From an uncultured Nitrososphaerales archaeon (GTDB taxonomy: Archaea > Thermoproteota > Nitrososphaeria > Nitrososphaerales > Nitrososphaeraceae): DNA of 64,000 bases. The DNA lies in NCBI GenBank assembly GCA_963713605.1, contig CAVQMO010000010.1:1-64000 (forward strand), given 5' to 3'. A program made the position numbers and the translations under genes. The notes under the pieces were generated by a model that had not been told where the DNA came from, did not search any database, and worked only from the letters and a program-made list of their open reading frames with translations. The first letter of the stretch is position 1; each line of letters starts with the position of its first letter. This document shows, piece after piece, positions 1-64,000 of this stretch.

Positions 1-182
1 TAGTGGGATGGTGGGACGAATCACCTCGGACCAAAAAAATAATGCCATTCAAGCGAGCATGGTCTGAAGAAGAATGTCTGGCTATGCACTAATAGTGTAG
101 TAGAAAAAATATCAGATTAATTGAATACACAGTTATATTTTCCAGAAGTTATTTGGACACTATCAAGCTTGCCATCAACAGA

Positions 183-575
183 TTACCTATAGAATTCCAT
201 TTCTATACTTCTTATTGGATCATATTTTATTCTAAATGATTCGTCAGTCGAGATGGGTAATAGTTCAGTATCATGTGAATTACAACCATGACAAACAAGC
301 AACGATGAAGATGAAGCGTCAATTCCAAAGTAAGTTGCACACCAATAACATGAATTGCAAATCACAAAAGAGATTGGACTTGTACGTTTGTTTGCCTTTA
401 TGTCTAAGATACTAGAAGAGATCTTGGAAGTTTGTGATGCCACCTCTATGAATGAATATTCTGTTCCATTGACTAGATGCAATAAACTAGGGGCTATTTC
501 AGTTATTTGACATGAGTTTTTTAAACGATGTAGCACTTCTATGCTGTTGCCGTAACCAGAGTCAACATCTGTCAT
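183..575 (-). CDS. Zn-ribbon protein (CxxC...CxxC), lineage-specific
   Basis: Motifs VICNSCYWCATY and CHGC; C-terminal half is paralogous to 1794..2078. Confidence 0.6.
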   Translation of the reverse strand: MTDVDSGYGNSIEVLHRLKNSCQITEIAPSLLHLVNGTEYSFIEVASQTSKISSSILDIKANKRTSPISFVICNSCYWCATYFGIDASSSSLLVCHGCNSHDTELLPISTDESFRIKYDPIRSIEMEFYR

Positions 576-969
576 TTTACCCAGTTAAAGGGTTTGCTCT
601 AACGGCACACTAATATCTGGTGAGCTGAAACAAATATTATTTTTTTTATTCACCGTTTTTATAACAATTCTCATCTGCCTTAATCTTGTTAACCAAAGAA
701 TTGATTCAGTCGTTGACCATCTATCCAGATGAGCGAATCAATCGGATACTGAAATTTATTGAAGAGAAACAAAATGGACGGCTGTATTTCGTGCAAAGAA
801 CCTATTACTAAAAATCATGTCGCATCACATCATATAATATAGTCCACCATTTAGGCCGAATTCACTCTAAAATAACAATTCATATCAGTCGGAAACAATA
901 ACTATTACGGTAGTAACAGATAACAACAGATCGAAAAAGCTTTGTAGCGCTGATTGCCAATAGAATATA

Positions 970-1581
970 TTGCAAGTGGTATTAAACAAGCAAGAAAAAG
1001 AGCAGTTGGTAATTAAGCTCTATCAAGAAGGTAAGCCAATCCGGCAGATTGCACAGCAGGCACATTTATCATTTGGAACTATAGGCAAGATCATTAGACG
1101 GATAAATAGTCGAGAAGGTGAAATTATGCCGAATGATCTAAGCGGTAAAAGCAAAGAAACTCAAGCCTTATCCCTGTTCTTGCAAGGTAAGCGCCCCGTT
1201 GACGTTGCTATAGAATTAGATCTTTCGTCCAATGAGGTAGAGAATATATTACAAGAGTTCTGGAATTTGAATGAGCTTCATGAGCTGGCATCCGTTTACA
1301 ATGAGATTAAGGCTTACCTACCGTCTTTTCTGAAGCTATTTCATTGTTTGAAAAAACACAAAATGCTGAGCGAGAAACATATCAATAATATTCTTAGATA
1401 TGCCGGCAATGATTTACCCCAACTAACCGACAGAGTTCAATGTCTTACAAATGACGTAATAAATCTAGAAGGTCAAAAAAGAAATTTGATGAATAAACTA
1501 ATACTATGGAATGCCCAATTATCTGATTTGGGCAGAGCTATCGATATCAAAAACCAACAACTAAAAAAAATGGATAAATAA
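970..1581 (+). CDS. Double helix-turn-helix / coiled-coil protein
   Basis: Two HTH-like segments (GKPIRQIAQQAHLSFGTIGKII, GKRPVDVAIELDL) and a coiled-coil C-terminus. Confidence 0.65.
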   Translation: MQVVLNKQEKEQLVIKLYQEGKPIRQIAQQAHLSFGTIGKIIRRINSREGEIMPNDLSGKSKETQALSLFLQGKRPVDVAIELDLSSNEVENILQEFWNLNELHELASVYNEIKAYLPSFLKLFHCLKKHKMLSEKHINNILRYAGNDLPQLTDRVQCLTNDVINLEGQKRNLMNKLILWNAQLSDLGRAIDIKNQQLKKMDK

Positions 1582-1793
1582 ATGTAAATAATCTGTAAAC
1601 TAACAGCATTTTGAAACGAGGCTCTTTTTTTATGAAGTTCTACCTTTTACAAAGATATACCGATAACAGTTCTCACATGAAATATATGTATCTTCATCAC
1701 CAATGTCTACTTCGTAGACTTTACCACATTCGCATGTTCTTGTTTCTTTGATCAACTCGGGGTTTCAGGCTGGACTTGTCGTTATCCGATAGA

Positions 1794-2078
1794 TCATCTA
1801 TAGAATTCTATCTGCATGCCTCTTGTTGGATTATATTCTATTCTGAATGATTCATCGGTCGATATAGGCATCAACTCGGTATTATGTAAACCACAAGCAT
1901 GACAAGCTAGTGGCGATGATAATGATACATTAATCCCTAAGTAAGTTGCACACCAATAACACGAATTACAGATCACGAAATAAATTTGATGGGTAGGTTT
2001 TTCTTGTTTTGCATCTACACTGCTAGAAGAGATCTTTGCTGTTTGCAATAAGTCATATACTAAATTAAGCCTAATCAT
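1794..2078 (-). CDS. Zn-ribbon protein, paralog of 183..575
   Basis: FVICNSCYWCATY...CHAC...PISTDESFRI shared with 183..575. Confidence 0.6.
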   Translation of the reverse strand: MIRLNLVYDLLQTAKISSSSVDAKQEKPTHQIYFVICNSCYWCATYLGINVSLSSPLACHACGLHNTELMPISTDESFRIEYNPTRGMQIEFYR

Positions 2079-2325
2079 TTCAAAGTTTTTGATCGTAATC
2101 TTAGTTTTTATTAGTTATCATGTGTATCTATAGAGTGTAAATATAGGTATGTATTTCATTGCCCTCGGAATATGATTAATTCTAACTAGACACTTCTCCC
2201 TTTTCTTATTGTCAAAACCTACTTGGGATGCTATTGCTTTCATACTAACGGTTTCATTCCTATGTCTGTACCAATGTTGACTTGCGAATTATCAAAAAAT
2301 TGGTACAGAGCCTATATACACTGTT

Positions 2326-4175
2326 TTAAGATACGGCTATTGATGGATTACCACCAGTATGGCTTAGAGTCGACGACTGTGGTTCAAAACTAGCTCCCCC
2401 GTCGGTATTTCTTCGATATAATACCTCAGCAGCAGCTGAAAGATACCATATTATATGGACATTACTACCTGATACAGTTATCGATGGCAAGAACGATTGA
2501 AAAGATTCATTGCTTATATTTAATGTGCTACCGAAATTAACTCCACTGTTTGTACTCCTCCTATAGAGTATCTCATCATTACCTGGAGTGTTATCGAACC
2601 ATGCCACGTAGACATTAGCACCTGATACAGCTATCGATGGAAATTGTGAAATCCCAGCATTGTTGCTTAGATTGACTAAGCTACCGAAATTAACTCCACC
2701 GTCAGTACTATTCTTTTATAAAATATCTCGCTGGGGCCTGCACTGTCGTCCTGCCAAACTAGAAAGATATTACTGCCCGATGCTGCTATCGAGGGATTTG
2801 TTGAAGCACCAGATGTGTTGCTTAGATTGACTAAGCTACCGAAATTAACTCCACCGTCATTATTCTTTTATAAAATATCTCGCTTGTGCCTAGACTATTA
2901 TCAACCCATGCCACGTGGACATTATTACCTGATACGGTTATTGATGGAGCGAGCGAGCCCCCGGGGGTATTGCTTAGATTTACAGTAGGTTCAAAACTAA
3001 CTCCCCCGTCCGTGCTCCTTCTATAGAATACCTCGTCGACACCTAGATTATTATCAACCCATACAACATAGACGTTATTACCTGATATAGCTATTACTGG
3101 ATCAATTGAATTCCCGCCGTTGTTGCTTAGATTTATAGAACAACACCACAAATTTCCGCCATCTGTACTCCTTGTATAGAATATCTCTCCATTATTGAAT
3201 CCGGTAGATTCGTACCATACTACATGGACATTATTTTTAGATGCAGCTATTGAGGGAAGTAGTGACTCACCAGCGTTGTTGCTTAGATTAATGGTATAAG
3301 GATCAAAACCACCTCCATCCCTTTGATAGAATATATCATTGTTGCCTGGAGAAAAATCTTGATATACTGTGTGAACTAGATCTTCTTTTATCTTTGCCGC
3401 TGTCACTGCATCGTCAGTTATCTTCGACGCTGTTACTGCATTATTTGCTATGGCATTAGTTCCTATCTGTTTCATCGTATAAGCAGTAGATTGTGTTGGA
3501 CCATCTATTATCACATTCGCTGCATCTCTGGTGGCAACTATGACCTTCAAGTTAGAGCTAGGATTTATCGGATTGTTAATATTAGAGAATTCTAGTCTAA
3601 TCTTTGTACCCGCGGGTACATTAACAGCATTCGTTACTGTATAAGTTATTGTTTGTCCGGATTTACTTGCGAGTACCATGACCTATTCCTTCTGCTTCAT
3701 TAAAGAAAGCACTATTTGGTATTGTCGTACCTGCTGGAAATGTTACTTCTATCTTCTTTATCGCACCTGCAGAAGCTGTTAGAAATACAACATCATAAAA
3801 AGAATTAGTGTTTACAATATTGTTTGTTGGTCTTGCAGATACTGAACCAAGTGTCGCCTGAGTAGTGAAATCTTTATTATTGTTGGCGCTATCAGTAGGT
3901 GCTATAGAAGATGGAGCAGCAGTTGTAGGTGTGGGCGAAGGTGACGATGAGGGGATATCTGAGACAGGTATATTGGCATGATAACCACTTGAATCACCTT
4001 GCAGTTGTGCAACTACATCCGCTACTAATGCCATCTCTTTATTCTGGATACCAGAAATAATGGCTGGATAAACACTGGATGATATTATTAGAAACATTGG
4101 TACAAGCATCAGTGTAAAGGGTGAGTGACTAGAGTAAATTCTTCCTATTCTCGTGATTCTAAATGGGTTGGACAA
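2326..4175 (-). CDS. Surface protein, family member A: conserved middle domain plus BNR/Asp-box (sialidase-like propeller) repeats; frameshifted
   Basis: ORFs 3663..4175, 2831..3679 and 2326..2607 join; N-terminal hydrophobic segment; repeated RSTDGGxxF...NLSN motifs. Confidence 0.75.
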
Positions 4176-4352
4176 TTTCGTTTTCCAAGTGAAAGAACAG
4201 AATCTGGTATTATCTGTATTTGGTTACTCTTGACTACCTAATTTATACCATAATTGTTATGTAAACTTCGAGGGTGCTATTGAACCTAACAGCCAGGAAG
4301 GGTTAACTAATGAACGAATCACCTATTAATTCTTAAAGCAATGTATACAAAG

Positions 4353-4439
4353 CTATGGCAAAGACTGAGGCAGACAGTTTACTAGAGCGAAGAAATCGAA
4401 AGGGGAGGTAGGATGTGAATTGTACATGGTTACAAGCCA
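4353..4439 (-). pseudogene. Orphan 3' end (28 codons plus stop) of a surface-protein paralog
   Basis: Translates WLVTMYNSHPTSPFDFFALVNCLPQSLP*, 25/28 aa identical to the end of 8614..8976. Confidence 0.8.
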
Positions 4440-4699
4440 ATAGTAAGGTTAGTAACAAATTGAACTATCGGATAGTTCAAGAAGAGCTTATTTATGGCAA
4501 TTAAGCACTGAACAAGTCATGCCGGGATATTTTTTTTGGCTGACGTGCAGTATATGACAAGATTCGAGTCATCGATATAGCGCAAGGAAATAAGAATTTT
4601 TGAACAGGTAGAGCTTGAAAAAAAGAACTACAAAAAATCACGTTATCGAATCTAAAATAGAGAGAAAAGAAGGCATTAGGTATTATGTGAACTAATCTT

Positions 4700-5650
4700 T
4701 TAGGGCGCTGGTAGTCCACATAATGCTATTGGCTCAAGTTCATCAGTGTTTGAACTTGGGTTAAATGCGGCAACACGCCATGCGTCCACAAGTCCATCGC
4801 CGTCTGTATCGATAGCGAATGAACTCACTACATTCAAAAGTCCGTCACTATTCGAACCAAACCCTCCACCCTGAATTACTTCAGGTGCTATACAACCGAC
4901 AACTGCAACCCCAAATGAATTTGAATTAACGTCCACGAGCTCACCAGAGCGTTGAAGACCTTTTGGACTTATAGCGCCATCAGCTATCTTGTTCGTTGTT
5001 ATGGCGTCATCTGCAATGTCTGCTGTTCCCATCTGTTTTATTTTGTATGCTATAGACTGTGTGGGTCCATCAATAACAGTATTAGCAGCATTTCTAGTTG
5101 TTACTGTGACCTTATAATTAGTACTGGAAGTTTGTGGATTATTGATATTTGCAAACTCTAGCCTTATCTTTGTACCTGCTGGTACATTTACTGCATTAGT
5201 TACTGTATAGGTTATAGTTTGTCCAGATGTCCTGACCGTACCTGGACCTATACCTTCGGCTTCGTTGAAACTAGCGCCGGTTGGTACTGCGGTACCAGCT
5301 GGGAAAGTGACTTGTATCCTTTTTATTGTGCCTGAAGTAGCTGTTATAAAAACGATGTCATAGAATGAATTGGTATTGACAATATTATTTGTTGGTCGTG
5401 CACTCACAGATCCAAGAGTTGCTTGCGTAGTGAAATCGCTTCCGTCCTGACCTATCGTTGATGGTGTCGTTGTAGTAGTGGTAGGATTAACTAAAGCCGA
5501 TGCTGTTGAGGGATCAAAGATCAAGATAGGTGGGGATATTACCATAGGGACGAGAATGAATGTAATTACAAATCTTGTTGTCGCTCGTAGTCCTACAGTT
5601 TTTTTCAGATTTAATGGTTCCAATGATCTCGACAAACCGCTAGCTATCAT
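4700..5650 (-). CDS. Surface protein, family member B
   Basis: Hydrophobic N-terminus, Thr-rich linker, shared TTQATLGSVSARPTNNIVNT domain, IADDAITTNKIADGAI repeats, Cys-bounded C-terminal domain with GGGF. Confidence 0.8.
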   Translation of the reverse strand: MIASGLSRSLEPLNLKKTVGLRATTRFVITFILVPMVISPPILIFDPSTASALVNPTTTTTTPSTIGQDGSDFTTQATLGSVSARPTNNIVNTNSFYDIVFITATSGTIKRIQVTFPAGTAVPTGASFNEAEGIGPGTVRTSGQTITYTVTNAVNVPAGTKIRLEFANINNPQTSSTNYKVTVTTRNAANTVIDGPTQSIAYKIKQMGTADIADDAITTNKIADGAISPKGLQRSGELVDVNSNSFGVAVVGCIAPEVIQGGGFGSNSDGLLNVVSSFAIDTDGDGLVDAWRVAAFNPSSNTDELEPIALCGLPAP

Positions 5651-5698
5651 ATAACATAGTATTATTTACTATAGCCTTAATGTGCATTTGGTAGATTA

Positions 5699-5722
5699 TG
5701 TTACTCAGATTTATGTTACTCT
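5699..5722 (-). promoter_or_regulatory. Conserved upstream direct repeat TGTTACTC-N7-TGTTACTC
   Basis: tgttactcagatttatgttactct, 23/24 identical to 7097..7120, about 50 bp upstream of the start codon. Confidence 0.55.
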
Positions 5723-6051
5723 TTTTACATAAGAATCAGGAAGTCTAAGGATCTCCCCCCTATTTGGCGCGCTTTATATATGAAGATACTTAACGGCGGC
5801 AATGTCTGATAAAGAAAAATTTTCCGCTTTGCAAGACTAGCACTGCTCCTGTTGCATAGTTGCATAATGCTAGCCGAAAGCAATCAAGTATATCATCATG
5901 AGATGTCTGTGTCTTGTCCGGCTTCCAATAATTAACTGCCTGTTAGGGAACTGCCAGGAATGTACCAATCATATGCGTACCATTGTAAGCATAAGACCTT
6001 TCTTTGATGTCAAACGTGATCGTACATACACTATCTGTCTTTGCAGTCCTC

Positions 6052-7047
6052 TTAAGGCATGGATGCCATGCATGTTGCCTCAGCCGCGAACCCGAATGTT
6101 TCACTCGGACTCGAATTGTACATAAAAGCTCTCCACTGACCGGATCCACTTTGTAAGCTATCTGTCGCATGCAAGAAAGGTTCAGCACCATCATCCACTG
6201 TAAAGCCCCCGCCAGTAACACGCGGATGACTCGCAGGACATGATACATCTGCAGAATCAGATGTTTCTGGCATAAGAGATTTAAAGGCACCTGTTACTAG
6301 TATAGTTTCTCCAGGTGGAATTGACCCATCCGCTATAGCATTAGCACCTATCTGCTTTATAGTATAGGCAGTGGATTGTGTTGGACCATCGATAATGGTA
6401 TTGCCTGAGTTTCTAGTTGTCACTGTAACCTTGTAGCTAGCACTAGGATTTAGCGGGTTGTTGATATTTGAGAATTCTAATCTAATCTTTGTACCTACAG
6501 GCACATTTATAGCATTATTAACGGTGTATGTTATTGTCTGTCCAGTTACATCACTTACGAAACCAGGACCTATCCCCTCTGCTTCATTAAAACTAGCACT
6601 AGTTGGTAAAGTGGTACCAGCTGGAAAGGTCACCTGTATAAATTTAATTACACCTGCCTTACCAGTCACAAAAACAACATCGTAGAAAGATTTTGTGTTT
6701 ACGATATTATTTGTTGGCCTTGCGCTCACAGATCCAAGAGCAGCTTGAATGCTGGGGGTTCCAACTATAATATGGAGAGAACTTTCTGTAGAATGGCTTG
6801 TGGATGATAATGTTGCTAGAGTAGCGTGATCGTTGCTGGTATCAATCCTCTTATTTGTTGTCTTGAAATGTTTAACAGGACCTGCAGCTGCAAGCAGAGT
6901 TGGATTAAGAAAGATCAAAACAGGTGAAGACATTACCATAGTTACGAAAATAAATATAATAGCCACTCTTGTTGTTGTTTGTTGTCTTAAAGTATTTTTC
7001 AATATTGACACCACACCCACTCTTGATGCTAACGAACCTGCATTCAT
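6052..7047 (-). CDS. Surface protein, family member C
   Basis: Same shared domain; C-terminal domain SCPASHPRVTGGGF...WRAFMYN...ATC. Confidence 0.8.
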   Translation of the reverse strand: MNAGSLASRVGVVSILKNTLRQQTTTRVAIIFIFVTMVMSSPVLIFLNPTLLAAAGPVKHFKTTNKRIDTSNDHATLATLSSTSHSTESSLHIIVGTPSIQAALGSVSARPTNNIVNTKSFYDVVFVTGKAGVIKFIQVTFPAGTTLPTSASFNEAEGIGPGFVSDVTGQTITYTVNNAINVPVGTKIRLEFSNINNPLNPSASYKVTVTTRNSGNTIIDGPTQSTAYTIKQIGANAIADGSIPPGETILVTGAFKSLMPETSDSADVSCPASHPRVTGGGFTVDDGAEPFLHATDSLQSGSGQWRAFMYNSSPSETFGFAAEATCMASMP

Positions 7048-7096
7048 TCTATATCACAGGATATTGTTGCAGCCCTTTTGTGCATTTAGTAGGATC

Positions 7097-7120
7097 TGTT
7101 ACTCACATTTATGTTACTCT
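7097..7120 (-). promoter_or_regulatory. Conserved upstream direct repeat TGTTACTC-N7-TGTTACTC
   Basis: tgttactcacatttatgttactct, second copy, upstream of member C. Confidence 0.55.
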
Positions 7121-7965
7121 TGTTCTCTAATATTCAGTAAGTTTTTTGTGAACTGCCTGCCCATACTGCTAGTTAGGTGGTGCTGGCCTAAGAACCTATG
7201 CGTGCACTTTGCCGAGTCTGATCTGGTTGCAATAAAGAGGACGTCGTAGACTATTTTGAGAATGTCAAACTTGTCCCGCTGCCCCGATGCATGTTAGTAG
7301 AGGAAATAGAGAGAATCAATTAAGAATATCGCATTACTGATAGTTTTGCCTACATAGAATAACTGATCGCTATTGGCATGCATGGAAGCGGAAGTTGCCT
7401 GGCTTTTCACTGCCTGTAAAGTCAAAGTGTCAAATGAGAAGATGATAAAACCGTGTCTCTTTAAGCAAGTTAAACTGTTCGTCGTCTTCTACATCTTCTG
7501 AATGTTGACTGCTTCTTTGCTCCTGAGTTGTCAGATGAACCTGAGATACTTGCATTATTTGACGAATCCCGTTCGACACTGGAGCCATCTTCTATCAGAC
7601 ATAGTAATGATAGTCTTAATGCGTCTAATATGTCATTTGAACTACTTTGTGTCTTGTGACAGCTCTGTCAAAATGACTTAAGGAGCCCTTCAAGGGCAGG
7701 AATGACTTTATCGAGCTGAAGATTGCTCGGAATAAATACTAACGATATTCTAGTAAGGGCTATTTGTAGGAAGAATTTAAGGGTATTAGTATCAATTGGC
7801 CATGTATGCATTTTTTCAATTTCATCTAGTGTGTCTTCATAAGGAGAAGCTTTGGCGTTATAAGAATTAGCATCATCTGCTGACCGTTCCGGATCATGTA
7901 TACTGATTATCCTATTACGCCAATAAGATATGTTTGGAAATACTTCACCAAGTACCTAGCTTCCT

Positions 7966-8355
7966 TTGCCGATCCAATGTTCTCTGTATTATGATTTGAG
8001 GGATAAAGAAATCTGTTCTGAGCCGCTCGATATCGAATTTGAAGGAAGCGGATTCTTCATAAGCAATGACAGATTCTTTATTACTGCTCGACACATCCTT
8101 GACAGGTGTAAGACTAGGCGGAAGGAGATTAAGATATCTGAAGGGCGTGAAACATTAGAGGTAATTTACAGTGCCTTTTCCTGGGAAGGTGAACTTTCTT
8201 ACAACATTGCGCCCATCACTGATCGAAATGCGGTGAGAATAAAGGGAACAAGTCAAGGTTATCCCATATTAATTTTGAATGTGAAAACGAGGCAGGACGA
8301 CGGCCAATCATTGAACGGGTGCAGAAAGGGCAGGCTGCCCCCATCCCCACAATGA
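7966..8355 (+). pseudogene. N-terminal fragment of a trypsin-like serine protease
   Basis: EGSGFFI...FITARHIL matches the GSGF/TAxH motifs; no GxSG motif follows. Confidence 0.45.
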
Positions 8356-8613
8356 ATTGGGTCCATGTCTAACAGTAGTGCAATGAGACACTGTTAGTGA
8401 TAAGCCATGAAAAGGTAGGCTGACCATGAGATGTGCCAATATGGCAGCCGTCCTACCCTTTGCTTTTTTGGAACGTTGGCAGTAACTTGTGAAAGTAGAT
8501 TGCCAACTCCAAAGTTCATATAATCCATTATAAAAAAATTAGAAAGGTAGAACACCAGAAAATGCTAAATGCTTAAAGCCCACAGTGATATCTTGAACCC
8601 TCAAAACAATAGA

Positions 8614-9524
8614 TTATGGCAAAGATTGAGGCAAGCAATTTACTAGAGCGAAGAAAGTGAAAGAACTGGTTGGATGTGAATTGTACATGGTTACACTCCA
8701 CGCCGTTGAAGAAGTTTTAAAGCTATGAACTACTTGCATAAATGGTTCAGCGCCGGTAGCCGGGACAAAATTAGCTCCAGAAATGGCTATCTGGCCAGTA
8801 GGACAACTTGCTGTTGCAGTATTACTTGCCTGAGGAAGTACAGTTGTAGTAACACCACCAAATTGTGTATCCGTAGGAAGATTAATTGCCCCATCAGCTA
8901 TAGCATTAGCACCTATCTGCTTTATATTGTAAGCAGTAGATTGCGTAGGACCATCTATTATGGTACTTAGCTGCATTTCTAGTTGTGACTGTAACCTTGT
9001 AATTAGTACTGGGATTCAGTGGATTGTTTATGTTGGAAAATTCTAATCTAATCTTGGTACCTACAGGTACATTAACAGCATTATTTACCGCGTAGGTTAT
9101 TGTTCGTCCAGTCACATCACTTACGAAACCAGGACCTATTCCCTCTGCCTCATTGAATACCGCAGTAGTTGGTACTGTCAGTACCAACTGGGAAGGTCAC
9201 CTGTATGAACTTAATCACACCTGCTTTGCCAGTAACAAAAACGACATCATAGAAAGATTTGGTATTCACTATATTATTTGTCGGTCTTGCAGTAAGAGAA
9301 GAAAGTGCGGCTTGCGTAGTAAAATCCCCCTTTTTTTCATCTTGGCCTATAGTTGAAGGTGCAGAGGGTGTTGTACTAATGGTAGGGAGGGGCGTAGAAG
9401 TAGAAGGCTTTGCTAATACAGGGTTAACCAGCATAACAGTAGGTGACGAAATAACCATAAGAGCAATAATCAGCGTTATACCAAGTTCTAATCCTGAAGA
9501 CATGGATGGACATCTCACGTTCAT
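8614..9524 (-). CDS. Surface protein, family member D; frameshifted
   Basis: ORFs 9150..9524, 8906..9187 and 8614..8976 join into the same architecture as B and C. Confidence 0.75.
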
Positions 9525-9768
9525 ATATTACAGGTAGTTTTGGCTAGTCTAACTTATCTGCAGTCAGAGACTCTTCTTACCCATATTAGTCATAGATTTT
9601 ATCTCTAACATTCAAAGTATCAATAAATACATACATATTTGATTGTGACTGGCATAAATACTGGGAATGGAAGTAAAATACATTGAACCGTCTTCAATGA
9701 CATCTATTATTTTTGTTATTAGTACGGACAATTCTTCTGTTCTGTTTATGCAGAATGTAATACCTACT

Positions 9769-11339
9769 TCAACTCTTTGGAGGCTCATAGTTACATAAAG
9801 CCAGTCTGAATGAATCCAGTAAATCATCATGCGACGTTTGTTGCTTGTCCAGCCTCCAGTCATCTATCACGACTGCCGTCCTTAGCGATACTATCAGCTT
9901 TTGAAGCGACGGATGGATCTTGATGAACCGCTTGGACATCAACGTATGAGTCCACTGTAGCATTTCTCTGTGTCTCTTCTGGAAGTTGACAGGTATTATC
10001 TGCCAACTGTTACTGCTTCGCAAAGACCAGATCTGTTCTTCTGTTAGCCTGCCATATAGTCGTGATACTCTCCTATCCTTGTTTTTAGTTCTCTTATGAC
10101 TTCCGGATTTGCACCATCTACGTATATCTTTGTTATAGTGATGCCTCTGCTTTAGCTGCATGATATGATTGATGATCTCATTCATCAACGGTTTCTCGAA
10201 GCTCTCTGCATAGAATACTTCCACCTTATTGTTTCTGTACTGGGTAATGACAATGGCAAACTTCGAAGTATCTCCCCATGCCACATCAATGCCCATGCTT
10301 CTTCCTACCATGGTACTTGTGGACCAGTCCATCATTTCCTGGCCTTCATGCCTGAGTGCATATTGCCTGCTTCTATGTCTAGAGTATGGAAGACATTGCC
10401 AACCTTACCCAGAGTACTTTAGATTGTATTCTCTTTCAAAAGAAGGTGATTTCTGTGCCTAGTGCTATCTCTTCCTTCGTGTAGATTTTGTCAAGCCATA
10501 TGTATAGTCAAGGAATAGCCGTTTGTAGAAGCAGGTATCTTCCGGTTCTCTTTCTATCTTTTCAAAGAGACCATCTGGAGCATTAGGAGTCGAGACCATA
10601 ACAATCCATGGATTAGACTTTGCGATGTACCTTTCAGATACATCTCTGGCATCCTGCTGCTGACCAGGTGGAAAGAAGTCTGCCTCATCCAGATAGATGA
10701 ATGATACATTCGTTAGACCTCTCATACTATCGAGGTGATGGATGGATAGGCCTCTATATGGACGCCATTTAATTCGAGAACTGTTTCCTTCGAATCAAAA
10801 ACAGAGAGAATTTCTCTATTTTTGAATAAGCCCTTCATTCTATCAATCAGTGTAATTGCTAACTCTATCCTGGGTCCTGTAACAATGCACATCTGTGAAT
10901 TCCGAGGAATATTTTTCGAAAAACAAAGCCAGGCCATATATCTAAGCATAAACTCGGTAATGCCTAGTCCAGTGGCTTTCTTAATCCATACATGTTTGTG
11001 ATTCTGCAGTGTGTCGAATACTAATTGTTCATAGTCGAATAGTGGATAGGATTGACCATTCTTTTGAGGTAGGCCTATGGCATGATTGAAGCAGCAAAGA
11101 TTTAGGTTACTACCAAAAGTCTCGTTTTGAAGCGAAACTTTTGCGTTAGGTGTGGATGAATTTTGAAATGCTATTTTTTTCGAATAAATTTTCGAAGTTT
11201 CAACTTCTAAATTTGAATTAGGCCACTGACAGTAAAACAGTAGTCCCTGCAGTAATTCGAATTGATTTGGTGCAGTAGTAGTAAATCCGAATTGCTGTTC
11301 GTACCTGTCGAGTATTTTATCGAGACTATATAGTGTCAT
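9769..11339 (-). CDS. Terminase large subunit-like ATPase/RNase H nuclease; frameshifted
   Basis: YEQ motif, WIKKATGLGITE (Walker A-like), IYLDEADFF (Walker B), MVSTPN coupling motif, GIDVAWG and HDDLLDS nuclease motifs. Confidence 0.7.
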
Positions 11340-11789
11340 GTGTGACTAACTCATTGTTTTGAGGCACAAAACCCCTGCCTCGATATCTGTCAATAAAATC
11401 AACTGCCTTCTGAATTACGTTAGCATTGCTAAGAAGTTCTATCTTCATTTGATATGCCTGCATGCCAATTTGTAATGCCTGCAACTTCTCGCGTTCTGTA
11501 ATTGTTATCACACCATTGCTTGAGTTGGCAATATCCCAGGTCTTTGTTAGTATGGCATCCAGACCAACCAAACATTTTTGATATTCAAGGGGAAGGATTT
11601 CATCTGATGGTACTTGCCAATATTATTACGAGCCTGCTCCCGCAAAAATTGCAAGTCCCTGTTCACAGTAGCCATTCCAACTTTCAATACTGACGCTATT
11701 TGATGCTGGTTACGTCCCTCACTTGATAATTCTAATACTTTGTTCCTGCGCCATCGTATGCGTTCCGCTTCGCTACTCAATATTTCCAC
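11326..11789 (-). CDS. HTH protein upstream of the terminase-like gene (small-subunit-like); frameshifted
   Basis: RRNKVLELSSEGRNQHQIASVLKVGMATVNRDL HTH; overlaps the large-subunit start. Confidence 0.6.
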
Positions 11790-12244
11790 TTAATATAGAT
11801 GATAACCATTATTTCTCAATGTCTGTTGTTGGTTTTGGTATTCCCTGGCTGCAAGACTAACACTTTTTTGATTTGCGTTTTTCTTCATTTACTTAATTTC
11901 CTGCTCGATTGATTGGACAATATACAAGTTCCTGGCTACATTCTCAGGCGTTATAAGACAACGACAGCTCCTACCATCTGAGGATGAAGGGTACAGTGAT
12001 AGGGGAACGTACCATACTGAACAAAGTTAAGAGTGAACGTGGCACCAGGATTTAAGATATTTGAATCAAAGATTTGTCCGCATCCGGGCTACCTGCTAGT
12101 CCTGATGTGACAGTATGAATCTGGGTATCATAGTTGATCCATGTTATTCCCGTCATTATATTCACATATATCAGGATTTGGTTGAAAGGCCTGATTACCT
12201 CTAGTTGCTGCATTTGGCACAATTGAAACGGAAGGTCGGAGGCA

Positions 12245-12607
12245 TTAAAGTGAAGGTTGTTGTTGAATGGTTGCATATCGGTGGTGGTAGTGGTTGTTGT
12301 TGCAATGAAGGTGGTGAGGATTGTCGTTGCAAGAGAGGTTTGTTGTTGTTGTGTTGCAATCCATTAGTAAATATTCCGAAGTAGTTCCGTTAGTACCGTT
12401 AACGTCACTGTTAGCCCTCATTGTCTGGTTGTTTGATGGAACGTTTGTTTGCTCGGAGACAGCCTCATCACTGGATGTCACATTGACATTCTCAGTGTCA
12501 TTCAGGGCTTGGCCTTGATATTGTGCCTCCGTCACGGATAGAGAAAAAGATATCAAAAAAACAAGCACAACCAATACTACTATCGCCGTAATAATAGTCT
12601 GCTTCAA
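12245..12607 (-). CDS. Secreted low-complexity (Thr/Asn-rich) protein, probably continuing by frameshift into 12052..12276
   Basis: Signal peptide MKQTIITAIVVLVVLVF and a Thr-rich tract. Confidence 0.45.
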   Translation of the reverse strand: MKQTIITAIVVLVVLVFLISFSLSVTEAQYQGQALNDTENVNVTSSDEAVSEQTNVPSNNQTMRANSDVNGTNGTTSEYLLMDCNTTTTNLSCNDNPHHLHCNNNHYHHRYATIQQQPSL

Positions 12608-12831
12608 CCCAATTTCCCCTGACCAGGAAAATATATAAATTTTTAAGCTAAATTTCCAGTATCCTCTCCTTTAAAGGCTATAGCAGACCAATTTGCTCGT
12701 GCTACTGCTAGGGGTGATTCATTTCCAAGTCTTTCTGCTGCTGCCGCCTCCTCCAAACGATACGCGAATGTTCTTTGCTTATTTCTAAGTTAATTTTCAA
12801 CTAACAAGTAAGTAGCCATCAGGAACGATTT

Positions 12832-14813
12832 TCAAGAATTCGGTTCAGTGCACTCTTGGCTTTCCATGTAAAACCTGTCACCATTCAAGCCACAGGCCTG
12901 ACAATACCATTTTCCCTTGATAAATCTCATATCCCGGTGGACATATTTTTCAATATGGGTAGAAGATTCCTCTATAGAATTATTGTGTAACTGTTGTAAA
13001 TCACGGCGCCAATGGGGGGTAAAGATATTTTTTTCTTTTTCAACATCAGAATCAGTCTTAAAGCAGGTTTCAGGGTCGCCAAGATACTTATCTATTAATT
13101 GGCCTGCTGCTATGTCCTCTATGCCTTCATGGTCGACTAGCCTAAATTTATGAAAAATTTCTGTACTCCCCTCGCTGACGCCGTGTTTTATGAAGGTTCT
13201 AAATTCTTTTTCTAGTAGATTCTTATTTGGGAATAGTTCCCTGGAGACTCTTAACCTCAAATCATTTTGGTCATCAAATATTGATGAAACTCCTCCAGTT
13301 TCGTCTACTGGAAAGGCAAGGATTTCATTCTTGTTTATTGTGCTTTTGACAATGTTAATTATACCTACGTTTGACAAAGGATAGAGATATTGTCGACGGA
13401 TTGCTTCGGTATTTAGTGAAACATGCATTACTTTCTGTGTCCAATAGGTTAGTTGTTCGGTCGTTAAGCCTACATATGTTTCCTTTTCTGAGACTTCACC
13501 ATTATCAGTATATCTTGCGTTCGGCTGACCATTCAGATCTTTGAATGCTGGCATGAATACATTGTTATACCAATAACCTATGTAAGGTCTTGTTATACTT
13601 GCTCCTACATTCATTAACGGCAATGTTTCCTTAAGATCTTTGAATGTAGCAATTGGATAGAATTTACCTGTCTCAGTGTCTATGATTCTGGGTCGTGAAT
13701 CCATGTTTGCTTTTGTTATTATGGCAAGATATCGAATTGTGCGGTCCATTACAGTCATTGACCACTCGGTCTCCTCGTCACCTATACCGTAATTGATCGA
13801 TTCGGTAAATGGGATTTTAACTCCTGATTCTTTTGGTTTTAATAATTTGCTGTGGTCTATTAGTTTGTCTACTAGCATGTTTATGATCGCCCTTGCGCGC
13901 TCCTTGTCTGCACTGCTTACTACATGTTCTTCATACTCTTCGGGAACTAGACCGTATCTTTGGCCGATTAATTTCTTTGCCGATTTAATCTTTGCATTGC
14001 TCGTGTCCGGTGTTACGTGAATGAATCTTCGATTTTTCTCTTGATATCGTATCTGTCTGGTGTCGTCTATGACTTGTGCAGTAAATAGGGCCGGAGTTCC
14101 TCGTAACCTATTTCTGGTAGCACCCAATTTGCCTGCACCGCCCTGCTTATCAGTGAATTGATAGATTTGATCTCTTGGGGAATCTTGACTTATCACAGAC
14201 ATCAATGTATTTGTACAAGCCTTCTTGTGCAGTATCTAGTAGGATAATCCTATCGTCTAATACTATTAATTTTTCAGACTTGTTATATAGTTCTCTGATT
14301 TCACCTTCATGTTTTTTAATCTCTTTCTTAATTTCTTTTTTCCCGTGGTCCTTCGACGCTTTCGATTTGGCTTTCTAGTTCATCTATTTTTAATTTAAGA
14401 TTGTTAATGATTGGTTGTATCAAGATCGTGCTTCCTGTTTCTTCATCAACTATGACCTGAATGCCTTGTTCATGCACTAATGCCTTATCAGACATTCCCA
14501 GAAATACAATGACATACCTATTTGGAAAATAACCTGATACCAGAACAAGCATGTAACTCTTACCTGCACCCGATTTCCTAGAATTTATGTTATGATGAAT
14601 TGGTAATTTTGTAAAGGCACTATTACAACCGTAGAATATTTGTTTAATTGATACTTCGTCATAAGGTGCTTCTTTTTTCATAATTTCAATTACAAATTCA
14701 ATATCCTGTTCAGTAACTTTTGGTGCAACAACACCTTTGTTAACTAATGTTTCGTCCAATACTTTATCAAATTCGTCACCAGGACAGTTGTCGCCATCCT
14801 CAGTGGTGGTCAT
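12832..14813 (-). CDS. MGE replicative ATPase/helicase-like protein; frameshifted
   Basis: Walker A SGAGKS in 14328..14813, IILLD segment in the gap, continuing into 12832..14205 with a C-terminal CQAC Zn ribbon. Confidence 0.6.
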
Positions 14814-15136
14814 GTTACCGCTGCATCCTCCATTGCTTTTTTCTGTGGCTCTGTTTGCTTTTGTTTCTGAACGTCTAATCTGTCTATTGCATCAATGAAT
14901 TTCCCCACTACCGTATCGAATTTCTTTTGGTCACTGAGGATTACATAAAGAAATTTCAGCTCACTTCTTGGGATTAGATTGGGTTTAGGCTTTTGCCTCT
15001 GTTTCTCGAATTCGGTGGCCTTATTAGTAGGCTCAGCGATTTCTATATTGTATTTCACGACTTTTTTTTCTGTCTGCAGAGTAAGAGAACTATTATTCAT
15101 TATTATCATCGTCGTCATAATCGTCCGCGTCTGCAC
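14810..15136 (-). CDS. Hypothetical MGE protein
   Basis: ORF overlapping both neighbours in a co-oriented operon. Confidence 0.4.
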   Translation of the reverse strand: MQTRTIMTTMIIMNNSSLTLQTEKKVVKYNIEIAEPTNKATEFEKQRQKPKPNLIPRSELKFLYVILSDQKKFDTVVGKFIDAIDRLDVQKQKQTEPQKKAMEDAAVT

Positions 15137-16238
15137 CGTCGTCTATTTCTACCCGTTCGAGTTTTTTGATTATTGGTTGCAATCTATTTGAGGCCCACTC
15201 TATGTCTTTGTCGGCTTCGATTACTACCTTGATTCTTTGGTCGTTCTGTTCCTTTTGTTTAAAAATGTTATTACACAAGTCCGGATAATCATTTTGTTCC
15301 ATGTATATGCTATGAAACTCATATCTTGCTCCCGTTTGCCTATCCGGATCCATGTGATGTGCTAATACTCCTAAAACATCTGGTTGTACATATTCGGATG
15401 GTGGAACAACTCGATTTAGGTCTCTGTGATACGCCTTGAGTTTGTGCTTGACGTACTCAAATAAGCGTTTGCTTCCTACCTTTGCATGAACCTTGTCTAT
15501 TTCGATCCTGTATTTGGAAAGGTATTTGATTTCTTTCTGCAGTTCTGGATGCGTTGTCCGTGCCATTCTCTTTACACTCTTCCAATGACTATTCTTATCA
15601 CTTGGTGGATGCTTATCTTGGACTTGTTTCCTGGTCAATCCTAAATACTGTAACATTTCATCATTGACACCAATACAAGGAATACCCAATAGCCTGGCTC
15701 TCAGTTCTATAAGTAAGCCAGAAGGGTCAAAATCTCTGATAAGTACAAAGTTAGATTTCTTGTCGATGGATTGCTCCGACATGTCGTCAAGATAATCGAC
15801 AAAGAAACCTCTTGTATTAATCACTGCAAATCCATAGTTTTCAACAAATCCCACAAATATGCGGGACATACCATCCTTCTCGATCATAATACCATCAGTA
15901 CCACTATTACTCAACTCTTCGATATTATCCCATGAAATACTTGTCCATCGTCCATCAAAATAGAGATCGGCTCTTCCGCCTGCTACTATTTTTAGATCCT
16001 CTCTACGACAATGAAGATCGTCACGGCAGATCTCACGGATGTAACTAACTAGGACATCCCTATCTATGACTTCGCCATCATCCTTCTTTCTGGGTAAATA
16101 TGGCTCTATCAGATACCAAACACCTTGGGCTGTTGACCAATCCAATTCCTCGCCAGAATCAATGAGTTTTTTCCTTTCACACAGATAAAATCGCAAAGTA
16201 CCCTTCGCGGTAGAAAAACTAGCTAGGTTGTTTTTCAT
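15093..16238 (-). CDS. Topo VI-A/Spo11-like Toprim-domain protein
   Basis: IMIEKDG, NTRGF and LIRDFDPSG motifs (EK...DxDPxG). Confidence 0.7.
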   Translation of the reverse strand: MKNNLASFSTAKGTLRFYLCERKKLIDSGEELDWSTAQGVWYLIEPYLPRKKDDGEVIDRDVLVSYIREICRDDLHCRREDLKIVAGGRADLYFDGRWTSISWDNIEELSNSGTDGIMIEKDGMSRIFVGFVENYGFAVINTRGFFVDYLDDMSEQSIDKKSNFVLIRDFDPSGLLIELRARLLGIPCIGVNDEMLQYLGLTRKQVQDKHPPSDKNSHWKSVKRMARTTHPELQKEIKYLSKYRIEIDKVHAKVGSKRLFEYVKHKLKAYHRDLNRVVPPSEYVQPDVLGVLAHHMDPDRQTGARYEFHSIYMEQNDYPDLCNNIFKQKEQNDQRIKVVIEADKDIEWASNRLQPIIKKLERVEIDDGADADDYDDDDNNE

Positions 16239-17221
16239 CAGTTCGTCTAGTGTCTGAGGCGAGCGCTAGACATGTCAGAAATTCCTTCCTAAGATCCGGC
16301 AAACACGGGAGAGTCTATCAAGACTGACTGTTCACTTCTTTTATAATCTTGAAGTAGAGACTTTCATCCTTAACTTCTGTTGCAAATAATGCGTCTTGTT
16401 CGAATGGAACTGATTTATCTATGTGCAGAAAGTAGTTGTATGGTCTATCTGGTAATTCCGATAATCTCATCTTTATAAGAGACGTTACTGCTATTTTCCA
16501 TATCAATCATCTATTGAAAAGGTGATGCTTGTGGGACTAGAGCCGTTCGGTGTGCAAAGCAGAGCGGTCTGGTACTTTATTACCATAGTGTAGTCATTCG
16601 ACCGCAATGACAACACCTAGACATCTTCGGATACCTCTTCAGCGGAAAATTCGGCGAACTTTGATTCTCTGTTGTTCTCCATTTCCATTAATAGGACATT
16701 GATTCGAAACTCTGGATTGCCTTTACCAATAAGTGAACCTTGATTCAGAGGTGCCGAAAAAAAGCCACTGGAGAACAGGATAGCTGAGTTGTACCCTGAA
16801 GTCTTTACTGTGCCCATATGCTAATCACTATATAGTCCTTGGATTTGTTATGTCAGTAGTTCGTTCGTTTGGTTATTCGTTCTTGCCAATGCGGTAGGTT
16901 TAGGTTCCAAATGTTTATGGATGTGTCTGACATTACGCTTGATCATCGAAGGGAATCCACCTTGGAGTCCCATCTCTCTTTTTACCCTCTGCCTTCCAGT
17001 ATATAGGAATGTAATGAATTCCATTTCCAGCACAGATTTTGCAGAAAGAACTGGTATCAGCTGCATTTTCCATCCGTCAAAACCTGCAAACAACAGGGAC
17101 ACGTTTTGGCGTGTTCCCGGAGACGAACCAAAATCCTTTTGACCTGTCTTGCAGTATCTATCATGGGGGGGATCTCCGTATTGTTTAAAGTAGATCCGGT
17201 TCCAGCTAGACTACTTTGCAC

Positions 17222-17449
17222 TTACGATTCCCTCCTTATTTTTGATGTCTCGTGCCTATCTTTTTCCTTCGCCGGTTTAGGATGAATAACTAAACTGTTC
17301 CCGCACCTAGGGCAGTTTGTTCTTAGCCTGGCTCCAGAGTAAAGCCAAGAATAGCTATCGCGTGGGCATGTCAGTTGATATCCTGTCTTGAAAGAAGGCA
17401 CAGTCACTTTTTCGAGGTATTGTATCATTTTAAATCCAAGCTTAACCAT
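17222..17449 (-). CDS. Small Zn-ribbon protein
   Basis: CPRDSYSW...TNCPRCG. Confidence 0.5.
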   Translation of the reverse strand: MVKLGFKMIQYLEKVTVPSFKTGYQLTCPRDSYSWLYSGARLRTNCPRCGNSLVIHPKPAKEKDRHETSKIRRES

Positions 17450-17676
17450 GTGGTGAACATTATTAATACCGTCGGTTACTGAAAACTATAAAATACTTCC
17501 ATCATTTTCGTATATCTTGGCAGTGGTAACACGATGCCTTGTTGACAGGGGTAGCTTATCTATGCCAATAGTATACACTACCATACTACTGTCATGCAAC
17601 TAGAAACGGCTATTGTCCAAAGTCTTCTCCGCTGAGCAGCAGAAGTGAGAGCGTGGGAAGTCGGTTAGTAGAGCAT

Positions 17677-17823
17677 GGAAATGCTTTAATTCTTGCAAGC
17701 AAAATTCCAGGAGCCTGGCTTGTAGAGATCAAAGATGCTGGGCATGCAGTAATGAATCAATATCCAGCTGAAATCAGTAAGATATTAAATACATTTCTAT
17801 CGACTACAGGCCAAAATAAGTGA
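17677..17823 (+). pseudogene. C-terminal fragment of an alpha/beta hydrolase
   Basis: Translates GNALILASKIPGAWLVEIKDAGHAVMNQYPAEISKILNTFL...* with no N-terminal part. Confidence 0.6.
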
Positions 17824-18293
17824 ATTATCAATAGGCTGGACACTTCGTGTCGAACTGACTGGGAGCAACACGGTAATCTACTTTGAAAATAATAATACCA
17901 AATAACTAGATAGGTATATCTTCAGGTTAAGGCTTATCGTAACCATGTTCTTGTTTATTTAGAAGAGAATAAACCTTACTATACTAATACAGATATTAAA
18001 CTACTACTAATGACAGTCCTTTTAACCATAGATGACCAACCTACCAAATTGAATACTTATTCAAAAGCGAAGGCATCAATGTCTATCGGGTTCCTAAATC
18101 AGAAATAGACGAACTATTGACATAGTTTAAGGCAGCAGAAAACTTTGAGCCAGCCAAATGCATATCAAAACATACCTTTTGTTCGTTACTGTGCAAAAGG
18201 TTCACTTTGTAGACAATACTTAAGGCTTGAAGCGGTAAGCGCAAGATTATTGCATGAGCCTTATTAGTTTAAGTTTACTCAGTTAATCAATCA

Positions 18294-19527
18294 TCAGATG
18301 CCACTACAATATGCGTTCGTTCGTTCTTCATCTAGATATTGCATCCGTTCATCCAGTTTCTTTATACGTGCATTCAGTTTGGCAATTTCTTCTGATTGCT
18401 GTCCCTCCATGTCATTTACCTTCTGTCGTAGCTGAATAATCTCTCCTGCTTGCTCAGACTCTAACTCCTTAACTTTCTGCTCCAGCCTCTTGGTTGGGTC
18501 TATGGTCAACAGGTCGATAGCCTTGACATATTCAGTAAGCCTATCTTCTTCTGTTGTTCTTATGTAATTTGCATCCACATAGGGGAGCTGATGACCCGAT
18601 AGGTACTCACGAACAGTATAGCTAATGTGAGCCTTGTCGCACTGTGTGATAAAGAACTTGCGGAAGCCATGCGAAGACATCACATCTCTTTTCTTTTGCC
18701 ACCGTGATTTAGTAGTGAGAGTTGCAGCAGTTGGCTGATTAACTCCTGCCCTCCTTAACGCATCTTCAAAGACGTGTGATAAGGTTCTAATCGAGATGAA
18801 CTTTGGAGCCTTGAAGTAGTCCTCCATCCTGAACTTGTCCCGAATAAGGGGGGACTTGTCCTTTGTTATGTCCTCTCCACCTGTCCGTTTACGATATTCC
18901 AGATACTCATCAATAGCCTTAGCACATTCTGGCGTTGTGAAAGTGTAATAGCGATCTTTTCTTGACCGGTTGTAAACCCATATCATGTATAGGCCGAACT
19001 CGTTAATCTGCTTCAAGTCGCCAATTTGCAGATCCTTTAAACCACCTATCCTCATACCTGTGGAGGTCATAATGAGGACGCAAGCCCTAGCCCGAACATC
19101 ACACTTTGACAAGATCTGTTCTATTTCCTTTACAGAGTAAGGCCTATCTTTTGCGTAGTAGTCTGATTCATCTTCTGGCAGAAACCTTTTGATCTTCTTG
19201 GTTCTGAGATCGTAATCATTTATCTCAAAGAAGTGGAAGATACCTGATAGATGTGTATTGGATGCTCAAATAAGTCAGACGTTGAACATCCTTTAGGTAC
19301 GTTATATGGTCTATGATCTTGGACTCGACGACATCCCGTTTTGTATCAAGCAAGGCTTGAAGATCATCGTTTTTTACCGTTGCCTTAAGGAAGGTCTTGA
19401 ATGCTAGATGGTAGGCTCGTTTCGTATGAGAGGACTTTACCCCTTCGGTTACATGATAGATTCTCCTCGTCGATGATGATGATGATGATGACTGCTGCTG
19501 CTGATCTTGTTGTTCGACCGTCAACAC
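18294..19527 (-). CDS. Tyrosine recombinase/integrase (int1); one frameshift near 19260
   Basis: STGMRIG, SHGFRKF, LSGH and NY catalytic motifs; the gap reads HLSGIFHFFEIND...DRPYS in frame with the C-terminal ORF. Confidence 0.85.
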
Positions 19528-19623
19528 CTAGTTATAGCCTTCGGTAATATTTATCTGCAATATATTTCGCTGATAATTCTATATATATGCAAGCACCTCC
19601 ATAGGTTCAGGGCTAGAGCATAT

Positions 19624-20607
19624 ATGCAAGAATCTCTCGAATTTACATTTACACGTGCGCACACAGCAGAACACGCGTTTGTGGGAGCACTCCAGAATTT
19701 AGTAGGCCAGACATTGAGTGTAGTGAAGGTAGAACACCATGAAATGAACAATACTGCATTCATCAAAACAGTTCCTAATATCGATCTAGAATCAATTATG
19801 CAAGCTCAAGAAAATGTAAATCAACTTATAAAAACAGGAAGAAAGGTTATGTCATATACTTTTTCATCACTAGATGAAGCAAAAAAGCGGTTTCCGTCAC
19901 TACGAGCAAATGAAGAACGCATAATTGGATCTCAGCAAGTGACAGTAATTGAGATAGAAAACCATGATCTTGCCGCCTGTGCTAGGGATCATGTAGCCAA
20001 TCTTACCGAATGTGATTTCTTTTTGGTGACAAGAGTATCCAATGGCAGTAACATAACTGAAATAGATTTTTCTGTAGGACTCCAAGCTAGGGAAGTTGCC
20101 ATACATACATTGCAACAGTTACTCAATATATGTAACGAAATAGGTGCCAATATTAATAGTGTTGAGAATACGGTGAAAAGGATCAAGAACCAGAATGAAA
20201 AGTTATTGAGAGATTTAAAGAATTACAGTAGAAAGAGTCTTGGCAGTTTGCAACCATACTCTGTCGAGAAAAATAAAATAACCTTATATCAAGGTATTTT
20301 CAATGACTTGATGGATTCAGAAATTAGAGCATTCGCAGACAAGAAGATTGCCAATAGCAAAGCAGTCGTAATTATCGCGAACGCGCACAACGATGAAGGT
20401 AATAATAATCTCGCATCCGAACCCACTGCGACAATTGTCGTTGCGGCAAATGAATCATTAAACGATATTGACTGCAGCAGAATAGTTAAGGAAATAACTG
20501 GAAGAGGTGGAGGAAAACCTCATTTCGCCACTGGTTTGATCAAGATAGACGAGATGTCGAATATTGTTAGAAGTATTGTTACCTTAGTCAAGAATAAGTT
20601 AACATAG
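19624..20607 (+). CDS. alaX: AlaX-like aminoacyl-tRNA editing protein with DHHA1 domain
   Basis: Zn motifs HTAEH and CARDH, C-terminal GRGGGK; likely start at ATG 19624. Confidence 0.75.
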   Translation: MQESLEFTFTRAHTAEHAFVGALQNLVGQTLSVVKVEHHEMNNTAFIKTVPNIDLESIMQAQENVNQLIKTGRKVMSYTFSSLDEAKKRFPSLRANEERIIGSQQVTVIEIENHDLAACARDHVANLTECDFFLVTRVSNGSNITEIDFSVGLQAREVAIHTLQQLLNICNEIGANINSVENTVKRIKNQNEKLLRDLKNYSRKSLGSLQPYSVEKNKITLYQGIFNDLMDSEIRAFADKKIANSKAVVIIANAHNDEGNNNLASEPTATIVVAANESLNDIDCSRIVKEITGRGGGKPHFATGLIKIDEMSNIVRSIVTLVKNKLT

Positions 20608-20651
20608 AATGCTAACTTATATACCGTCGTTACCTTATATAAGTTCGATTA

Positions 20652-21591
20652 ATGGCCACTGTGTATCGAAGAGGAAAACAATTAGACAATGCATTTCATG
20701 AAGTACCTGCTGAAAAAGAAGAAAGAGATCAATCAACTTTAGGATCATCGAATAGGTATCCCAAAGCTTTCAATGATATCTCTCAGACCAACACATCCAC
20801 AATAGCTAGCTACATCCAATCTATGAAGATAGAGATCAACCTCTCAGATCATTATAGAAAAGATATAATGATATTATTGTGCAAGTTCTCAAAACATAAT
20901 AATAACAAGTTGTTTAGAGACTTGACAAGGCAAGAAATTTTAGCAGGAATCCGATCCTTTTCACAAGTGGATTGGAACGTACAACTTATACAAAGAATAT
21001 CTGCAAAGGTTCTTCAAATGGCTATACTTTCCTTACATAGAACCGTCTAAAAGACCAAAACCAGCTATTCTTGAGAATATTCCTAAATTGAGGAGAAAAG
21101 AACAATCTGTCTACAAGCCTTCGGATCTTTGGACGGCTGAAGATGACTTACTATTCTTGAAATATTGCCCGTCAAAGAGAACGAAATGCTATCACGCGAT
21201 GTCAAGAGATACTAGCTGCAGACCACATGAATTGTTGAAATTGCGCGTCAGAGATGTTGTCATCAAGAATGTTCCCTCCGGAAATAGACAATATGCAGAG
21301 GTTCTGGTAAACGGTAAAACAGGTTCCAGACATATCCCTCTTATAGATTCTTTGCCTTATATTAAGGACTATATCGATCATGAACATCCCCATCCTTCTA
21401 ATCAAGGTGCCGTATTACTATGTGGAGTAGGAAGAAGCTTAGGAAGATCGATAAGTGTGATATCTCTTAATAGGATCTATAACAGATATAAAACAGTATT
21501 ATTCCCAAAGCTGACTTCACGATCCTAGCGTACCGGAAGGAGATAAACAAAAGATAAAGGAATTATTGAAAAAACCTTGGAATCCTTACAT
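20652..21591 (+). pseudogene. Tyrosine integrase int2, N-terminal part, cut at NPYI
   Basis: DPFHKWIGTYN, DTSCRPHE (catalytic R), VNGKTG (K), then ...KIKELLKKPWNPYI, where homology stops; internal indels. Confidence 0.85.
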
Positions 21592-21619
21592 CCAAAGCGC
21601 ATTAAGCGCGTGGAATACA
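21581..21619 (+). repeat. Left junction (attL-like): 11-bp core plus inverted-repeat arm
   Basis: aatccttacat-ccaa-agcgcattaagcgcgtggaataca. Confidence 0.8.
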
Positions 21620-21683
21620 CTACGTATGGTAAACCTCGTAAGAGTTGCCGCCATTTACCATTAGTTCTGAGAGCACGCCTTAT

Positions 21684-22907
21684 TTAACTTGATACGCGGT
21701 TATTTTGCAAACTTCTGATAAACTGTCTTAGTGCATATGCTGCTTCTCCTACCCCTTTGATAGATTTCTTTTCTCCTTGATATGAGATGAGGATCACTTC
21801 TAAACTGTTTATTTTTGCTGCTGTATCAAATTCTGAGGGTTTGATTTCCTCAATGTTGTATCCGTCATCAAGTAACTTCTCAAATTCAGATAGAATTGTA
21901 CAGATAGAGTCTTTTACTCTTGTAATATAATAGCATTTATTACATTGCTTACCACAATAACCATGAATAGTCATTGCTGGCACATTATACTCGTGCTTGC
22001 ATACTTCTTGTTCTTTCCATTTCTTATGCATATATTTCAGATGTTCTTTAAATGATGACAGCTCATTGGATAATCTCTTGTCTATTTTTTCAAGTTCATA
22101 GGCCATTAACGGATATATATGAACAAAAGATCGCCTTAATTCATTGATTGTATCTTTTTCGAGAATATAGCGAGGCCTTTTTTCCAAATATTTTATCTTA
22201 TCTTCATAAGTGAGAGGATAGTCACCAACACTCTTGTAGACCGAGTCCTTAAAAACAGACATTGCATATGGTATTATCGTCAATACAGCTTTACGAACCA
22301 TTTCCTCAAGTAAGAAATCAGTTGATCTATTTGATGTTAATTTAATTCTATTAACGTCCATAATCTGAATAAGAAAGTATGTTATGAAAGCACCAACCTT
22401 ATTAGAAAATTCGAACAGGCTACGTTCTAGTTCGCTGCTTTCATCAAATTTAGGCTCGAAATAGCGTCTATAAATGGTAAAGTCTTTGCAATGAGATGGA
22501 AAAGGAATTATATATTCGACTTTTCTGTCAGTTGTAACTATAAGATCTTTTGTTAAAATATTTTTTCTAAAGTTATTTCCAAAAAGATAGGCATTTAATA
22601 ATTGATCTTTGTATGCTTCTTCTGTAGGAAAATACTTATCTTGTAGGCCTTTGCCTTTTTTAACCAACCCTTCCTTTATTAACTCTTTTATATATGGCCT
22701 TAAATTCTTTGGATCAAGATCTATCTCATTAGATAGTTGATCATGTGATATGCCACCTCTCATGCCGTAGATTCTTATGATTTCTAGAATTGTATTCTTC
22801 TTTTCATGTCTGTACTCGTCAAGATAATTTTTCTTGTTTCTATATTCAATCCGATTCCAATCTGTATGTCGCATCAGAGTACGCCCGAATGATTCGGGTG
22901 GTATCAC
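21684..22907 (-). CDS. Winged-HTH transcriptional regulator-like protein
   Basis: ISHDQLSNEIDLDPKNLRPYIKELIKEGLV; C-terminal CKH...CNKC. Confidence 0.6.
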   Translation of the reverse strand: MIPPESFGRTLMRHTDWNRIEYRNKKNYLDEYRHEKKNTILEIIRIYGMRGGISHDQLSNEIDLDPKNLRPYIKELIKEGLVKKGKGLQDKYFPTEEAYKDQLLNAYLFGNNFRKNILTKDLIVTTDRKVEYIIPFPSHCKDFTIYRRYFEPKFDESSELERSLFEFSNKVGAFITYFLIQIMDVNRIKLTSNRSTDFLLEEMVRKAVLTIIPYAMSVFKDSVYKSVGDYPLTYEDKIKYLEKRPRYILEKDTINELRRSFVHIYPLMAYELEKIDKRLSNELSSFKEHLKYMHKKWKEQEVCKHEYNVPAMTIHGYCGKQCNKCYYITRVKDSICTILSEFEKLLDDGYNIEEIKPSEFDTAAKINSLEVILISYQGEKKSIKGVGEAAYALRQFIRSLQNNRVSS

Positions 22908-22943
22908 CCGAATTTATAGTCTACTAATACATGACTTACCATT

Positions 22944-23108
22944 ATGTCACGTGAATATGAGATTAGAACCGTTCAGGCATTAACAGGAGAAAGAAGTCTG
23001 ACTCTAGTTCTACCAAAACAATATGCAATAGGCTTAGGATTAAAGAAGGGCGATTTCGTGAAGGTTCGTCTACAGAATGACTCTATCGTTATAATGAAGG
23101 CAGGATGA
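22944..23108 (+). CDS. AbrB/MazE/SpoVT-family DNA-binding protein (54 aa, below the ORF-track cutoff)
   Basis: MSREYEIRTVQALTGERSLTLVLPKQYAIGLGLKKGDFVKVRLQNDSIVIMKAG. Confidence 0.8.
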   Translation: MSREYEIRTVQALTGERSLTLVLPKQYAIGLGLKKGDFVKVRLQNDSIVIMKAG

Positions 23109-23241
23109 ATGCACTTGAAAAAAAAGAACTACGATATACAATTCACATTACTTAATCATAATATAGGACAAGCGTATTTCTCGCCAATATTCAATGACAC
23201 TTCAGTGACAGTGACAGGTTACCCTAGTATCTACGTTAAAA

Positions 23242-24195
23242 GTGTTAGAAGGCTATGTTAGAGCTTCGAGTGGTCTAAGCGATGTCATGATATTGCACAT
23301 TCATCATTTAATTCATGAGGAACATAGACCTTTTTCTTATTTAGACTTCATGAAATTTCAGGTGAATGATGAAGAGTATAGAATGGCACACGGTACGTTT
23401 CGAAACAATATCTCCCGGCTAAGAAAAGAAGGTTTGATTGAAATTTCATACAAGTCTAGCATTGTTTTCTATACCCTTAGAGGCATAAAATTTGGTAAAG
23501 CTAGCAGAATAGCAATGACAGATGACCATACGGTGGTCACACCTCACATAACACAGCATCTGAGCAGTAATCTCGTTTATCGAATTATCAAAGACCTACC
23601 ACTGGAAAAGAATTCTGTTCACGATATACGATTGAAGTTTAATGTCCCAGAATTATATCGTATCATTGTTTCCCAAACCACTCATTCTTTGAGTCACGAC
23701 TATACTATTAATCCTGTTAACAAAGACCTCTCTCTGCCGGTATGGCAGATACAGAATCTTGATGTAAGAATCGTAATACATAAGACAAACACGGTCAGCG
23801 TTATCATAGGATGCTCTTATAGTCCGATAGCCATCGATATTGCAGGCGTAATACGGCTTACGAATGCTCTCGCAGTTGTTCAAGAAAGACTATCAAGACT
23901 AGTATCTCAGGATTATAGCGATCCAGGTGATGTCAATAAGATTCCTGATTATATGGAGTGGGTTGTGACTATGTGGCACTTTGGTGCAGATGCTTCTGTA
24001 GAGTATACTGGGGAAAGATTCTCTGTAACTTGGGGAATAGCACAAGATGCAATAATTCGTGTCTACAGCAAAACTATGAGGGATAATAGGACAAGAATAA
24101 GGCTGGAAAGGCAAGAATATCCTAGGATTACTTTAGCACTCGCTCTTGAACAGAAGATCAATCACAACCACGATCAATGGTCTGGAGGCGAATAG
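23242..24195 (+). CDS. MGE protein with N-terminal winged helix (possibly replication-related)
   Basis: HGTFRNNISRLRKEGLIE wHTH; HDIRLKF and WHFGAD motifs. Confidence 0.5.
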   Translation: MLEGYVRASSGLSDVMILHIHHLIHEEHRPFSYLDFMKFQVNDEEYRMAHGTFRNNISRLRKEGLIEISYKSSIVFYTLRGIKFGKASRIAMTDDHTVVTPHITQHLSSNLVYRIIKDLPLEKNSVHDIRLKFNVPELYRIIVSQTTHSLSHDYTINPVNKDLSLPVWQIQNLDVRIVIHKTNTVSVIIGCSYSPIAIDIAGVIRLTNALAVVQERLSRLVSQDYSDPGDVNKIPDYMEWVVTMWHFGADASVEYTGERFSVTWGIAQDAIIRVYSKTMRDNRTRIRLERQEYPRITLALALEQKINHNHDQWSGGE

Positions 24196-24201
24196 AAGTC
24201 C

Positions 24202-25063
24202 ATGCATAATAGAATTCACGATTCTTTGGAGGAGAACAATACCCCAAGTTATTCAGAACAAGAACAAGGATCAAAACCGGAACAATTCACAAGGGAAAAG
24301 AAGCCTCTACCTGAAAATGTAACCGAATACATTCAGAAAGTGAGGGATGAACTCAAGAAATATGAGGAAAACAAGGAGTTCTATGAGACAAGACGTAAAA
24401 AAGAGATTATTCTTGATCTAGCCGCTCTTCTTGAAGAGCATCGATATCCTAAGGATTTGCTTCGATCTATATTCAGCTCGTGAGTTGGGAGATTACATTA
24501 GCACAAGATATATTGAAAAGATTCTTGCAGAAAAATATCTAGACAAGAAGGAAGACAAGGAACAATCTACTAGTCAAATCGCGAACAATACGCGAAATGA
24601 CAATAAAATTCCTATAGAAATATCATCTTCAGGCGAGAGCATAATTGTCAATGGAATAGATGATCAAGGCAACAACAATCCCAATCTGCATGAAGCAAGT
24701 GATCTGAGCTTAGATGTACCAACAGAAGTCAAATCAGATATAGTACTACAAGTAGAGCAAGACACAGGGGATATAATTAGAGTCTTACAAACGCAAGTAA
24801 GTGATTTACAAATGAAGTGTTCCCAATTTGAAGAGTTAGCTAATAAGGGTTCGATATGGAAAGAGAAGTATATTCGATTACAAAAAGAACTAGAACTATC
24901 AAAAACTAACGGAACGAAAATTATAAAGGGAAAGACCGAGATCGAATTCGGTTCTGAATTTCTTCCACTTAGAGTTGAATATGATCCTCAGACGAATCAG
25001 TTTTCGGCATGGTTTCCACAGGGAGTAATTGAACGGCTATTAGCTGGACTAAAACGTAGATGA
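24202..25063 (+). CDS. Hypothetical coiled-coil MGE protein; frameshifted
   Basis: Overlapping ORFs 24202..24483 and 24431..25063. Confidence 0.45.
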
Positions 25064-25166
25064 TGGATTTAGATCAAATTCTTTAGTTTAAAATGATTGA
25101 GTAACTGGATATTACCATAATACAGTAACGTGGCAAGTGTAACACCTGTAACAATAGAATACAATT

Positions 25167-25850
25167 TTGGTTGACCTCATGAAAGATAACATTGTCAAGA
25201 AGACCCCAAATGCAGTGACGACAAAATACTCTGCATTCTTCCTAGATAATGTTACAGGAGTAGTCTATGTCACTTGTGATTCCCCTCAATATGCTTCAGG
25301 CCAGATACGCATGCGTGGCAGAACGAACGGTCAGTATCCGTTTGGATACAAAAAAATGTTGGAAGAAATTTTCGGTAAATGCAGCTCATATGGAGAAGAG
25401 ATTGAGGTTTGTTCTGGCTGGGTTAAGAATAGACCAAACTTAATGACAGTTGACATAAATCCAGACAGAAATCCTGTTCATGTTGGAGATGGTCAATCTC
25501 TGCCCGGAGGTTGGAGCAACCGATTTGAAAGATGGTCTTGTGATCCTCCATATAATAAACGGACTGCTGAGAAGATGTATGGAACCCCGTTACCATCGTG
25601 GTCAAAATTGCTGACTGAAGGTGCTAGAGTGACGAAGCCTGGAGGGTTGTTGTTCTTGCTCTTGGGAGATGTAAATTTTCAATGGCATCCAGAAGGAACA
25701 ACTAGGATAGGATGGCTTGTTCTAAGTATTATCCCGAATCAAGAAGCAAGGGCGATCCACATCTATCTGAAAAATGCTGATGCAATAACGAGAAGTTCAG
25801 TTCAGAAGAAAACCAAGTATCATATTCAGACTTTAAACTCGTACCTCTAA
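25167..25850 (+). CDS. Putative amino (N6-A/N4-C) DNA methyltransferase
   Basis: EVCSG SAM-binding motif, VDINP, catalytic DPPY, RVTKPGG. Confidence 0.7.
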   Translation: MVDLMKDNIVKKTPNAVTTKYSAFFLDNVTGVVYVTCDSPQYASGQIRMRGRTNGQYPFGYKKMLEEIFGKCSSYGEEIEVCSGWVKNRPNLMTVDINPDRNPVHVGDGQSLPGGWSNRFERWSCDPPYNKRTAEKMYGTPLPSWSKLLTEGARVTKPGGLLFLLLGDVNFQWHPEGTTRIGWLVLSIIPNQEARAIHIYLKNADAITRSSVQKKTKYHIQTLNSYL

Positions 25851-25945
25851 TAGTCAGATGAGTCACATATGCCAATCATGCCCCTGCCTCTCTCCTCTTC
25901 TACAGGAATGTATTGCCGAGGAAAATATTTTGTGACCATATTTTT

Positions 25946-26299
25946 CTATATAGCTATACTTGGAGAGTGGCTTCTAATCCCTTCTATCGAAGTTTGATAC
26001 ATAAATGGAAGGGCTTCTTTAGCCAAGGTATTCAGATAATTATTTGATTGAGAAATTAAATATTGAATGTCTCTGCTCACAGTTGATGCATCAACACCTA
26101 ACTCTCTGGCTATTTCATAGCCTTTCAACCCCTTGGTAAGAAGAACCAGAATATTCTCTCTTCTTTCTTTTATTTGTATTCTGTTGTGTGGTCTAGGCAA
26201 TAGATTATTGCAGTTATTGTATTTATTCACATTCGTACTGATAAATATATTGCAAATATCTCGGACCAAACAAAATGTTAAGACCACTTCAAAGGTCAA
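25946..26299 (-). pseudogene. Truncated HTH gene related to the terminase-associated HTH
   Basis: ERRENILVLLTKGLKGYEIARELGVDASTVSRDIQYL; lacks the C-terminal half. Confidence 0.55.
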
Positions 26300-26816
26300 C
26301 TAAGATCTTCTCCTAAGCTCTACAGAATATTCCTTTTGTCAATATCGCCTTTGCCTATGTTGCTTTAGGTGAAGGTGTAACTACAAGAAAAGTTGGCGAC
26401 AGAGTAGGCGTACCTTGGTTGCAATCAATTACATAGTATTTTAGGTCGTCTTACATTCTCCATCGATACATATGGTCTGTCTACTAATATACAGGCATTG
26501 ACAGAAAGGTAGATAGTGTTGCCTGGCGAGATACCTTGTCCATGGAATAGTGAGGGGATCACGTATATTCTATTTGTGCGTATAAGCCTACGAGGAGGAG
26601 AAGGTTAAATGGCTAATATCCAGTCCAATTTTGAAATAGCTATTGTCAGCATGACAATAGTCTGTATTACCATTACAGGATTTCCGTTAGTTTGTATGTT
26701 GGTAAATTCCTTTAAAAGGAGAAGAAAAGTAGAACATTCCACTCAATAATAGATAGATAGCGGGTACGCATTTGACTTCTGGCTTTCATGCTTAGTCACA
26801 TCCTTTTACTTTTGAA

Positions 26817-26872
26817 TTTTTTTATACAAGTGTATACAAGCATGTTTTTTTATACAAGTGTATACAAGCATG
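26817..26872. repeat. 28-bp tandem duplication
   Basis: tttttttatacaagtgtatacaagcatg x2. Confidence 0.85.
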
Positions 26873-27172
26873 TTGGATAGTGATGTCCTCACCATCAACA
26901 GTTTATTTTTATCAGACAATGCAAACCGAATATAATAATACACTACTGATACTATCTATTCAGATTTTTACACCACTAAGAACTTAATTTTATCTAGATG
27001 TAAAAGCTGATACTATCGAGGATATTCTTTTTTCGTGCCTTCCATTTATTGTCAAAAGAGTGTCTACCAACTGGAAAATCGAACTTATTAATTTTATTTA
27101 TGAATTTTGAGTAACTTTATTGCTTATTCTTAAAATAAGCTGTCTGTTGATTTAACTTGTAAGGCCATAAAA

Positions 27173-27358
27173 ATGACTAGTGTTCAAGGATTGGGTTCAA
27201 TGTATGCTATAGACAGTAGCGTTCTGCAGACATGTTATCATCAATGTATCCAGTGTGGAATTATATATGGTTGTAAGCTGGTACGTGCTTCTAATAGGTG
27301 CGATAATCCATTCTATCGTGGTAGATGTAGTATATGTAATGGCGTAAAGACTGTTTGA
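27173..27358 (+). CDS. Small Cys-rich putative Zn-binding protein
   Basis: HQCIQCG...C...C...CSIC. Confidence 0.4.
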   Translation: MTSVQGLGSMYAIDSSVLQTCYHQCIQCGIIYGCKLVRASNRCDNPFYRGRCSICNGVKTV

Positions 27359-27439
27359 ACGTAGAAGTGCTAACAGAGTTACTCGCTTTGGGTCAAAAAG
27401 AGTTTCTCTAAATCATCTTAATATGAGATATTGAATTTA

Positions 27440-27990
27440 TGTCGATCATTGTACAAATGATATTATAGAACAAAGCGAAAAGGAGGAGGAGATCTTAGGA
27501 TGGTTTGACTCTCATGGTATTAATGAGGGGTGGAAGTTAGCATCTGAATTAGTGAATATTGGAATCACTATAGATACGATAAATGATATCGCTAATACAA
27601 TATCGTCGCCAGAAGGAGAGAGCGAGCAGAATCTTAAAGATGTATTAAGCTGGCTTACTACAACTGTTATGGTGGATCGTATGATTTATGAGAATCAAGA
27701 AGCAGCACCACACGTATTAGTGACCTGGTCTCCGGTGAAATCGTGTACTCTTATGTGGATCAGACTCCTCTTCAGAATGTCGATATCCATAGAGGGATAG
27801 AGGGCTCCGTGATCATGAATTCAGCATAAACTAAAGAGAGCTGAAATATCTATAATTCGAGAATATGATCCTAAATTCCACATATTAATGCTTATGAAAA
27901 TGAGCTAAATCAAGTATGGACCAATTTAATAGATAATGCTATTGACGGAATAGGAAAACATGGAACTATTTCGATTCGAACCAAAAATGA
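27440..27990 (+). pseudogene. Histidine kinase remnant
   Basis: N-box ELNQVWTNLIDNAIDG near 27900; multiple stops and frameshifts. Confidence 0.65.
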
Positions 27991-28705
27991 GGCTTGTCTA
28001 CGCTGGTAGAACATTCTACTGGTAGATCAGCGATGATCTTAGGGAAGAAAGTTTACCTGCACCTTTCTCTACACCATCTGACTCCCTCTACTTTCAAGGA
28101 GATCTCTCTACCCGTCATATATGCACCATACTTTTATGCCAAACGGAATCCAGAATTGGTTGACAGACAGTACCCGGCTTTAAGTGGGATAAGAGCCGGT
28201 AGTGCCTGATTATAATTTTCAATCTGAGTCATCATATAGGAAGGATGACTATGAAGGGTCTGGTCTGTATTTGATGATATAGTGTGAATGAGGATGAAAT
28301 AATTCTCTTACACGAAGCTGAACAGTCATACAATAGGATAATAGATGCCATACAAATAATTGCATTAATGGAATGCAAAATGAAACTGGACCATTATATC
28401 ATTTGTCACAGGTCCTCGACGTAAACGATGGTCTGTCCTCAGTAGCAGACAATCATAAAATTTTTGATACTAGAAACTTGTCTCAGGTTAATTTTGAATG
28501 CTCTTCTAAAATTGCATTCCTATTCATACAGAGCATCCTGATATCTTACTTCAATATTCGGCTTACCGTCCAAACTGGAGGTAATAGTGGAAGGTGAATG
28601 TTTATCATGTTATTAAGTTCATGCTTGCGCAAGCCAAGTTATACGACATCATTAGTACCTGACGAATAAATTAATTCCTAGTCGAGTCAGTTGCTTTGAG
28701 GATTT

Positions 28706-28963
28706 TCAGAGTGGGAATTCAACGGCTACATCAGTTTTTGGATAATACTTTTTCACATCCCCTTCGCCATATATGGACCTGAATTTCCTCACTATACCAT
28801 CGACACGATTACTGTCTGTTATTGGTTTACCCCTTTCAGATATTTCTACGCCATTTACAGAAATCTTCAGAATTCGATCGACTAACAGATTCTTATACCA
28901 ACTAGTGTCAGAGCCCTGAACTGGAAGCAGATATAGAGTATCTGCTGTATCTGGTTTGTGCAT
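28706..28963 (-). pseudogene. Split-barrel (F420-dependent nitroreductase-like) protein, 5'-truncated
   Basis: LYLLPVQGSDTSWYKNL...FRSIYG. Confidence 0.5.
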
Positions 28964-29312
28964 GAGGGCTGGTCACCCTAGCCCCTGCCACATTGTCATC
29001 ATTTTCCTTTTGTTGCATTAAGGATGAAATCTGCAATTTCGGTTGGCCATATGTCCGGGCAGCTATCAGATTGAATGTTTCGGGAGTAATTACTAACCGA
29101 GGGGATACTATCCAGTTTGTTCACTCTGACTCAGCAGAAGCAGTGTTATTAGTATTTGGATTTAATCGTGTTATTATTTGGATTTGACAGAAAGAAATTA
29201 ACCATTGGTACGGCGAAATTAACCAGCAGCGCGAAAGAGATATTGAGTCAGCGAAAACAGAGATGTAAAATTGGTTTGCTTTATATGCATGTACCATGAA
29301 TAAATCTGGCTT

Positions 29313-29512
29313 ATGAAAACACTAAATGGCGAAACAATAACTGGAATTGCACTGATCTTTCTTGCCATTCTATTCCTTTATGTAAACTCGGTAAACCCAG
29401 TCTGGGCTCTAATTCGGCCAGCAACTTCTTGATTCTGGCTATAGGAGGTGGATTCCTCGCCCTAGGAATCATAACTATGAAGAGACAAAAACAGACAGTT
29501 AGCCACGCATAA
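29313..29512 (+). CDS. Small two-helix membrane protein; frameshifted
   Basis: MKTLNGETITGIALIFLAILFLY...FLILAIGGGFLALGII. Confidence 0.45.
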
Positions 29513-30235
29513 CAGCCTAAATAATTAAAAATTATCAGTGCGTACTGACCATATTGATTTACAGAGCTGATAATATCGACAGATATAATCCGCTATAATT
29601 GCAAGAATCTGAAATAACGTTCAAAAGAATTCTAGATAAATCCAAAAAGACTGACACAGCTACATGAAAGAATTGATGATGATCCAATTGGGGACCACGG
29701 GATATGCATTTATTCGACAATCCACAAAATCAGCTTCTTCAAATATCTTGCATCTGATAGCATCTGTTCTTTGTTGTGAACTGTGAGTGTGGCACTTTAC
29801 AGCTTGTAAGATAAAAGATAAATCAATAAAGCCTTGCCTGTTCAAACAAATGGACTTACTAAACTAAAACAAGATATAATACAGCAAGTAATTGTGACTA
29901 GAGTCGGATCAAGATCTTGAATATATCAAATTTCTAGTTTCTACTCTTAATCTATTAAATTCTGGCAGACTAAGACCTTTTGAAAATTGGTGAGTACCAC
30001 AGTGGAAGACAGGACAGCTAACCTGGATAAAGAGCTGACTAGTATGATAATCAAGTTATGGCGTTAATGAACTCGAAAGCCTAAATATTTAGTTTTTCGG
30101 GTGAGTCGTGCTTTGATAACAAAGTTGATTGAGATGGATGAACGGTAGGTTTATCATACTTTAAGATAGAATAGAAATATCTACAATCGTAAAAATGATT
30201 TTTATATCGCAAGTACTCAATCAAAGAAGAAATTA

Positions 30236-31092
30236 ATGACAACTCTAGATTCAGAACAATACAAAGAAGCAGAACGTCAGAGCTGGGATAGTGTAGCTAA
30301 CAATTGGCAAAAGTGGTGGAAGACAATAGAAAGAGGTGCTGAAAAAGTTAGTAGACGCTTAATAGAACTTGCAGAGGTTAAACCAGGTTCTAGGTATTGA
30401 CATTGCAACTGGTATAGGAGAACCAGCTATCACCGCTCCAAGGGGTAGGTAGTAATGGTCATGTATTGGCCACAGATATTTCACCACAGATGCTATCTGT
30501 TGCAAAACAAAGAGCTAGATCTCTTGGTCTACAAAATGTAATTGAATTTAAAGAGGGAGATATAGAAACAATTGATTTACCATCCTCAACATTTGATGCA
30601 GTACTCTGCAGATGGGGATTAATGTTTTTACCTGATCTTAAGGCTGGTTTATCTAATATTTACCAATCATTAAAACCAAGTGGTCATTTTGCAGCTGCTG
30701 TTTGGGCTTCGCCAGATCAAGCTACTTTAAGTGCCACTACAATGAATATCATAATGAAAGAAACTAACAGTAAACCACCTCCGCCTGGAACTCCTGGACC
30801 ATTTAGTCTGTCGGATGAAAATAGTCTAAAGAATTCTTTTGTAATATCAGGATTCAAAAATCTTAGCATCGAAAGAATGAATGTATCTTTTGATTTTAAT
30901 TCGCCTGATGATTTTACAACCTATATAACTGAAACGGCTGGTCCTCTTCAAAAAATGCTAGCGAATCAAACAATTGAAAGAAAAAGAGAGATATTGAAAG
31001 CAGTTACTGAAGCGGCACAAAAATATGTTGACAATAATACAGGTAAAGTCAGTTTCGAAAATGAGGCTATACTTATTGCTAGTAAAAAATGA
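30236..31092 (+). CDS. Class I SAM-dependent methyltransferase (UbiE-like); 5' frameshifts
   Basis: VLDIATGIGEP, DISPQML and FDAVLCRWGLMFLPD motifs. Confidence 0.8.
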
Positions 31093-31422
31093 ATGAATAC
31101 TTCGTCCAGATGCGGCATGGAATCCATTGATGCTTTACCTCCGGAGAAGATCGCTTTCATAGCATATAATATCGGAGTATACGAATCAGTTCAGAAGTTC
31201 GGGAGTTTGATAACAAGTGGAAAGATAACTAATGGTACTGATGTATCTAGAGTAGCAGAATTATTGTCAGAATCAAACGCTTTTTATGATGCAGAGATGA
31301 TATCAGAACTTATGAATACAATGTTAAGACATACAAATAATGATGCCATAAACAAAGTTACTGCTGGAGAAGTAAGCAATATAATGAATCAATTAAGAGT
31401 TGTAGGAGTTTCCATTCCATAA
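31093..31422 (+). CDS. Conserved hypothetical protein
   Basis: Intact ORF directly after the methyltransferase. Confidence 0.55.
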   Translation: MNTSSRCGMESIDALPPEKIAFIAYNIGVYESVQKFGSLITSGKITNGTDVSRVAELLSESNAFYDAEMISELMNTMLRHTNNDAINKVTAGEVSNIMNQLRVVGVSIP

Positions 31423-31508
31423 TTCCCCTCTTCGCGTTCCCTGAACGAACTCTTCAATCATTTCAGATATTGTATTATAATCCTAATCTACATCCATAGG
31501 CTATTTCC

Positions 31509-32178
31509 ATGATAATAAAGGAAATTAAAAATCTAACTCATGCTGAATTTGAAGAACTTCGTAACATATATGTTTCAACCTTTCCATTGGAAAATGCCAA
31601 ACAGCTTGATACATATACCAATCATATTCTATACGCTCTCAGAAATGATAATAGATATCATCTATATGCTGCCCCCTAAAAGAGATCTATGATAGGTATC
31701 TCTTTGTTATATGTTTTTCGAAAATTTAAAAATGGCGTTACTTGACTATATGGCAGTTACTCCAAATTTTCAGCGACGTGGTATTAGGCGGAGAGCCATT
31801 TGAATTCACAGATAATGAATTTAATCACCTTATTCCAGATAACATAAGAATATTGTTAGAGACCAAAGAAAACGTATCTGATCCAAATGAATGGCTAAAG
31901 AGGAAGAAAAGAATTCAGTTCTACTCTAATCTTGGAGTAAAGTATTGAAAGGTGTTAATTATTTACTTCCAATACAGGTAGACGGAGATGTAGAAGAGAT
32001 GTATCTGATGATCAAGCTTTCAAGGAATGTAACTTCGATATCAAGAAAGAGTATAGCTGATTTCATTAATTCTGTATATACAGATGTTTATGACTATAGA
32101 AAGACTGATTTGCTTCGGAGGACTATCACTAACTTGCCCGATGTCATTGACAGTAAGGAACTGAAATACGGGATTTAA
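31509..32178 (+). pseudogene. GNAT acetyltransferase; frameshifted
   Basis: LLDYMAVTPNFQRRGI and RIQFYSNLG motifs spread over several frames. Confidence 0.6.
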
Positions 32179-32980
32179 AAAATAAAAACAACATTTAAGA
32201 TCCTTCGGAGATGAAGTTATTCGATATACAGTATTACAAAATTGGAAGGTTCGTTTGCTAGGCATTACCAGAGACAGATCTCAATTAAATGGAAACCCCT
32301 TTCATGGTTTGTGAAAGGACAAAGATTAGCACTTCCCAACTTCATGTCAGATTAATTAATTCCAATAGACCAGAGAAGATGCTTCATGATTGGGAAGAAG
32401 GTACTGTCGAAGCCGAACATATCTTCAGAATCTTAACAGTTGAGAATTAAAAGTTACTGGATCCTTTTGTCGGGGCAGGTAGTACTGCTATAGGCTCCAA
32501 TAAATCTAAATCGAAAGCTAATTGGGATTGATATAGACCCTAGTTTTTCGATCTCTTTAAGGATAAATATTCAGAAATCTAGGAATACCCTACGAGAAAA
32601 TGGAAAGTCAGATGATATCTATCTCTCAACTATAGAACAGTCTAAAATAGAGCAAAATTAGAAATGAAAATAGAGATAGATTTAGATGTAGAAGGCAGCG
32701 ATGCATTTGAAGAGATTTGCAAAGAATCAAATAAAACACCTTCAGAGATTTTTAACAGTTTTATCAAAGCCTTGCATAATGCTTGGCCAAAATGTGTGGA
32801 CTTATGCTGCGATTACAGTATACCTGGTATTAGGTCCTATCCCATGTCTTGTGATTTCTAACAAGCAGTGATTCTTGTTGATATTGGCTTTGATCTGTTG
32901 GGCTAACAACTTTGGTGTTTCAAGGGATTTTTCTAGAAAAGTCAGAGGTAAATAAAAAAAGGAGACTCTTTTGTCCTTCT

Positions 32981-33657
32981 TTAATTTTCTCCGCCACCAC
33001 CGTCTCCGCCACCACCGTCTCCGCCACCACCGTCTCCGCCATCTTCATCCCCATTTCCAGGTTCAGGTTCAGGTTCAGGTTCAGGTTCAGGTTCAGGTTC
33101 AGGTTCAGGTTCAGGTTGTGGCTGTGGTTCAGGTTCAGGTTGTGGCTGTGGTTCAGGTTCAGGTTGTGGCTGTGGCTCTTCTGTTGGTGGTTCTGGTTTT
33201 ACTGGTGGTTGACCTGGACACGGATTAGCCCACTCTGGACCACACGGTAGATCCCTGGGACACATTGACTATTTTGTAATATTTCTCCTTCGCTGCATTC
33301 GTCGGGAGGGAGAGGAGGAGGGGGAATAACTGGCTCTACTGGTGGTCCTTTCTCAATACCAATTATAATTTGGTAAACTATCGCAATCGCAGTATATAAT
33401 TGATTTTCTGCATTCTGAGAAACGGTCTTAGCAGGTAACGGCTGACTTGGAATGACGCTAAGGGATACAACAATAAAGTATCCTCCTGTGAAGGGTAGAA
33501 CGTTAGTGCTACTAGACCTTAGCACCTTGGTTGTTCCGTTCTCAAATGTTATAATAGTAAGCGTAATTGGTCTAGGTTGTGTTGTGCTATCGGTTGAAGC
33601 ATAAGTCAACAGAGGAGGACTGAGTAAGAATAATAGTAAAAAGAAAAAGAACTTCAT
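32981..33657 (-). CDS. Secreted protein with Pro-Glu repeat stalk and Gly/Asp tail; frameshifted
   Basis: Signal peptide [13 protein letters not shown]; (PE)n and GDGGG repeats. Confidence 0.6.
32988..33180. repeat. Coding microsatellites (AGGTTC)n and (CCGCCACCACCGTCT)n
   Basis: Visible tandem arrays encoding PE and GDGGG. Confidence 0.85.
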
Positions 33658-34653
33658 AGATAGACGTTCTAAGGCTAATATTTAAATAGATGCCTATACT
33701 ATTGCAATATCTAGAATACCTTCTTGAATACTAATATTAACAGAATAATTACGACTGCGATCCAGATCCATTTATTTTGAAAAATCCAACCAAAGTTATC
33801 AGCATACTTTGTAATACCCTTACCTACTACACAGAGATTCCCATAAAGATGCAAATACATTATTTCCTGAACAATCACTATCTTCAGGTCTGAGAATCCC
33901 CGATATTCCCTTTGGAGGACGTGGACCACTTTCAACTATTTTAGTTGGATTCTTTCTCTCCACTCCACAATGATCCAATAATGGCTTTACCTGAAGGTCT
34001 AAAACACGGCGTTTGGGTCTTCATCACGCCAACAGTTGTCACGGGCCTGTCCTGTCACAGCCTGCTCTTTTATGCTCGAGTTCTCCCTGCTTGAATTTGT
34101 CCTGCAGTTCTTGGTAATCAGTCCTAAACCATTCACTACTCTTTCATCGTAACGAGTGGGCTCAAACATTGTAATAGGTTGAGAAAGGTATATGGACCGA
34201 TCGCCTTCTAATGTACGACTGTCATATTCATCTGATGTTATGCTATGAAGGCGCATAACTTTGAGACTTTCAGTGTGCAGTAACGAAGCACTGCAAAACT
34301 GCTTATCTATAATCTTGCAAAATAAAAGATCTAGATAGTACAAGGATCAGCACCGCCATTTAACGGAACTGAAAAGAAACAGGCGGAGAGTATCAGTTAA
34401 TCAAAGTTGACTGCCTGCCAATCTCATCTTCACTTAATCTACCAGTCCTAACCAGCACAGCGCCATCCGATGTTGCCGTTAGTCGCTTGTTTTTTTATAG
34501 TGTGTTACCCAAGAGTTTGAAGCAATCATTTGAGGAATCAACGTAATTGCGTAGGTTGAATAAAGTCAGATCAAGATCCCCTAACACTCTCCTGCATATT
34601 TGTTTGAAAAAATACAGATAATAATAAAGGACACGATGTAGTTCTCCACAAAA

Positions 34654-35241
34654 ATGTTAAAGAGAGGATACATCATATTGCTAGTAGGCGCTCGTCTTGT
34701 TGTCATAGGAATAAGTTTAACAGCAGCATATGGCATAGGCATTGCGGTGTTATTCTAAATGAAAGCATTATCCTATCAGATGTTTTGGTCGATCCTTCCA
34801 ACTCTGTGAATCACACTCTCGACATAACCAATACAGAAAGACCAGTCTCAATAGCACTACATGTTGAGGCCATATAATAGTACAGATAATCCAGTTGTGG
34901 AACAGACAGTGATCAATCCCAATGGATTCATAGTAAATAAGAATGAATTTGGTGAAGACGGTCAAAGTGACATTTTTACTTCCTTTAGACCAGAGACAGA
35001 TGGAATCTATACACTTTCTCTCCATAATCTGGGCACTGACCAAGTCAAAATTGGAGGTATCTTTGGATACTTACCGATTACAGAAAATAGTGGTGAGATA
35101 AACTTGTCTACCGTTACTGGGTTATTAGCTGGAGCATGGGTATTTGTTATTGGAATAGGAACATTAGTAGGTGGGACGGTGATTACGGTTTTAGATAGAA
35201 GAGGAGACAGGAAGAGGCAATCTCTGGGTTTGACTAGATAA
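34654..35241 (+). CDS. Membrane-anchored beta-sandwich protein; 5' frameshifts
   Basis: Hydrophobic N- and C-terminal helices; GIYTLSLHNLG. Confidence 0.5.
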
Positions 35242-35919
35242 TGGTCAGTCAATAAAAAACCTGTAAATCTTATCACAATAAATGAATCCTCGGATCATTG
35301 TGATAAGATCTATTTTGGCACTACTGTAGATTCTGCTGCCAAGAGATCCCTCCCAACAGATTCAGCATCTTTCTTTAACTTGGCCATTTCTCTGTGGACA
35401 ATCTTATTCATCCCATTATAAATGACTTAGTAGGAAGAGATTCTGACATGTTAACTAGAGAGGTTGGCGCGAAATAGATGATACATTGATCACAAAGCCG
35501 ACAAAACTAGGTATACTCTTGTCCACACTTACATAGATATTTAGAATATACCAGAACAATGGATAACTATTTCCATTCAAAGTCCGATTTTATTTGCAGC
35601 TGACAGACGCATTTGGACTGCCCTCATAGTCTGACTTATGAACTTGCCTCATATACTATATTGTACGGTGTTTGTGTAGTACGTCTGAATCTGTCTCGGG
35701 ACCGAAGCGTATAGAGAGCTTCGTGCTTGCACATTATCAGATGCTTTAGGCATATATGTTGTATTAACAGTATCTATTGGTTATTCTTCGTTATGTGAAA
35801 TAGAACCTCTGGTTAAATCTCGGATATCTTCGGTAAGACCTCTTCTAATGAATGAATATTTACATAGAGGTTTTTGCAGGCAAATGGACGACTTGACTCT
35901 TAATGTAGTGACTCTATTC

Positions 35920-36393
35920 CTATCTTGAACTAATTGCTGCTGCTGCTCCTGCTGCTGCTGCTGCCACAATCGTTTCATCAGTGTGCTTTTTACCTGGGTG
36001 CTGAACGATGATCTCCCTGATTTCATCGTTGTCTATAAGCAATTTCATAAGCTTATCGAGCTCTTCTTGTAAAAGAGCTTTTGAATCCATTTCTATAGAA
36101 TCGATTGCACTAAGCTTCCACTGATTGCTTACACCCTTTCCTATCAAGGTTTGTGCCTTGTACACAACCTGTCCAAATGAAGTTACGCTATACATTCCAT
36201 TCTTTTTCCTTATTAGTCCTGCAGCTAGCATACTGAACATTCTAGAATAATACTGTCGTCTAGTTAATCCCAGCTTCGTCATGGCGCTATAAGGATGCAG
36301 CTCTTGATGAGCTATCATCTCAAATAAGATTAACGTTTTACCGTCGGAGAGTGCTTTTAGAGATTTTTCCACTGTAACCGACCGTTCAGCCAT
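35920..36393 (-). CDS. ArsR-like winged-HTH protein
   Basis: LKALSDGKTLILFEMIA...LGLTRRQYYSRM...GLI...YSVTSFG. Confidence 0.7.
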   Translation of the reverse strand: MAERSVTVEKSLKALSDGKTLILFEMIAHQELHPYSAMTKLGLTRRQYYSRMFSMLAAGLIRKKNGMYSVTSFGQVVYKAQTLIGKGVSNQWKLSAIDSIEMDSKALLQEELDKLMKLLIDNDEIREIIVQHPGKKHTDETIVAAAAAGAAAAISSR

Positions 36394-37359
36394 TACATTT
36401 ACATGTTAGCAACTAAGGAGTTAATACTTGCAAGATACGGTGAAACTATTTTTACCATCAGTGAGCTAAATGCATCCTTTTTTCCAAAAAATGATTTCAA
36501 GTTGTGCTCTTCACGTATTTATGACTGATTTCCCAAATCACAGGAATTGTATATCTTTCAGCAACAAGACGGCATGGATTTATCATTGAATAATCTAAAT
36601 TAATCGCGTCAATATCCTTAAGTGAAAGACTTTACCGATTAGACCTAGGTACTTTAAGTTATACTCTCTCTCAAACGATGGAGATGCTTTCGCGGCTAGG
36701 ATCTCGGCTTCCGTATAGATCTTGTTTACTCCGTAAGTATAATCCAGAAACAGACGACGATACAGACGTGTAGACTCTGCCTCTCCCTACTCTTTCAAAC
36801 GGCCCTAGGTGCATTGAGTTGAAAACATCCCTATCACAGGTTAGACTTTGCAATACATCTCTCACTAACCTTGGGTCCTGTGCCAGGTGATGGTGATAAC
36901 GAGACTCCGCGCCAAGGAATAGGCAACCAGGATCAGGGGCATCCAGCGGCTCACGGAGCGTTCAACAGTCAATTTGACGATGACAAAGCTGAGAACGTAG
37001 AAGAAAACTGCTTGACGACAAGAAGACAAGAAGAGGGTTGTCCTATGCGGGCACCCATCTATTTTCTTAATGTAAATAAGCTGTTTCCAGTCATAAGACT
37101 TTCAAGAAGGCAGCCGACAAGATATATTCTATGACCCCTTTACCATCAAAGGTATCGGTAGAGTAAATATCTGAAGAAAGGTTATTGCCAGAAAGCTGTC
37201 AGTTCCTCTACTCTAGCATCTCGTTACAATGAGCAAGCACGTTCTTATGCTCTGCGAGAATGAACAGACCTACTTGTGCCTGTTTGCAGTCGCTGTTTGT
37301 TGAGTTTCAATAACAGTGGACATCGGATGTTTTTATACATCATTTATTCAATATAATGC

Positions 37360-38184
37360 ATGTCTACCCCCGCTCCAATTCAAAAGGTGGTATCTACTGA
37401 AGGTGCCAAGATTTATTGCGAATATAGGGGCAGGGGTCCACTCCTGCTGTTGATTACCGGTGTCATGGAAGATGCTGGCTTCTACTCTGCTGCAGCTGAC
37501 ATACTTGCCGAGAAGTATACCGTTGTGTCCTATGATAGGCGATGTAACTCTCGCAGCTCCGGAGATCGAAGCACTGACATGACAGTCGCCCAACAAGCTC
37601 GCGATGCTGGCGTCTATCATCAAAGCACTGGGGGCAGACAGGGCTATTGTACTTGGGAGGAGCGGAGGTGCCATTATAGGCCTCGAACTTGCTGCAACCA
37701 AGCCGGAGATAATTGACTTTTTAATAGTCCATGAGGCTCCAGTGATCAGCTTTTAACTAAATCAGATGCAAAAAGGTGGCGCACATTTGTTGATGAGATT
37801 TATAGAAAGAGCCAGAGTGAAGGATGGCAGGCTGCGCAAACTGAATTCATGGCATCTCTGATAAATGTCCCTGATACTCCGTATCCTCCGGATCTCAATG
37901 AACGGATCTCTGGCAACGTAGATTTCTTCTTCAAACATGAATTCAGAGCTTTCTTTGCGTATACACCCAATATTGAGAGGATCAGAAACAACGGAGTAAA
38001 AATGGTAACAGCTATAGGAAATGATAGCGATAATGCGTATTATGTCCAGACAACCAGGGCCCTAGCGGATAAGCTTGGGTGCGATAACGTTGAGTTCCCA
38101 GGTCATCATGATGTATCATTTTGGATGCCCGAGGAATTCGCTAGCGTAGTTCGAAGTACGTTAGAACGGTTCTATATGTCCTAG
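37360..38184 (+). CDS. Alpha/beta hydrolase; frameshifted
   Basis: GPLLLLITG, YDRRCNSRS, GRSGG nucleophile elbow in the shifted frame, FPGHH. Confidence 0.75.
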
Positions 38185-38332
38185 TGCCAGAACCGCAAGG
38201 ACATCCAAAAAGCTGGTTACTCTGATGCAATATAGTCAGAGATTCTTTGGTTTTCAGTGACTGCTGGTAGGGCGATTCAGTGGCCATGTGCTACCGATAT
38301 ACTTTTCTAGAATGTGGTATAAATAGAGACAA

Positions 38333-38629
38333 ATGAGTAGCCAGGTTATTGGTTATATTATCATAATAATACTTCTTGCTACAATCATATTCCAACAGCA
38401 GTTGACAGTAGCTAGTCCTAAAGACGGTAAAGATAATCAGACTATCAAATCTCAATCAGTAATTCCTGAATCTCCCGCCAATAGCAACACAAGTGAACCT
38501 AGTTCAGAAGCAACACCAATACCCGAAGAACAACCGGATGACGATGTCGTCAATTGCGCAGCTCTAGGATGTCCTGGTAATCCTCCTAATCCTCATGGGC
38601 CACCCACTGAAGAACAGAAGAATGAGTGA
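38333..38629 (+). CDS. Small secreted or membrane-anchored Pro/Glu-rich protein
   Basis: Hydrophobic N-terminus; CAALGCPGNPP. Confidence 0.5.
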   Translation: MSSQVIGYIIIIILLATIIFQQQLTVASPKDGKDNQTIKSQSVIPESPANSNTSEPSSEATPIPEEQPDDDVVNCAALGCPGNPPNPHGPPTEEQKNE

Positions 38630-39163
38630 AGGGAGGATAACAATGATCAGCATGAGGATCCTGAATCTATAGCTAGCCAATCTAATTCCGTCTCCTAACG
38701 ATAATCACTCCACACCCTAAATGTTTCCTTGTAGTACCGAGTTTAGATCCTTCGACGTCCGTGGATCACTGTTCTTTAGCACAACGTCAACCGGTGGAGG
38801 AAAGCTATCATAATCTAGTTGGTGTTTTTGAATACGAAGTTGATGAACAAGGGAACTGCTCGTCTAAAGTATGGGAATGGAAGTAATAGAAATACTTCAG
38901 TCCTACATCTTTATTTCAACTTGACTTCCTAGAAGCAGCATGAAAACCTTTGGTAGAAATGGACTCCGTGTTATGATAGCGTAAGGATCTTGATTATTTT
39001 AAGTGGGACATTTCCCTTCGGTCTTTTAAGTTGGCTACGTATTGCAAGGATATTCCATACTGTCATAAAGGCGCAATATTGAGTCGGTTATGGTGGGACG
39101 GTCGCTAGAACAAGCATGACTTATATTGTATATATTAAAATTTTATTTGACACATTTAATCAC

Positions 39164-39680
39164 TTACTTTATCTTTGATCTCTTGATCTTTTCCTGCAGT
39201 AACATAGTCCCCTGTATCAATGTTTCAGGACGTGGAGGGCAGCCAGGGACATATACATCGACTGGAATGATTCCATCTACACCTGGTAGTACATTATAAG
39301 AATCTATGTATAAGCCACCCGTGATAGCACACGCACCCATTGCTATAACATATTTAGGCTCAGGCATTTGATCATACACCATCCGTAATCTAGGTGCCAT
39401 CTTTCTTGTCACAGTTCCCTGTACTACTATCAAGTCACATTGTCTAAGTGAGCCAAAAGCTTCAATAATGCCAAATCTTTCAACGTCATATCTTGGACCT
39501 GAAGCGAGCTCCAAATTCAACACTGCAACAGGCCGTCTCCAAATGGACTGGCCAGAGGGACCACACTCTACCCCAATTTATAGCGTACCCCAATGGTTTG
39601 TCGATAGCCTTCACTAGCACGTCTCCAAGTCGGCTTACCATGAGATTAAAGTTAGAAGGGTTGAGCAGTTCCGTTTTCAT
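39164..39680 (-). CDS. nuoB: NADH-quinone oxidoreductase subunit B; one frameshift
   Basis: [37 protein letters not shown]. Confidence 0.9.
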
Positions 39681-40270
39681 ATGGGCTATAATATCACTTT
39701 CTTCCAGTACAATTACTCAGGAATCATATTTAATAATTGAGGTCTCATATCATACTTTCAGTGTTAGCTATCTCTCTTCCCTGAAAAAAATAGACCTGTA
39801 TTTGAACTAAGTATGCGGGGAGTATATCAATTTCATATAGGATATGTCTATCCTTGTTGTAAATGTCCTCTTCTAACTAACAGTTGCTTCCTCCCGCCTA
39901 CCTTTTGTTAAATTACACGTTTAAGACACGGCAAAGTGAGCGTGGCTTCTGTCGTTTTTTTTTGAAAATTTGTTTTGAAAAATAATAGTTTCAGTTTTCG
40001 CACACTCTTTTCCTAGTGTGTGGATGGGATTTATGAATAGTCCTTATGATATTGAGAAAAGATAAACAAGTAAGATTGTGAAACGGAAAGGGGGATCTCA
40101 GAGTCTGGACTAGATAGGGCCCTCAATTTTTCCTGAATCAATTCTATCAAATGTTGATATAGTGAAGAAGATTTCTGAATTGGAAAGCAGAGTTTCAGCA
40201 TTGGAGAACGCTACCAAATAGAATAGGCTAATCAGTAGATAGGATCCTCCACTAACTTTTTTTTACATGA

Positions 40271-40725
40271 ATGGTAATCCATTCAGCTATTGGAATAACT
40301 ATGATACTAGCATCAAGTGTATTTTGTATATCCCTACTTCAATACTCGTATTCGCAAATTAGGACAAATAATAATGAAGAACTGTGGACTGACTCAGATC
40401 ATGACTTGAAGATTAGCTTTGTGTATGAACCAAAAGCCCCTTTAGTCGATAAACCTACTGAGCTAAAATTCAAAGTCACAAAGAATTAGGTACAGGAGAC
40501 TATCTAAGAAATCTTGAAGCGAATGTCTTAGTAACGGACAATATTAGTGGACAGTTTAGAGATTTCAGATTCACCAACGTCAGTGCTCCGGACGGACAAT
40601 TCTCTGTAGAATATTTATTCCCAGATACTGGGCTATTTGAAATCATTGTAGGAATAAGCTCCACCCGATGCTCCTGATGCTCAAGCATTGGCAAGCTTTT
40701 GATGTTATTATTTCAAAGAAATAGT
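40271..40725 (+). CDS. Secreted beta-sandwich protein; frameshifted
   Basis: Signal peptide; FVYEPKAPLVDKPTELKF continuing as FSVEYLFPDTG. Confidence 0.45.
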
Positions 40726-41003
40726 CATACTGTTTTATGATAGGCGTGATATGGCTATTATGCAATATTTTTAGAACATTCGTTGAATGAACTATAATCT
40801 ATCACAATAACTTGGCATATCATCTAAAACCAAATAGTCAAACGTGACTCCTCAATCATTAGAAAGTCCATGACATTCAATGGCGAGTCAGCCCTATATT
40901 GAACGTTGGAGAAAGATGAGTTTATCCATGTCATGTTCACGTTATTTTTAGCATCTAGAGAAATATCAAAGAAATTCTTAGATCCAGCAACGAGATCAAT
41001 ATT

Positions 41004-41386
41004 TCATGGTAAAAATCGTGGAAGATTTAGCGATTTATCTACGATACCTGCCCATCTTAGGATTTCAGTAGGAGTCGGTTCCAATTTTCGCTGTCTGTAG
41101 TAATCTCTGAACGAGTCCCATAGGTGAGAAGCTTTATAGAGATGGTCTTTTGTATAAAGCCCCTGCAAATTGGCAAGACGATTAGGATCTGCCAATGGAA
41201 ACTTCTTCCTCCACTCTAGAGGTATTCTATGATGTACCTCGATAATTTTTCCTTTCAATCTAGGATAGGCTTTGAAAAAGATTCCCCGTGCCTCCCGTCT
41301 CAAAGCATCGCCGGACCACGCATATTTTGGAGTTAAACTCTCGTTTCAGCTAAAAAATACTCAGACAGAAATCGCCCCGTACTCAT
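41004..41386 (-). CDS. Small basic HNH-like nuclease-fold protein
   Basis: IEVHHRIPL...NRLANLQGL...H; probable ATG at 41386 with an indel before the track ORF. Confidence 0.6.
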
Positions 41387-42341
41387 GATTTGTGTTTGTA
41401 AAATCTAGTATTTCAATTAATTGGTTCTATGCCAGGTAGTTATCCAAAATTTTGAGGTACCGAAAAAATCCTTTATATATGCCTCTAGAAATAACTCAAA
41501 ATAGTTCTGTTCTTTCTTACAGTAATTACTAATTAAATATCATATCCGAAATTACTTAAAAATTTGATGGGACAAATTGAAAAGTGATTTTCTCTGGTTA
41601 ACCTGCTAAACTGATGTGTTATTGAAGTCAGGCTGATTGATGACGTATATTCCGAGGTACTTTTTAATATATTGAAGTACTCATAGTAAATGGCTGATCG
41701 ATTGATCGCTCTTATTAAACTTTTTATGATACTATTCATTACAAATATACCCTTTTTAGATGCTTAGCCATAGATAAGTTGTTTTTAAACATACTACACT
41801 ACCCTTTTCTTAAGATCCTTTGGAAAGGAAGGTCTTTCGTTTATATAAATATAGAAGGAAATCTAGAAATTCACTATTACCACTATCGGAGTGGTCTGTC
41901 TTGAAAAATTTTACTGCAATCACAAATCTGAAGAAAATATCACTCTTAACAGTTATTGTTTTGTAACCTTTGCGGGGCAATCATTTATTCATCCCTCTGC
42001 GTAGTAATAGACGTTTTTGGTTACATTATGAAATATCCTGATGAAACCGAAATAACTTTGTGAATGCTAAGAAATCAGAATAAGATGTTATATGCTCTGG
42101 TATGAAATTTGCTAATCAACCCTAAAAGGGGAGAAATAAGGTAATAGATCTCCACATATAGATTTATATGCCATTATTTTACCAATCCGACTCAAAAGCT
42201 TTATCTTTTGTCCCGTACATCAAAAATGGCATGTGGTCACGATTGAAGAAACAAATGAGGTGTCATGGATAAATATCTGAGATAATTTCATGCACGGCCT
42301 CATTATCTGGAATCATTGATGACTTAGAGGTAAGCAGGATC

Positions 42342-43161
42342 ATGCACCCTAAGGAACAACTTCGTACAGATATGCATCAAATACCAGAACTTGCATCTTC
42401 AATAAGACAAAAGGGCCTATTACAACCCATCATAGTACCAATAAAAGACGACCACTTCGAAATTGTGGCAGGTAATCGAAGATATGAGGCTTGTAAAAGC
42501 CTAGGTTGGAGAAAGATCACGTGTCATATTGAAGAGCTTGATGATAGAGAAGCGTTCGAAATAGCCTTGATGGAAAATATTCAAAGAAGTACATTGAATC
42601 CTGTGGATGAGGCAAAGGCTTTTCAGTCTTACGTTTCCAACTTCGGCTGGGGCGGAGTAACAGACTTAGCTTCAAAAATAGGAAAAAGCGTCAGTTATGT
42701 GACCAAGCGAATAGCATTATTGACGCTTCCTCCGGATGTCATTAGTTCAATTCGCGAATATGCAATGTCAAGCGAGCATGGGGGAAGAATTATGTTCTGT
42801 AAAAGACAATAACACACGATCAGAACTTGCATTTTTGATATCTAGGAGACATCTATCAGTAAGAAAAGTCAGACAAATAGTAGAAGATTTAGAAAAGGAT
42901 GTTAAACATAGTTCTAATTTCACCCTTTCAAAAAGTGATGACAAGCACAATAGCCAAACCCAAAGATCCCTTGATAAATCCATAATAGTACTACGAATTG
43001 CGTTAAATAGAATTGCAATGATTATAGAAGATGTTAAGGATGATTATTGGGTAACGGGTGAAATTTTATTGCAACACAAGAATGTGCTGCATGGTCAGAT
43101 AGATATTCTTATGAAAGAAAGGAGAAAGACGAATGAAAGACTAGAGAGAATACTAAGGTAA
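42342..43161 (+). CDS. parB: ParB/Spo0J-family protein; one frameshift
   Basis: GLLQPIIV, EIVAGNRRYEA, ENIQRSTLNP and HTH LASKIGKSVSYVTKR. Confidence 0.85.
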
Positions 43162-43171
43162 AGCCAAAAAC

Positions 43172-43187
43172 TTTTCGACGTCGAAAA
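43172..43187. promoter_or_regulatory. Perfect 16-bp palindrome, candidate parS-like site
   Basis: TTTTCGACGTCGAAAA, 10 bp after the parB stop. Confidence 0.5.
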
Positions 43188-43479
43188 ATTTTGACCTACT
43201 TTATGAAGCTAAAGTCACTGACAAAATACTTTTCTTGGTCAAACCCGCGATTGGTACTTCATTGGTAAGTATTATGATAAAGAAAATTCTAAGTAGGAAT
43301 CTATCACATTTAAATAGCAATTTTGTGGACGTTGTAACTATAATTAAGAAGGTCTGTGATATATCCTCACTTTTCCATTGTTTAAGGGTATATCCATGTT
43401 ACTTAATAAAGAACAGAAGTAAGTAATTTGTTATTAATAGTACGAGAACAGTTAAGTAACTATGTAAAGAAGTTATCCA

Positions 43480-46400
43480 ATGGCAATTAATGATGCCAAT
43501 CGATTTCAGAGTCCCATGGCATTCGGGGGAAACCCTGAAATGGAAAACATGACCAGCTTACAGACAGCAGGCGAATATCAGAATCCAACAGAATATTTTG
43601 CTCCTAGTATGGAAGCAGAACAAGAATTGGAACAGGAAGCAGAACAAGAATTGGAACAGGAAGCAGAACATGAGGGTGAGGGGGAAGTTAGCGAATCTGA
43701 GCTCGAGAGAGAACTTTTCCTTAATGAGCTGCGGGACAGCGATTTTGAAAGCATGACGTCTGAAATGCTTCTTGAAGTGGAGGCAAATTTTGAAGGATAT
43801 GCTAATCAACATGGTGTAATTGGAGAACGTGAATCTATGATGAATCATCCAAATTTTGAAAATGTTGTTAACGAGTACTTTCAGACATCGATAGGTCCTA
43901 TGGTGCCAAAGATTCAAGCAGAGCTTGATTCCTTTTCAAATTATATTCAGAATAACGTTCCTATAGGCGCAGAGTACCATGTTCTAAAGCAAGTCACAGA
44001 TTCGTACCAGCCTATACATTCGGAGGACTTCATAAAAAGACTTGCAAAAAGAGTCGTTAAAGGTGTCAAAGGTTTTGCAAAGAGAGGATTAAAAGTAATC
44101 AGAAAGGTGGCAAAAGGGGTTGCTAAATTTGGAAAATTCCTAATTACAGGTCCGCTACGAATTGCCATTAGACGCTTTATCGGCTGGATACGTGCAAATA
44201 TTGGACGAATTTTACGCTCCCTAGTGAGAAAGGCTATTATGAGGTTACCGCCGCTTGCCAGGCCTATTGTAAGAAAGGCTCTTAAACGGTTAGGACTGGC
44301 AGAATCAGAACATGAAGACTTTGTCACCGAGTCTGACGTGAGGTCTACTGAAATGATCGCGGAATTGGAAACAGAATCAGAAGAAGAGCTTGAGGGGATG
44401 CAAGCTGAAAACTTAATTCCTGAATTTCAAACAGAGAGTATGATTTCTGAGGCCGAACTTGACTATGAAGATGAGACTTTACACGAAAGTGAGACACAAG
44501 TTGCAGAATTATTGCAAGAATTTGATACAGAGCTATTCAATTTTGGCGAGGTTGAATTAAGTCATGTAGCTGAAGCAGAAGCATCGCAGCCATACTCTCC
44601 AGAAGCATCGCAGCCATACTCTCCAGAAGCATCGCAGCCATACTCTCCAGAAGCATACTCTCCAGAAGCATCGCAGCCATACTCTCCAGAAGCATACTCT
44701 CCAGAAGCATCGGCAGCCAGAAGCATACTCTCCAGAAGCATCGCAGCCAGAAGCATACTCTCCAGAAGCATCGCAGCCAGAAGCATACTCTCCAGAAGCA
44801 TGGCAGAAGCATACTCTCCAGAAGCATCACCAGAAGCATACTCTCCAGAAGCATCGAGCCAGAAGCATACTCTCCAGAAGCATCTCAGCCAGAAGCATAC
44901 TCTCCAGAAGCATCGCAGACCATACTCTCCAGAAGCATACTCTCCAGAAGCATACTCTCCAGAAGCATCGCAGCCATACTCTCCAGAAGCATCGCAGCCA
45001 GAAGCATACTCTCCAGAAGCATCGCAGCCAGAAGCATACTCTCCAGAAGCATCGCCAGCCATACTCTCCAGAAGCATACTCTCCAGAAGCATACTCTCCA
45101 GAAGCATCGCAGCCATACTCTCCAGAAGCATCGCAGCCAGAAGCATACTCTCCAGAAGCATCGCAGCCATACTCTCCAGAAGCATCGCAGCCAGAAGCAT
45201 ACTCTCCAGAAGCATCGCAGCCAGAAGCATACTCTCCAGAAGCATCGCAGCCATACTCTCCTGAATACGAAACTGAGCGGATGGCAGGACCAGACACTAG
45301 AATGGTCAGTCAAGCTTATGAAAAATTCGTGAACGCAGTAGCTGTTAATCCATCTAGTTTTCATCAAGAATTGGAGCAATTTGCTCCATTAGCTCTGCAA
45401 GGCGTAAGGATCGCCTTCAAAGCAATTCCACCGCTGAGAAATTCTGTAGTAACGTCTTATTGCCAAATTATTAGAAAAATTACTAGGAAGATGGATTCCA
45501 AAACAGTACGGAAGCGTAGTTTACCGACCATTGGCAAGTTTACTGTTAAAACTAATGGGGCTAGAAGCATCTGCTAATCCAGCATTACAAAATAGAGTCT
45601 TTGCGGAAGCAATTGCTAATACAGCTACAGAAGCATTGGTGAGCGCAGCTACATTGCCTCAATCAATACTAGAAAGCAATCAACAACTTTTGGAAAGCGA
45701 ACTTGAATCATTAGTACAACAAGCCGGTACTTAATAATATCCCTGGAGAAGCACTGGGAGAATCATTTACCCCATTGCGTAGAATAAGAGGACCAATCCA
45801 TTTTATTTCTAAAGGAAAATATCAATATTTGAATAGACCGATAAGGGTAAGGCTTAACCCAGCACAGATTAATACAATAAGAATTAGGGGAGCTGCATCC
45901 TTTAGCGATTTCTTAAGGAGACAATACAGATGGAATGGTAGGACAGCTCTTACAATTGAAATCCTACTCTTTAGGACTAGCCCAGTACGTGGAAAAATGT
46001 CAGATATATTAAGAGCTTATTTTGGCCGTGGACAGCGTATTCGACTCACTCCATTTCACTTTAGACAACTTCATCCTATGACTGGGAGTGCTTCAAGAAT
46101 ATTCAAATTGCATACCATTTGGTCACGGCCCATTCCCACGTACTACTTGGTGAACAAAATATTACCGGCTACAGGAGGTATAGTTGCATTCCCATCAACA
46201 GCATCAACTAGGGAAACTCCTCAGCGAAGTAACAATGCTAGTATAAAGATAGATACTTTGGGAAGATTAAGAGCATCAGTGGACCCTAAACAATCAAACA
46301 ATAAAAACACTAAGAGCCCTAGGACCAAACATAAGGAAAGGGCTAAAACCACTCCTGAATCGTATCGTCTCATCAGCACGAAGATGGATAACTAACTTGC

Positions 46401-46684
46401 TGACAAGATTAAGGATTCCGATGCGGATTGCCAAGGCTTTGGCCGGGCTATTAGTTAGAATGGCCTTAGGATATTTTAGGCGTGCTGAAACAAACATCAT
46501 ACGCAAAATAAATACACTACTTAACAGAAGAGGCGGTGTAACTATTTCCCTTATTGTCAAGTTGCCAACGAATATCGTGAGAACTCTAATTAGAGCTCGA
46601 CCGGGAAGATTGATATTCTTAATTCGATCTCTGGTCAGAAGAGTGTCATTTTCAGTAGCCGTAACCGCTGGTTATAATATGTGA
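43480..46684 (+). CDS. Large (~1050 aa if frame-corrected) protein with alternating Glu-rich and cationic amphipathic blocks and YSPEA/SQPEA repeats
   Basis: The repeat frame runs ...QPYSPEYETERMAGP into ORF 45281; ORFs 45531, 45775 and 46397 follow through single indels. Confidence 0.65.
44575..45262 (+). repeat. Coding tandem array of 15/24-bp units (GAAGCATACTCTCCA, GAAGCATCGCAGCCA)
   Basis: About 690 bp of near-identical units encoding EAYSP, EASQP and YSP. Confidence 0.95.
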
Positions 46685-46691
46685 ACTCATA

Positions 46692-48027
46692 ATGTCTAGA
46701 CTCCTCACTTACCCCTTAAGTCAATTTGACAGAACTAATACAATTGATAGTTCAAATGCTATTTTTATAATAAGGAACGCTATTGCTGGCTTGAGTTTCG
46801 CGGTAGAGAATCTGGTAAATCCAATATCCAGAATATCAGAAGAAGCAAGACGTCAACTCACTTTTCAGCAAAGCGTAGCTATCGAAAATTCTTTCTCTAT
46901 AAGAACATTCTACTTGAAGAGAGAATTGGCAAAAGTCAAAGAACTGATCGCTCGACCACATGATATTCTAGCGAATAAGGATAGAGTTAGATATCACCTT
47001 GAACGACTCCGGAACGAATACTTGAAAAGCGAAATGGTGTTTGGCTATTATATCGATCTTCTAAATACTCGTGGGATGGCGGGAATGGGCGGCTCCCTTC
47101 GCGGATACGATTATCTTTCCATGCTAACTCTAAAGATATTTCTGGGCCCGCTAAGACACAGAATACCAACTGTTGTGGTTTATCTTGAGCAAATAGGTGA
47201 TGGAGCTGCCAATTATGCGCGCAGACATTTCTCTTTGGGACAGACTAAGAAACCCATGTGCCATCATAAAGGTCCCACAAAATAGTATCAATACTCCAAG
47301 ATCGTCAATATTTCATGAAGCTGGACATCAAATAGGAAGTATAACTGGATTAAACAAGGAGGGCGCGAATCTACTCTATAATACTGTCAGAGCTGCTGGA
47401 GGCTCATCTTCACTTGCTGAATACTACAGGCTCTGTGCAACGGAGATAGTTGCAGACCAGGTTGCAACACAACTGACAAATTGGATAGGCGCAATTACGC
47501 TATATAATATTTATTCAGGTTCTTCCGGAAGCTCTCTGGGAAGAGCGGCTCGCATGTTTATGGTGATTCCGGGCGATCCTCATCTCATGGGGTATTTGAG
47601 AATCAGAAGCAGTATCGAATCATGTCGCCTTGCACTTGGCCGAGGACCTTGGGATCAGATGGAACGTGTATTGGAAATTCTTTATCCAATATCGTTAGCG
47701 CCTCCAGAATCAGCACGGCTCATAAGGGAATCATTACCAATACTTCCAATAATTTGCAGAGCGCTTGCAAGAACAAAATTGACATCCTTCAGAGGGAAGT
47801 GTTTTGAAGACATGTTTCCTATGAGACTATGTTCATTGAATGCTGTCAAAAGGGTTTTAAACATCGACTTGTCAAACTTCTCTGTGTCTATGAGTGGGAT
47901 GATTAAAAATCCAATTTTGACGACAGTCGCATTTGGCACTTTGCAAATGCTTGGTGGAAAATCGCTTTACTGGATAACAGAACAGATGCGTCTATGGCTG
48001 GAGCAACTAGGAAGGAGGGTGCAATAA
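46692..48027 (+). CDS. Putative HExxH zinc metallopeptidase (gluzincin-like); one frameshift near 47210
   Basis: IFHEAGHQIG with downstream EIVAD (ExxAD); GDGAAIMRA across the indel. Confidence 0.7.
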
Positions 48028-48033
48028 TCTAGA

Positions 48034-50508
48034 ATGAGTATGACTTATGCACCTTCTGATTTATCGACTATGGACAAGGATATCACAATCCAGCAAGGAA
48101 GAATCACTATGTTGCAATTCGCTCCGTAGATATGCTAATTGCAAAGACTTACGAATCAATCGTTGAGAGACTTAATAGCAGAATAAACAATATAAACAAT
48201 GTCCCATTCAATGACGTCGGTCCTTTCAACAATCCTTATGAATTTACGATTCAGCAGCTGGCTCCATTGGACCAAGAAGTAACTAAGGATTGGGAGGTGA
48301 TTACAAACGGAGGACCTAGTTCTGATGGTGGTAGTTTGAGTAAGCGAATTAAGGATGCTGAAACACATATTTTGACAGGATCAAAAGACTATATTTATAA
48401 TGCCCTCTTTTTCATGGAGACCATCGACGTATTCAAAATATACAAAATTTCACTTACTATTCAGAAAATGCTTTCACATGTAATACCAAATATAAGAAAG
48501 CTACATGATTTCAGGGTAGAGCCAGACACTATAGCACTCCAGCGTTCAAACAATTTATACGGAACAGAAAATCAAGCAGATAGCGAATCCTTAGAATACT
48601 TTGTAAGCTCGACTGAGCAACTCATTGCCGAGGCATTGGCAAACGCTAATCCCGGAATGTCAATAGGTGAACGTGTAATGGAGGTTATGATCGAACTTGT
48701 ACAACGCGCAGGATATTTGGTAAAAAATTATGTAGAAAAATTTGGATCTGAATCAGAAAATAATGTTCTCCAGGAACAAAGGGAAAAGAGAATAGCCAGG
48801 GTCTTATTTCCACCGCATGACCTAGATGATGACATTAATGAAGACGTGAGACATTATCTACTCTCAGTCCTTCTGGACGACTTAGGTTTTACGTTTCTTT
48901 ATGATTTATTCGACAGAGATCTTCCTCCTCTTGTTTTCGACGTAGAAGATTCGGAAATACTAAGTAGTCCAATTAGTTTATGGGGCCCAATTTTCGTGGA
49001 TAGCGATCCCGAGTTATTTGATATTCTGACTGGTCTAATACCAACAGTGCTCGATAGGTACAGACTTCCGCACCAATCATTATCTGAAGCTCAGCATGAC
49101 TTGTGGCCTGGGGCAGTTACAGTTATGGAAGATTTCCTCAAAAGGACTTTCTTGCGTAGCCGTACTGATGAAATAGAATACTTGGTTAACAATTCTTCAG
49201 CAGATCAATGTCTTTGGACTCTGAGAAATCTTAAGAGTACTTGTCGACAATGATACCGGGATTACAACTCCAGCCGGTCCAATGGATGCAGCTAGTATCT
49301 GGAAAGCAACAAACGATTCAACTTATCGCATTCCATTTAACTTTATGATGAATTGGCTCCTAAGCGAAGAAAAGGAACTAGGGGAGCCTTTTAGATATGC
49401 ATTAATTTTACTTACGAAATCAGATAAAGTCGCGATCTTTGGCAGCGAGGCAAATGTTAGACAGGATCGTACCTCCAGCAATGTTTCCAGGTTCTTTGGA
49501 ATCATCGCAGTTACTTCCGAAGGGAGGAACACTAATTGATCTAAACTATAATAGGGAACAAAAAAACAAACAAATTTTGCTGACACGGCTAGGACGGCCT
49601 AAAGGACTAGAGTCCGCTCTTTCAAAGGTGAGAATGCCATGAATGCCATGAATACTATGAATTCGTCAATCGATATACGTGTTCCTGGAAACAAGCGTCA
49701 TCCGATATGGCTTTACTATATAGAGAGAACGAATATAGTAAATGTTTTCAGAGCTATACTCCGATCATTTCTTATAACTGACATTGATATGAGTCTGACT
49801 CCAGTGGAGGATAAGCGCCTTTCGGATAAATTGTTAGAGACGGTAAACTATGTCTTCCCTACTGAACACTCTACGATAGCTCGTCAGTTTGGTCTAGAAC
49901 AATTGCGTTGGAATATTTACCAACGCGTTTTTGGATATGATGACCGAAGTAAGGCTTTTCCAAGATCACCTACTTCTAATAAAATATTTCACACACTCCA
50001 GGAATCAATTTTCCTGAATATCTCAAGGGCAATATGGACAAAAGAGAGTTACATTTCAAAAGATTGCTGACCCTGCTAGTCTTTCTGAAATGTTAACGAA
50101 TATGAGAGAGACATTGCTTGCTCAACAGATGAATACAGTCACCGACTCTGCGTTATATTGGGCCATTAGTTTCACGATGCTTCTACGTCTTCTTGATGAC
50201 CGAAAACTGATCAGAGAAAAACTAGGTGTGGCTGCTTAGGGAGAGATCAAATACTGATCGCTTTGGGGGCCAAATTTAAGGTTCAGGTACCACGTAATGT
50301 ACTCTACTATTTTGATCTTGCGGAGAGGATGGAGACTATGCTTTTGACAATAGAGACAACACATTGGGATATAGACAAAGCAGAAGCTTGGTATGCAAGC
50401 GAAAATTTCTGGAAACTTATTTTTAATGCGTATTATAGAGTTTGGGGAAAAGATTTCATGCAGATGGCTGTCCATTCCTTTCCAGCTGGGCAGACTATAA
50501 GACGTTAA
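48034..50508 (+). CDS. Large uncharacterised helical protein, third gene of the operon; several frameshifts
   Basis: Abutting ORFs 48132, 49282, 49439, 49639 and 50263; motifs WLYYIERT and LRWNIYQRVFG. Confidence 0.55.
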
Positions 50509-50606
50509 ATGAGTCAAATCATTTTATTTTTAAAGTCAAATCGGCGGACTTGGTCTAGAAGTTTACGTGTTTACACAAAAGAACAAAAAGGGTATAATAC
50601 TTGAAG

Positions 50607-52013
50607 TCAGCTAACTATTCCTGATCTACGTGCAAATCGATTAATGATTTCACTAATTAACTTAGTTCCTAGATACAGTAGCTCAATTTTTGCAAACTCA
50701 TTAAATGAATGAATGTTAGAAAAAATATCGGAACAACCTATTGCAACACATGGTGCCTTAGTTGATTGGACAAGAAGGCTCATAGGACCGCTTCCAGCTG
50801 ACGATAAATTTATTATCGGATTTGAGCCAAAAATTACACGCCCAGAACTTATGACGGTCTTTACAAAGGGATCTGTAAATTTGGTTCTTGAAGGTGCAAG
50901 CCCATGTACGAATTTTACTGAAATATCCGTAAATCCTGCTCTCGATAGGTGTGTTTTCAGCCTATTAAATTGTGATTTTGGAGTCATGTCAGGGACTAGA
51001 CGAAGGTCTATTACTGCTCTAGCCGTTGATGGCAAAACGGTTTTTGCACCTTTGCCTGAATAACCAGATACAATTCCAGAGATGTTGCATGTAGGTCTTT
51101 CTGCTAACATCCTCCTTGATTCATTTCTACGTAACCAAGGTGCAAGACGGGCAAGTCTATACTTTGTTTTGAATTCCATTTCATCAAACACTGGTTGGAT
51201 TGTTGTAAAACGAAGCTCATCTGCATCTAATGAGCGAAAATCACGATACCAATCCTTCACGGTTACGGTTCCCGTTTTTTCATCCCATATAGTGCTCAAG
51301 GCCTTAACAATAGTCCAAGCAGGATTGGAAACAATAGGAGCTAGACTTGAATGTATATCAGTTGAGGGACCGCATGCAGTCAATTCAACATAAAGAAGAC
51401 CCTTCATACCCAAATTTACAATAGGTCTAAGTTGAGTATCCACATATCCAAATTCCCAAATTATTCCATCACACTTCACCTTATGTCCAAGCATTTTAAG
51501 ATAGCTTCCTAAATGTGGACTACCGATCTCTTCTTCCCCTTCAACAATGAATTTTATATTACATGGTACATCTCCAGTCACTCGCACTATCGATTCCACA
51601 GCCTTTATGCGGGCCATCAGTTCACCTTTGTCATCAGCGGATCCTCGACCAAATATTTTGTTATCAATTATATCTCCACTGAAAGGATGTCGTTCCCACC
51701 GATCAAGTGGTTCTATTGGTTGGACATCATAATGATTATAGAATAAGATAGTCCTTCCGTTTGGACTAGATTTTGATGTTATTTCACCATATACCAGCGG
51801 AGGAGGCGATTCTATGTTATTTTTATTGAAGTATAACAATTCTGATTTTATATTCGCCTTGCGCATTATATCTCGAACTAATTTCGCACACTCCTCCAGT
51901 CTCTGATTCTTGACTGAAATACTAGGAATTTGAATCAAAGATTTTAGATCGAATATTAGAGCATCAATTTCTGGCTTGTGCAAATTCGAAATGGATCTCA
52001 TTTCTTTAGACAT
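50607..52013 (-). CDS. M20 family metallopeptidase/deacylase (ArgE/DapE-like)
   Basis: YNHYDVQP, GRGSADDKG, EGEEEIGS, HSFNE. Confidence 0.9.
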   Translation of the reverse strand: MSKEMRSISNLHKPEIDALIFDLKSLIQIPSISVKNQRLEECAKLVRDIMRKANIKSELLYFNKNNIESPPPLVYGEITSKSSPNGRTILFYNHYDVQPIEPLDRWERHPFSGDIIDNKIFGRGSADDKGELMARIKAVESIVRVTGDVPCNIKFIVEGEEEIGSPHLGSYLKMLGHKVKCDGIIWEFGYVDTQLRPIVNLGMKGLLYVELTACGPSTDIHSSLAPIVSNPAWTIVKALSTIWDEKTGTVTVKDWYRDFRSLDADELRFTTIQPVFDEMEFKTKYRLARLAPWLRRNESRRMLAERPTCNISGIVSGYSGKGAKTVLPSTARAVIDLRLVPDMTPKSQFNRLKTHLSRAGFTDISVKFVHGLAPSRTKFTDPFVKTVISSGRVIFGSNPIINLSSAGSGPMSLLVQSTKAPCVAIGCSDIFSNIHSFNEFAKIELLYLGTKLISEIINRFARRSGIVS

Positions 52014-52519
52014 ACAACGATCATCAACTGGGGTATCTTCTTAATAGATTCCAATTAACCATTTGCTATCATGATGAATAATCTATATTTTTTAATGTTA
52101 TTTTAGCAAGATATTCTATCCACATCATTAGAAGAGCAAAGAAGGCTATGCCGATAAGTCACATTATAACATAGAAGGGAATTCTAAATGCTATTGCAAA
52201 ACTACTCTCGGATCTCGCTTGTATGAAATCCTCATCCTGCGATTCATATAAATCTTAGGAACCTCAATTAACATTCAATCAAAATATTTTTTGAAGTTAA
52301 GATCCAGTTTATATCAGATAGCACTAATTTTTATTCGATCTTAAATAATTCTAAATTAAGATTAGATTCTGAACAACAGGATAGATGCCTTTGACAGATT
52401 CGAGAATAAATTACAATTACTATTGAAAGAATCATTACATTGTTATACGAACTCCTTCAAATTGTATAGTAATTATCCTGGAAAAATCAGGTGAAATAGT
52501 CTAAATTGAAGTGGTGGTC

Positions 52520-53020
52520 TTAACATTTGCGCGCCCGGTCAGGAATGCTGTCCCGACGGTAAGTGTGCTGCACCCGGTCAATGTTGTGGCGTTGGTTCGT
52601 GTCCCCATCTTACTTTTGTTGTAAGGATCAGAACTGTTGTTCTCCAGGTGACACATGTTGTAATGACGGGACATGCTCAAAACCAGGTGAGCCCTGTTGC
52701 GGTTTTGGCAACTGTCTATCAGGGCAGAAATGTTGTCCTGATGGGAAATGTGTTGATCCGGGTGATTGTTGCAGCGACTCAGATTGTCCATCAGGTAAGC
52801 AGTGCTGTGACGGTAAATATATTCCTGCGAGTGCGTGTTGCTATGATTTTGATTGTTCACCAGGTACGCACTGCTGTAATGGTAAATGTGATGATGTTGC
52901 AGAAACGCACATTGTTCAACAGGTAAGAAATGTTGTAATGTTAAACACAACATAGCACAGCTGGTAACTCTAAACATAACATGGTCCTTAGACAATAGGG
53001 GATATTTTTATAGCTGATTA
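52520..53020 (+). CDS. Cysteine-rich repeat protein; frameshifted, boundaries uncertain
   Basis: Repeated CC-x-x-G-x-C and CPSGKQCC units. Confidence 0.55.
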
Positions 53021-53039
53021 ATGACTAGAAGTTACTAAA

Positions 53040-53957
53040 ATGAGCAATAATCAAGGATCCTTTGAGGCCGAATTCAAACTAGATCCACGTCCACCGAGTG
53101 AAGGTGGACTTACCGATGAGCATTGTAAGGCAAAACTTAAACAGATACAAGATATAGGGAGGCATCGACATGAACAAGTTCGTATAGAATTCCCTACGAT
53201 AAATGATGGGAATACTAGCGCAATTTATACAGTAACTGTATTTCACGCTGATGCAGGTAGTGTAATTCTAGGGCACAAAATTCCAAACTTGAGCTGCAGA
53301 CTCACTGAGAACAAATGCATAGGCGTGGTGAAAGCTCAAATCATGCTTGAAGGTCTTGATGATGATAAGGCAGAGGAACTCGGTGAACTTGTTGAACATT
53401 TATGTCACGAAGGGCAAAATCGTAAACTCGTTGTTATTGCACCGCACGGGGGCGAAATTGAACCGTGGACTGATAAGCAGGCAAAATACGTCGGGAATCA
53501 TCTACCACATGATCGCGCATCTGTATGGTTATGTAAGGGTTTTAGTAACCCAAATCTCTCCGATGCACACGAGCGTTGGCATATCACTTCAACAGAAATT
53601 AGCGAGATATCGTTCCCTAAGCTTGGGACGATTTTTGAACCGAAGTTTGAATATGCAATTGCCTTTCATGGTTGGACTCAAGATTCCATTTGTGTCGGAG
53701 GAAACGCCGAAAGTGCGGATGCTGGTTTAATAGGGGAAATTAAGGATGCAATCAAGCAAAAGCTACAGGGTACAAATATTGACGTCGAGGATACCGCTTG
53801 TCCTGGAGGGTTTAATGGTGATGACCCATGCAATATCGTAAACCGCCTAGGAATAAAGGGTATACAAATTGAGCAATGCAAGAAAGCTCGTCGAGATCAC
53901 CATGATAAAATTGCACAGGCAGTTGTTGATGTTATCGGCTCCCGAATCAATGTCTGA
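53040..53957 (+). CDS. Poly-gamma-glutamate hydrolase family protein (PghP/YmaC-like)
   Basis: IAPHGGEIEPWT, WHITS, AFHG, NIVNR and IQIEQ motifs. Confidence 0.8.
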   Translation: MSNNQGSFEAEFKLDPRPPSEGGLTDEHCKAKLKQIQDIGRHRHEQVRIEFPTINDGNTSAIYTVTVFHADAGSVILGHKIPNLSCRLTENKCIGVVKAQIMLEGLDDDKAEELGELVEHLCHEGQNRKLVVIAPHGGEIEPWTDKQAKYVGNHLPHDRASVWLCKGFSNPNLSDAHERWHITSTEISEISFPKLGTIFEPKFEYAIAFHGWTQDSICVGGNAESADAGLIGEIKDAIKQKLQGTNIDVEDTACPGGFNGDDPCNIVNRLGIKGIQIEQCKKARRDHHDKIAQAVVDVIGSRINV

Positions 53958-54391
53958 ATGCATTGCAATGGCCTTTGGGACTTCGTTCAATAAAATATAG
54001 CAGAGTTTCAATTACTCGTTACCTACCTTCACTACTGAGCTGTAAGAATATAAGAAAAAGCTACTGAAAGATAGACACCTTCAATCCAGACAGTAGCAAA
54101 CCTGACAGCGGTCGGCTCATCCGGTCCTGACTCTTATATTGTAAATATACAAGGATTCTGGGATAGAGTGACGAAAAATTGTGTTTCTTCAAGAAAAGTT
54201 AAATTTGATAAACCTAGAGCCTTCATGTAATACCATAGATAATGCTACAGGTAAGATATGTCACTCCAATCTGGACATTTAGGCTCCATATGTACGCAGT
54301 AAGAGGGTCAAGAGATGATGGACTGGTCCATGCTACGTCTTCAGATATTGAAAAATACAAGTTACCCTCCTAATACGAGTAAGTTGAAAGG

Positions 54392-55368
54392 TTGAGCACA
54401 GAAGTGGAAAGGCTGCGATGGAGAAGGAATACAGTATTAGAATTATCTAGCGAAGGCCGTAACCAACCACAGATTGCTTCTATACTAAAAGTTAGCCTAG
54501 GTACGGTAAATAGAGATTTACAGCACTTGAAGAGGTTGGCGAAGGCAAACATATCAAAATACATTAACGAGACACTGCGACTGGAATACGAAACTTGTCT
54601 AATCGGACTAAATGCAATATTAGCAAAGACTTGGGATATTGCTAATAATCCACACTCAAATGAACGGGATAGATTACAAGCAATTTCTGTTAGCATGCAA
54701 GCATATTCAATACAAGCATGATGATAGGGAGGAGTATGGGAATAGATGTTGTATGGGGAGATACGTCAAAGTTTGTATTGTTATTACTCAATATAGAAAC
54801 AACAAGGTAGAGGTCTTCTATGCAGAGAGCTTTGACAAGCCACAAATGAATAAGATAATAAATCATATACTACAACAGAAACAGAAACACCAGATAACGA
54901 AGCTGTACGTAGATGGTGCAAATCCTGAAGTCATCAGAGAAATAAAGAGTAGAATAGATGAGTACGAGAACTATCATTACTACACGGAAGAGCAGACTCT
55001 GGCTAATGCGTACAGGTGACATGCAGATCAGACCTGTCAACTTCCAGAAGAGACACAGGGAAATGCTACAGTGGACTTATACGTTGATGTCGAAGAGATT
55101 TATGAAGATCCATTCAACATTACAGAAGCTGATAGTATCTCTTCGGACAGCAGTTATATCAGATGAATGGAGACTAGATAAAGAAAAGACATCTCATAAT
55201 GATATACTCGATTCCTTTAGACTGGCATTATGCAACTTTGAACCACCAAAGAATGCATTATCTCAATCAACACAATTTTTAGAGTCTGAATATCCAGACG
55301 GTGGAGCAGAGGAGATGAATATGCAAAATATGACCCCCAGAAGAAAGAATGAAGACACAGAGTTTTGA
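54392..55368 (+). pseudogene. Second HTH plus terminase-like copy with the ATPase domain deleted
   Basis: HTH closely similar to 11326..11789 fused near 54710 to SMMIGRSMGIDVVWGDTSKF...HNDILDSFRLALCN. Confidence 0.75.
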
Positions 55369-56436
55369 TATTCAAAGAAAAATTGGAAGAATATCACTGA
55401 ACAAAGTTGATATTTCTTAGCATAGTTCGTTTATATTAAAAATTTAGCATAGTTGATATTTCTTATCGAACCTGACTCTTCCGGGTCCTGTCAACGTATT
55501 TTTTGCCACTTCAGTAATTGCTCCCAGTATCTCCCTTTTTCTTTCGGAGATTTGATTTGCTAATATTGTTTGAACAGGACCGGTAACGATGCGAAGGATC
55601 TCCTGCAGTTTGCAGAATCAAGTTATAGTAATCTGTTGATGAGTTATGCGGAGATTTTTGTATATTCTAAATAAAGTGTACCTAAAACTCGTGTCAACTA
55701 GGATATTGGTATCTCTAATCTAATTGATACTGTCGTGGAGCAGTAGTTGACAGATACTTTTCTCGATCCTAGTAGGTTGAACAAATGAAAGCTAGCTCTT
55801 GCCAAGAAAATAGAAAAGTTCTTCCCCAGATGGTGCCTTAGTATCATTAAAATATCATTATCCGTAAAGCGCACATCTCTTGATCTTCTCTGATTTCACA
55901 GCATCATCCTTAAAATAGTAAAAATATTTGATAATCATTATCACACCGTCAGGATTACGACTCAAAATCATTTTTGATCCACCATTATATACCTGGTCTA
56001 TTGACTCAAGAGGTTTTATTAATCTCAACTGTGTGAGTAAACGAATCCATGAATAATGATGAACGAGATTTTGAATGGGGTGAAGTGATAACCAAACCTG
56101 TCTATACAAGCGACAACAAACATGTGGGTCACGTAGATGGACTAGAAGCTGGTCACTGTGCTACATCTTTGAGAATGTCAAAGGAATCTTCCAACATTTG
56201 AGCACTATCAAATTTTATATTTGGTTTGATCATTTCTATTAGTTCTGGAATTTTTTCACTGGAATTAATAATGGCTAATAATCTAACACCGCTATCGAAA
56301 ATCAAAAATGCTGTTTTGTAGCCCTAAATCATATGGAATATATGTTTTAGATTCTTATAAATCCAAATTGTATAATGTCTCTGGTACCGTTTCCTCTTTG
56401 TTACCATTTTGAACTAATAACTGAATGTTATTACTG

Positions 56437-57684
56437 TCATCTCTCTAGATTTTGCATTCTCGCTGTCAAAGCCATTAATTGGTCGGAAAGATGTGCTATG
56501 GCATCATCCTTCATCTTGTCCCTTTCTCTAAATGACTGGTTTAGTTCTTCTAGTTCTTCTATTTTGCTTTGAATATCTGCACCCTGTCTCTCTAGCTGAT
56601 GCACATTTAGAAACGTAAGATATGGTTCTATCTTTCTGAATATCTCTACCTTCTCAGAATCTTTCTTTCTCCAATATGTTGAACCCGAATGTCCTATAAA
56701 ATATTCAGAAAAATCAAAATAACCAAGATCGGATATTGTTGTCTTTACAAACCTTCTGAACGAATGAAGAGTTATTTGTCTTCTATTTTGATTGCTATCT
56801 TCTCTTTCTCCTCTACCCATTCTGTCAAGTGTTTTGGCGAAGGCTTTTGCAATGTCATCATAGATGCCATCAGGATTTGGCATTCTCTTGGTTTGGTAAA
56901 CTGCAAATACAAGATCGGTCTCTTCTCTAGAAGGCGTTCTATATTCTGTGATTGTACTTCCGTCTTTGTTATGACAAACCCTTCTTTTTCTATATTTGTA
57001 GCTTAGCCAGGACTTTAGCTGTTGTGTTACCTCATCGGTAAGAAATACAATTCTATCTGCTCTAGTTTTAGTAAATTCTCCTCGCACAAAAACATGGGCT
57101 GGTTTCGAATCTAAATCCAAATCTTTAACTCGAACAGATAATGCTTCTACTGCTCTGAATCCACCAGCCGCTAAAAACATAACATATGTCTTCAAGCGTA
57201 TATCTGAACATGCGTTTAGAATATCAATGATATCTTCCTTTGATAATGCTTCCTTATTCTTCCTAACTATTTTTGGCAATCTTACCTTTAGTTTGAATTT
57301 TCTAGGACTAATATCAATGTCTGAATATTCTAAAAAGTTCTTGATAGTAATAACATGGTTCTTTAATGAATTTGGGGCAATAGTATTGTTACTTTCTTGC
57401 TTTAGGAATAGTATGTATCCAGTAAGGAGATCGTAAGGATCTATCTTTGTCTTCTTGATTTCTGTGACAATATTTTGGATTCCAAGACCGTATCTATCAT
57501 TAGTATATTTGCCGAATTTCTTCAATCTTTCATTGTCCTTTTGAGCAGTTGATTCATTTACTACTGCTACATTAGTCAGATATCTGGATACTACAGAGTC
57601 GTCATTCTTCGAGAGCACTCGCTTGTTGGTATGAGGAGTTACTACAATAGATTCAGTTGAACCTGTTCCAGCGCTAGCTTTCAA
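56437..57684 (-). CDS. Tyrosine recombinase/integrase (int3), intact
   Basis: GGFRAVE (R), FTKT (K), LHSFRRF, IGHSGSTY; starts about 65 bp from the right direct repeat. Confidence 0.9.
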   Translation of the reverse strand: MKASAGTGSTESIVVTPHTNKRVLSKNDDSVVSRYLTNVAVVNESTAQKDNERLKKFGKYTNDRYGLGIQNIVTEIKKTKIDPYDLLTGYILFLKQESNNTIAPNSLKNHVITIKNFLEYSDIDISPRKFKLKVRLPKIVRKNKEALSKEDIIDILNACSDIRLKTYVMFLAAGGFRAVEALSVRVKDLDLDSKPAHVFVRGEFTKTRADRIVFLTDEVTQQLKSWLSYKYRKRRVCHNKDGSTITEYRTPSREETDLVFAVYQTKRMPNPDGIYDDIAKAFAKTLDRMGRGEREDSNQNRRQITLHSFRRFVKTTISDLGYFDFSEYFIGHSGSTYWRKKDSEKVEIFRKIEPYLTFLNVHQLERQGADIQSKIEELEELNQSFRERDKMKDDAIAHLSDQLMALTARMQNLER

Positions 57685-57721
57685 TTAGTGCTAATATTCT
57701 TATTGATATTATTAAGCATTT

Positions 57722-57759
57722 TGTATTCGACGCTTTTAATGCACTCCTAATCCTTACAT
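57722..57759 (+). repeat. Right junction (attR-like): inverted-repeat arm plus 11-bp core
   Basis: tgtattcgacgcttttaatgcact-cct-aatccttacat. Confidence 0.8.
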
Positions 57760-58174
57760 AAGAAGACACTCAGCATTGACAGAGAAATCCTCCTTTCTAA
57801 AGGAACATATTTTAAGGCAACATGCAGGCTGGTCGCCCAGATCTCAGATGCATCTAAAGTATTTACATTATTTCGGTAATGAATCATCAGAATCAATACT
57901 TCAAGAATATGGGATACTACCAAAAAATAATCGAGAAACAGACCTTCTAAAGCCTAAGCAATGCCCTAATTGTAATGAGCCGAACAAACCAGATTCAAAA
58001 TTCTGTGCCAAATGTAGGATGGTTCTAACTTATGATGCCTACAATGAAACGATTGAAGATAGGCAAACGAAGGATAAACAGATAGAATCCTTAGTTAAAA
58101 ATCAAGAAAAATTTGAACAGCTGATCCAATCACTTATCGATTCCGGGCAATTGAAGCCTTTGAAGAACCAATAA
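57749..58174 (+). pseudogene. Tyrosine integrase int2, C-terminal part with Zn ribbon
   Basis: NPYIRRHSALTEK...HAGW...KYLHY...CPNC...CAKC; begins exactly at the direct repeat. Confidence 0.85.
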
Positions 58175-58603
58175 TCCTAGTTCGTTAGATTTGGGAAAGC
58201 TATAGGTTCAACGAAGATGTCCTCTGGTCAGATAATATAATGGCAGTATACAGTACGAGATTTTGCTGGGATCAATTCAATATTCACGATAGTTCTAGAG
58301 TAATATAGTATGAGAAAGAGGATCTAGGCTGAACGTAATATTAGGTGTATATATCACATGTTGAAGAAACCTCCATCAGATTAAATTTTATCATCTTAGT
58401 ATCATATCTACACACTTACACCAAATAGACGTTAATTGGATATGACTGCAATTATGCTGAAATGTTTAGTGTTAAAAATCGGATTTATCCAGTTTAATGG
58501 ATATAATGACATCGCTTAGTGTCTTGCTCGAGTGTTAGTTCATATGCAAATATTAGATGCCTAAAATATTTTTTATTTTTATTAAATTGCTATAAATGCT
58601 GGT

Positions 58604-58756
58604 ATGAATGAATTGAACATTCGGCATACCATTACAATTGATGACAAAACATATCAGAAGTTAAAAAGTAAGGGAAACTTTGGCGAGACCTACTCCAAAC
58701 TGATCTCTAGAATTATCAAAGACAACGATGGCTACCATGAATTAGCAGAGGGATGA
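58604..58756 (+). CDS. Ribbon-helix-helix DNA-binding protein (50 aa, below the ORF-track cutoff)
   Basis: RHTITIDDKTYQKLKSKGNFGETYSKLISRII. Confidence 0.7.
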   Translation: MNELNIRHTITIDDKTYQKLKSKGNFGETYSKLISRIIKDNDGYHELAEG

Positions 58757-58759
58757 TAC

Positions 58760-58975
58760 ATGAATTATACTATTGATTTTCTCTCTAGAGAATGCAAGGC
58801 CGGAGATCACAATCGTTGTGTCGGCAGATGGGCTGGTCTTAGTATTGAAGTGATATGCAACTGCAATTGCAGGCACAGTTGGAAAGAAAAAGAATTAGGT
58901 GCAGAGATTCTTGGGGCACTCGCACCTAATAGTGACACATCGCTATTGGAGGAAATCCAACATGAAAGTCAATAA
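58760..58975 (+). CDS. Small Cys/His-rich MGE protein
   Basis: ECKAGDHNRC...ICNCNCRH, in operon with the RHH gene. Confidence 0.5.
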   Translation: MNYTIDFLSRECKAGDHNRCVGRWAGLSIEVICNCNCRHSWKEKELGAEILGALAPNSDTSLLEEIQHESQ

Positions 58976-59258
58976 TACAATTACATTAGAATCTAATAAA
59001 GATGTCGAAGTAAGTAGTAACTGCTTAAAAAACTCCGGAGACTACAACAATACTGAAACTAAGAATGAAATAGAATGGCTTTGTGAGACATGCTTGGCTA
59101 CATGTACGTTTTGTTCACATCATTTGATTGACCATACAAGGAATGATGACCCACAACAAAGACTCTATTCAATTAGAGGCTGTAGATGGAGCTATTTTAT
59201 ACCATATAGGGTGAGGAAGACAAAATCGAAGAAGGAATGGGATAACGGTGAACTTTGA
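58962..59258 (+). CDS. Small Zn-binding MGE protein
   Basis: CETC, CTFCSH...H; ATG overlapping the previous stop region. Confidence 0.4.
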   Translation: MKVNNTITLESNKDVEVSSNCLKNSGDYNNTETKNEIEWLCETCLATCTFCSHHLIDHTRNDDPQQRLYSIRGCRWSYFIPYRVRKTKSKKEWDNGEL

Positions 59259-61891
59259 TGAATGACTTTAAATCGTCATCATCATTATTTTCTGATTCAG
59301 AGAACTTCAATAACAATGGGTTCCATCCACTACCCATTGTAGGAAAGGAGCCTCTGAAAGGTTCAGGCAAGTGGACTGACAAAAAAGGCACCATCGCAGA
59401 TCAGATGTATCTGCAAAAATACTTCGGCGACATACAGAGTGTAAAGCGAGTAGCGATCCTGCTTGATAGTATCAAGATAGGCTTTGCTATAGATATAGAT
59501 GGGGCTATAGCCCTAGATATATTTCAGAAGAAGGTAGTCCCCAGATTATCAGAAGGGCTGCAGAATAAGATTGACACAACTACACATACAAGAACAGCTA
59601 ATGGAGGATATCACTGGCTATTTGAGATCCTTCGTCAAGACTTTCCTAAAGGCTTGACTCAGGGGACATACTGGACCCCCATACAAAATAGTCATGCTGA
59701 GATCAAGATAATCGGGTCAAACCAATATCTTATAGAAAGAGGTGATGGATATGAACCGATCAGAGGTATAGAATCTTTAGTCGCGTTGTCACAACAAGAA
59801 GTTAATGAGTTTCTTAGTATATTAGATCACTTCAGCAAAGAAACTCAGGCTATAAGGAAGGTTGGAAGCAAATTGGTAGGTACCTATAGACCGCCTAATA
59901 GACAGAGTGTTGCTTTAAGGGCATCTGGATACTTGTATAAACATCACGGAGTTCCACAGCAACTAACCTTTGATCTGATAGAATATTTAATAGAAGCTAC
60001 TGCCGATGACGAACCGCAAATGAGACACCAAGCAGTCAGAGATACCTACTCTAAAGATGCAAATACTGATCAGGTGTCTGGATATACTAAATTTCTGGAA
60101 GCAGTCAATGGTGACGAATCTGTTATCCAATTAATACAGAAGGAGTATGGTAGACTTGGTTATCATTCCAGTTATAATGGAAGCAGAGACGATAGAACGG
60201 CCTGCCGCTTTTCCAATAATGCAGCCGACAACACAACAGCGAAAGAAAAAACAAAAAATAGAGTATATCCAAAAATATTCCATATCAGAAGCAGTAATAG
60301 CAGAGGCTATAATCATAGGAGAGAAGGCTTTCTTTGCTATCGCAGATTTCACAGATCGTAATGAAGTGAAAATAACGCTAGAGAAACAAATTGAACTTGA
60401 CGATGATAGAAAAACTGTTTTAAAACCATTAGACTTGATATCCTATATTAATAAACCGTATCGTTTCAAATCAGAAGACGAATTTTGGGCAAATATTGAG
60501 AAAGCGAAGCAGGAAACACTTGATTCGTTATACATGAAGACAAAAGTAATCTGGAAGAAATTCGTAGACGCTGACAGCTTCCATATTAGCATCTGTAGTG
60601 CTGATACAATCTTTACCCATAAACAGGATAGAGTTGGAACAACACATTACCTATTCTTTATTGGCGATAATGATACAGGTAAATCCGCAGGACTAACAAT
60701 CTTAGAGTTCCTGGCGTACCGAAACATATCCAGTATGGGTATGACTTATGCTAACATCTATCAGTATCTAGGCTCCAGGGATGAAGGTGTCGGCACGATT
60801 TGTGAGGACGAGGCTGATAATATAGATCATGACACTGATAAGATGCGACTATACAAGTCGGGATACGTCAAGGGAAAGGTTGTGCCTAAAACGGATACAT
60901 CTTATGGCCGTACTCAGTACAAATTTAATGCCTATTGTTTCAAGGCATTTGCTGCTGAAGCATTACCTGACCCAGTGATTGCTAAAGGATTTCTTCAGAG
61001 GATCGTAGAATTAAAGTGTGTTCCAGGTTATCCTGACTATGAATATCAGAGGTTGTTGATCCAGGAGATGATGAGGAACTTCAATCGCGGTTAGACGAAC
61101 TAATCGAAGTAAGAAATGTACTGTTCTGTTATCTTCGATTGCTACACTATAAGGATAAAATCCCAAACATTAAACTCAACATAAGAAACAGAGAGAAGCA
61201 ACTATTCAAGCCAGTATTAAGGGTATTTTATGGATCGAAGACATTCGATGAGCTTCTACCAGTCATAAGCAGATATGTAACTCAGAAGAGAGAGGCCAAA
61301 GTCGACTCATATCATGCGTTTCTATTTCAACTGATCAAGCATAAGATAGTAGAGAACAAAAGTGCGATATTACTATCAAAAGATATCTGGGAAGCCTTCA
61401 AGGAGAAGGTGGATTGGAAGCCGATACCACACAGGCCACAATCTATAGACACTGTAGAGTTCGGGGTGAAATCACAGAAAGAACTCAATCAAACTCTGAG
61501 GGATGTATTTGGAGCCAAGCCATCAAAAAGACATGATGAAGGCAGAGGGTTGGTTTTTGATTTAGATGTGCTGAACAAAATGAGTAGGACATATGAAGTT
61601 GAAGTAGAGATTAAGGTCCAAGAAGGCGAAGCTAAAGATCGGACGCATGGGACACTTCGGACACATGTAGGGCTAACGCAGTATTTATCGGACCCTCAAG
61701 CCAGTACAGATAATACAGAAAATAACAGGTTAAATGATATAAATAGTACCGAACTGAATATAAACACCAAAAAATCTGAAACTGATAGCCCTTTAGATGA
61801 GTCTACAGTCCTCAATAAAGTGTCCGATGTGTCCGATGTGTCCGAGTCGTTCCAATCCTTCCCTAGCAGAGACAACCAGGTTACTCAATAA
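59255..61891 (+). CDS. Primase-polymerase (AEP) fused to ATPase/helicase-like and wHTH domains; frameshifted
   Basis: AIDIDG (DxD), RTANGGYH, then GDNDTGKS (Walker A) and ICEDEAD (Walker B). Confidence 0.75.
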
Positions 61892-61963
61892 CATTAACGA
61901 AGCGGCTAGGAAGTATGGACAGAATCGAGGGGAGCCACAGCCTAAAAAGGGAGGTGGATTAAC

Positions 61964-62200
61964 TTGAAATACAAAAATCCGAAAATAAAAGATCTACAGC
62001 AAAACTTGATAAAATTTAGCAAGCAGACCGGTTTATTAGAGTGTGAGTTAGACACGTTAGCTTTCTATAATGAAGAATACAGAGCTGGAACAGCAGAGAG
62101 CACTGAAAGATACGGGATCAACAATAAGCCAACAAGAAATGTCAAATCCAGAATTACGGATATACCGAAAATAAGGTACTCGGACGATTGGTCACAATGA
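61964..62200 (+). CDS. Hypothetical MGE protein
   Basis: ORF preceded by GGAGGTGG. Confidence 0.35.
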   Translation: MKYKNPKIKDLQQNLIKFSKQTGLLECELDTLAFYNEEYRAGTAESTERYGINNKPTRNVKSRITDIPKIRYSDDWSQ

Positions 62201-62311
62201 CAACACTGTCCATTCGCATTGATCCCATTGTGGACGAGATAATAGATAAAGAGCTACTAAATAGGCAGAGCGATGATCCTGATAATTGGAGTCAAAGAGA
62301 TTCTAGATTAG

Positions 62312-62827
62312 ATGGAATTCTCAAAGAGATGGAAATTGGGCGAGCTTAAGAAACAGATTCATAGTTTGTATAATGAATGTCTTACAGATTTTCTAAGAGA
62401 GAAACATGGCGTCCTGCATTTTATCCCCTGGAAGGACTATTTAGCATGCACTCTAAAAACAGCTGGTGTAGCAGTAGCAATAATTGATTACATGTTTCTC
62501 GAAAACAAATCAACAAAGGCAACTGCAATTTATCTGCACGCTAAGAAGTCATTAGACAAACAGGAGACATGTTGCATTTTTCCTGTAATAGAAAACAAAA
62601 TTACAGATATTACAGATCTTGTTGTTAAGCAATTGTGTTATTTGCACTTAGCAGAAGTAACGAGAGGGATGAAGTATAAGACACTGAAAGAAAGGACACA
62701 TAGCAAATGGATAGAATATGATGAATATGGATTAGTAAAACTCTTTGGACAAAGTATTGCGAGAGAATTACAATCTCAAGAATTAAAAATTAGAAATGAC
62801 TTTAGGATAATTGACACTGAAAATTAA
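62312..62827 (+). CDS. Hypothetical MGE protein
   Basis: 171-aa ORF co-oriented with the prim-pol operon. Confidence 0.45.
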   Translation: MEFSKRWKLGELKKQIHSLYNECLTDFLREKHGVLHFIPWKDYLACTLKTAGVAVAIIDYMFLENKSTKATAIYLHAKKSLDKQETCCIFPVIENKITDITDLVVKQLCYLHLAEVTRGMKYKTLKERTHSKWIEYDEYGLVKLFGQSIARELQSQELKIRNDFRIIDTEN

Positions 62828-63227
62828 GAGGTCATCTTCATCCGATTACCATGCTGATTTCGGTGCTCTGACAAATTCCTGCAACATAGTATTCTTGAAG
62901 CTGTTCTCTGGAGGAGAGCAGAAACACTTTCCTTTTATTCCTATTTTTGACACATAATGTCCCTTTAATTACTTGGATTTCACCAGGACCCCGTAGATAT
63001 TATGACAGAGCATTATGATACAACTATTTCTATCAGAACAAAGGAATAAGTAAATAATCTCATATGTATTATAAATGACCAAAAAGGTATCTTTATGTGA
63101 AGTATGAATCATGCTCATTTCAATAGCAGTCTGATGCAAGCAATCACAAGAAATATCACACCGATATCGCAAGATACCACATAATAGCAAAAGCTAAATC
63201 ATTCAAATTACAATTAAGATGGGAGCA

Positions 63228-63340
63228 ATGGATAAAAAGCAGAAAGAAGCTTCTGTCATAGCACTATCTGAAAAAGGGAGAACCTATAGAGAGATTACAA
63301 AAGAGACACAAGAAAATTGTCAGCTTAAAACAAGTCTTTA
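63228..63340 (+). pseudogene. HTH remnant similar to 970..1581
   Basis: MDKKQKEASVIALSEKGRTYREITKE, then homology is lost. Confidence 0.45.
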
Positions 63341-63569
63341 GTATCAAAAATTAATGACCTAGATGATGGTGCAACTTGAGAAATGTAATGAAGTGTTTCA
63401 TTTTCAGGAATCAATGGTCTTACTCCGTCAGAGATGTTTCTATAAAAGTCAATTACAGTCACTACAAGCACTAAGCAGCGAAGTGTAACCCATGTGAGTA
63501 GTCAAAAACGTAACCTATCTGGGTAAGTACAACAACTAGGATTATTATTCCTCTTCATTCCTGTCCCGC

Positions 63570-64000
63570 TTAATTATCGCCGTCGTCATCACCATCACCA
63601 TCACCATTATCATCCTCATCCTCACCCTGATCCTCATTCTCATCAGATACCTCCTCCTCTTCTTCTTGTTCAGGTACGACCTCTTCTGCAACAGGTGGAG
63701 CAGGAGGTGCAGGAAGTGGAGCTGGAGGAGGTGGAACTGCAGTGGGTGGAGCAGGAGGAGGAACTTCGCCAGTAGGCAATATTTTAAAGATCTTACCCTG
63801 TCCTAATGATACTACATACATATATCCGTCATATGGACTTATTTCAATATCCGTAATTCCACCAAATCCAGTTGCGAATAATGCAGAATCTGAACTAGAC
63901 TCTCCGTCTGTATCTGCTATCTTGTCATCTAAAGGGGGCTCAAGTACGAGTTCTGTCCTATCTTGATTAAGTTTAAAATGATACATATTTCCAGAATGGA
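63570..64000 (-). CDS. C-terminus of a PQQ-dependent glucose/sorbosone dehydrogenase-like protein with a Pro-rich and acidic tail (runs off the window)
   Basis: FATGFGGITDIEISPYDGYMYVVS propeller motif. Confidence 0.7.
   Translation of the reverse strand, partial: HSGNMYHFKLNQDRTELVLEPPLDDKIADTDGESSSDSALFATGFGGITDIEISPYDGYMYVVSLGQGKIFKILPTGEVPPPAPPTAVPPPPAPLPAPPAPPVAEEVVPEQEEEEEVSDENEDQGEDEDDNGDGDGDDDGDN

Follow-up and report, generated by a model that had tools for sequence, protein, structure and literature searches.

An integrase gene in two pieces

The DNA analysed here (the window) is a stretch of 64,000 nucleotides from an uncultured Nitrososphaerales archaeon. It contains an integrase gene, int2, whose two parts lie on the same strand at either end of a 36-kb interval that carries a different integrase gene, int3 (Table 1). 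The int2 N-part ends with AAACCTTGGAATCCTTACAT (KKPWNPYI), and the C-part begins with AATCCTTACATAAGAAGACAC (NPYIRRHS). The initial annotation had placed the stop of int2 at 21591 and its restart at 57749; both points are borne out by the coordinates and by homology, as the break falls where similarity to the uninterrupted paralogs of the same genome (C3:104931.., C12:91377.., and C1:1620..) stops and restarts. The position of the break is in the codons of box II (Y-x-x-R) of int2. Deleting 21592–57759 brings the frame back across NPYIRRHS, as had been proposed, and the protein P0001, an uninterrupted int2 allele with 98% identity to the window int2, is continuous there.

Table 1. Genes and sequence features of the locus, in window coordinates.
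Feature	Position	Strand	Remarks
Host island attL, 19-bp direct repeat CTTAGTCAAGAATAAGTTA	20583..20601	+	3' end of alaX
int2 N-part, three-frame pseudogene	20652..21591	+	SAM-like DNA-binding domain, catalytic R-I, Lys
attL core of the int3 element	21581..21591	+	AATCCTTACAT, codons N-P-Y-I
Inserted int3 element, 36,168 bp (one core copy counted)	21592..57759	.	The genome's two copies diverge outside these points
Left arm, terminal imperfect inverted repeat	21596..21619	+	20/24 matches to reverse complement of 57722–57745
407-aa winged-helix-motif protein	21687..22907	-	PF13412 E 3.3e-4, below cut-off; in 5.8-kb left module
54-aa AbrB/MazE-fold protein	22944..23108	+	PF04014 E 9.5e-7, 29.1 bits (cut-off 24.7)
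ParB-like protein, cargo or maintenance function	42342..42812	+	Domain scans
int3, intact tyrosine integrase, 415 aa	56437..57684	-	PF00589 E 3.5e-13; XerA model E 2.2e-19
Right arm, terminal inverted repeat	57722..57745	+	Kept beside int3 in other genomes
attR core of the int3 element	57749..57759	+	AATCCTTACAT
int2 C-part	57749..58174	+	R-II, Trp-III, Tyr nucleophile, C-terminal zinc ribbon
Rest of host island in window	58175..64000	.	Continues to C10:109951
Small VapB/RHH-like ORF	58604–58756		Host island
Prim-Pol-like ORF, 368 aa	59255–60361		Atlas feature search, score 0.96–0.97

The N-part itself does not form the single open frame assumed earlier. It is spread over three frames (20652–~20945, 20944–21513, and 21515–21591) and, relative to P0001, carries a 26-nt deletion at ~20945 and one additional base at 21513; residues 107–296 of P0001 are 98% identical to it. 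The additional base is absent from contigs of the runs X2 and X6. The soil run X2 also provided an empty allele, a 369-nt contig that equals 21281–21591 with 0 mismatches and then continues from 57760 (29/30 letters), while run X6 yielded a contig across the occupied attL. The empty allele could represent the ancestral state instead of an excision product.

The 11-mer AATCCTTACAT, previously noted at both ends of the interval, has exactly two occurrences in the window (21581 and 57749), each on the plus strand. It encodes N-P-Y-I, the start of the Y-x-x-R box, and is situated at the edge of the best-conserved DNA within the int2 gene family. Alone, the 11-mer is not significant (with ≤1 mismatch allowed, 5 matches stand against an expectation of 2.34, and as many occur in 11 of 100 shuffles); its placement, at the very points where the homology to uninterrupted int2 genes ends and restarts, makes it more than a chance repeat. 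Inside the two cores lie 24-nt arms that form a terminal inverted repeat, whose score (20/24 matches) was reached by 0 of 2000 shuffles. Within this genome, both arms are present only at the ends of its two int3 elements.

The host island

int2 sits 50 nt inside the left end of a larger island in the 3' end of alaX (C10:20602–109951, approximately 89 kb including the insert), the second copy of the 19-bp repeat lying outside the window at C10:109933–109951. In the relatives G446 and G362, alaX runs directly into genes that are found here at C10:~109.9 kb, and the exact 19-mer is present at both island breakpoints. The nesting is thus confirmed by the position of int2 within this repeat-flanked island, in agreement with the earlier assignment of int2 to a host element reaching rightward, whose limits are now given by the 19-bp repeats. 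Of the two genes previously ascribed to the host element, an RHH-like ORF is present, while the Prim-Pol likeness of the second comes only from the Atlas feature search, with no Pfam match to the 368-aa ORF at 59255. Neither ORF has paralogs elsewhere in the genome.

The inserted element and its second copy

The 36-kb insert has direct repeats at its ends and an integrase gene beside one of these ends, and in relatives the site is empty; by sequence, these features mark it as a site-specific integrative element. The intact, divergent integrase gene noted earlier at the right junction, int3, starts 64 nt from the right core and encodes the predicted active site R...HxxR...H...Y. Its profile (A2) matches XerA (5hxy) with E 2.7e-13, pairing TLHSFRR with TPHVLRH and GHS...Y with GHA...Y, and these matches place Int3 in the tyrosine recombinase superfamily. 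Mobile element regulators had been proposed for the left end; the AbrB fold scores above its Pfam cut-off, and the winged-helix gene is there but its domain match falls below. The winged-helix-motif protein, encoded in a 5.8-kb left module that the C12 element has as well, has a 99% identical copy at C12:264799–265968. The middle of the element (35.3–56.4 kb) is absent from the C12 copy and includes genes of a cellular kind (a NuoB copy and an M20 peptidase), so that the 36 kb may be composite. Recombination was not observed; this assembly contains no free circular attP, and the arm pattern gave 0 matches in IMG/VR.

The second copy, on contig C12 of the same genome, consists of an int2-like N-part (263765–264649), a 65.5-kb element with int3, and an int2-like C-part at 330156. 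Its int3 is 94–95% identical to that of the window, and the two elements share 99.5% identity over 21592–27387 on the left and 91.7% over 56428–57759 on the right. This similarity extends to the core on both sides, whereas protein identity drops to about 68% in the int2 flanks, a pattern that identifies the C12 copy as a second independent insertion. The int2 target on C12 has an N-part with an in-frame stop and a C-part that breaks off after ...YFGNES and has lost the zinc ribbon.

int2 belongs to a large family of divergent tyrosine recombinases

An AlphaFold2 model of the family member P0005 (alignment A3; pLDDT 90.1, pTM 0.80) has Cre, XerH, lambda Int, XerA, and Tn1549 Int as its top Foldseek matches (probability 1.00, E about 1e-7, 340–380 aligned columns). 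The A3 alignment of 50 sequences shows no variation at R324, H325, and Y356 and conservation of 90% or more at R199, E202, K231, Y321, and W346. Consistently, the family profile matches XerA (4a8e), pairing NPYIRRHS with TPHQLRHS, GW with GH, and Tyr with Tyr; the second stretch, with the last two pairs, is weak alone, the whole match having E 4e-9. The gathering score of PF00589, 27.1 bits, is attained by five of six family members that were picked for having a precomputed hit, the sixth standing at 27.0, while P0005, P0001, and the window int2 fragments fall short of it. Judging from the structural model and the catalytic residues, int2 is a divergent tyrosine recombinase with the active site R…YxxR…W…Y.

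Passages of PMC5861418 distinguish SSV-type integrases, with the tetrad R...KxxR...Y, from pNOB8-type integrases, with the tetrad R...YxxR...Y and a gene that is not split on integration. By tetrad and geometry, int2 resembles the pNOB8 type and may belong to it: it has R...YxxR...Y (Y321), and int2-family genes are contiguous in integrated copies (on C3, C12, and C1 here and at 8 loci in G314 and G381). The nearest viral records that we found are integrases of Archaeoglobi pleomorphic viruses, with 27–29% identity. The family comprises 744 clusters at 50% identity (E ≤ 1e-30), and this genome holds about ten copies or fragments, so that targeting of int2 genes could be common.

Recurrence in other genomes and metagenomes

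Within the genus, 6 of 14 genomes carry the right-arm pattern, as do 3 of 7 genomes of a second genus, with reversed-pattern controls at 0; 2 metagenome contigs have it as well. Ten of 13 right ends, from 8 genomes of the two genera and metagenome contigs (the G260 locus left out of the count), adjoin an int2 C-half that is 53–98% identical to that of the window. At the other three (L052, L091, and L097), the adjoining sequence is not int2; thus, either the targeting is not absolute or those loci are rearranged. int3 is the sole conserved gene adjoining the ends and is present at 13 of the 13 right ends examined. Left junctions can be read from proteins: among 120 int2 homologs listed, 6 switch after NPYI to a tail, (R/I)xAL(S/N)xWN, encoded by the left end of the element, and attL sites matching such tails are found in G381 (L053) and G314 (L069).

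The int3 proteins that abut int2 (n = 5) form one clade (SH-aLRT 99) within a family whose remaining members have a similar arm beside other flanks. No int2 C-half was found at 26 loci with int3 homologs of ≤66% identity (0/26, G260 locus left out). Since relatives insert likewise in other genomes, these elements seem to form a family of mobile DNA whose landing site is the integrase gene of a second family. The initial annotation had proposed that the conserved catalytic motif of another element's integrase serves as attB, that int3 homologs should be sought beside int2 half-genes along with empty sites, and that these homologs should be associated with the core and arms. The recurrence in 8 genomes and metagenomes, the empty allele in run X2, and the grouping of the int2-abutting int3 proteins all agree with this proposal.

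Proposed mechanism and alternative explanations

Very probably, an int3-type element inserted by site-specific recombination into the int2 gene of a larger island. The 36.2-kb element would have entered through recombination between its own attP, an 11-bp core between the arms of the 24-nt imperfect inverted repeat beside int3, and the 11-bp stretch in the gene. The N…C order and the element ends that are conserved while the flanks diverge indicate insertion into the gene, the geometry that had been recognised before. The catalyst was most likely the element's own tyrosine integrase, Int3, and we infer that int3 elements are still active. Int2 is the integrase of the approximately 89-kb alaX island, and the insertion leaves Arg-I and Lys on its left side and Arg-II, Trp, and the Tyr nucleophile on its right. 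This separation of the catalytic residues inactivates Int2 and would consequently lock the host island in place, unless a paralog complements; immobilisation of the island is thus a reasonable expectation.

Another reading has Int2 itself making the junctions in place of Int3, by recombination of an attP inside its gene with a site in the 36-kb DNA. Split integrase genes are a hallmark of SSV-type integrases (passages of PMC8371274), the thaumarchaeal element NitEve-E3 is reported with such a gene (passages of PMC6563490), and the recombination of two circles is topologically symmetric. However, self-splitting would give the order C…N and not the N…C seen here, where the N-part reads into the interval; integrated int2-family copies are contiguous, the host island's own att repeats lie outside the int2 ORF, the tetrad has Y321 instead of the SSV-type lysine (PMC5861418, in part), and sister int3 proteins bear the same kind of arm beside other targets. 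We consider this origin highly unlikely and have rejected int2 as an SSV-type (suicidal) integrase. A transposition that duplicates its target site, driven by a casposase, a DDE transposase, or some other enzyme that is not a tyrosine recombinase, would make the 11-mer the duplicated target and the inverted repeats the transposon ends, and would recall the thaumarchaeal casposons, which are site-specific and make duplications (passages of PMC6563490). In the three insertions with both junctions known (including that of G314, whose halves lie on two contigs and were paired by inference), the 11-mer is the same at both ends yet differs from insertion to insertion; conservative recombination thus requires an attP that already matched attB, while a duplicative mechanism would yield matching end cores without such a pre-match. 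A spacer match between partners is nevertheless required, and normal, for tyrosine recombinases such as Cre and FLP. Transposition is hardly credible, as scans with Pfam, PHROGs, and NCBIfam detected no Cas1 or transposase domain among element ORFs of at least 55 aa, for which reason a transposon or casposon identity was rejected, as int3 is the only conserved gene at the ends, and as the inverted repeats begin 3–4 nt from the 11-bp direct repeat and do not abut it.

The element might also be maintained like skin in sigK, its regulated excision restoring int2 and controlling the mobility of the host island, as the initial annotation had suggested. The frame restored across NPYIRRHS, the occupied allele of run X6 that lacks the additional base at 21513, and the intact int3 speak for such a switch. 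Regulated excision was not seen, and both int2 targets of this genome have further lesions (the 26-nt deletion and additional base in the window, the stop and the lost zinc ribbon on C12), so that excision would restore no working gene here; a programmed intervening element of the skin/nifD type was rejected on this ground, and the switch is very unlikely. A chimeric join in this metagenome-assembled genome deserves next to no credence: the assembly is 87.5% complete with 4.5% contamination and several frameshifted genes, and contig C7 is a variant copy of C10:109–124 kb, but an independent contig of run X6 spans attL and the same type of junction occurs in 7 other genomes and in metagenome contigs.

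Relation to known systems

The element is a variant of a known phenomenon, site-specific integration into another mobile element. The usual integration sites are tRNA genes or the ends of housekeeping genes, thought to be chosen for their conservation and for harmless insertion; here, what is conserved is a stretch that encodes the active site of an integrase belonging to another element, and its interruption does the cell no harm but disables the rival. The skin element in sigK and the nifD element have N…C geometry and exact frame restoration on excision, which is developmentally programmed, and their targets are kept functional. The int3 element has the geometry in common with them, whereas both int2 targets here have decayed. 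Tn5053/Tn402 “res-site hunters” are transposons that, helped by the resident resolvase, insert close to res sites; like the int3 element, they aim at another element's recombination module, but without site-specific integration into an integrase coding sequence.

More tentatively, the int3 clade may be regarded as possible “integrase hunters”, whose attachment site would have become fitted by evolution to the catalytic-box codons of a rival and very abundant family of integrases, codons that cannot drift because the enzyme needs them. If so, hunters would gain a safe, ubiquitous landing site and disarm a rival element, a hyperparasitism between mobile elements that bears on island fixation in Nitrososphaeraceae genomes. 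Through the targeting of int2, large islands of soil ammonia oxidisers could commonly become locked and then decay. The natural pair of short att sites, the compact integrase, and the naturally varying cores also offer a test bed for target choice with an archaeal 11-bp core.

Streptococcal IMEs have specific integration sites in the oriT of ICEs or in one of their conserved genes and, like the int3 element, combine their own tyrosine integrase with nesting and an attB in a conserved sequence of a distantly related mobile element (passages of PMC5704250). They are bacterial, target the oriT nic site or a conjugation gene, and are thought to ride a still-mobile host (same passages), whereas the int3 element is archaeal and targets the catalytic box of the host integrase, thereby destroying the host's mobility gene. 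SSV1-type “suicidal” integrases likewise leave an archaeal integrase gene in two pieces flanking integrated DNA, but these are split by their own attP and lie as int(C)...int(N) inside the element (passages of PMC8371274; PMC7253208); here, the order is N…C with both pieces outside the insert, which itself encodes a second integrase, this one intact, and the gene that is split is part of another element.

In the literature searched, including passages of PMC6563490 and PMC8371274, we found no description of an integrase gene as a specific archaeal attB; the supplementary target tables of PMC6563490 could hold such a case. The thaumarchaeal elements of Krupovic et al. (2019) resemble those described here in their short att sites and, as for the host island at alaX, in 3'-distal integration into protein genes with stop-codon replacement; cryptic ones reach 98 kb, and one nested pair is reported, NitEve-E7 in NitEve-E6, with the site of the nested element known only approximately (passages of PMC6563490). 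Unlike the int3 element, none has a target in another element's integrase gene in these passages. A sister int3 locus (L026) adjoins a Zn-ribbon gene, and a Zn-finger gene, whether or not the same one, is a target named in the passages of PMC6563490.

An insertion in the catalytic region of int2

The frame of int2, the integrase gene of the host island, is broken as the initial annotation stated: it stops at KKPWNPYI (21591) and restarts downstream at NPYIRRHSALTEK. The window covers the first 64 kb of contig C10, which measures 1.13 Mb and belongs to a 4.09-Mb genome in 15 contigs (87.5% complete, 4.5% contamination), whose named database homologs come from Nitrososphaeraceae. The N-part also lies where it had been placed, but its description as a single open frame does not hold, as it consists of three frame pieces. 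Compared with P0001, an uninterrupted int2-family protein, it has a deletion of 26 nt near 20945; it also has an extra base at 21513 that is missing from contigs of the soil run X2 and of run X6.

An exact search finds the 11-mer core, AATCCTTACAT, only at the two junctions of the window. With one mismatch allowed, it gives five matches against 2.3 expected, a count reached in 11 of 100 shuffles; as a bare repeat it carries little weight. The interval has no compositional signature (GC 0.385 inside versus 0.394 and 0.381 outside), and no tRNA genes are present in the 64-kb window.

Five agreeing lines of evidence, namely paralogs, a second copy, an empty allele, structured ends and recurrence, make it very probable that the interval arose by insertion of an element. 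Uninterrupted int2 paralogs, with ...KPWNPYIRRHS... contiguous, are found on three other contigs of the genome (C3:104086-105401, C12:90805-91801 and C1:1070-2105). Contig C12 also carries a second occupied copy. There AATCCCTACAT closes an int2-like N-part (263765-264649), and DNA identical to that of the window from 21592 onward follows. At a distance of 65.5 kb lie a copy of int3, with a protein 94-95% identical, and the same right end, then AATCCCTACAT once more and an int2-like C-part. Besides their terminal modules, the two elements have two further inner blocks in common (97% and 94.6% identity, inverted orientation), while the two interrupted int2 genes are ~68% identical as proteins. 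Near-identical ends with divergent flanks are the pattern expected when elements of one type insert twice independently.

The window's int2 allele also occurs without the interruption: P0001 is 98% identical to the window's int2 over residues 107-296 and is continuous through NPYIRRHS, and a 369-nt X2 contig matches 21281-21591 without mismatch and then 29 of 30 letters of the sequence after 57759. An X6 contig covers the occupied left junction (21375-21724). The left arm of the element matches the reverse complement of the right arm at 20 of 24 positions, a score reached in none of 2000 shuffles, and each of the two elements has these arms at both ends, while the genome shows them nowhere else.

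Features of the int2/int3 region on contig C10
Feature	Position	Strand	Remark
int1	18297-19112	-	272 aa; C-terminal catalytic part only
Island repeat, left	20583-20601		CTTAGTCAAGAATAAGTTA; end of alaX
int2, N-part	20652-21591	+
Core, left	21581		AATCCTTACAT
int3 element	21592-57759		36,168 bp
Left module	21592-27387		99.5% identical to C12 element
Left arm	21596-21619
28-mer duplication	26817-26872		TTTTTTTATACAAGTGTATACAAGCATG; perfect tandem
Repeat run	32981-33265		(PE/PQ)n on minus strand
NuoB gene	39167-39800	-	N-terminal part in another frame
594-aa ORF	43480-45264	+
Right module	56428-57759		91.7% identical to C12 element
int3	56437-57684	-
Right arm	57722-57745
Core, right	57749		AATCCTTACAT
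int2, C-part	57749-58174	+
368-aa ORF	59255
Gene pair	63570-65220	-	Leaves window
Island repeat, right	109933-109951		CTTAGTCAAGAATAAGTTA; synteny resumes

The two integrases

The int2 fragments and the full-length, uninterrupted family member P0005 fall below the Pfam integrase model, the cut-off of which is reached by five of six other int2-family members. Searches for solved relatives gave no match with P0005 or with profile A1, a shallow alignment. Profile A3, built from 50 diverse int2 members, retrieved archaeal XerA (4a8e, E 4e-9) together with XerH, XerD and Cre; its alignments place N-P-Y-I-R-R-H-S on T-P-H-Q-L-R-H-S, G-W on G-H and a conserved Tyr on the nucleophile. A first int2 structure predicted by AlphaFold from 30 closely related sequences was of low quality (pLDDT 55.7) and was set aside. 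The model from the 50-member alignment reached a pLDDT of 90.1, and only tyrosine recombinases appear among its closest structural neighbours (probability 1.00).

The conserved set of int2 comprises R199, E202, K231, Y321, R324, W346 and Y356 (P0005 numbering). Its tetrad, R...YxxR...Y, is the one given for pNOB8-type integrases, as opposed to R...KxxR...Y of the SSV type, in the accessible text of Wang et al (PMC5861418). Int3, a relative of XerA, is a recombinase with the canonical R...HxxR...H...Y residues; hhalign pairs it with int2 at only 55% probability, with a doubtful register in box II. By the catalytic alignment, the core encodes N319 to I322, and the insertion lies between Arg-I and Lys on one side and Arg-II, Trp-III and the tyrosine on the other. 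In an alignment of 11 uninterrupted int2 genes (780 nt analysed), the best-conserved 11-nt windows precede the core by 9, 6 and 3 nt; the core's own conservation is in the top 6% (higher scores in 46 of 805 windows). The int2 family is large, with 744 clusters at 50% identity at E ≤ 1e-30 and 4052 at E ≤ 1e-10.

Recurrence in other genomes

Of 401 genomes examined from the order, 65 gave Int3 homologs; at most four candidates per genome were scored. The initial annotation had suggested looking in related genomes for int3 homologs beside an NPYIRRHS half-gene, and G314 and G381 are two that have them. Among the 30 loci listed, the int2 C-half lies directly upstream of int3 only in these genomes, where Int3 identity is at least 80%; it adjoins none of 26 homologs of at most 66% identity (an unpublished G260 locus left out).

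The right-arm pattern occurs in six of 14 genomes of the genus, in three of seven of G381's genus and on two metagenome contigs; the reversed control pattern gave no matches, and IMG/VR contained none of the right-arm pattern. We examined 13 right ends (two from this genome, nine from seven other genomes and two from metagenome contigs, G260 left out). The int2 C-half follows in ten, 53-98% identical to the window's, and the continuation is unrelated to int2 in the other three (L052, L091 and L097). Left junctions are also seen, as the tail (R/I)xAL(S/N)xWN, which directly follows NPYI in 6 of 120 int2 homologs listed, corresponds to the translated left arm. Genomic attL sites (left attachment sites) of this form were located via the int2 N-part in G381 (locus L053) and G314 (locus L069); BLAST of the left-end DNA 21592-21900 gave no match in either genome.

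Thirty homologs were placed in a fast maximum-likelihood tree, from which L037, L042, L047 and L052 were left out; in it, the five Int3 homologs abutting int2 form one clade (SH-aLRT 99) nested among homologs with other flanks. Sister homologs keep a similar arm beside their genes (TTGTATT, ~11 nt, ATGCA). For example, the integrases of loci L025 to L028 are 62-66% identical to Int3, have the arm TTGTATT-N11-ATGCA and adjoin other sequences. One of them, L026 (G365:C506), abuts a zinc-ribbon gene, calling to mind NitEve-E2, whose target is a Zn-finger gene (PMC6563490).

At L053 (G381:C49:9634-11965), an int3-family gene, 52% identical, has as its divergent neighbour an int2 gene into which another element has inserted at NPYI, amounting to three integrase-related events inside 3 kb. 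A synonymous escape of unoccupied int2 genes through AAC or TAT in the core was considered and rejected, since occupied cores with TAT exist and AAT was imposed by the search pattern.

Proposed mechanism and consequences for int2

Int3 would recombine an attP, ordered right arm, CCT, core, CCAA, left arm, with the int2 core by conservative site-specific recombination. That Int3 is the catalyst is likely, although we hold this slightly less firmly than the insertion itself. The 11-mer is the same at both ends of each insertion with both ends known, reading AATCCTTACAT in the window, AATCCCTACAT on C12 and AATCTGTACAT in G314 (halves on two contigs, paired by inference), and it differs among the three at central positions. 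Matched ends with varying centres are expected if the recombinase needs identity between partners in the crossover region, as is required in Cre and FLP spacers. A duplicative mechanism also predicts identical 11-mers at both ends and would give the same pattern, but no transposase or Cas1 was found in any ORF of at least 55 aa of the element. A different explanation, in which int2 was split by its own integration, is argued against by the att repeats of the host island, which lie outside the int2 ORF.

Insertion of the int3 element into int2 resembles the behaviour of streptococcal IMEs, which, according to the part of PMC5704250 consulted, integrate site-specifically into the oriT or conserved genes of ICEs; in both cases a conserved stretch of one integrative element harbours another. 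Nesting has been described before among thaumarchaeal elements, with no defined site in the available portion of PMC6563490. One element inside another is already known; of an integrase gene as the specific target we found no report in the literature searched, including the accessible sections of PMC8371274.

Both interrupted int2 genes of the genome bear further damage: besides the lesions of the window copy described above, an in-frame stop breaks the N-part of the C12 copy, whose C-part is cut off after ...YFGNES. As other genes of the genome are also frameshifted (a NuoB copy and a thermosome gene), assembly errors may account for the single-base shifts in int2; the deletion of 26 nt, the stop and the truncated C-part are lesions of another kind. 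Because both targets carry additional lesions, the excision-controlled switch proposed initially is not supported for the window and C12 copies, and the simplest consequence of the insertion is loss of the host's integrase.

Contents of the int3 element

No virion, conjugation or replication hallmark was detected in the element with PHROGs, NCBIfam and Pfam. Its annotated genes encode a winged-helix protein, an AbrB-fold protein, methyltransferase-like proteins, ParB, an M20 peptidase, a poly-gamma-glutamate hydrolase and a NuoB copy. Three more NuoB copies (95-100% identical protein) lie at C10:836452, C10:431267 and C12:98944; a housekeeping respiratory gene has thus been multiplied and carried on mobile DNA.

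The product of the 594-aa ORF, without a family match, is acidic over its first half and basic and amphipathic in the middle; its tail is encoded by 15-/24-nt tandem repeats (SQPYSPEA / YSPEA units), where the opposite strand also reads open. A run of GGTTCA and related 12-nt repeats sits in a small ORF of a block in common with the C12 element, and the duplicated 28-mer lies near the end of the common left module.

The host island

int2 starts 50 nt past alaX, the gene of an alanyl-tRNA-editing-like protein with a DHHA1 domain. In genomes G446 and G362, alaX runs straight into genes found here at C10:~109.9 kb and also on the variant contig C7. The exact 19-mer CTTAGTCAAGAATAAGTTA at the end of alaX recurs where this synteny resumes, which identifies int2 as the end-proximal integrase of a ~89.3-kb island, 36.2 kb of it the nested element. 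Nesting within a larger int2-bearing element, as initially proposed, is thereby confirmed, the island being delimited by the 19-bp repeats. The island is seated at the 3′ end of a protein gene, whose stop codon it replaces; other thaumarchaeal elements do likewise in the available text of Krupovic et al (PMC6563490).

The RHH and prim-pol genes assigned to the island fared less well: the first ORF is VapB/RHH-like but below cut-off, and the 368-aa ORF resembles Prim-Pol clusters by Atlas feature search only (score 0.96-0.97), a lead to its identity. ORFs just right of the int2 C-part have no paralogs within the genome. Beyond the window, the island contains cell-like genes for TFIIB, a glycosyltransferase, GSDH and hydrolases, and a frameshifted thermosome gene.

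C7 (14.3 kb) is a mosaic, ~99% identical to several pieces of C10:109269-123700 in reverse order and with gaps, and carries an int2-like N-part (C7:1582-2311); it is probably a strain variant of the 109-124 kb region. A third integrase gene, int1, lies upstream of alaX. Homologs occupy the same place in G446 and G362; the one in G362 is ~2.4 kb away from counterparts of the genes at 60.3-61.6 kb of the window, and both sides of alaX therefore seem to be landing sites. The gene pair at the window's right edge, the in-window part of which has no Pfam match, may be an uncharacterised insertion sequence; over ten paralogous copies of it are spread through the genome, and one immediately precedes the int2 paralog at C12:90805.

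Follow-up and report, generated by a model that had tools for sequence, protein, structure and literature searches.

The antimicrobial precursors of animals join an acidic spacer, through a processing site, to a cationic amphipathic helix, frequently one beginning with Phe-Leu; bacterial gasdermin pairs place a dedicated protease beside a self-inhibited pore former; and in type X (holin/peptidoglycan-hydrolase) secretion signal-less proteins are released through a membrane-active protein and wall hydrolases. Haloarchaea reportedly possess a protease-precursor system, in which an extracellular serine protease activates precursors directed against other cells. In the PVC/eCIS toxins of free-living bacteria and some archaea, a zincin HExxH peptidase is linked to variable toxins, often with no adjacent immunity gene, and the PVC-metallopeptidase (HExxHxxQ-E) is fused to the toxin, which a phage-tail syringe delivers (PMC3482391). 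Among archaeal peptidoglycan hydrolases only 67 of 210 have a known signal peptide, and the main text of the paper names neither Nitrososphaer- nor Methanosarcina nor HExxH (PMC12352652).

The operon described here belongs to an amoA-bearing (ammonia-oxidising) archaeon and lies in a window of 64,000 nucleotides, the whole stretch of DNA that was analysed; its four genes are called g1 to g4, and in related loci a variable cargo gene follows them. Like the PVC/eCIS toxins, the system pairs a putative zincin-type HExxH protein (g2) with variable toxin-like cargo, and a recurrent immunity gene was not seen in 80 neighbourhoods, whereas g2 stands alone and is not fused to the toxin, and its Glu follows HExxH by ~36-38 residues. 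No eCIS sheath or tube gene recurred in 80 neighbourhoods, and a sheath match was present in 13 of 29 carrier genomes and absent from 16, with none in the window's genome (G000, 87% complete) or in the single-contig G079. The precursor-like g1 recalls animal precursors in its acidic spacer, putative site and cationic helix, with several units in some paralogues; the operon is, however, prokaryotic, has neither signal peptide nor dibasic site, and adds a dedicated putative zinc peptidase, an extra globular domain and partner genes, the likeness being one of architecture. A protease-like gene beside a putative self-inhibited pore former likewise evokes the gasdermin pairs, but there was no gasdermin or PADLOC match, the proteins are helical and not beta-barrel, the putative protease is of metallopeptidase type, and a cargo gene is added. 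With respect to type X secretion, the operon has no holin with transmembrane segments, and its hydrolases are the variable, leader-tagged part, present also in wall-less archaea. The haloarchaeal protease is of the serine type, unlike the HExxH zinc type encoded here. With the archaeal peptidoglycan hydrolases the system shares archaeal wall hydrolases apparently aimed at other cells (PMC12352652).

No match over the cut-off was obtained in Pfam for the four proteins of G004, the genome with an intact operon copy, or in NCBIfam (RiPP-associated HExxH families included) for sets of 4 and 14 proteins; PDB sequence searches with four profiles returned no meaningful match, and the ESM Atlas search for operon proteins none at 0.9 or above. 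A description of this operon system was not found in the literature searched, which consisted mostly of papers outside subscription. We tentatively read the operon as a system in which protease activation releases antibacterial cargo, with presumed cleavage, pore formation and export, a reading that we place just short of evenly balanced.

Operon layout, assembly errors and distribution

The first-pass annotation had described three tightly spaced genes, the last encoding a large helical protein. The spacing was confirmed, with 7 bp between the g1 stop (ending at 46684) and the g2 ATG (46692) and 6 bp between the g2 stop (ending at 48027) and the g3 ATG (48034). The gene count had to be revised to four, since G004 has four ORFs (889, 444, 523 and 286 aa for g1 to g4) and its 523 and 286 aa ORFs are joined by an ATGA overlap, whose equivalent in the window is at 49639-49642; the large protein is indeed helical, but corresponds to two overlapping genes, g3 and g4, and not to one. 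Promoter and terminator scans gave chance level only.

Table 1. Features of the operon and its flanks, in window positions
Feature	Position	Strand	Remarks
ParB-like gene, upstream flank	42273..43161	+	frameshifted too; position same in G004
g1, precursor-like protein	43480..46684	+	889 aa in G004; frameshifted in this assembly
Order of parts in g1			acidic block, E-x-F site 1 and cationic helices, acidic block, repeat, E-x-F site 2 and amphipathic helices, Arg-rich C-terminal domain
g1 site 1 (HSED/F) and cationic amphipathic block after it	44017..44297	+	
g1 tandem repeat, QPYSPEAS/YSPEA-type units	44591..45265	+	many assembly indels
g1 site 2 (ELEQ/F) and amphipathic helices after it	45368..45570	+	
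g2, HExxH...ExxxD zinc peptidase-like protein, 444 aa	46692..48027	+	N-terminal three-helix bundle; extra base near 47209
g3, acidic helical protein	48034..49642	+	523 aa in G004
g4, all-helical core protein, conserved	49639..50508	+	286 aa in G004; overlaps g3 stop (ATGA)
M20 peptidase, downstream flank	50607..52013	-	occupies cargo-gene position of related loci

Single-base indels break all four operon genes in this assembly, about ten of them in the ~6.3 kb of operon outside a ~670-bp, error-laden tandem repeat of g1 (44591-45265) that the earlier reading had passed over. Such a density, above the 0.69 per kb of control genes, could be expected from a decaying pseudogene cluster; nonetheless 12 of the 26 control genes are broken too, the extra base is absent from short-read contigs at 46284, 47209 (two runs) and 49459, at a depth of only 2-5.6, and dN/dS values of 0.02-0.17 in 7/7 operon segments indicate purifying selection. 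In light of the intact G004 copy, the short-read contigs and the low dN/dS, the frameshifts are assembly errors, and the probability of pseudogene decay is close to negligible.

The order g1, g2, g4 on one strand is kept in 73/73 complete loci, which are related, so that the counts are not independent, while the other 7 of 80 end at contig edges; the complete loci span many bacterial phyla and two methanogens. The objection that the first-pass annotation had raised against itself, namely that the genes might not co-occur elsewhere, falls away with this result. Its suggestion of mobile cargo was not upheld as a recent event: the ParB-like and M20 flanks are the same in G004, GC content equals that of the genome, and the archaeal copies form a diversified clade (the g2 tree being a quick version with midpoint root). 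Among plasmid records the archaeal query matched none and the Methanosarcina g2 matched five.

Putative precursor and its peptidase-like neighbour

The acidic stretches EAEQELEQEAE and ELETESEEELE and the E-x-F sites HSEDF, followed by IKRLAKRV (F at 44029), and ELEQF, followed by APLALQG (F at 45380), are present in the DNA as first read, and the Arg-rich C-terminal third of g1 was recovered in the intact G004 orthologue (net +48, 47 Arg in 309 aa). The sites and the charge pattern are more than chance, being conserved in 73 aligned g1 proteins: site 1 has E in 65/73 and F in 64/73, site 2 has E or Q in 73/73 and F in 73/73, and median charge is -16 upstream and +12 and +5 downstream of the sites. 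In G004 the site-1 block carries a net +18 in 60 aa, with a hydrophobic moment of 0.8. Distant subtypes possess short paralogues with up to three units of acidic spacer, ExF and helix, and the initial idea of a precursor with its maturase fits both the conserved E-x-F sites and these multi-copy paralogues, cleavage being putative. A clear transmembrane segment was not found in the four G004 proteins (best 19-residue hydropathy 1.06-1.68); the same measure reaches 1.8 in 17 of 73 g1 proteins.

The gluzincin signature attributed to g2 (HEAGH at 47314-47328, EIVAD at 47443-47457) proved sound as a motif, with weak fold matches to gluzincins. HExxH is invariant in 94 g2 sequences and the downstream E and D in 68, ExxxD is found in 92/94, an HP motif is likewise invariant or nearly so in these sequences, and the presumed third-ligand Glu lies at the distance given above. 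In the structural model HExxH (residues 209-213) sits inside helix 206-219, and the ExxxD helix spans 250-263. Matches to 3zuk (Zmp1; Z 5.9, rmsd 4.5, 175 aligned) and 3c37 (Z 5.3, rmsd 4.4, 157 aligned) are weak, in the range that the comparison tool calls 'possibly a common arrangement', and among the 50 structure matches listed only two span the catalytic region, both zinc peptidases. The wide structure search gave matches confined to the N-terminal bundle, and Foldseek against the PDB nothing at E<=0.001. Complex prediction of g2, g4, a g1 fragment and zinc scored 0.00, with the partner fold uncertain, a result that weighs neither for nor against the model. The gene is a stand-alone ORF of ~420 aa in 80 loci, and the family comprises 777 clusters at 50% identity. 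The g2 product is probably a zinc-dependent protease that would unmask membrane-attacking pieces of the precursor.

Helical core protein and leader-tagged cargo

Conservation of g3 holds among the archaeal loci, the same-position gene in bacteria being short and poorly conserved, and archaeal g3 has no detectable relation to g4 (hhalign 0.1%). The g4 family counts at least 2058 proteins, is conserved across phyla and extends recognisably to a second subtype (hhalign 93%); its model is confident and all-helical (pLDDT 93.5). Foldseek against the PDB and against viral models gave nothing at E<=0.001, the phage collection held no match, and the best result of the wide structure search (Z 6.4) covered a helical hairpin only; a new fold is probable, although a hairpin match is no proof of one. 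This conserved protein of no structural match, the leader common to g1 and cargo, and the lack of a transporter in 80 neighbourhoods would also suit a self-assembling particle or filament, where the shell or lattice is made of g4 (with g1), g2 serves as a virion-like maturation protease, acidic leaders load cargo onto cationic g1 helices, and the cargo kills rather than free g1 peptides. We hold this to be rather unlikely, as g4 has no capsid, tail or sheath likeness, and the multi-unit short paralogues resemble peptide precursors more than coat proteins. Particle formation and protease-activated release are partly compatible.

Of 69 related loci, 46 have a variable leader-bearing ORF behind g4, against a relaxed-motif background of 11/432, and in 23 an adjacent leader ORF was undetected. 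Its acidic N-terminal (E)SPF leader is common to cargo and g1, the motif occurring within the first 70 aa in 33/61 cargo candidates (a figure inflated by the choice of the motif by eye from the cargo set), 42/74 g1, 0/80 g2, 1/76 g4 and 8/432 background ORFs. The spacing of the leader (E-S-P-F) differs from that of the g1 sites (E-x-F), and for this reason a single peptidase may not read both. A hydrophobic N-terminus was seen in 0/37 leader-bearing cargo proteins, and Pfam placed no trafficking domain in this region of the cargo. Cell-wall-lytic or wall-binding domains account for 29 of 49 scanned, PLD for 6 and trypsin for 4. In related loci, variable C-terminal effector domains stand on a conserved N-terminal tag, as in polymorphic toxins, a trait absent at the window's locus; no recurrent small gene family lies downstream in 80 neighbourhoods, a search that unique immunity genes would escape. 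As the bacterial clusters usually come with tagged wall-digesting enzymes, the operon may be an undescribed microbial weapon, and the fourth gene and the tagged cargo make release or delivery a better reading of it than a peptide toxin acting alone.

In Methanosarcina and Methanothrix the cargo is of SLT, M15, VanY and PG-binding type; since these archaea lack peptidoglycan, such hydrolases would target another cell. This presence in wall-less archaea speaks against programmed self-lysis or abortive infection, in which g2 would activate a gasdermin- or holin-like pore former, g1, and the hydrolases would digest the producer's own wall. The combination of protease, masked amphipathic protein and signal-less wall hydrolase does seem to follow a holin-endolysin logic, and carriage is patchy in cyanobacteria, myxobacteria and actinomycetes; yet PADLOC matched 0/12 proteins, and no sensor domains were observed, the upstream neighbours being LuxR-type (20 loci) and sigma-54 regulators (7 loci). 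Self-lysis appears improbable.

Cargo was undetectable at the window's own locus, and its genome gave neither a leader-HMM match nor, by tblastn, a leader-bearing cargo homologue. The leader profile was likewise without a match in G004, G079, G070, G216 and G178, and its silence in the two of these that have cargo-like genes marks it as insensitive for archaea. Within the window's own family, cargo-like genes sit behind g4 in the loci L126 (PhoD-like, with ETPF), L122 (a trypsin) and L120 (amidase-like at E 4e-4, below the cut-off). The g1 of the window is much more cationic than that of related loci, the C-terminal region having a net +41 to +56 in 12 archaeal sequences vs. a median of +15 (range up to +51) in the other 71, and g1 of archaeal relatives contains tandem repeats similar to the window's YSPEA-type repeat. 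Together with the degenerate SPF leader and the ParB-like gene upstream, these charges would agree with a cargo-less operon repurposed in this lineage, where g2 might, for example, set g1 free as a polycation that binds or condenses nucleic acids. Both E-x-F sites and their helices are nevertheless kept, cargo-like genes persist in close archaeal relatives, and this genome contains three or more ParB-like genes, and we judge repurposing highly improbable.

Proposed mechanism and significance

Under protease-activated release, the window's operon would represent, in an archaeon, an antagonism system that is widespread but unnamed. The g2 peptidase would bind zinc and cut g1 before the Phe of the E-x-F sites, stripping the acidic blocks thought to neutralise the cationic amphipathic helices, which, once freed, may attack membranes of the producer, of the target or of the two alike. 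A variable signal-less enzyme (cell-wall hydrolase, phospholipase D or trypsin-like protease) bearing the (E)SPF leader of g1 would, in the majority of bacterial and methanogen loci, be released or packaged in this way, with g4 (and g3) as candidate scaffold or leader receptor. The tagged cargo seems to have been lost from the lineage of the window, which would rely on an unusually cationic g1. We regard as evenly poised the broader proposition of an undescribed export or delivery route, common to numerous phyla of bacteria and to several lineages of archaea, in which a lytic precursor of several units is activated by a zinc peptidase and the new-fold g4 recognises the (E)SPF leader, releasing signal-less antibacterial enzymes, and which ammonia-oxidising archaea acquired at least twice and use against bacteria.

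The operon yields a peptidase family, a probable new fold in g4 and a large natural library of amphipathic peptides starting with Phe, and culturable carriers of four- or five-gene sets exist, e.g., in Methanosarcina, Streptomyces and Niastella. If true, the proposed route would be a toxin release system of a new class, whose address tag can be read, and would explain the exit of many signal-less wall hydrolases, those of wall-less archaea included; ammonia-oxidising archaea would thereby possess a candidate weapon against bacteria.

Gene layout and integrity of the operon

The motifs quoted in the first-pass annotation and the 7-bp and 6-bp gaps that it reported are present in the window DNA; its single third gene is two genes, since the intact orthologous locus of G004, a related archaeal genome, holds four ORFs (g1 to g4; 889, 444, 523, and 286 aa), the last two joined by an ATGA overlap. 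The G004 copy, from the same genus, shares 81–90% DNA identity per gene with the window operon and is likewise flanked by ParB-like and M20 genes. The window's genome encodes an archaeal amoA, and one homolog carries the source label Nitrososphaeraceae.

Single-base indels break every gene of the operon region in the window assembly, and those in operon genes are assembly errors. At 46284, 47209 (two runs), and 49459, the only breaks clearly spanned in the short-read check, short-read contigs from near-identical strains (low depth) do not carry the surplus base. Among control genes, 12 of 26 are likewise broken (0.69 frame changes per kb), and dN/dS against G004 is 0.02–0.17 in all seven segments. 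Indel density is higher in the operon than in control genes, an excess only partly explained. Further features are collected in the table; a variable toxin slot may lie upstream of the ParB-like gene.

Features observed around the operon and in related loci
Feature	Location	Observation
nuoB-like gene	window 39164-39716 (-)	divided between two reading frames, which fits assembly indels affecting a housekeeping gene
HNH-like small ORF	window 41004-41345 (-)	upstream of ParB-like gene; HHRIP motif, no Pfam match
Comparable region	L003 18988-19488 (G004)	weak Tox-REase-5 match, E 0.0015
Cys-rich ORF	window 52563-52955	precedes the PF05908 gene
Poly-gamma-glutamate hydrolase domain	window 53040-53957 (+)	PF05908, E 1.5e-15, in an archaeon
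Tyrosine integrase	window 56437-57684 (-)	about 6 kb downstream of operon
Phospholipase D-like gene	G000:C10 402142-403986 (-)	window's genome; resembles one cargo domain, without acidic leader
Tyrosinase and partner gene	L004 7915-9204 (G004)	few kb from operon
Second, divergent g4 paralog	L097 7986-8996	downstream of g4; one archaeal metagenome locus
APOBEC/AID-like deaminase gene	L119 13588-14487 (G079)	right after g4, then FGase-like gene; same in L088 and L092
Opposite-strand ORF	L120 2944-4068 (G070)	between g4 and amidase-like gene; visual inspection suggests a cell-wall-hydrolase-like motif, Pfam gives no match
Sheath-, tube-, and chaperone-like genes	L121 15613-19901 (G075, window's family)	look like a contractile injection system; broken g2 remnant lies about 6 kb away

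Conserved core and the E-x-F sites of g1

The order g1, g2, g4 is kept in all 73 complete loci, the seven exceptions being contig ends. The gene at the g3 position is short and variable in bacteria and, in the archaeal clade, encodes a conserved protein of about 520 aa. No core protein scored above cut-off in Pfam, NCBIfam, or PADLOC. In the predicted fold of g2 (pLDDT 87), two strands come after a three-helix bundle and lead to the HExxH helix and then a Glu helix; the predicted ligands are invariant across the aligned sequences. Just two of the 50 VIA matches shown cover its catalytic region; both are zinc peptidases (Z 5.9 and 5.3), a likeness that is suggestive, not decisive. For g4, predicted with a pLDDT of 93.5, structure searches with the model found no match; at least 2058 relatives occur among 8000 candidates, and where names are given for the 120 listed, these are "hypothetical" save three automatic XRE labels. 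Profile alignment links g4 to subtype B (93%) and weakly to the third subtype, both divergent groups of loci.

Each of the two E-x-F sites of g1 lies between an acidic stretch (median charge −16) and a cationic amphipathic helix (median +12 after site 1, +5 after site 2). Across the alignment of 73 proteins, site 1 shows the E in 65 cases and the F in 64, and site 2 shows E or Q, and F, in all. Thermolysin-like enzymes typically cut before a bulky hydrophobic residue, a preference that by analogy would fit the proposed cut before Phe. Upstream genes in other subtypes are paralogs of 250–350 aa that frequently come as a tandem pair and contain as many as three acidic-spacer/ExF/helix units. The archaeal g1 proteins exceed the others in positive charge, with +18 or +19 following site 1 and a C-terminal region of +41 to +56 vs. 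a median of +15.

Cargo genes and a possible release system

Automatic selection gave 61 candidate cargo genes, variable genes following g4, of which 49 were scanned for domains after 12 had been dropped (six wrong-frame or unrelated ORFs, four contig-end cuts, one near-duplicate, and one for size). Wall-lytic or wall-binding domains occurred in 29 of the 49 (Amidase_2/6, M15/VanY, M23, SLT, CHAP, YkuD, lysozyme, PG_binding, together with DUF2272 and VgrG3-C, which we take to be lytic); in overlapping categories, six carried PLD, four trypsin, and nine no family. Cargo proteins, like bacterial g1, open with a leader that combines an acidic tract with one (E)SPF motif or two. This leader motif was found in 33/61 cargo and 42/74 g1 proteins, vs. 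0/80 g2, 1/76 g4, and 8/432 background ORFs; six of the latter, also acidic, are long ORFs adjoining the operon, five with enzyme domains. When the test is relaxed, a cargo gene of this kind is seen in 46 of 69 loci, and none of 37 leader-bearing cargo proteins has a hydrophobic N-terminus. A leader profile, trained in part on the same five whole genomes against which it was run, gave seven matches, six at the operon and one orphan, with one genome lacking any. The third subtype includes an M15 cargo with an ESP/ENPF leader (L141). In three loci of the window's family, g4 is followed by PhoD-like (L126), amidase-like (L120), or trypsin (L122) genes. The deaminase gene in the table is possibly a leaderless cargo. 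No cargo was detected in the window's own genome, where the g1 leader is degenerate.

The most economical reading, a tentative one, is that the operon encodes a system which releases antibacterial proteins once a protease, presumably g2, has activated it, every biochemical step being inferred; the function of the window's copy is less certain than that of cargo-bearing loci. A particle model, which overlaps with this reading, is less likely. A sheath match is absent from 16 of 29 carrier genomes, many of them incomplete, so a contractile injection system is not generally needed for export. Recurrent operon neighbors are regulators, and no recurrent transporter or immunity family was found among the examined neighborhoods. 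A role in self-lysis or defense is improbable, since loci of wall-less methanogens carry wall hydrolases too and sensors are lacking.

In logic, the operon resembles PVC-metallopeptidase toxins (PMC3482391). Gasdermin-protease pairs and holin-based secretion offer similar analogies, as do animal peptide precursors at the level of logic. Membership tests for eCIS/PVC, catalogued-defense, and holin families each failed to place the operon there. Within the coverage of the literature search no description of the system was found, though one may exist under other wording or in other journals.

Distribution and possible acquisitions

For g2, 43 matches were obtained among 7999 candidates, 41 of them, the window's own fragment included, at ≥58% identity; 777 relatives occur among 50%-identity cluster representatives. 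A one-subtype profile run against the species genome collection matched 329 stretches; by record title, the best 80 come, among others, from Bacteroidota, Acidobacteriota, cyanobacteria, myxobacteria, actinomycetes, Paenibacillus, and Nitrospira, and on the archaeal side from Methanosarcina and Methanothrix. The distribution is patchy: the operon was present in 10/238 genomes of the window's family, 0/227 searched from other families of its order, and 4/201 of a cyanobacterial sample, and metagenomes added 19 loci of archaeal type. A quick tree built from 79 g2 proteins places the window's clade, to which four other proteins belong (SH 99), as sister to bacterial subtype A and puts three further genomes of the window's family in a separate subtype, a split that may point to two acquisitions.
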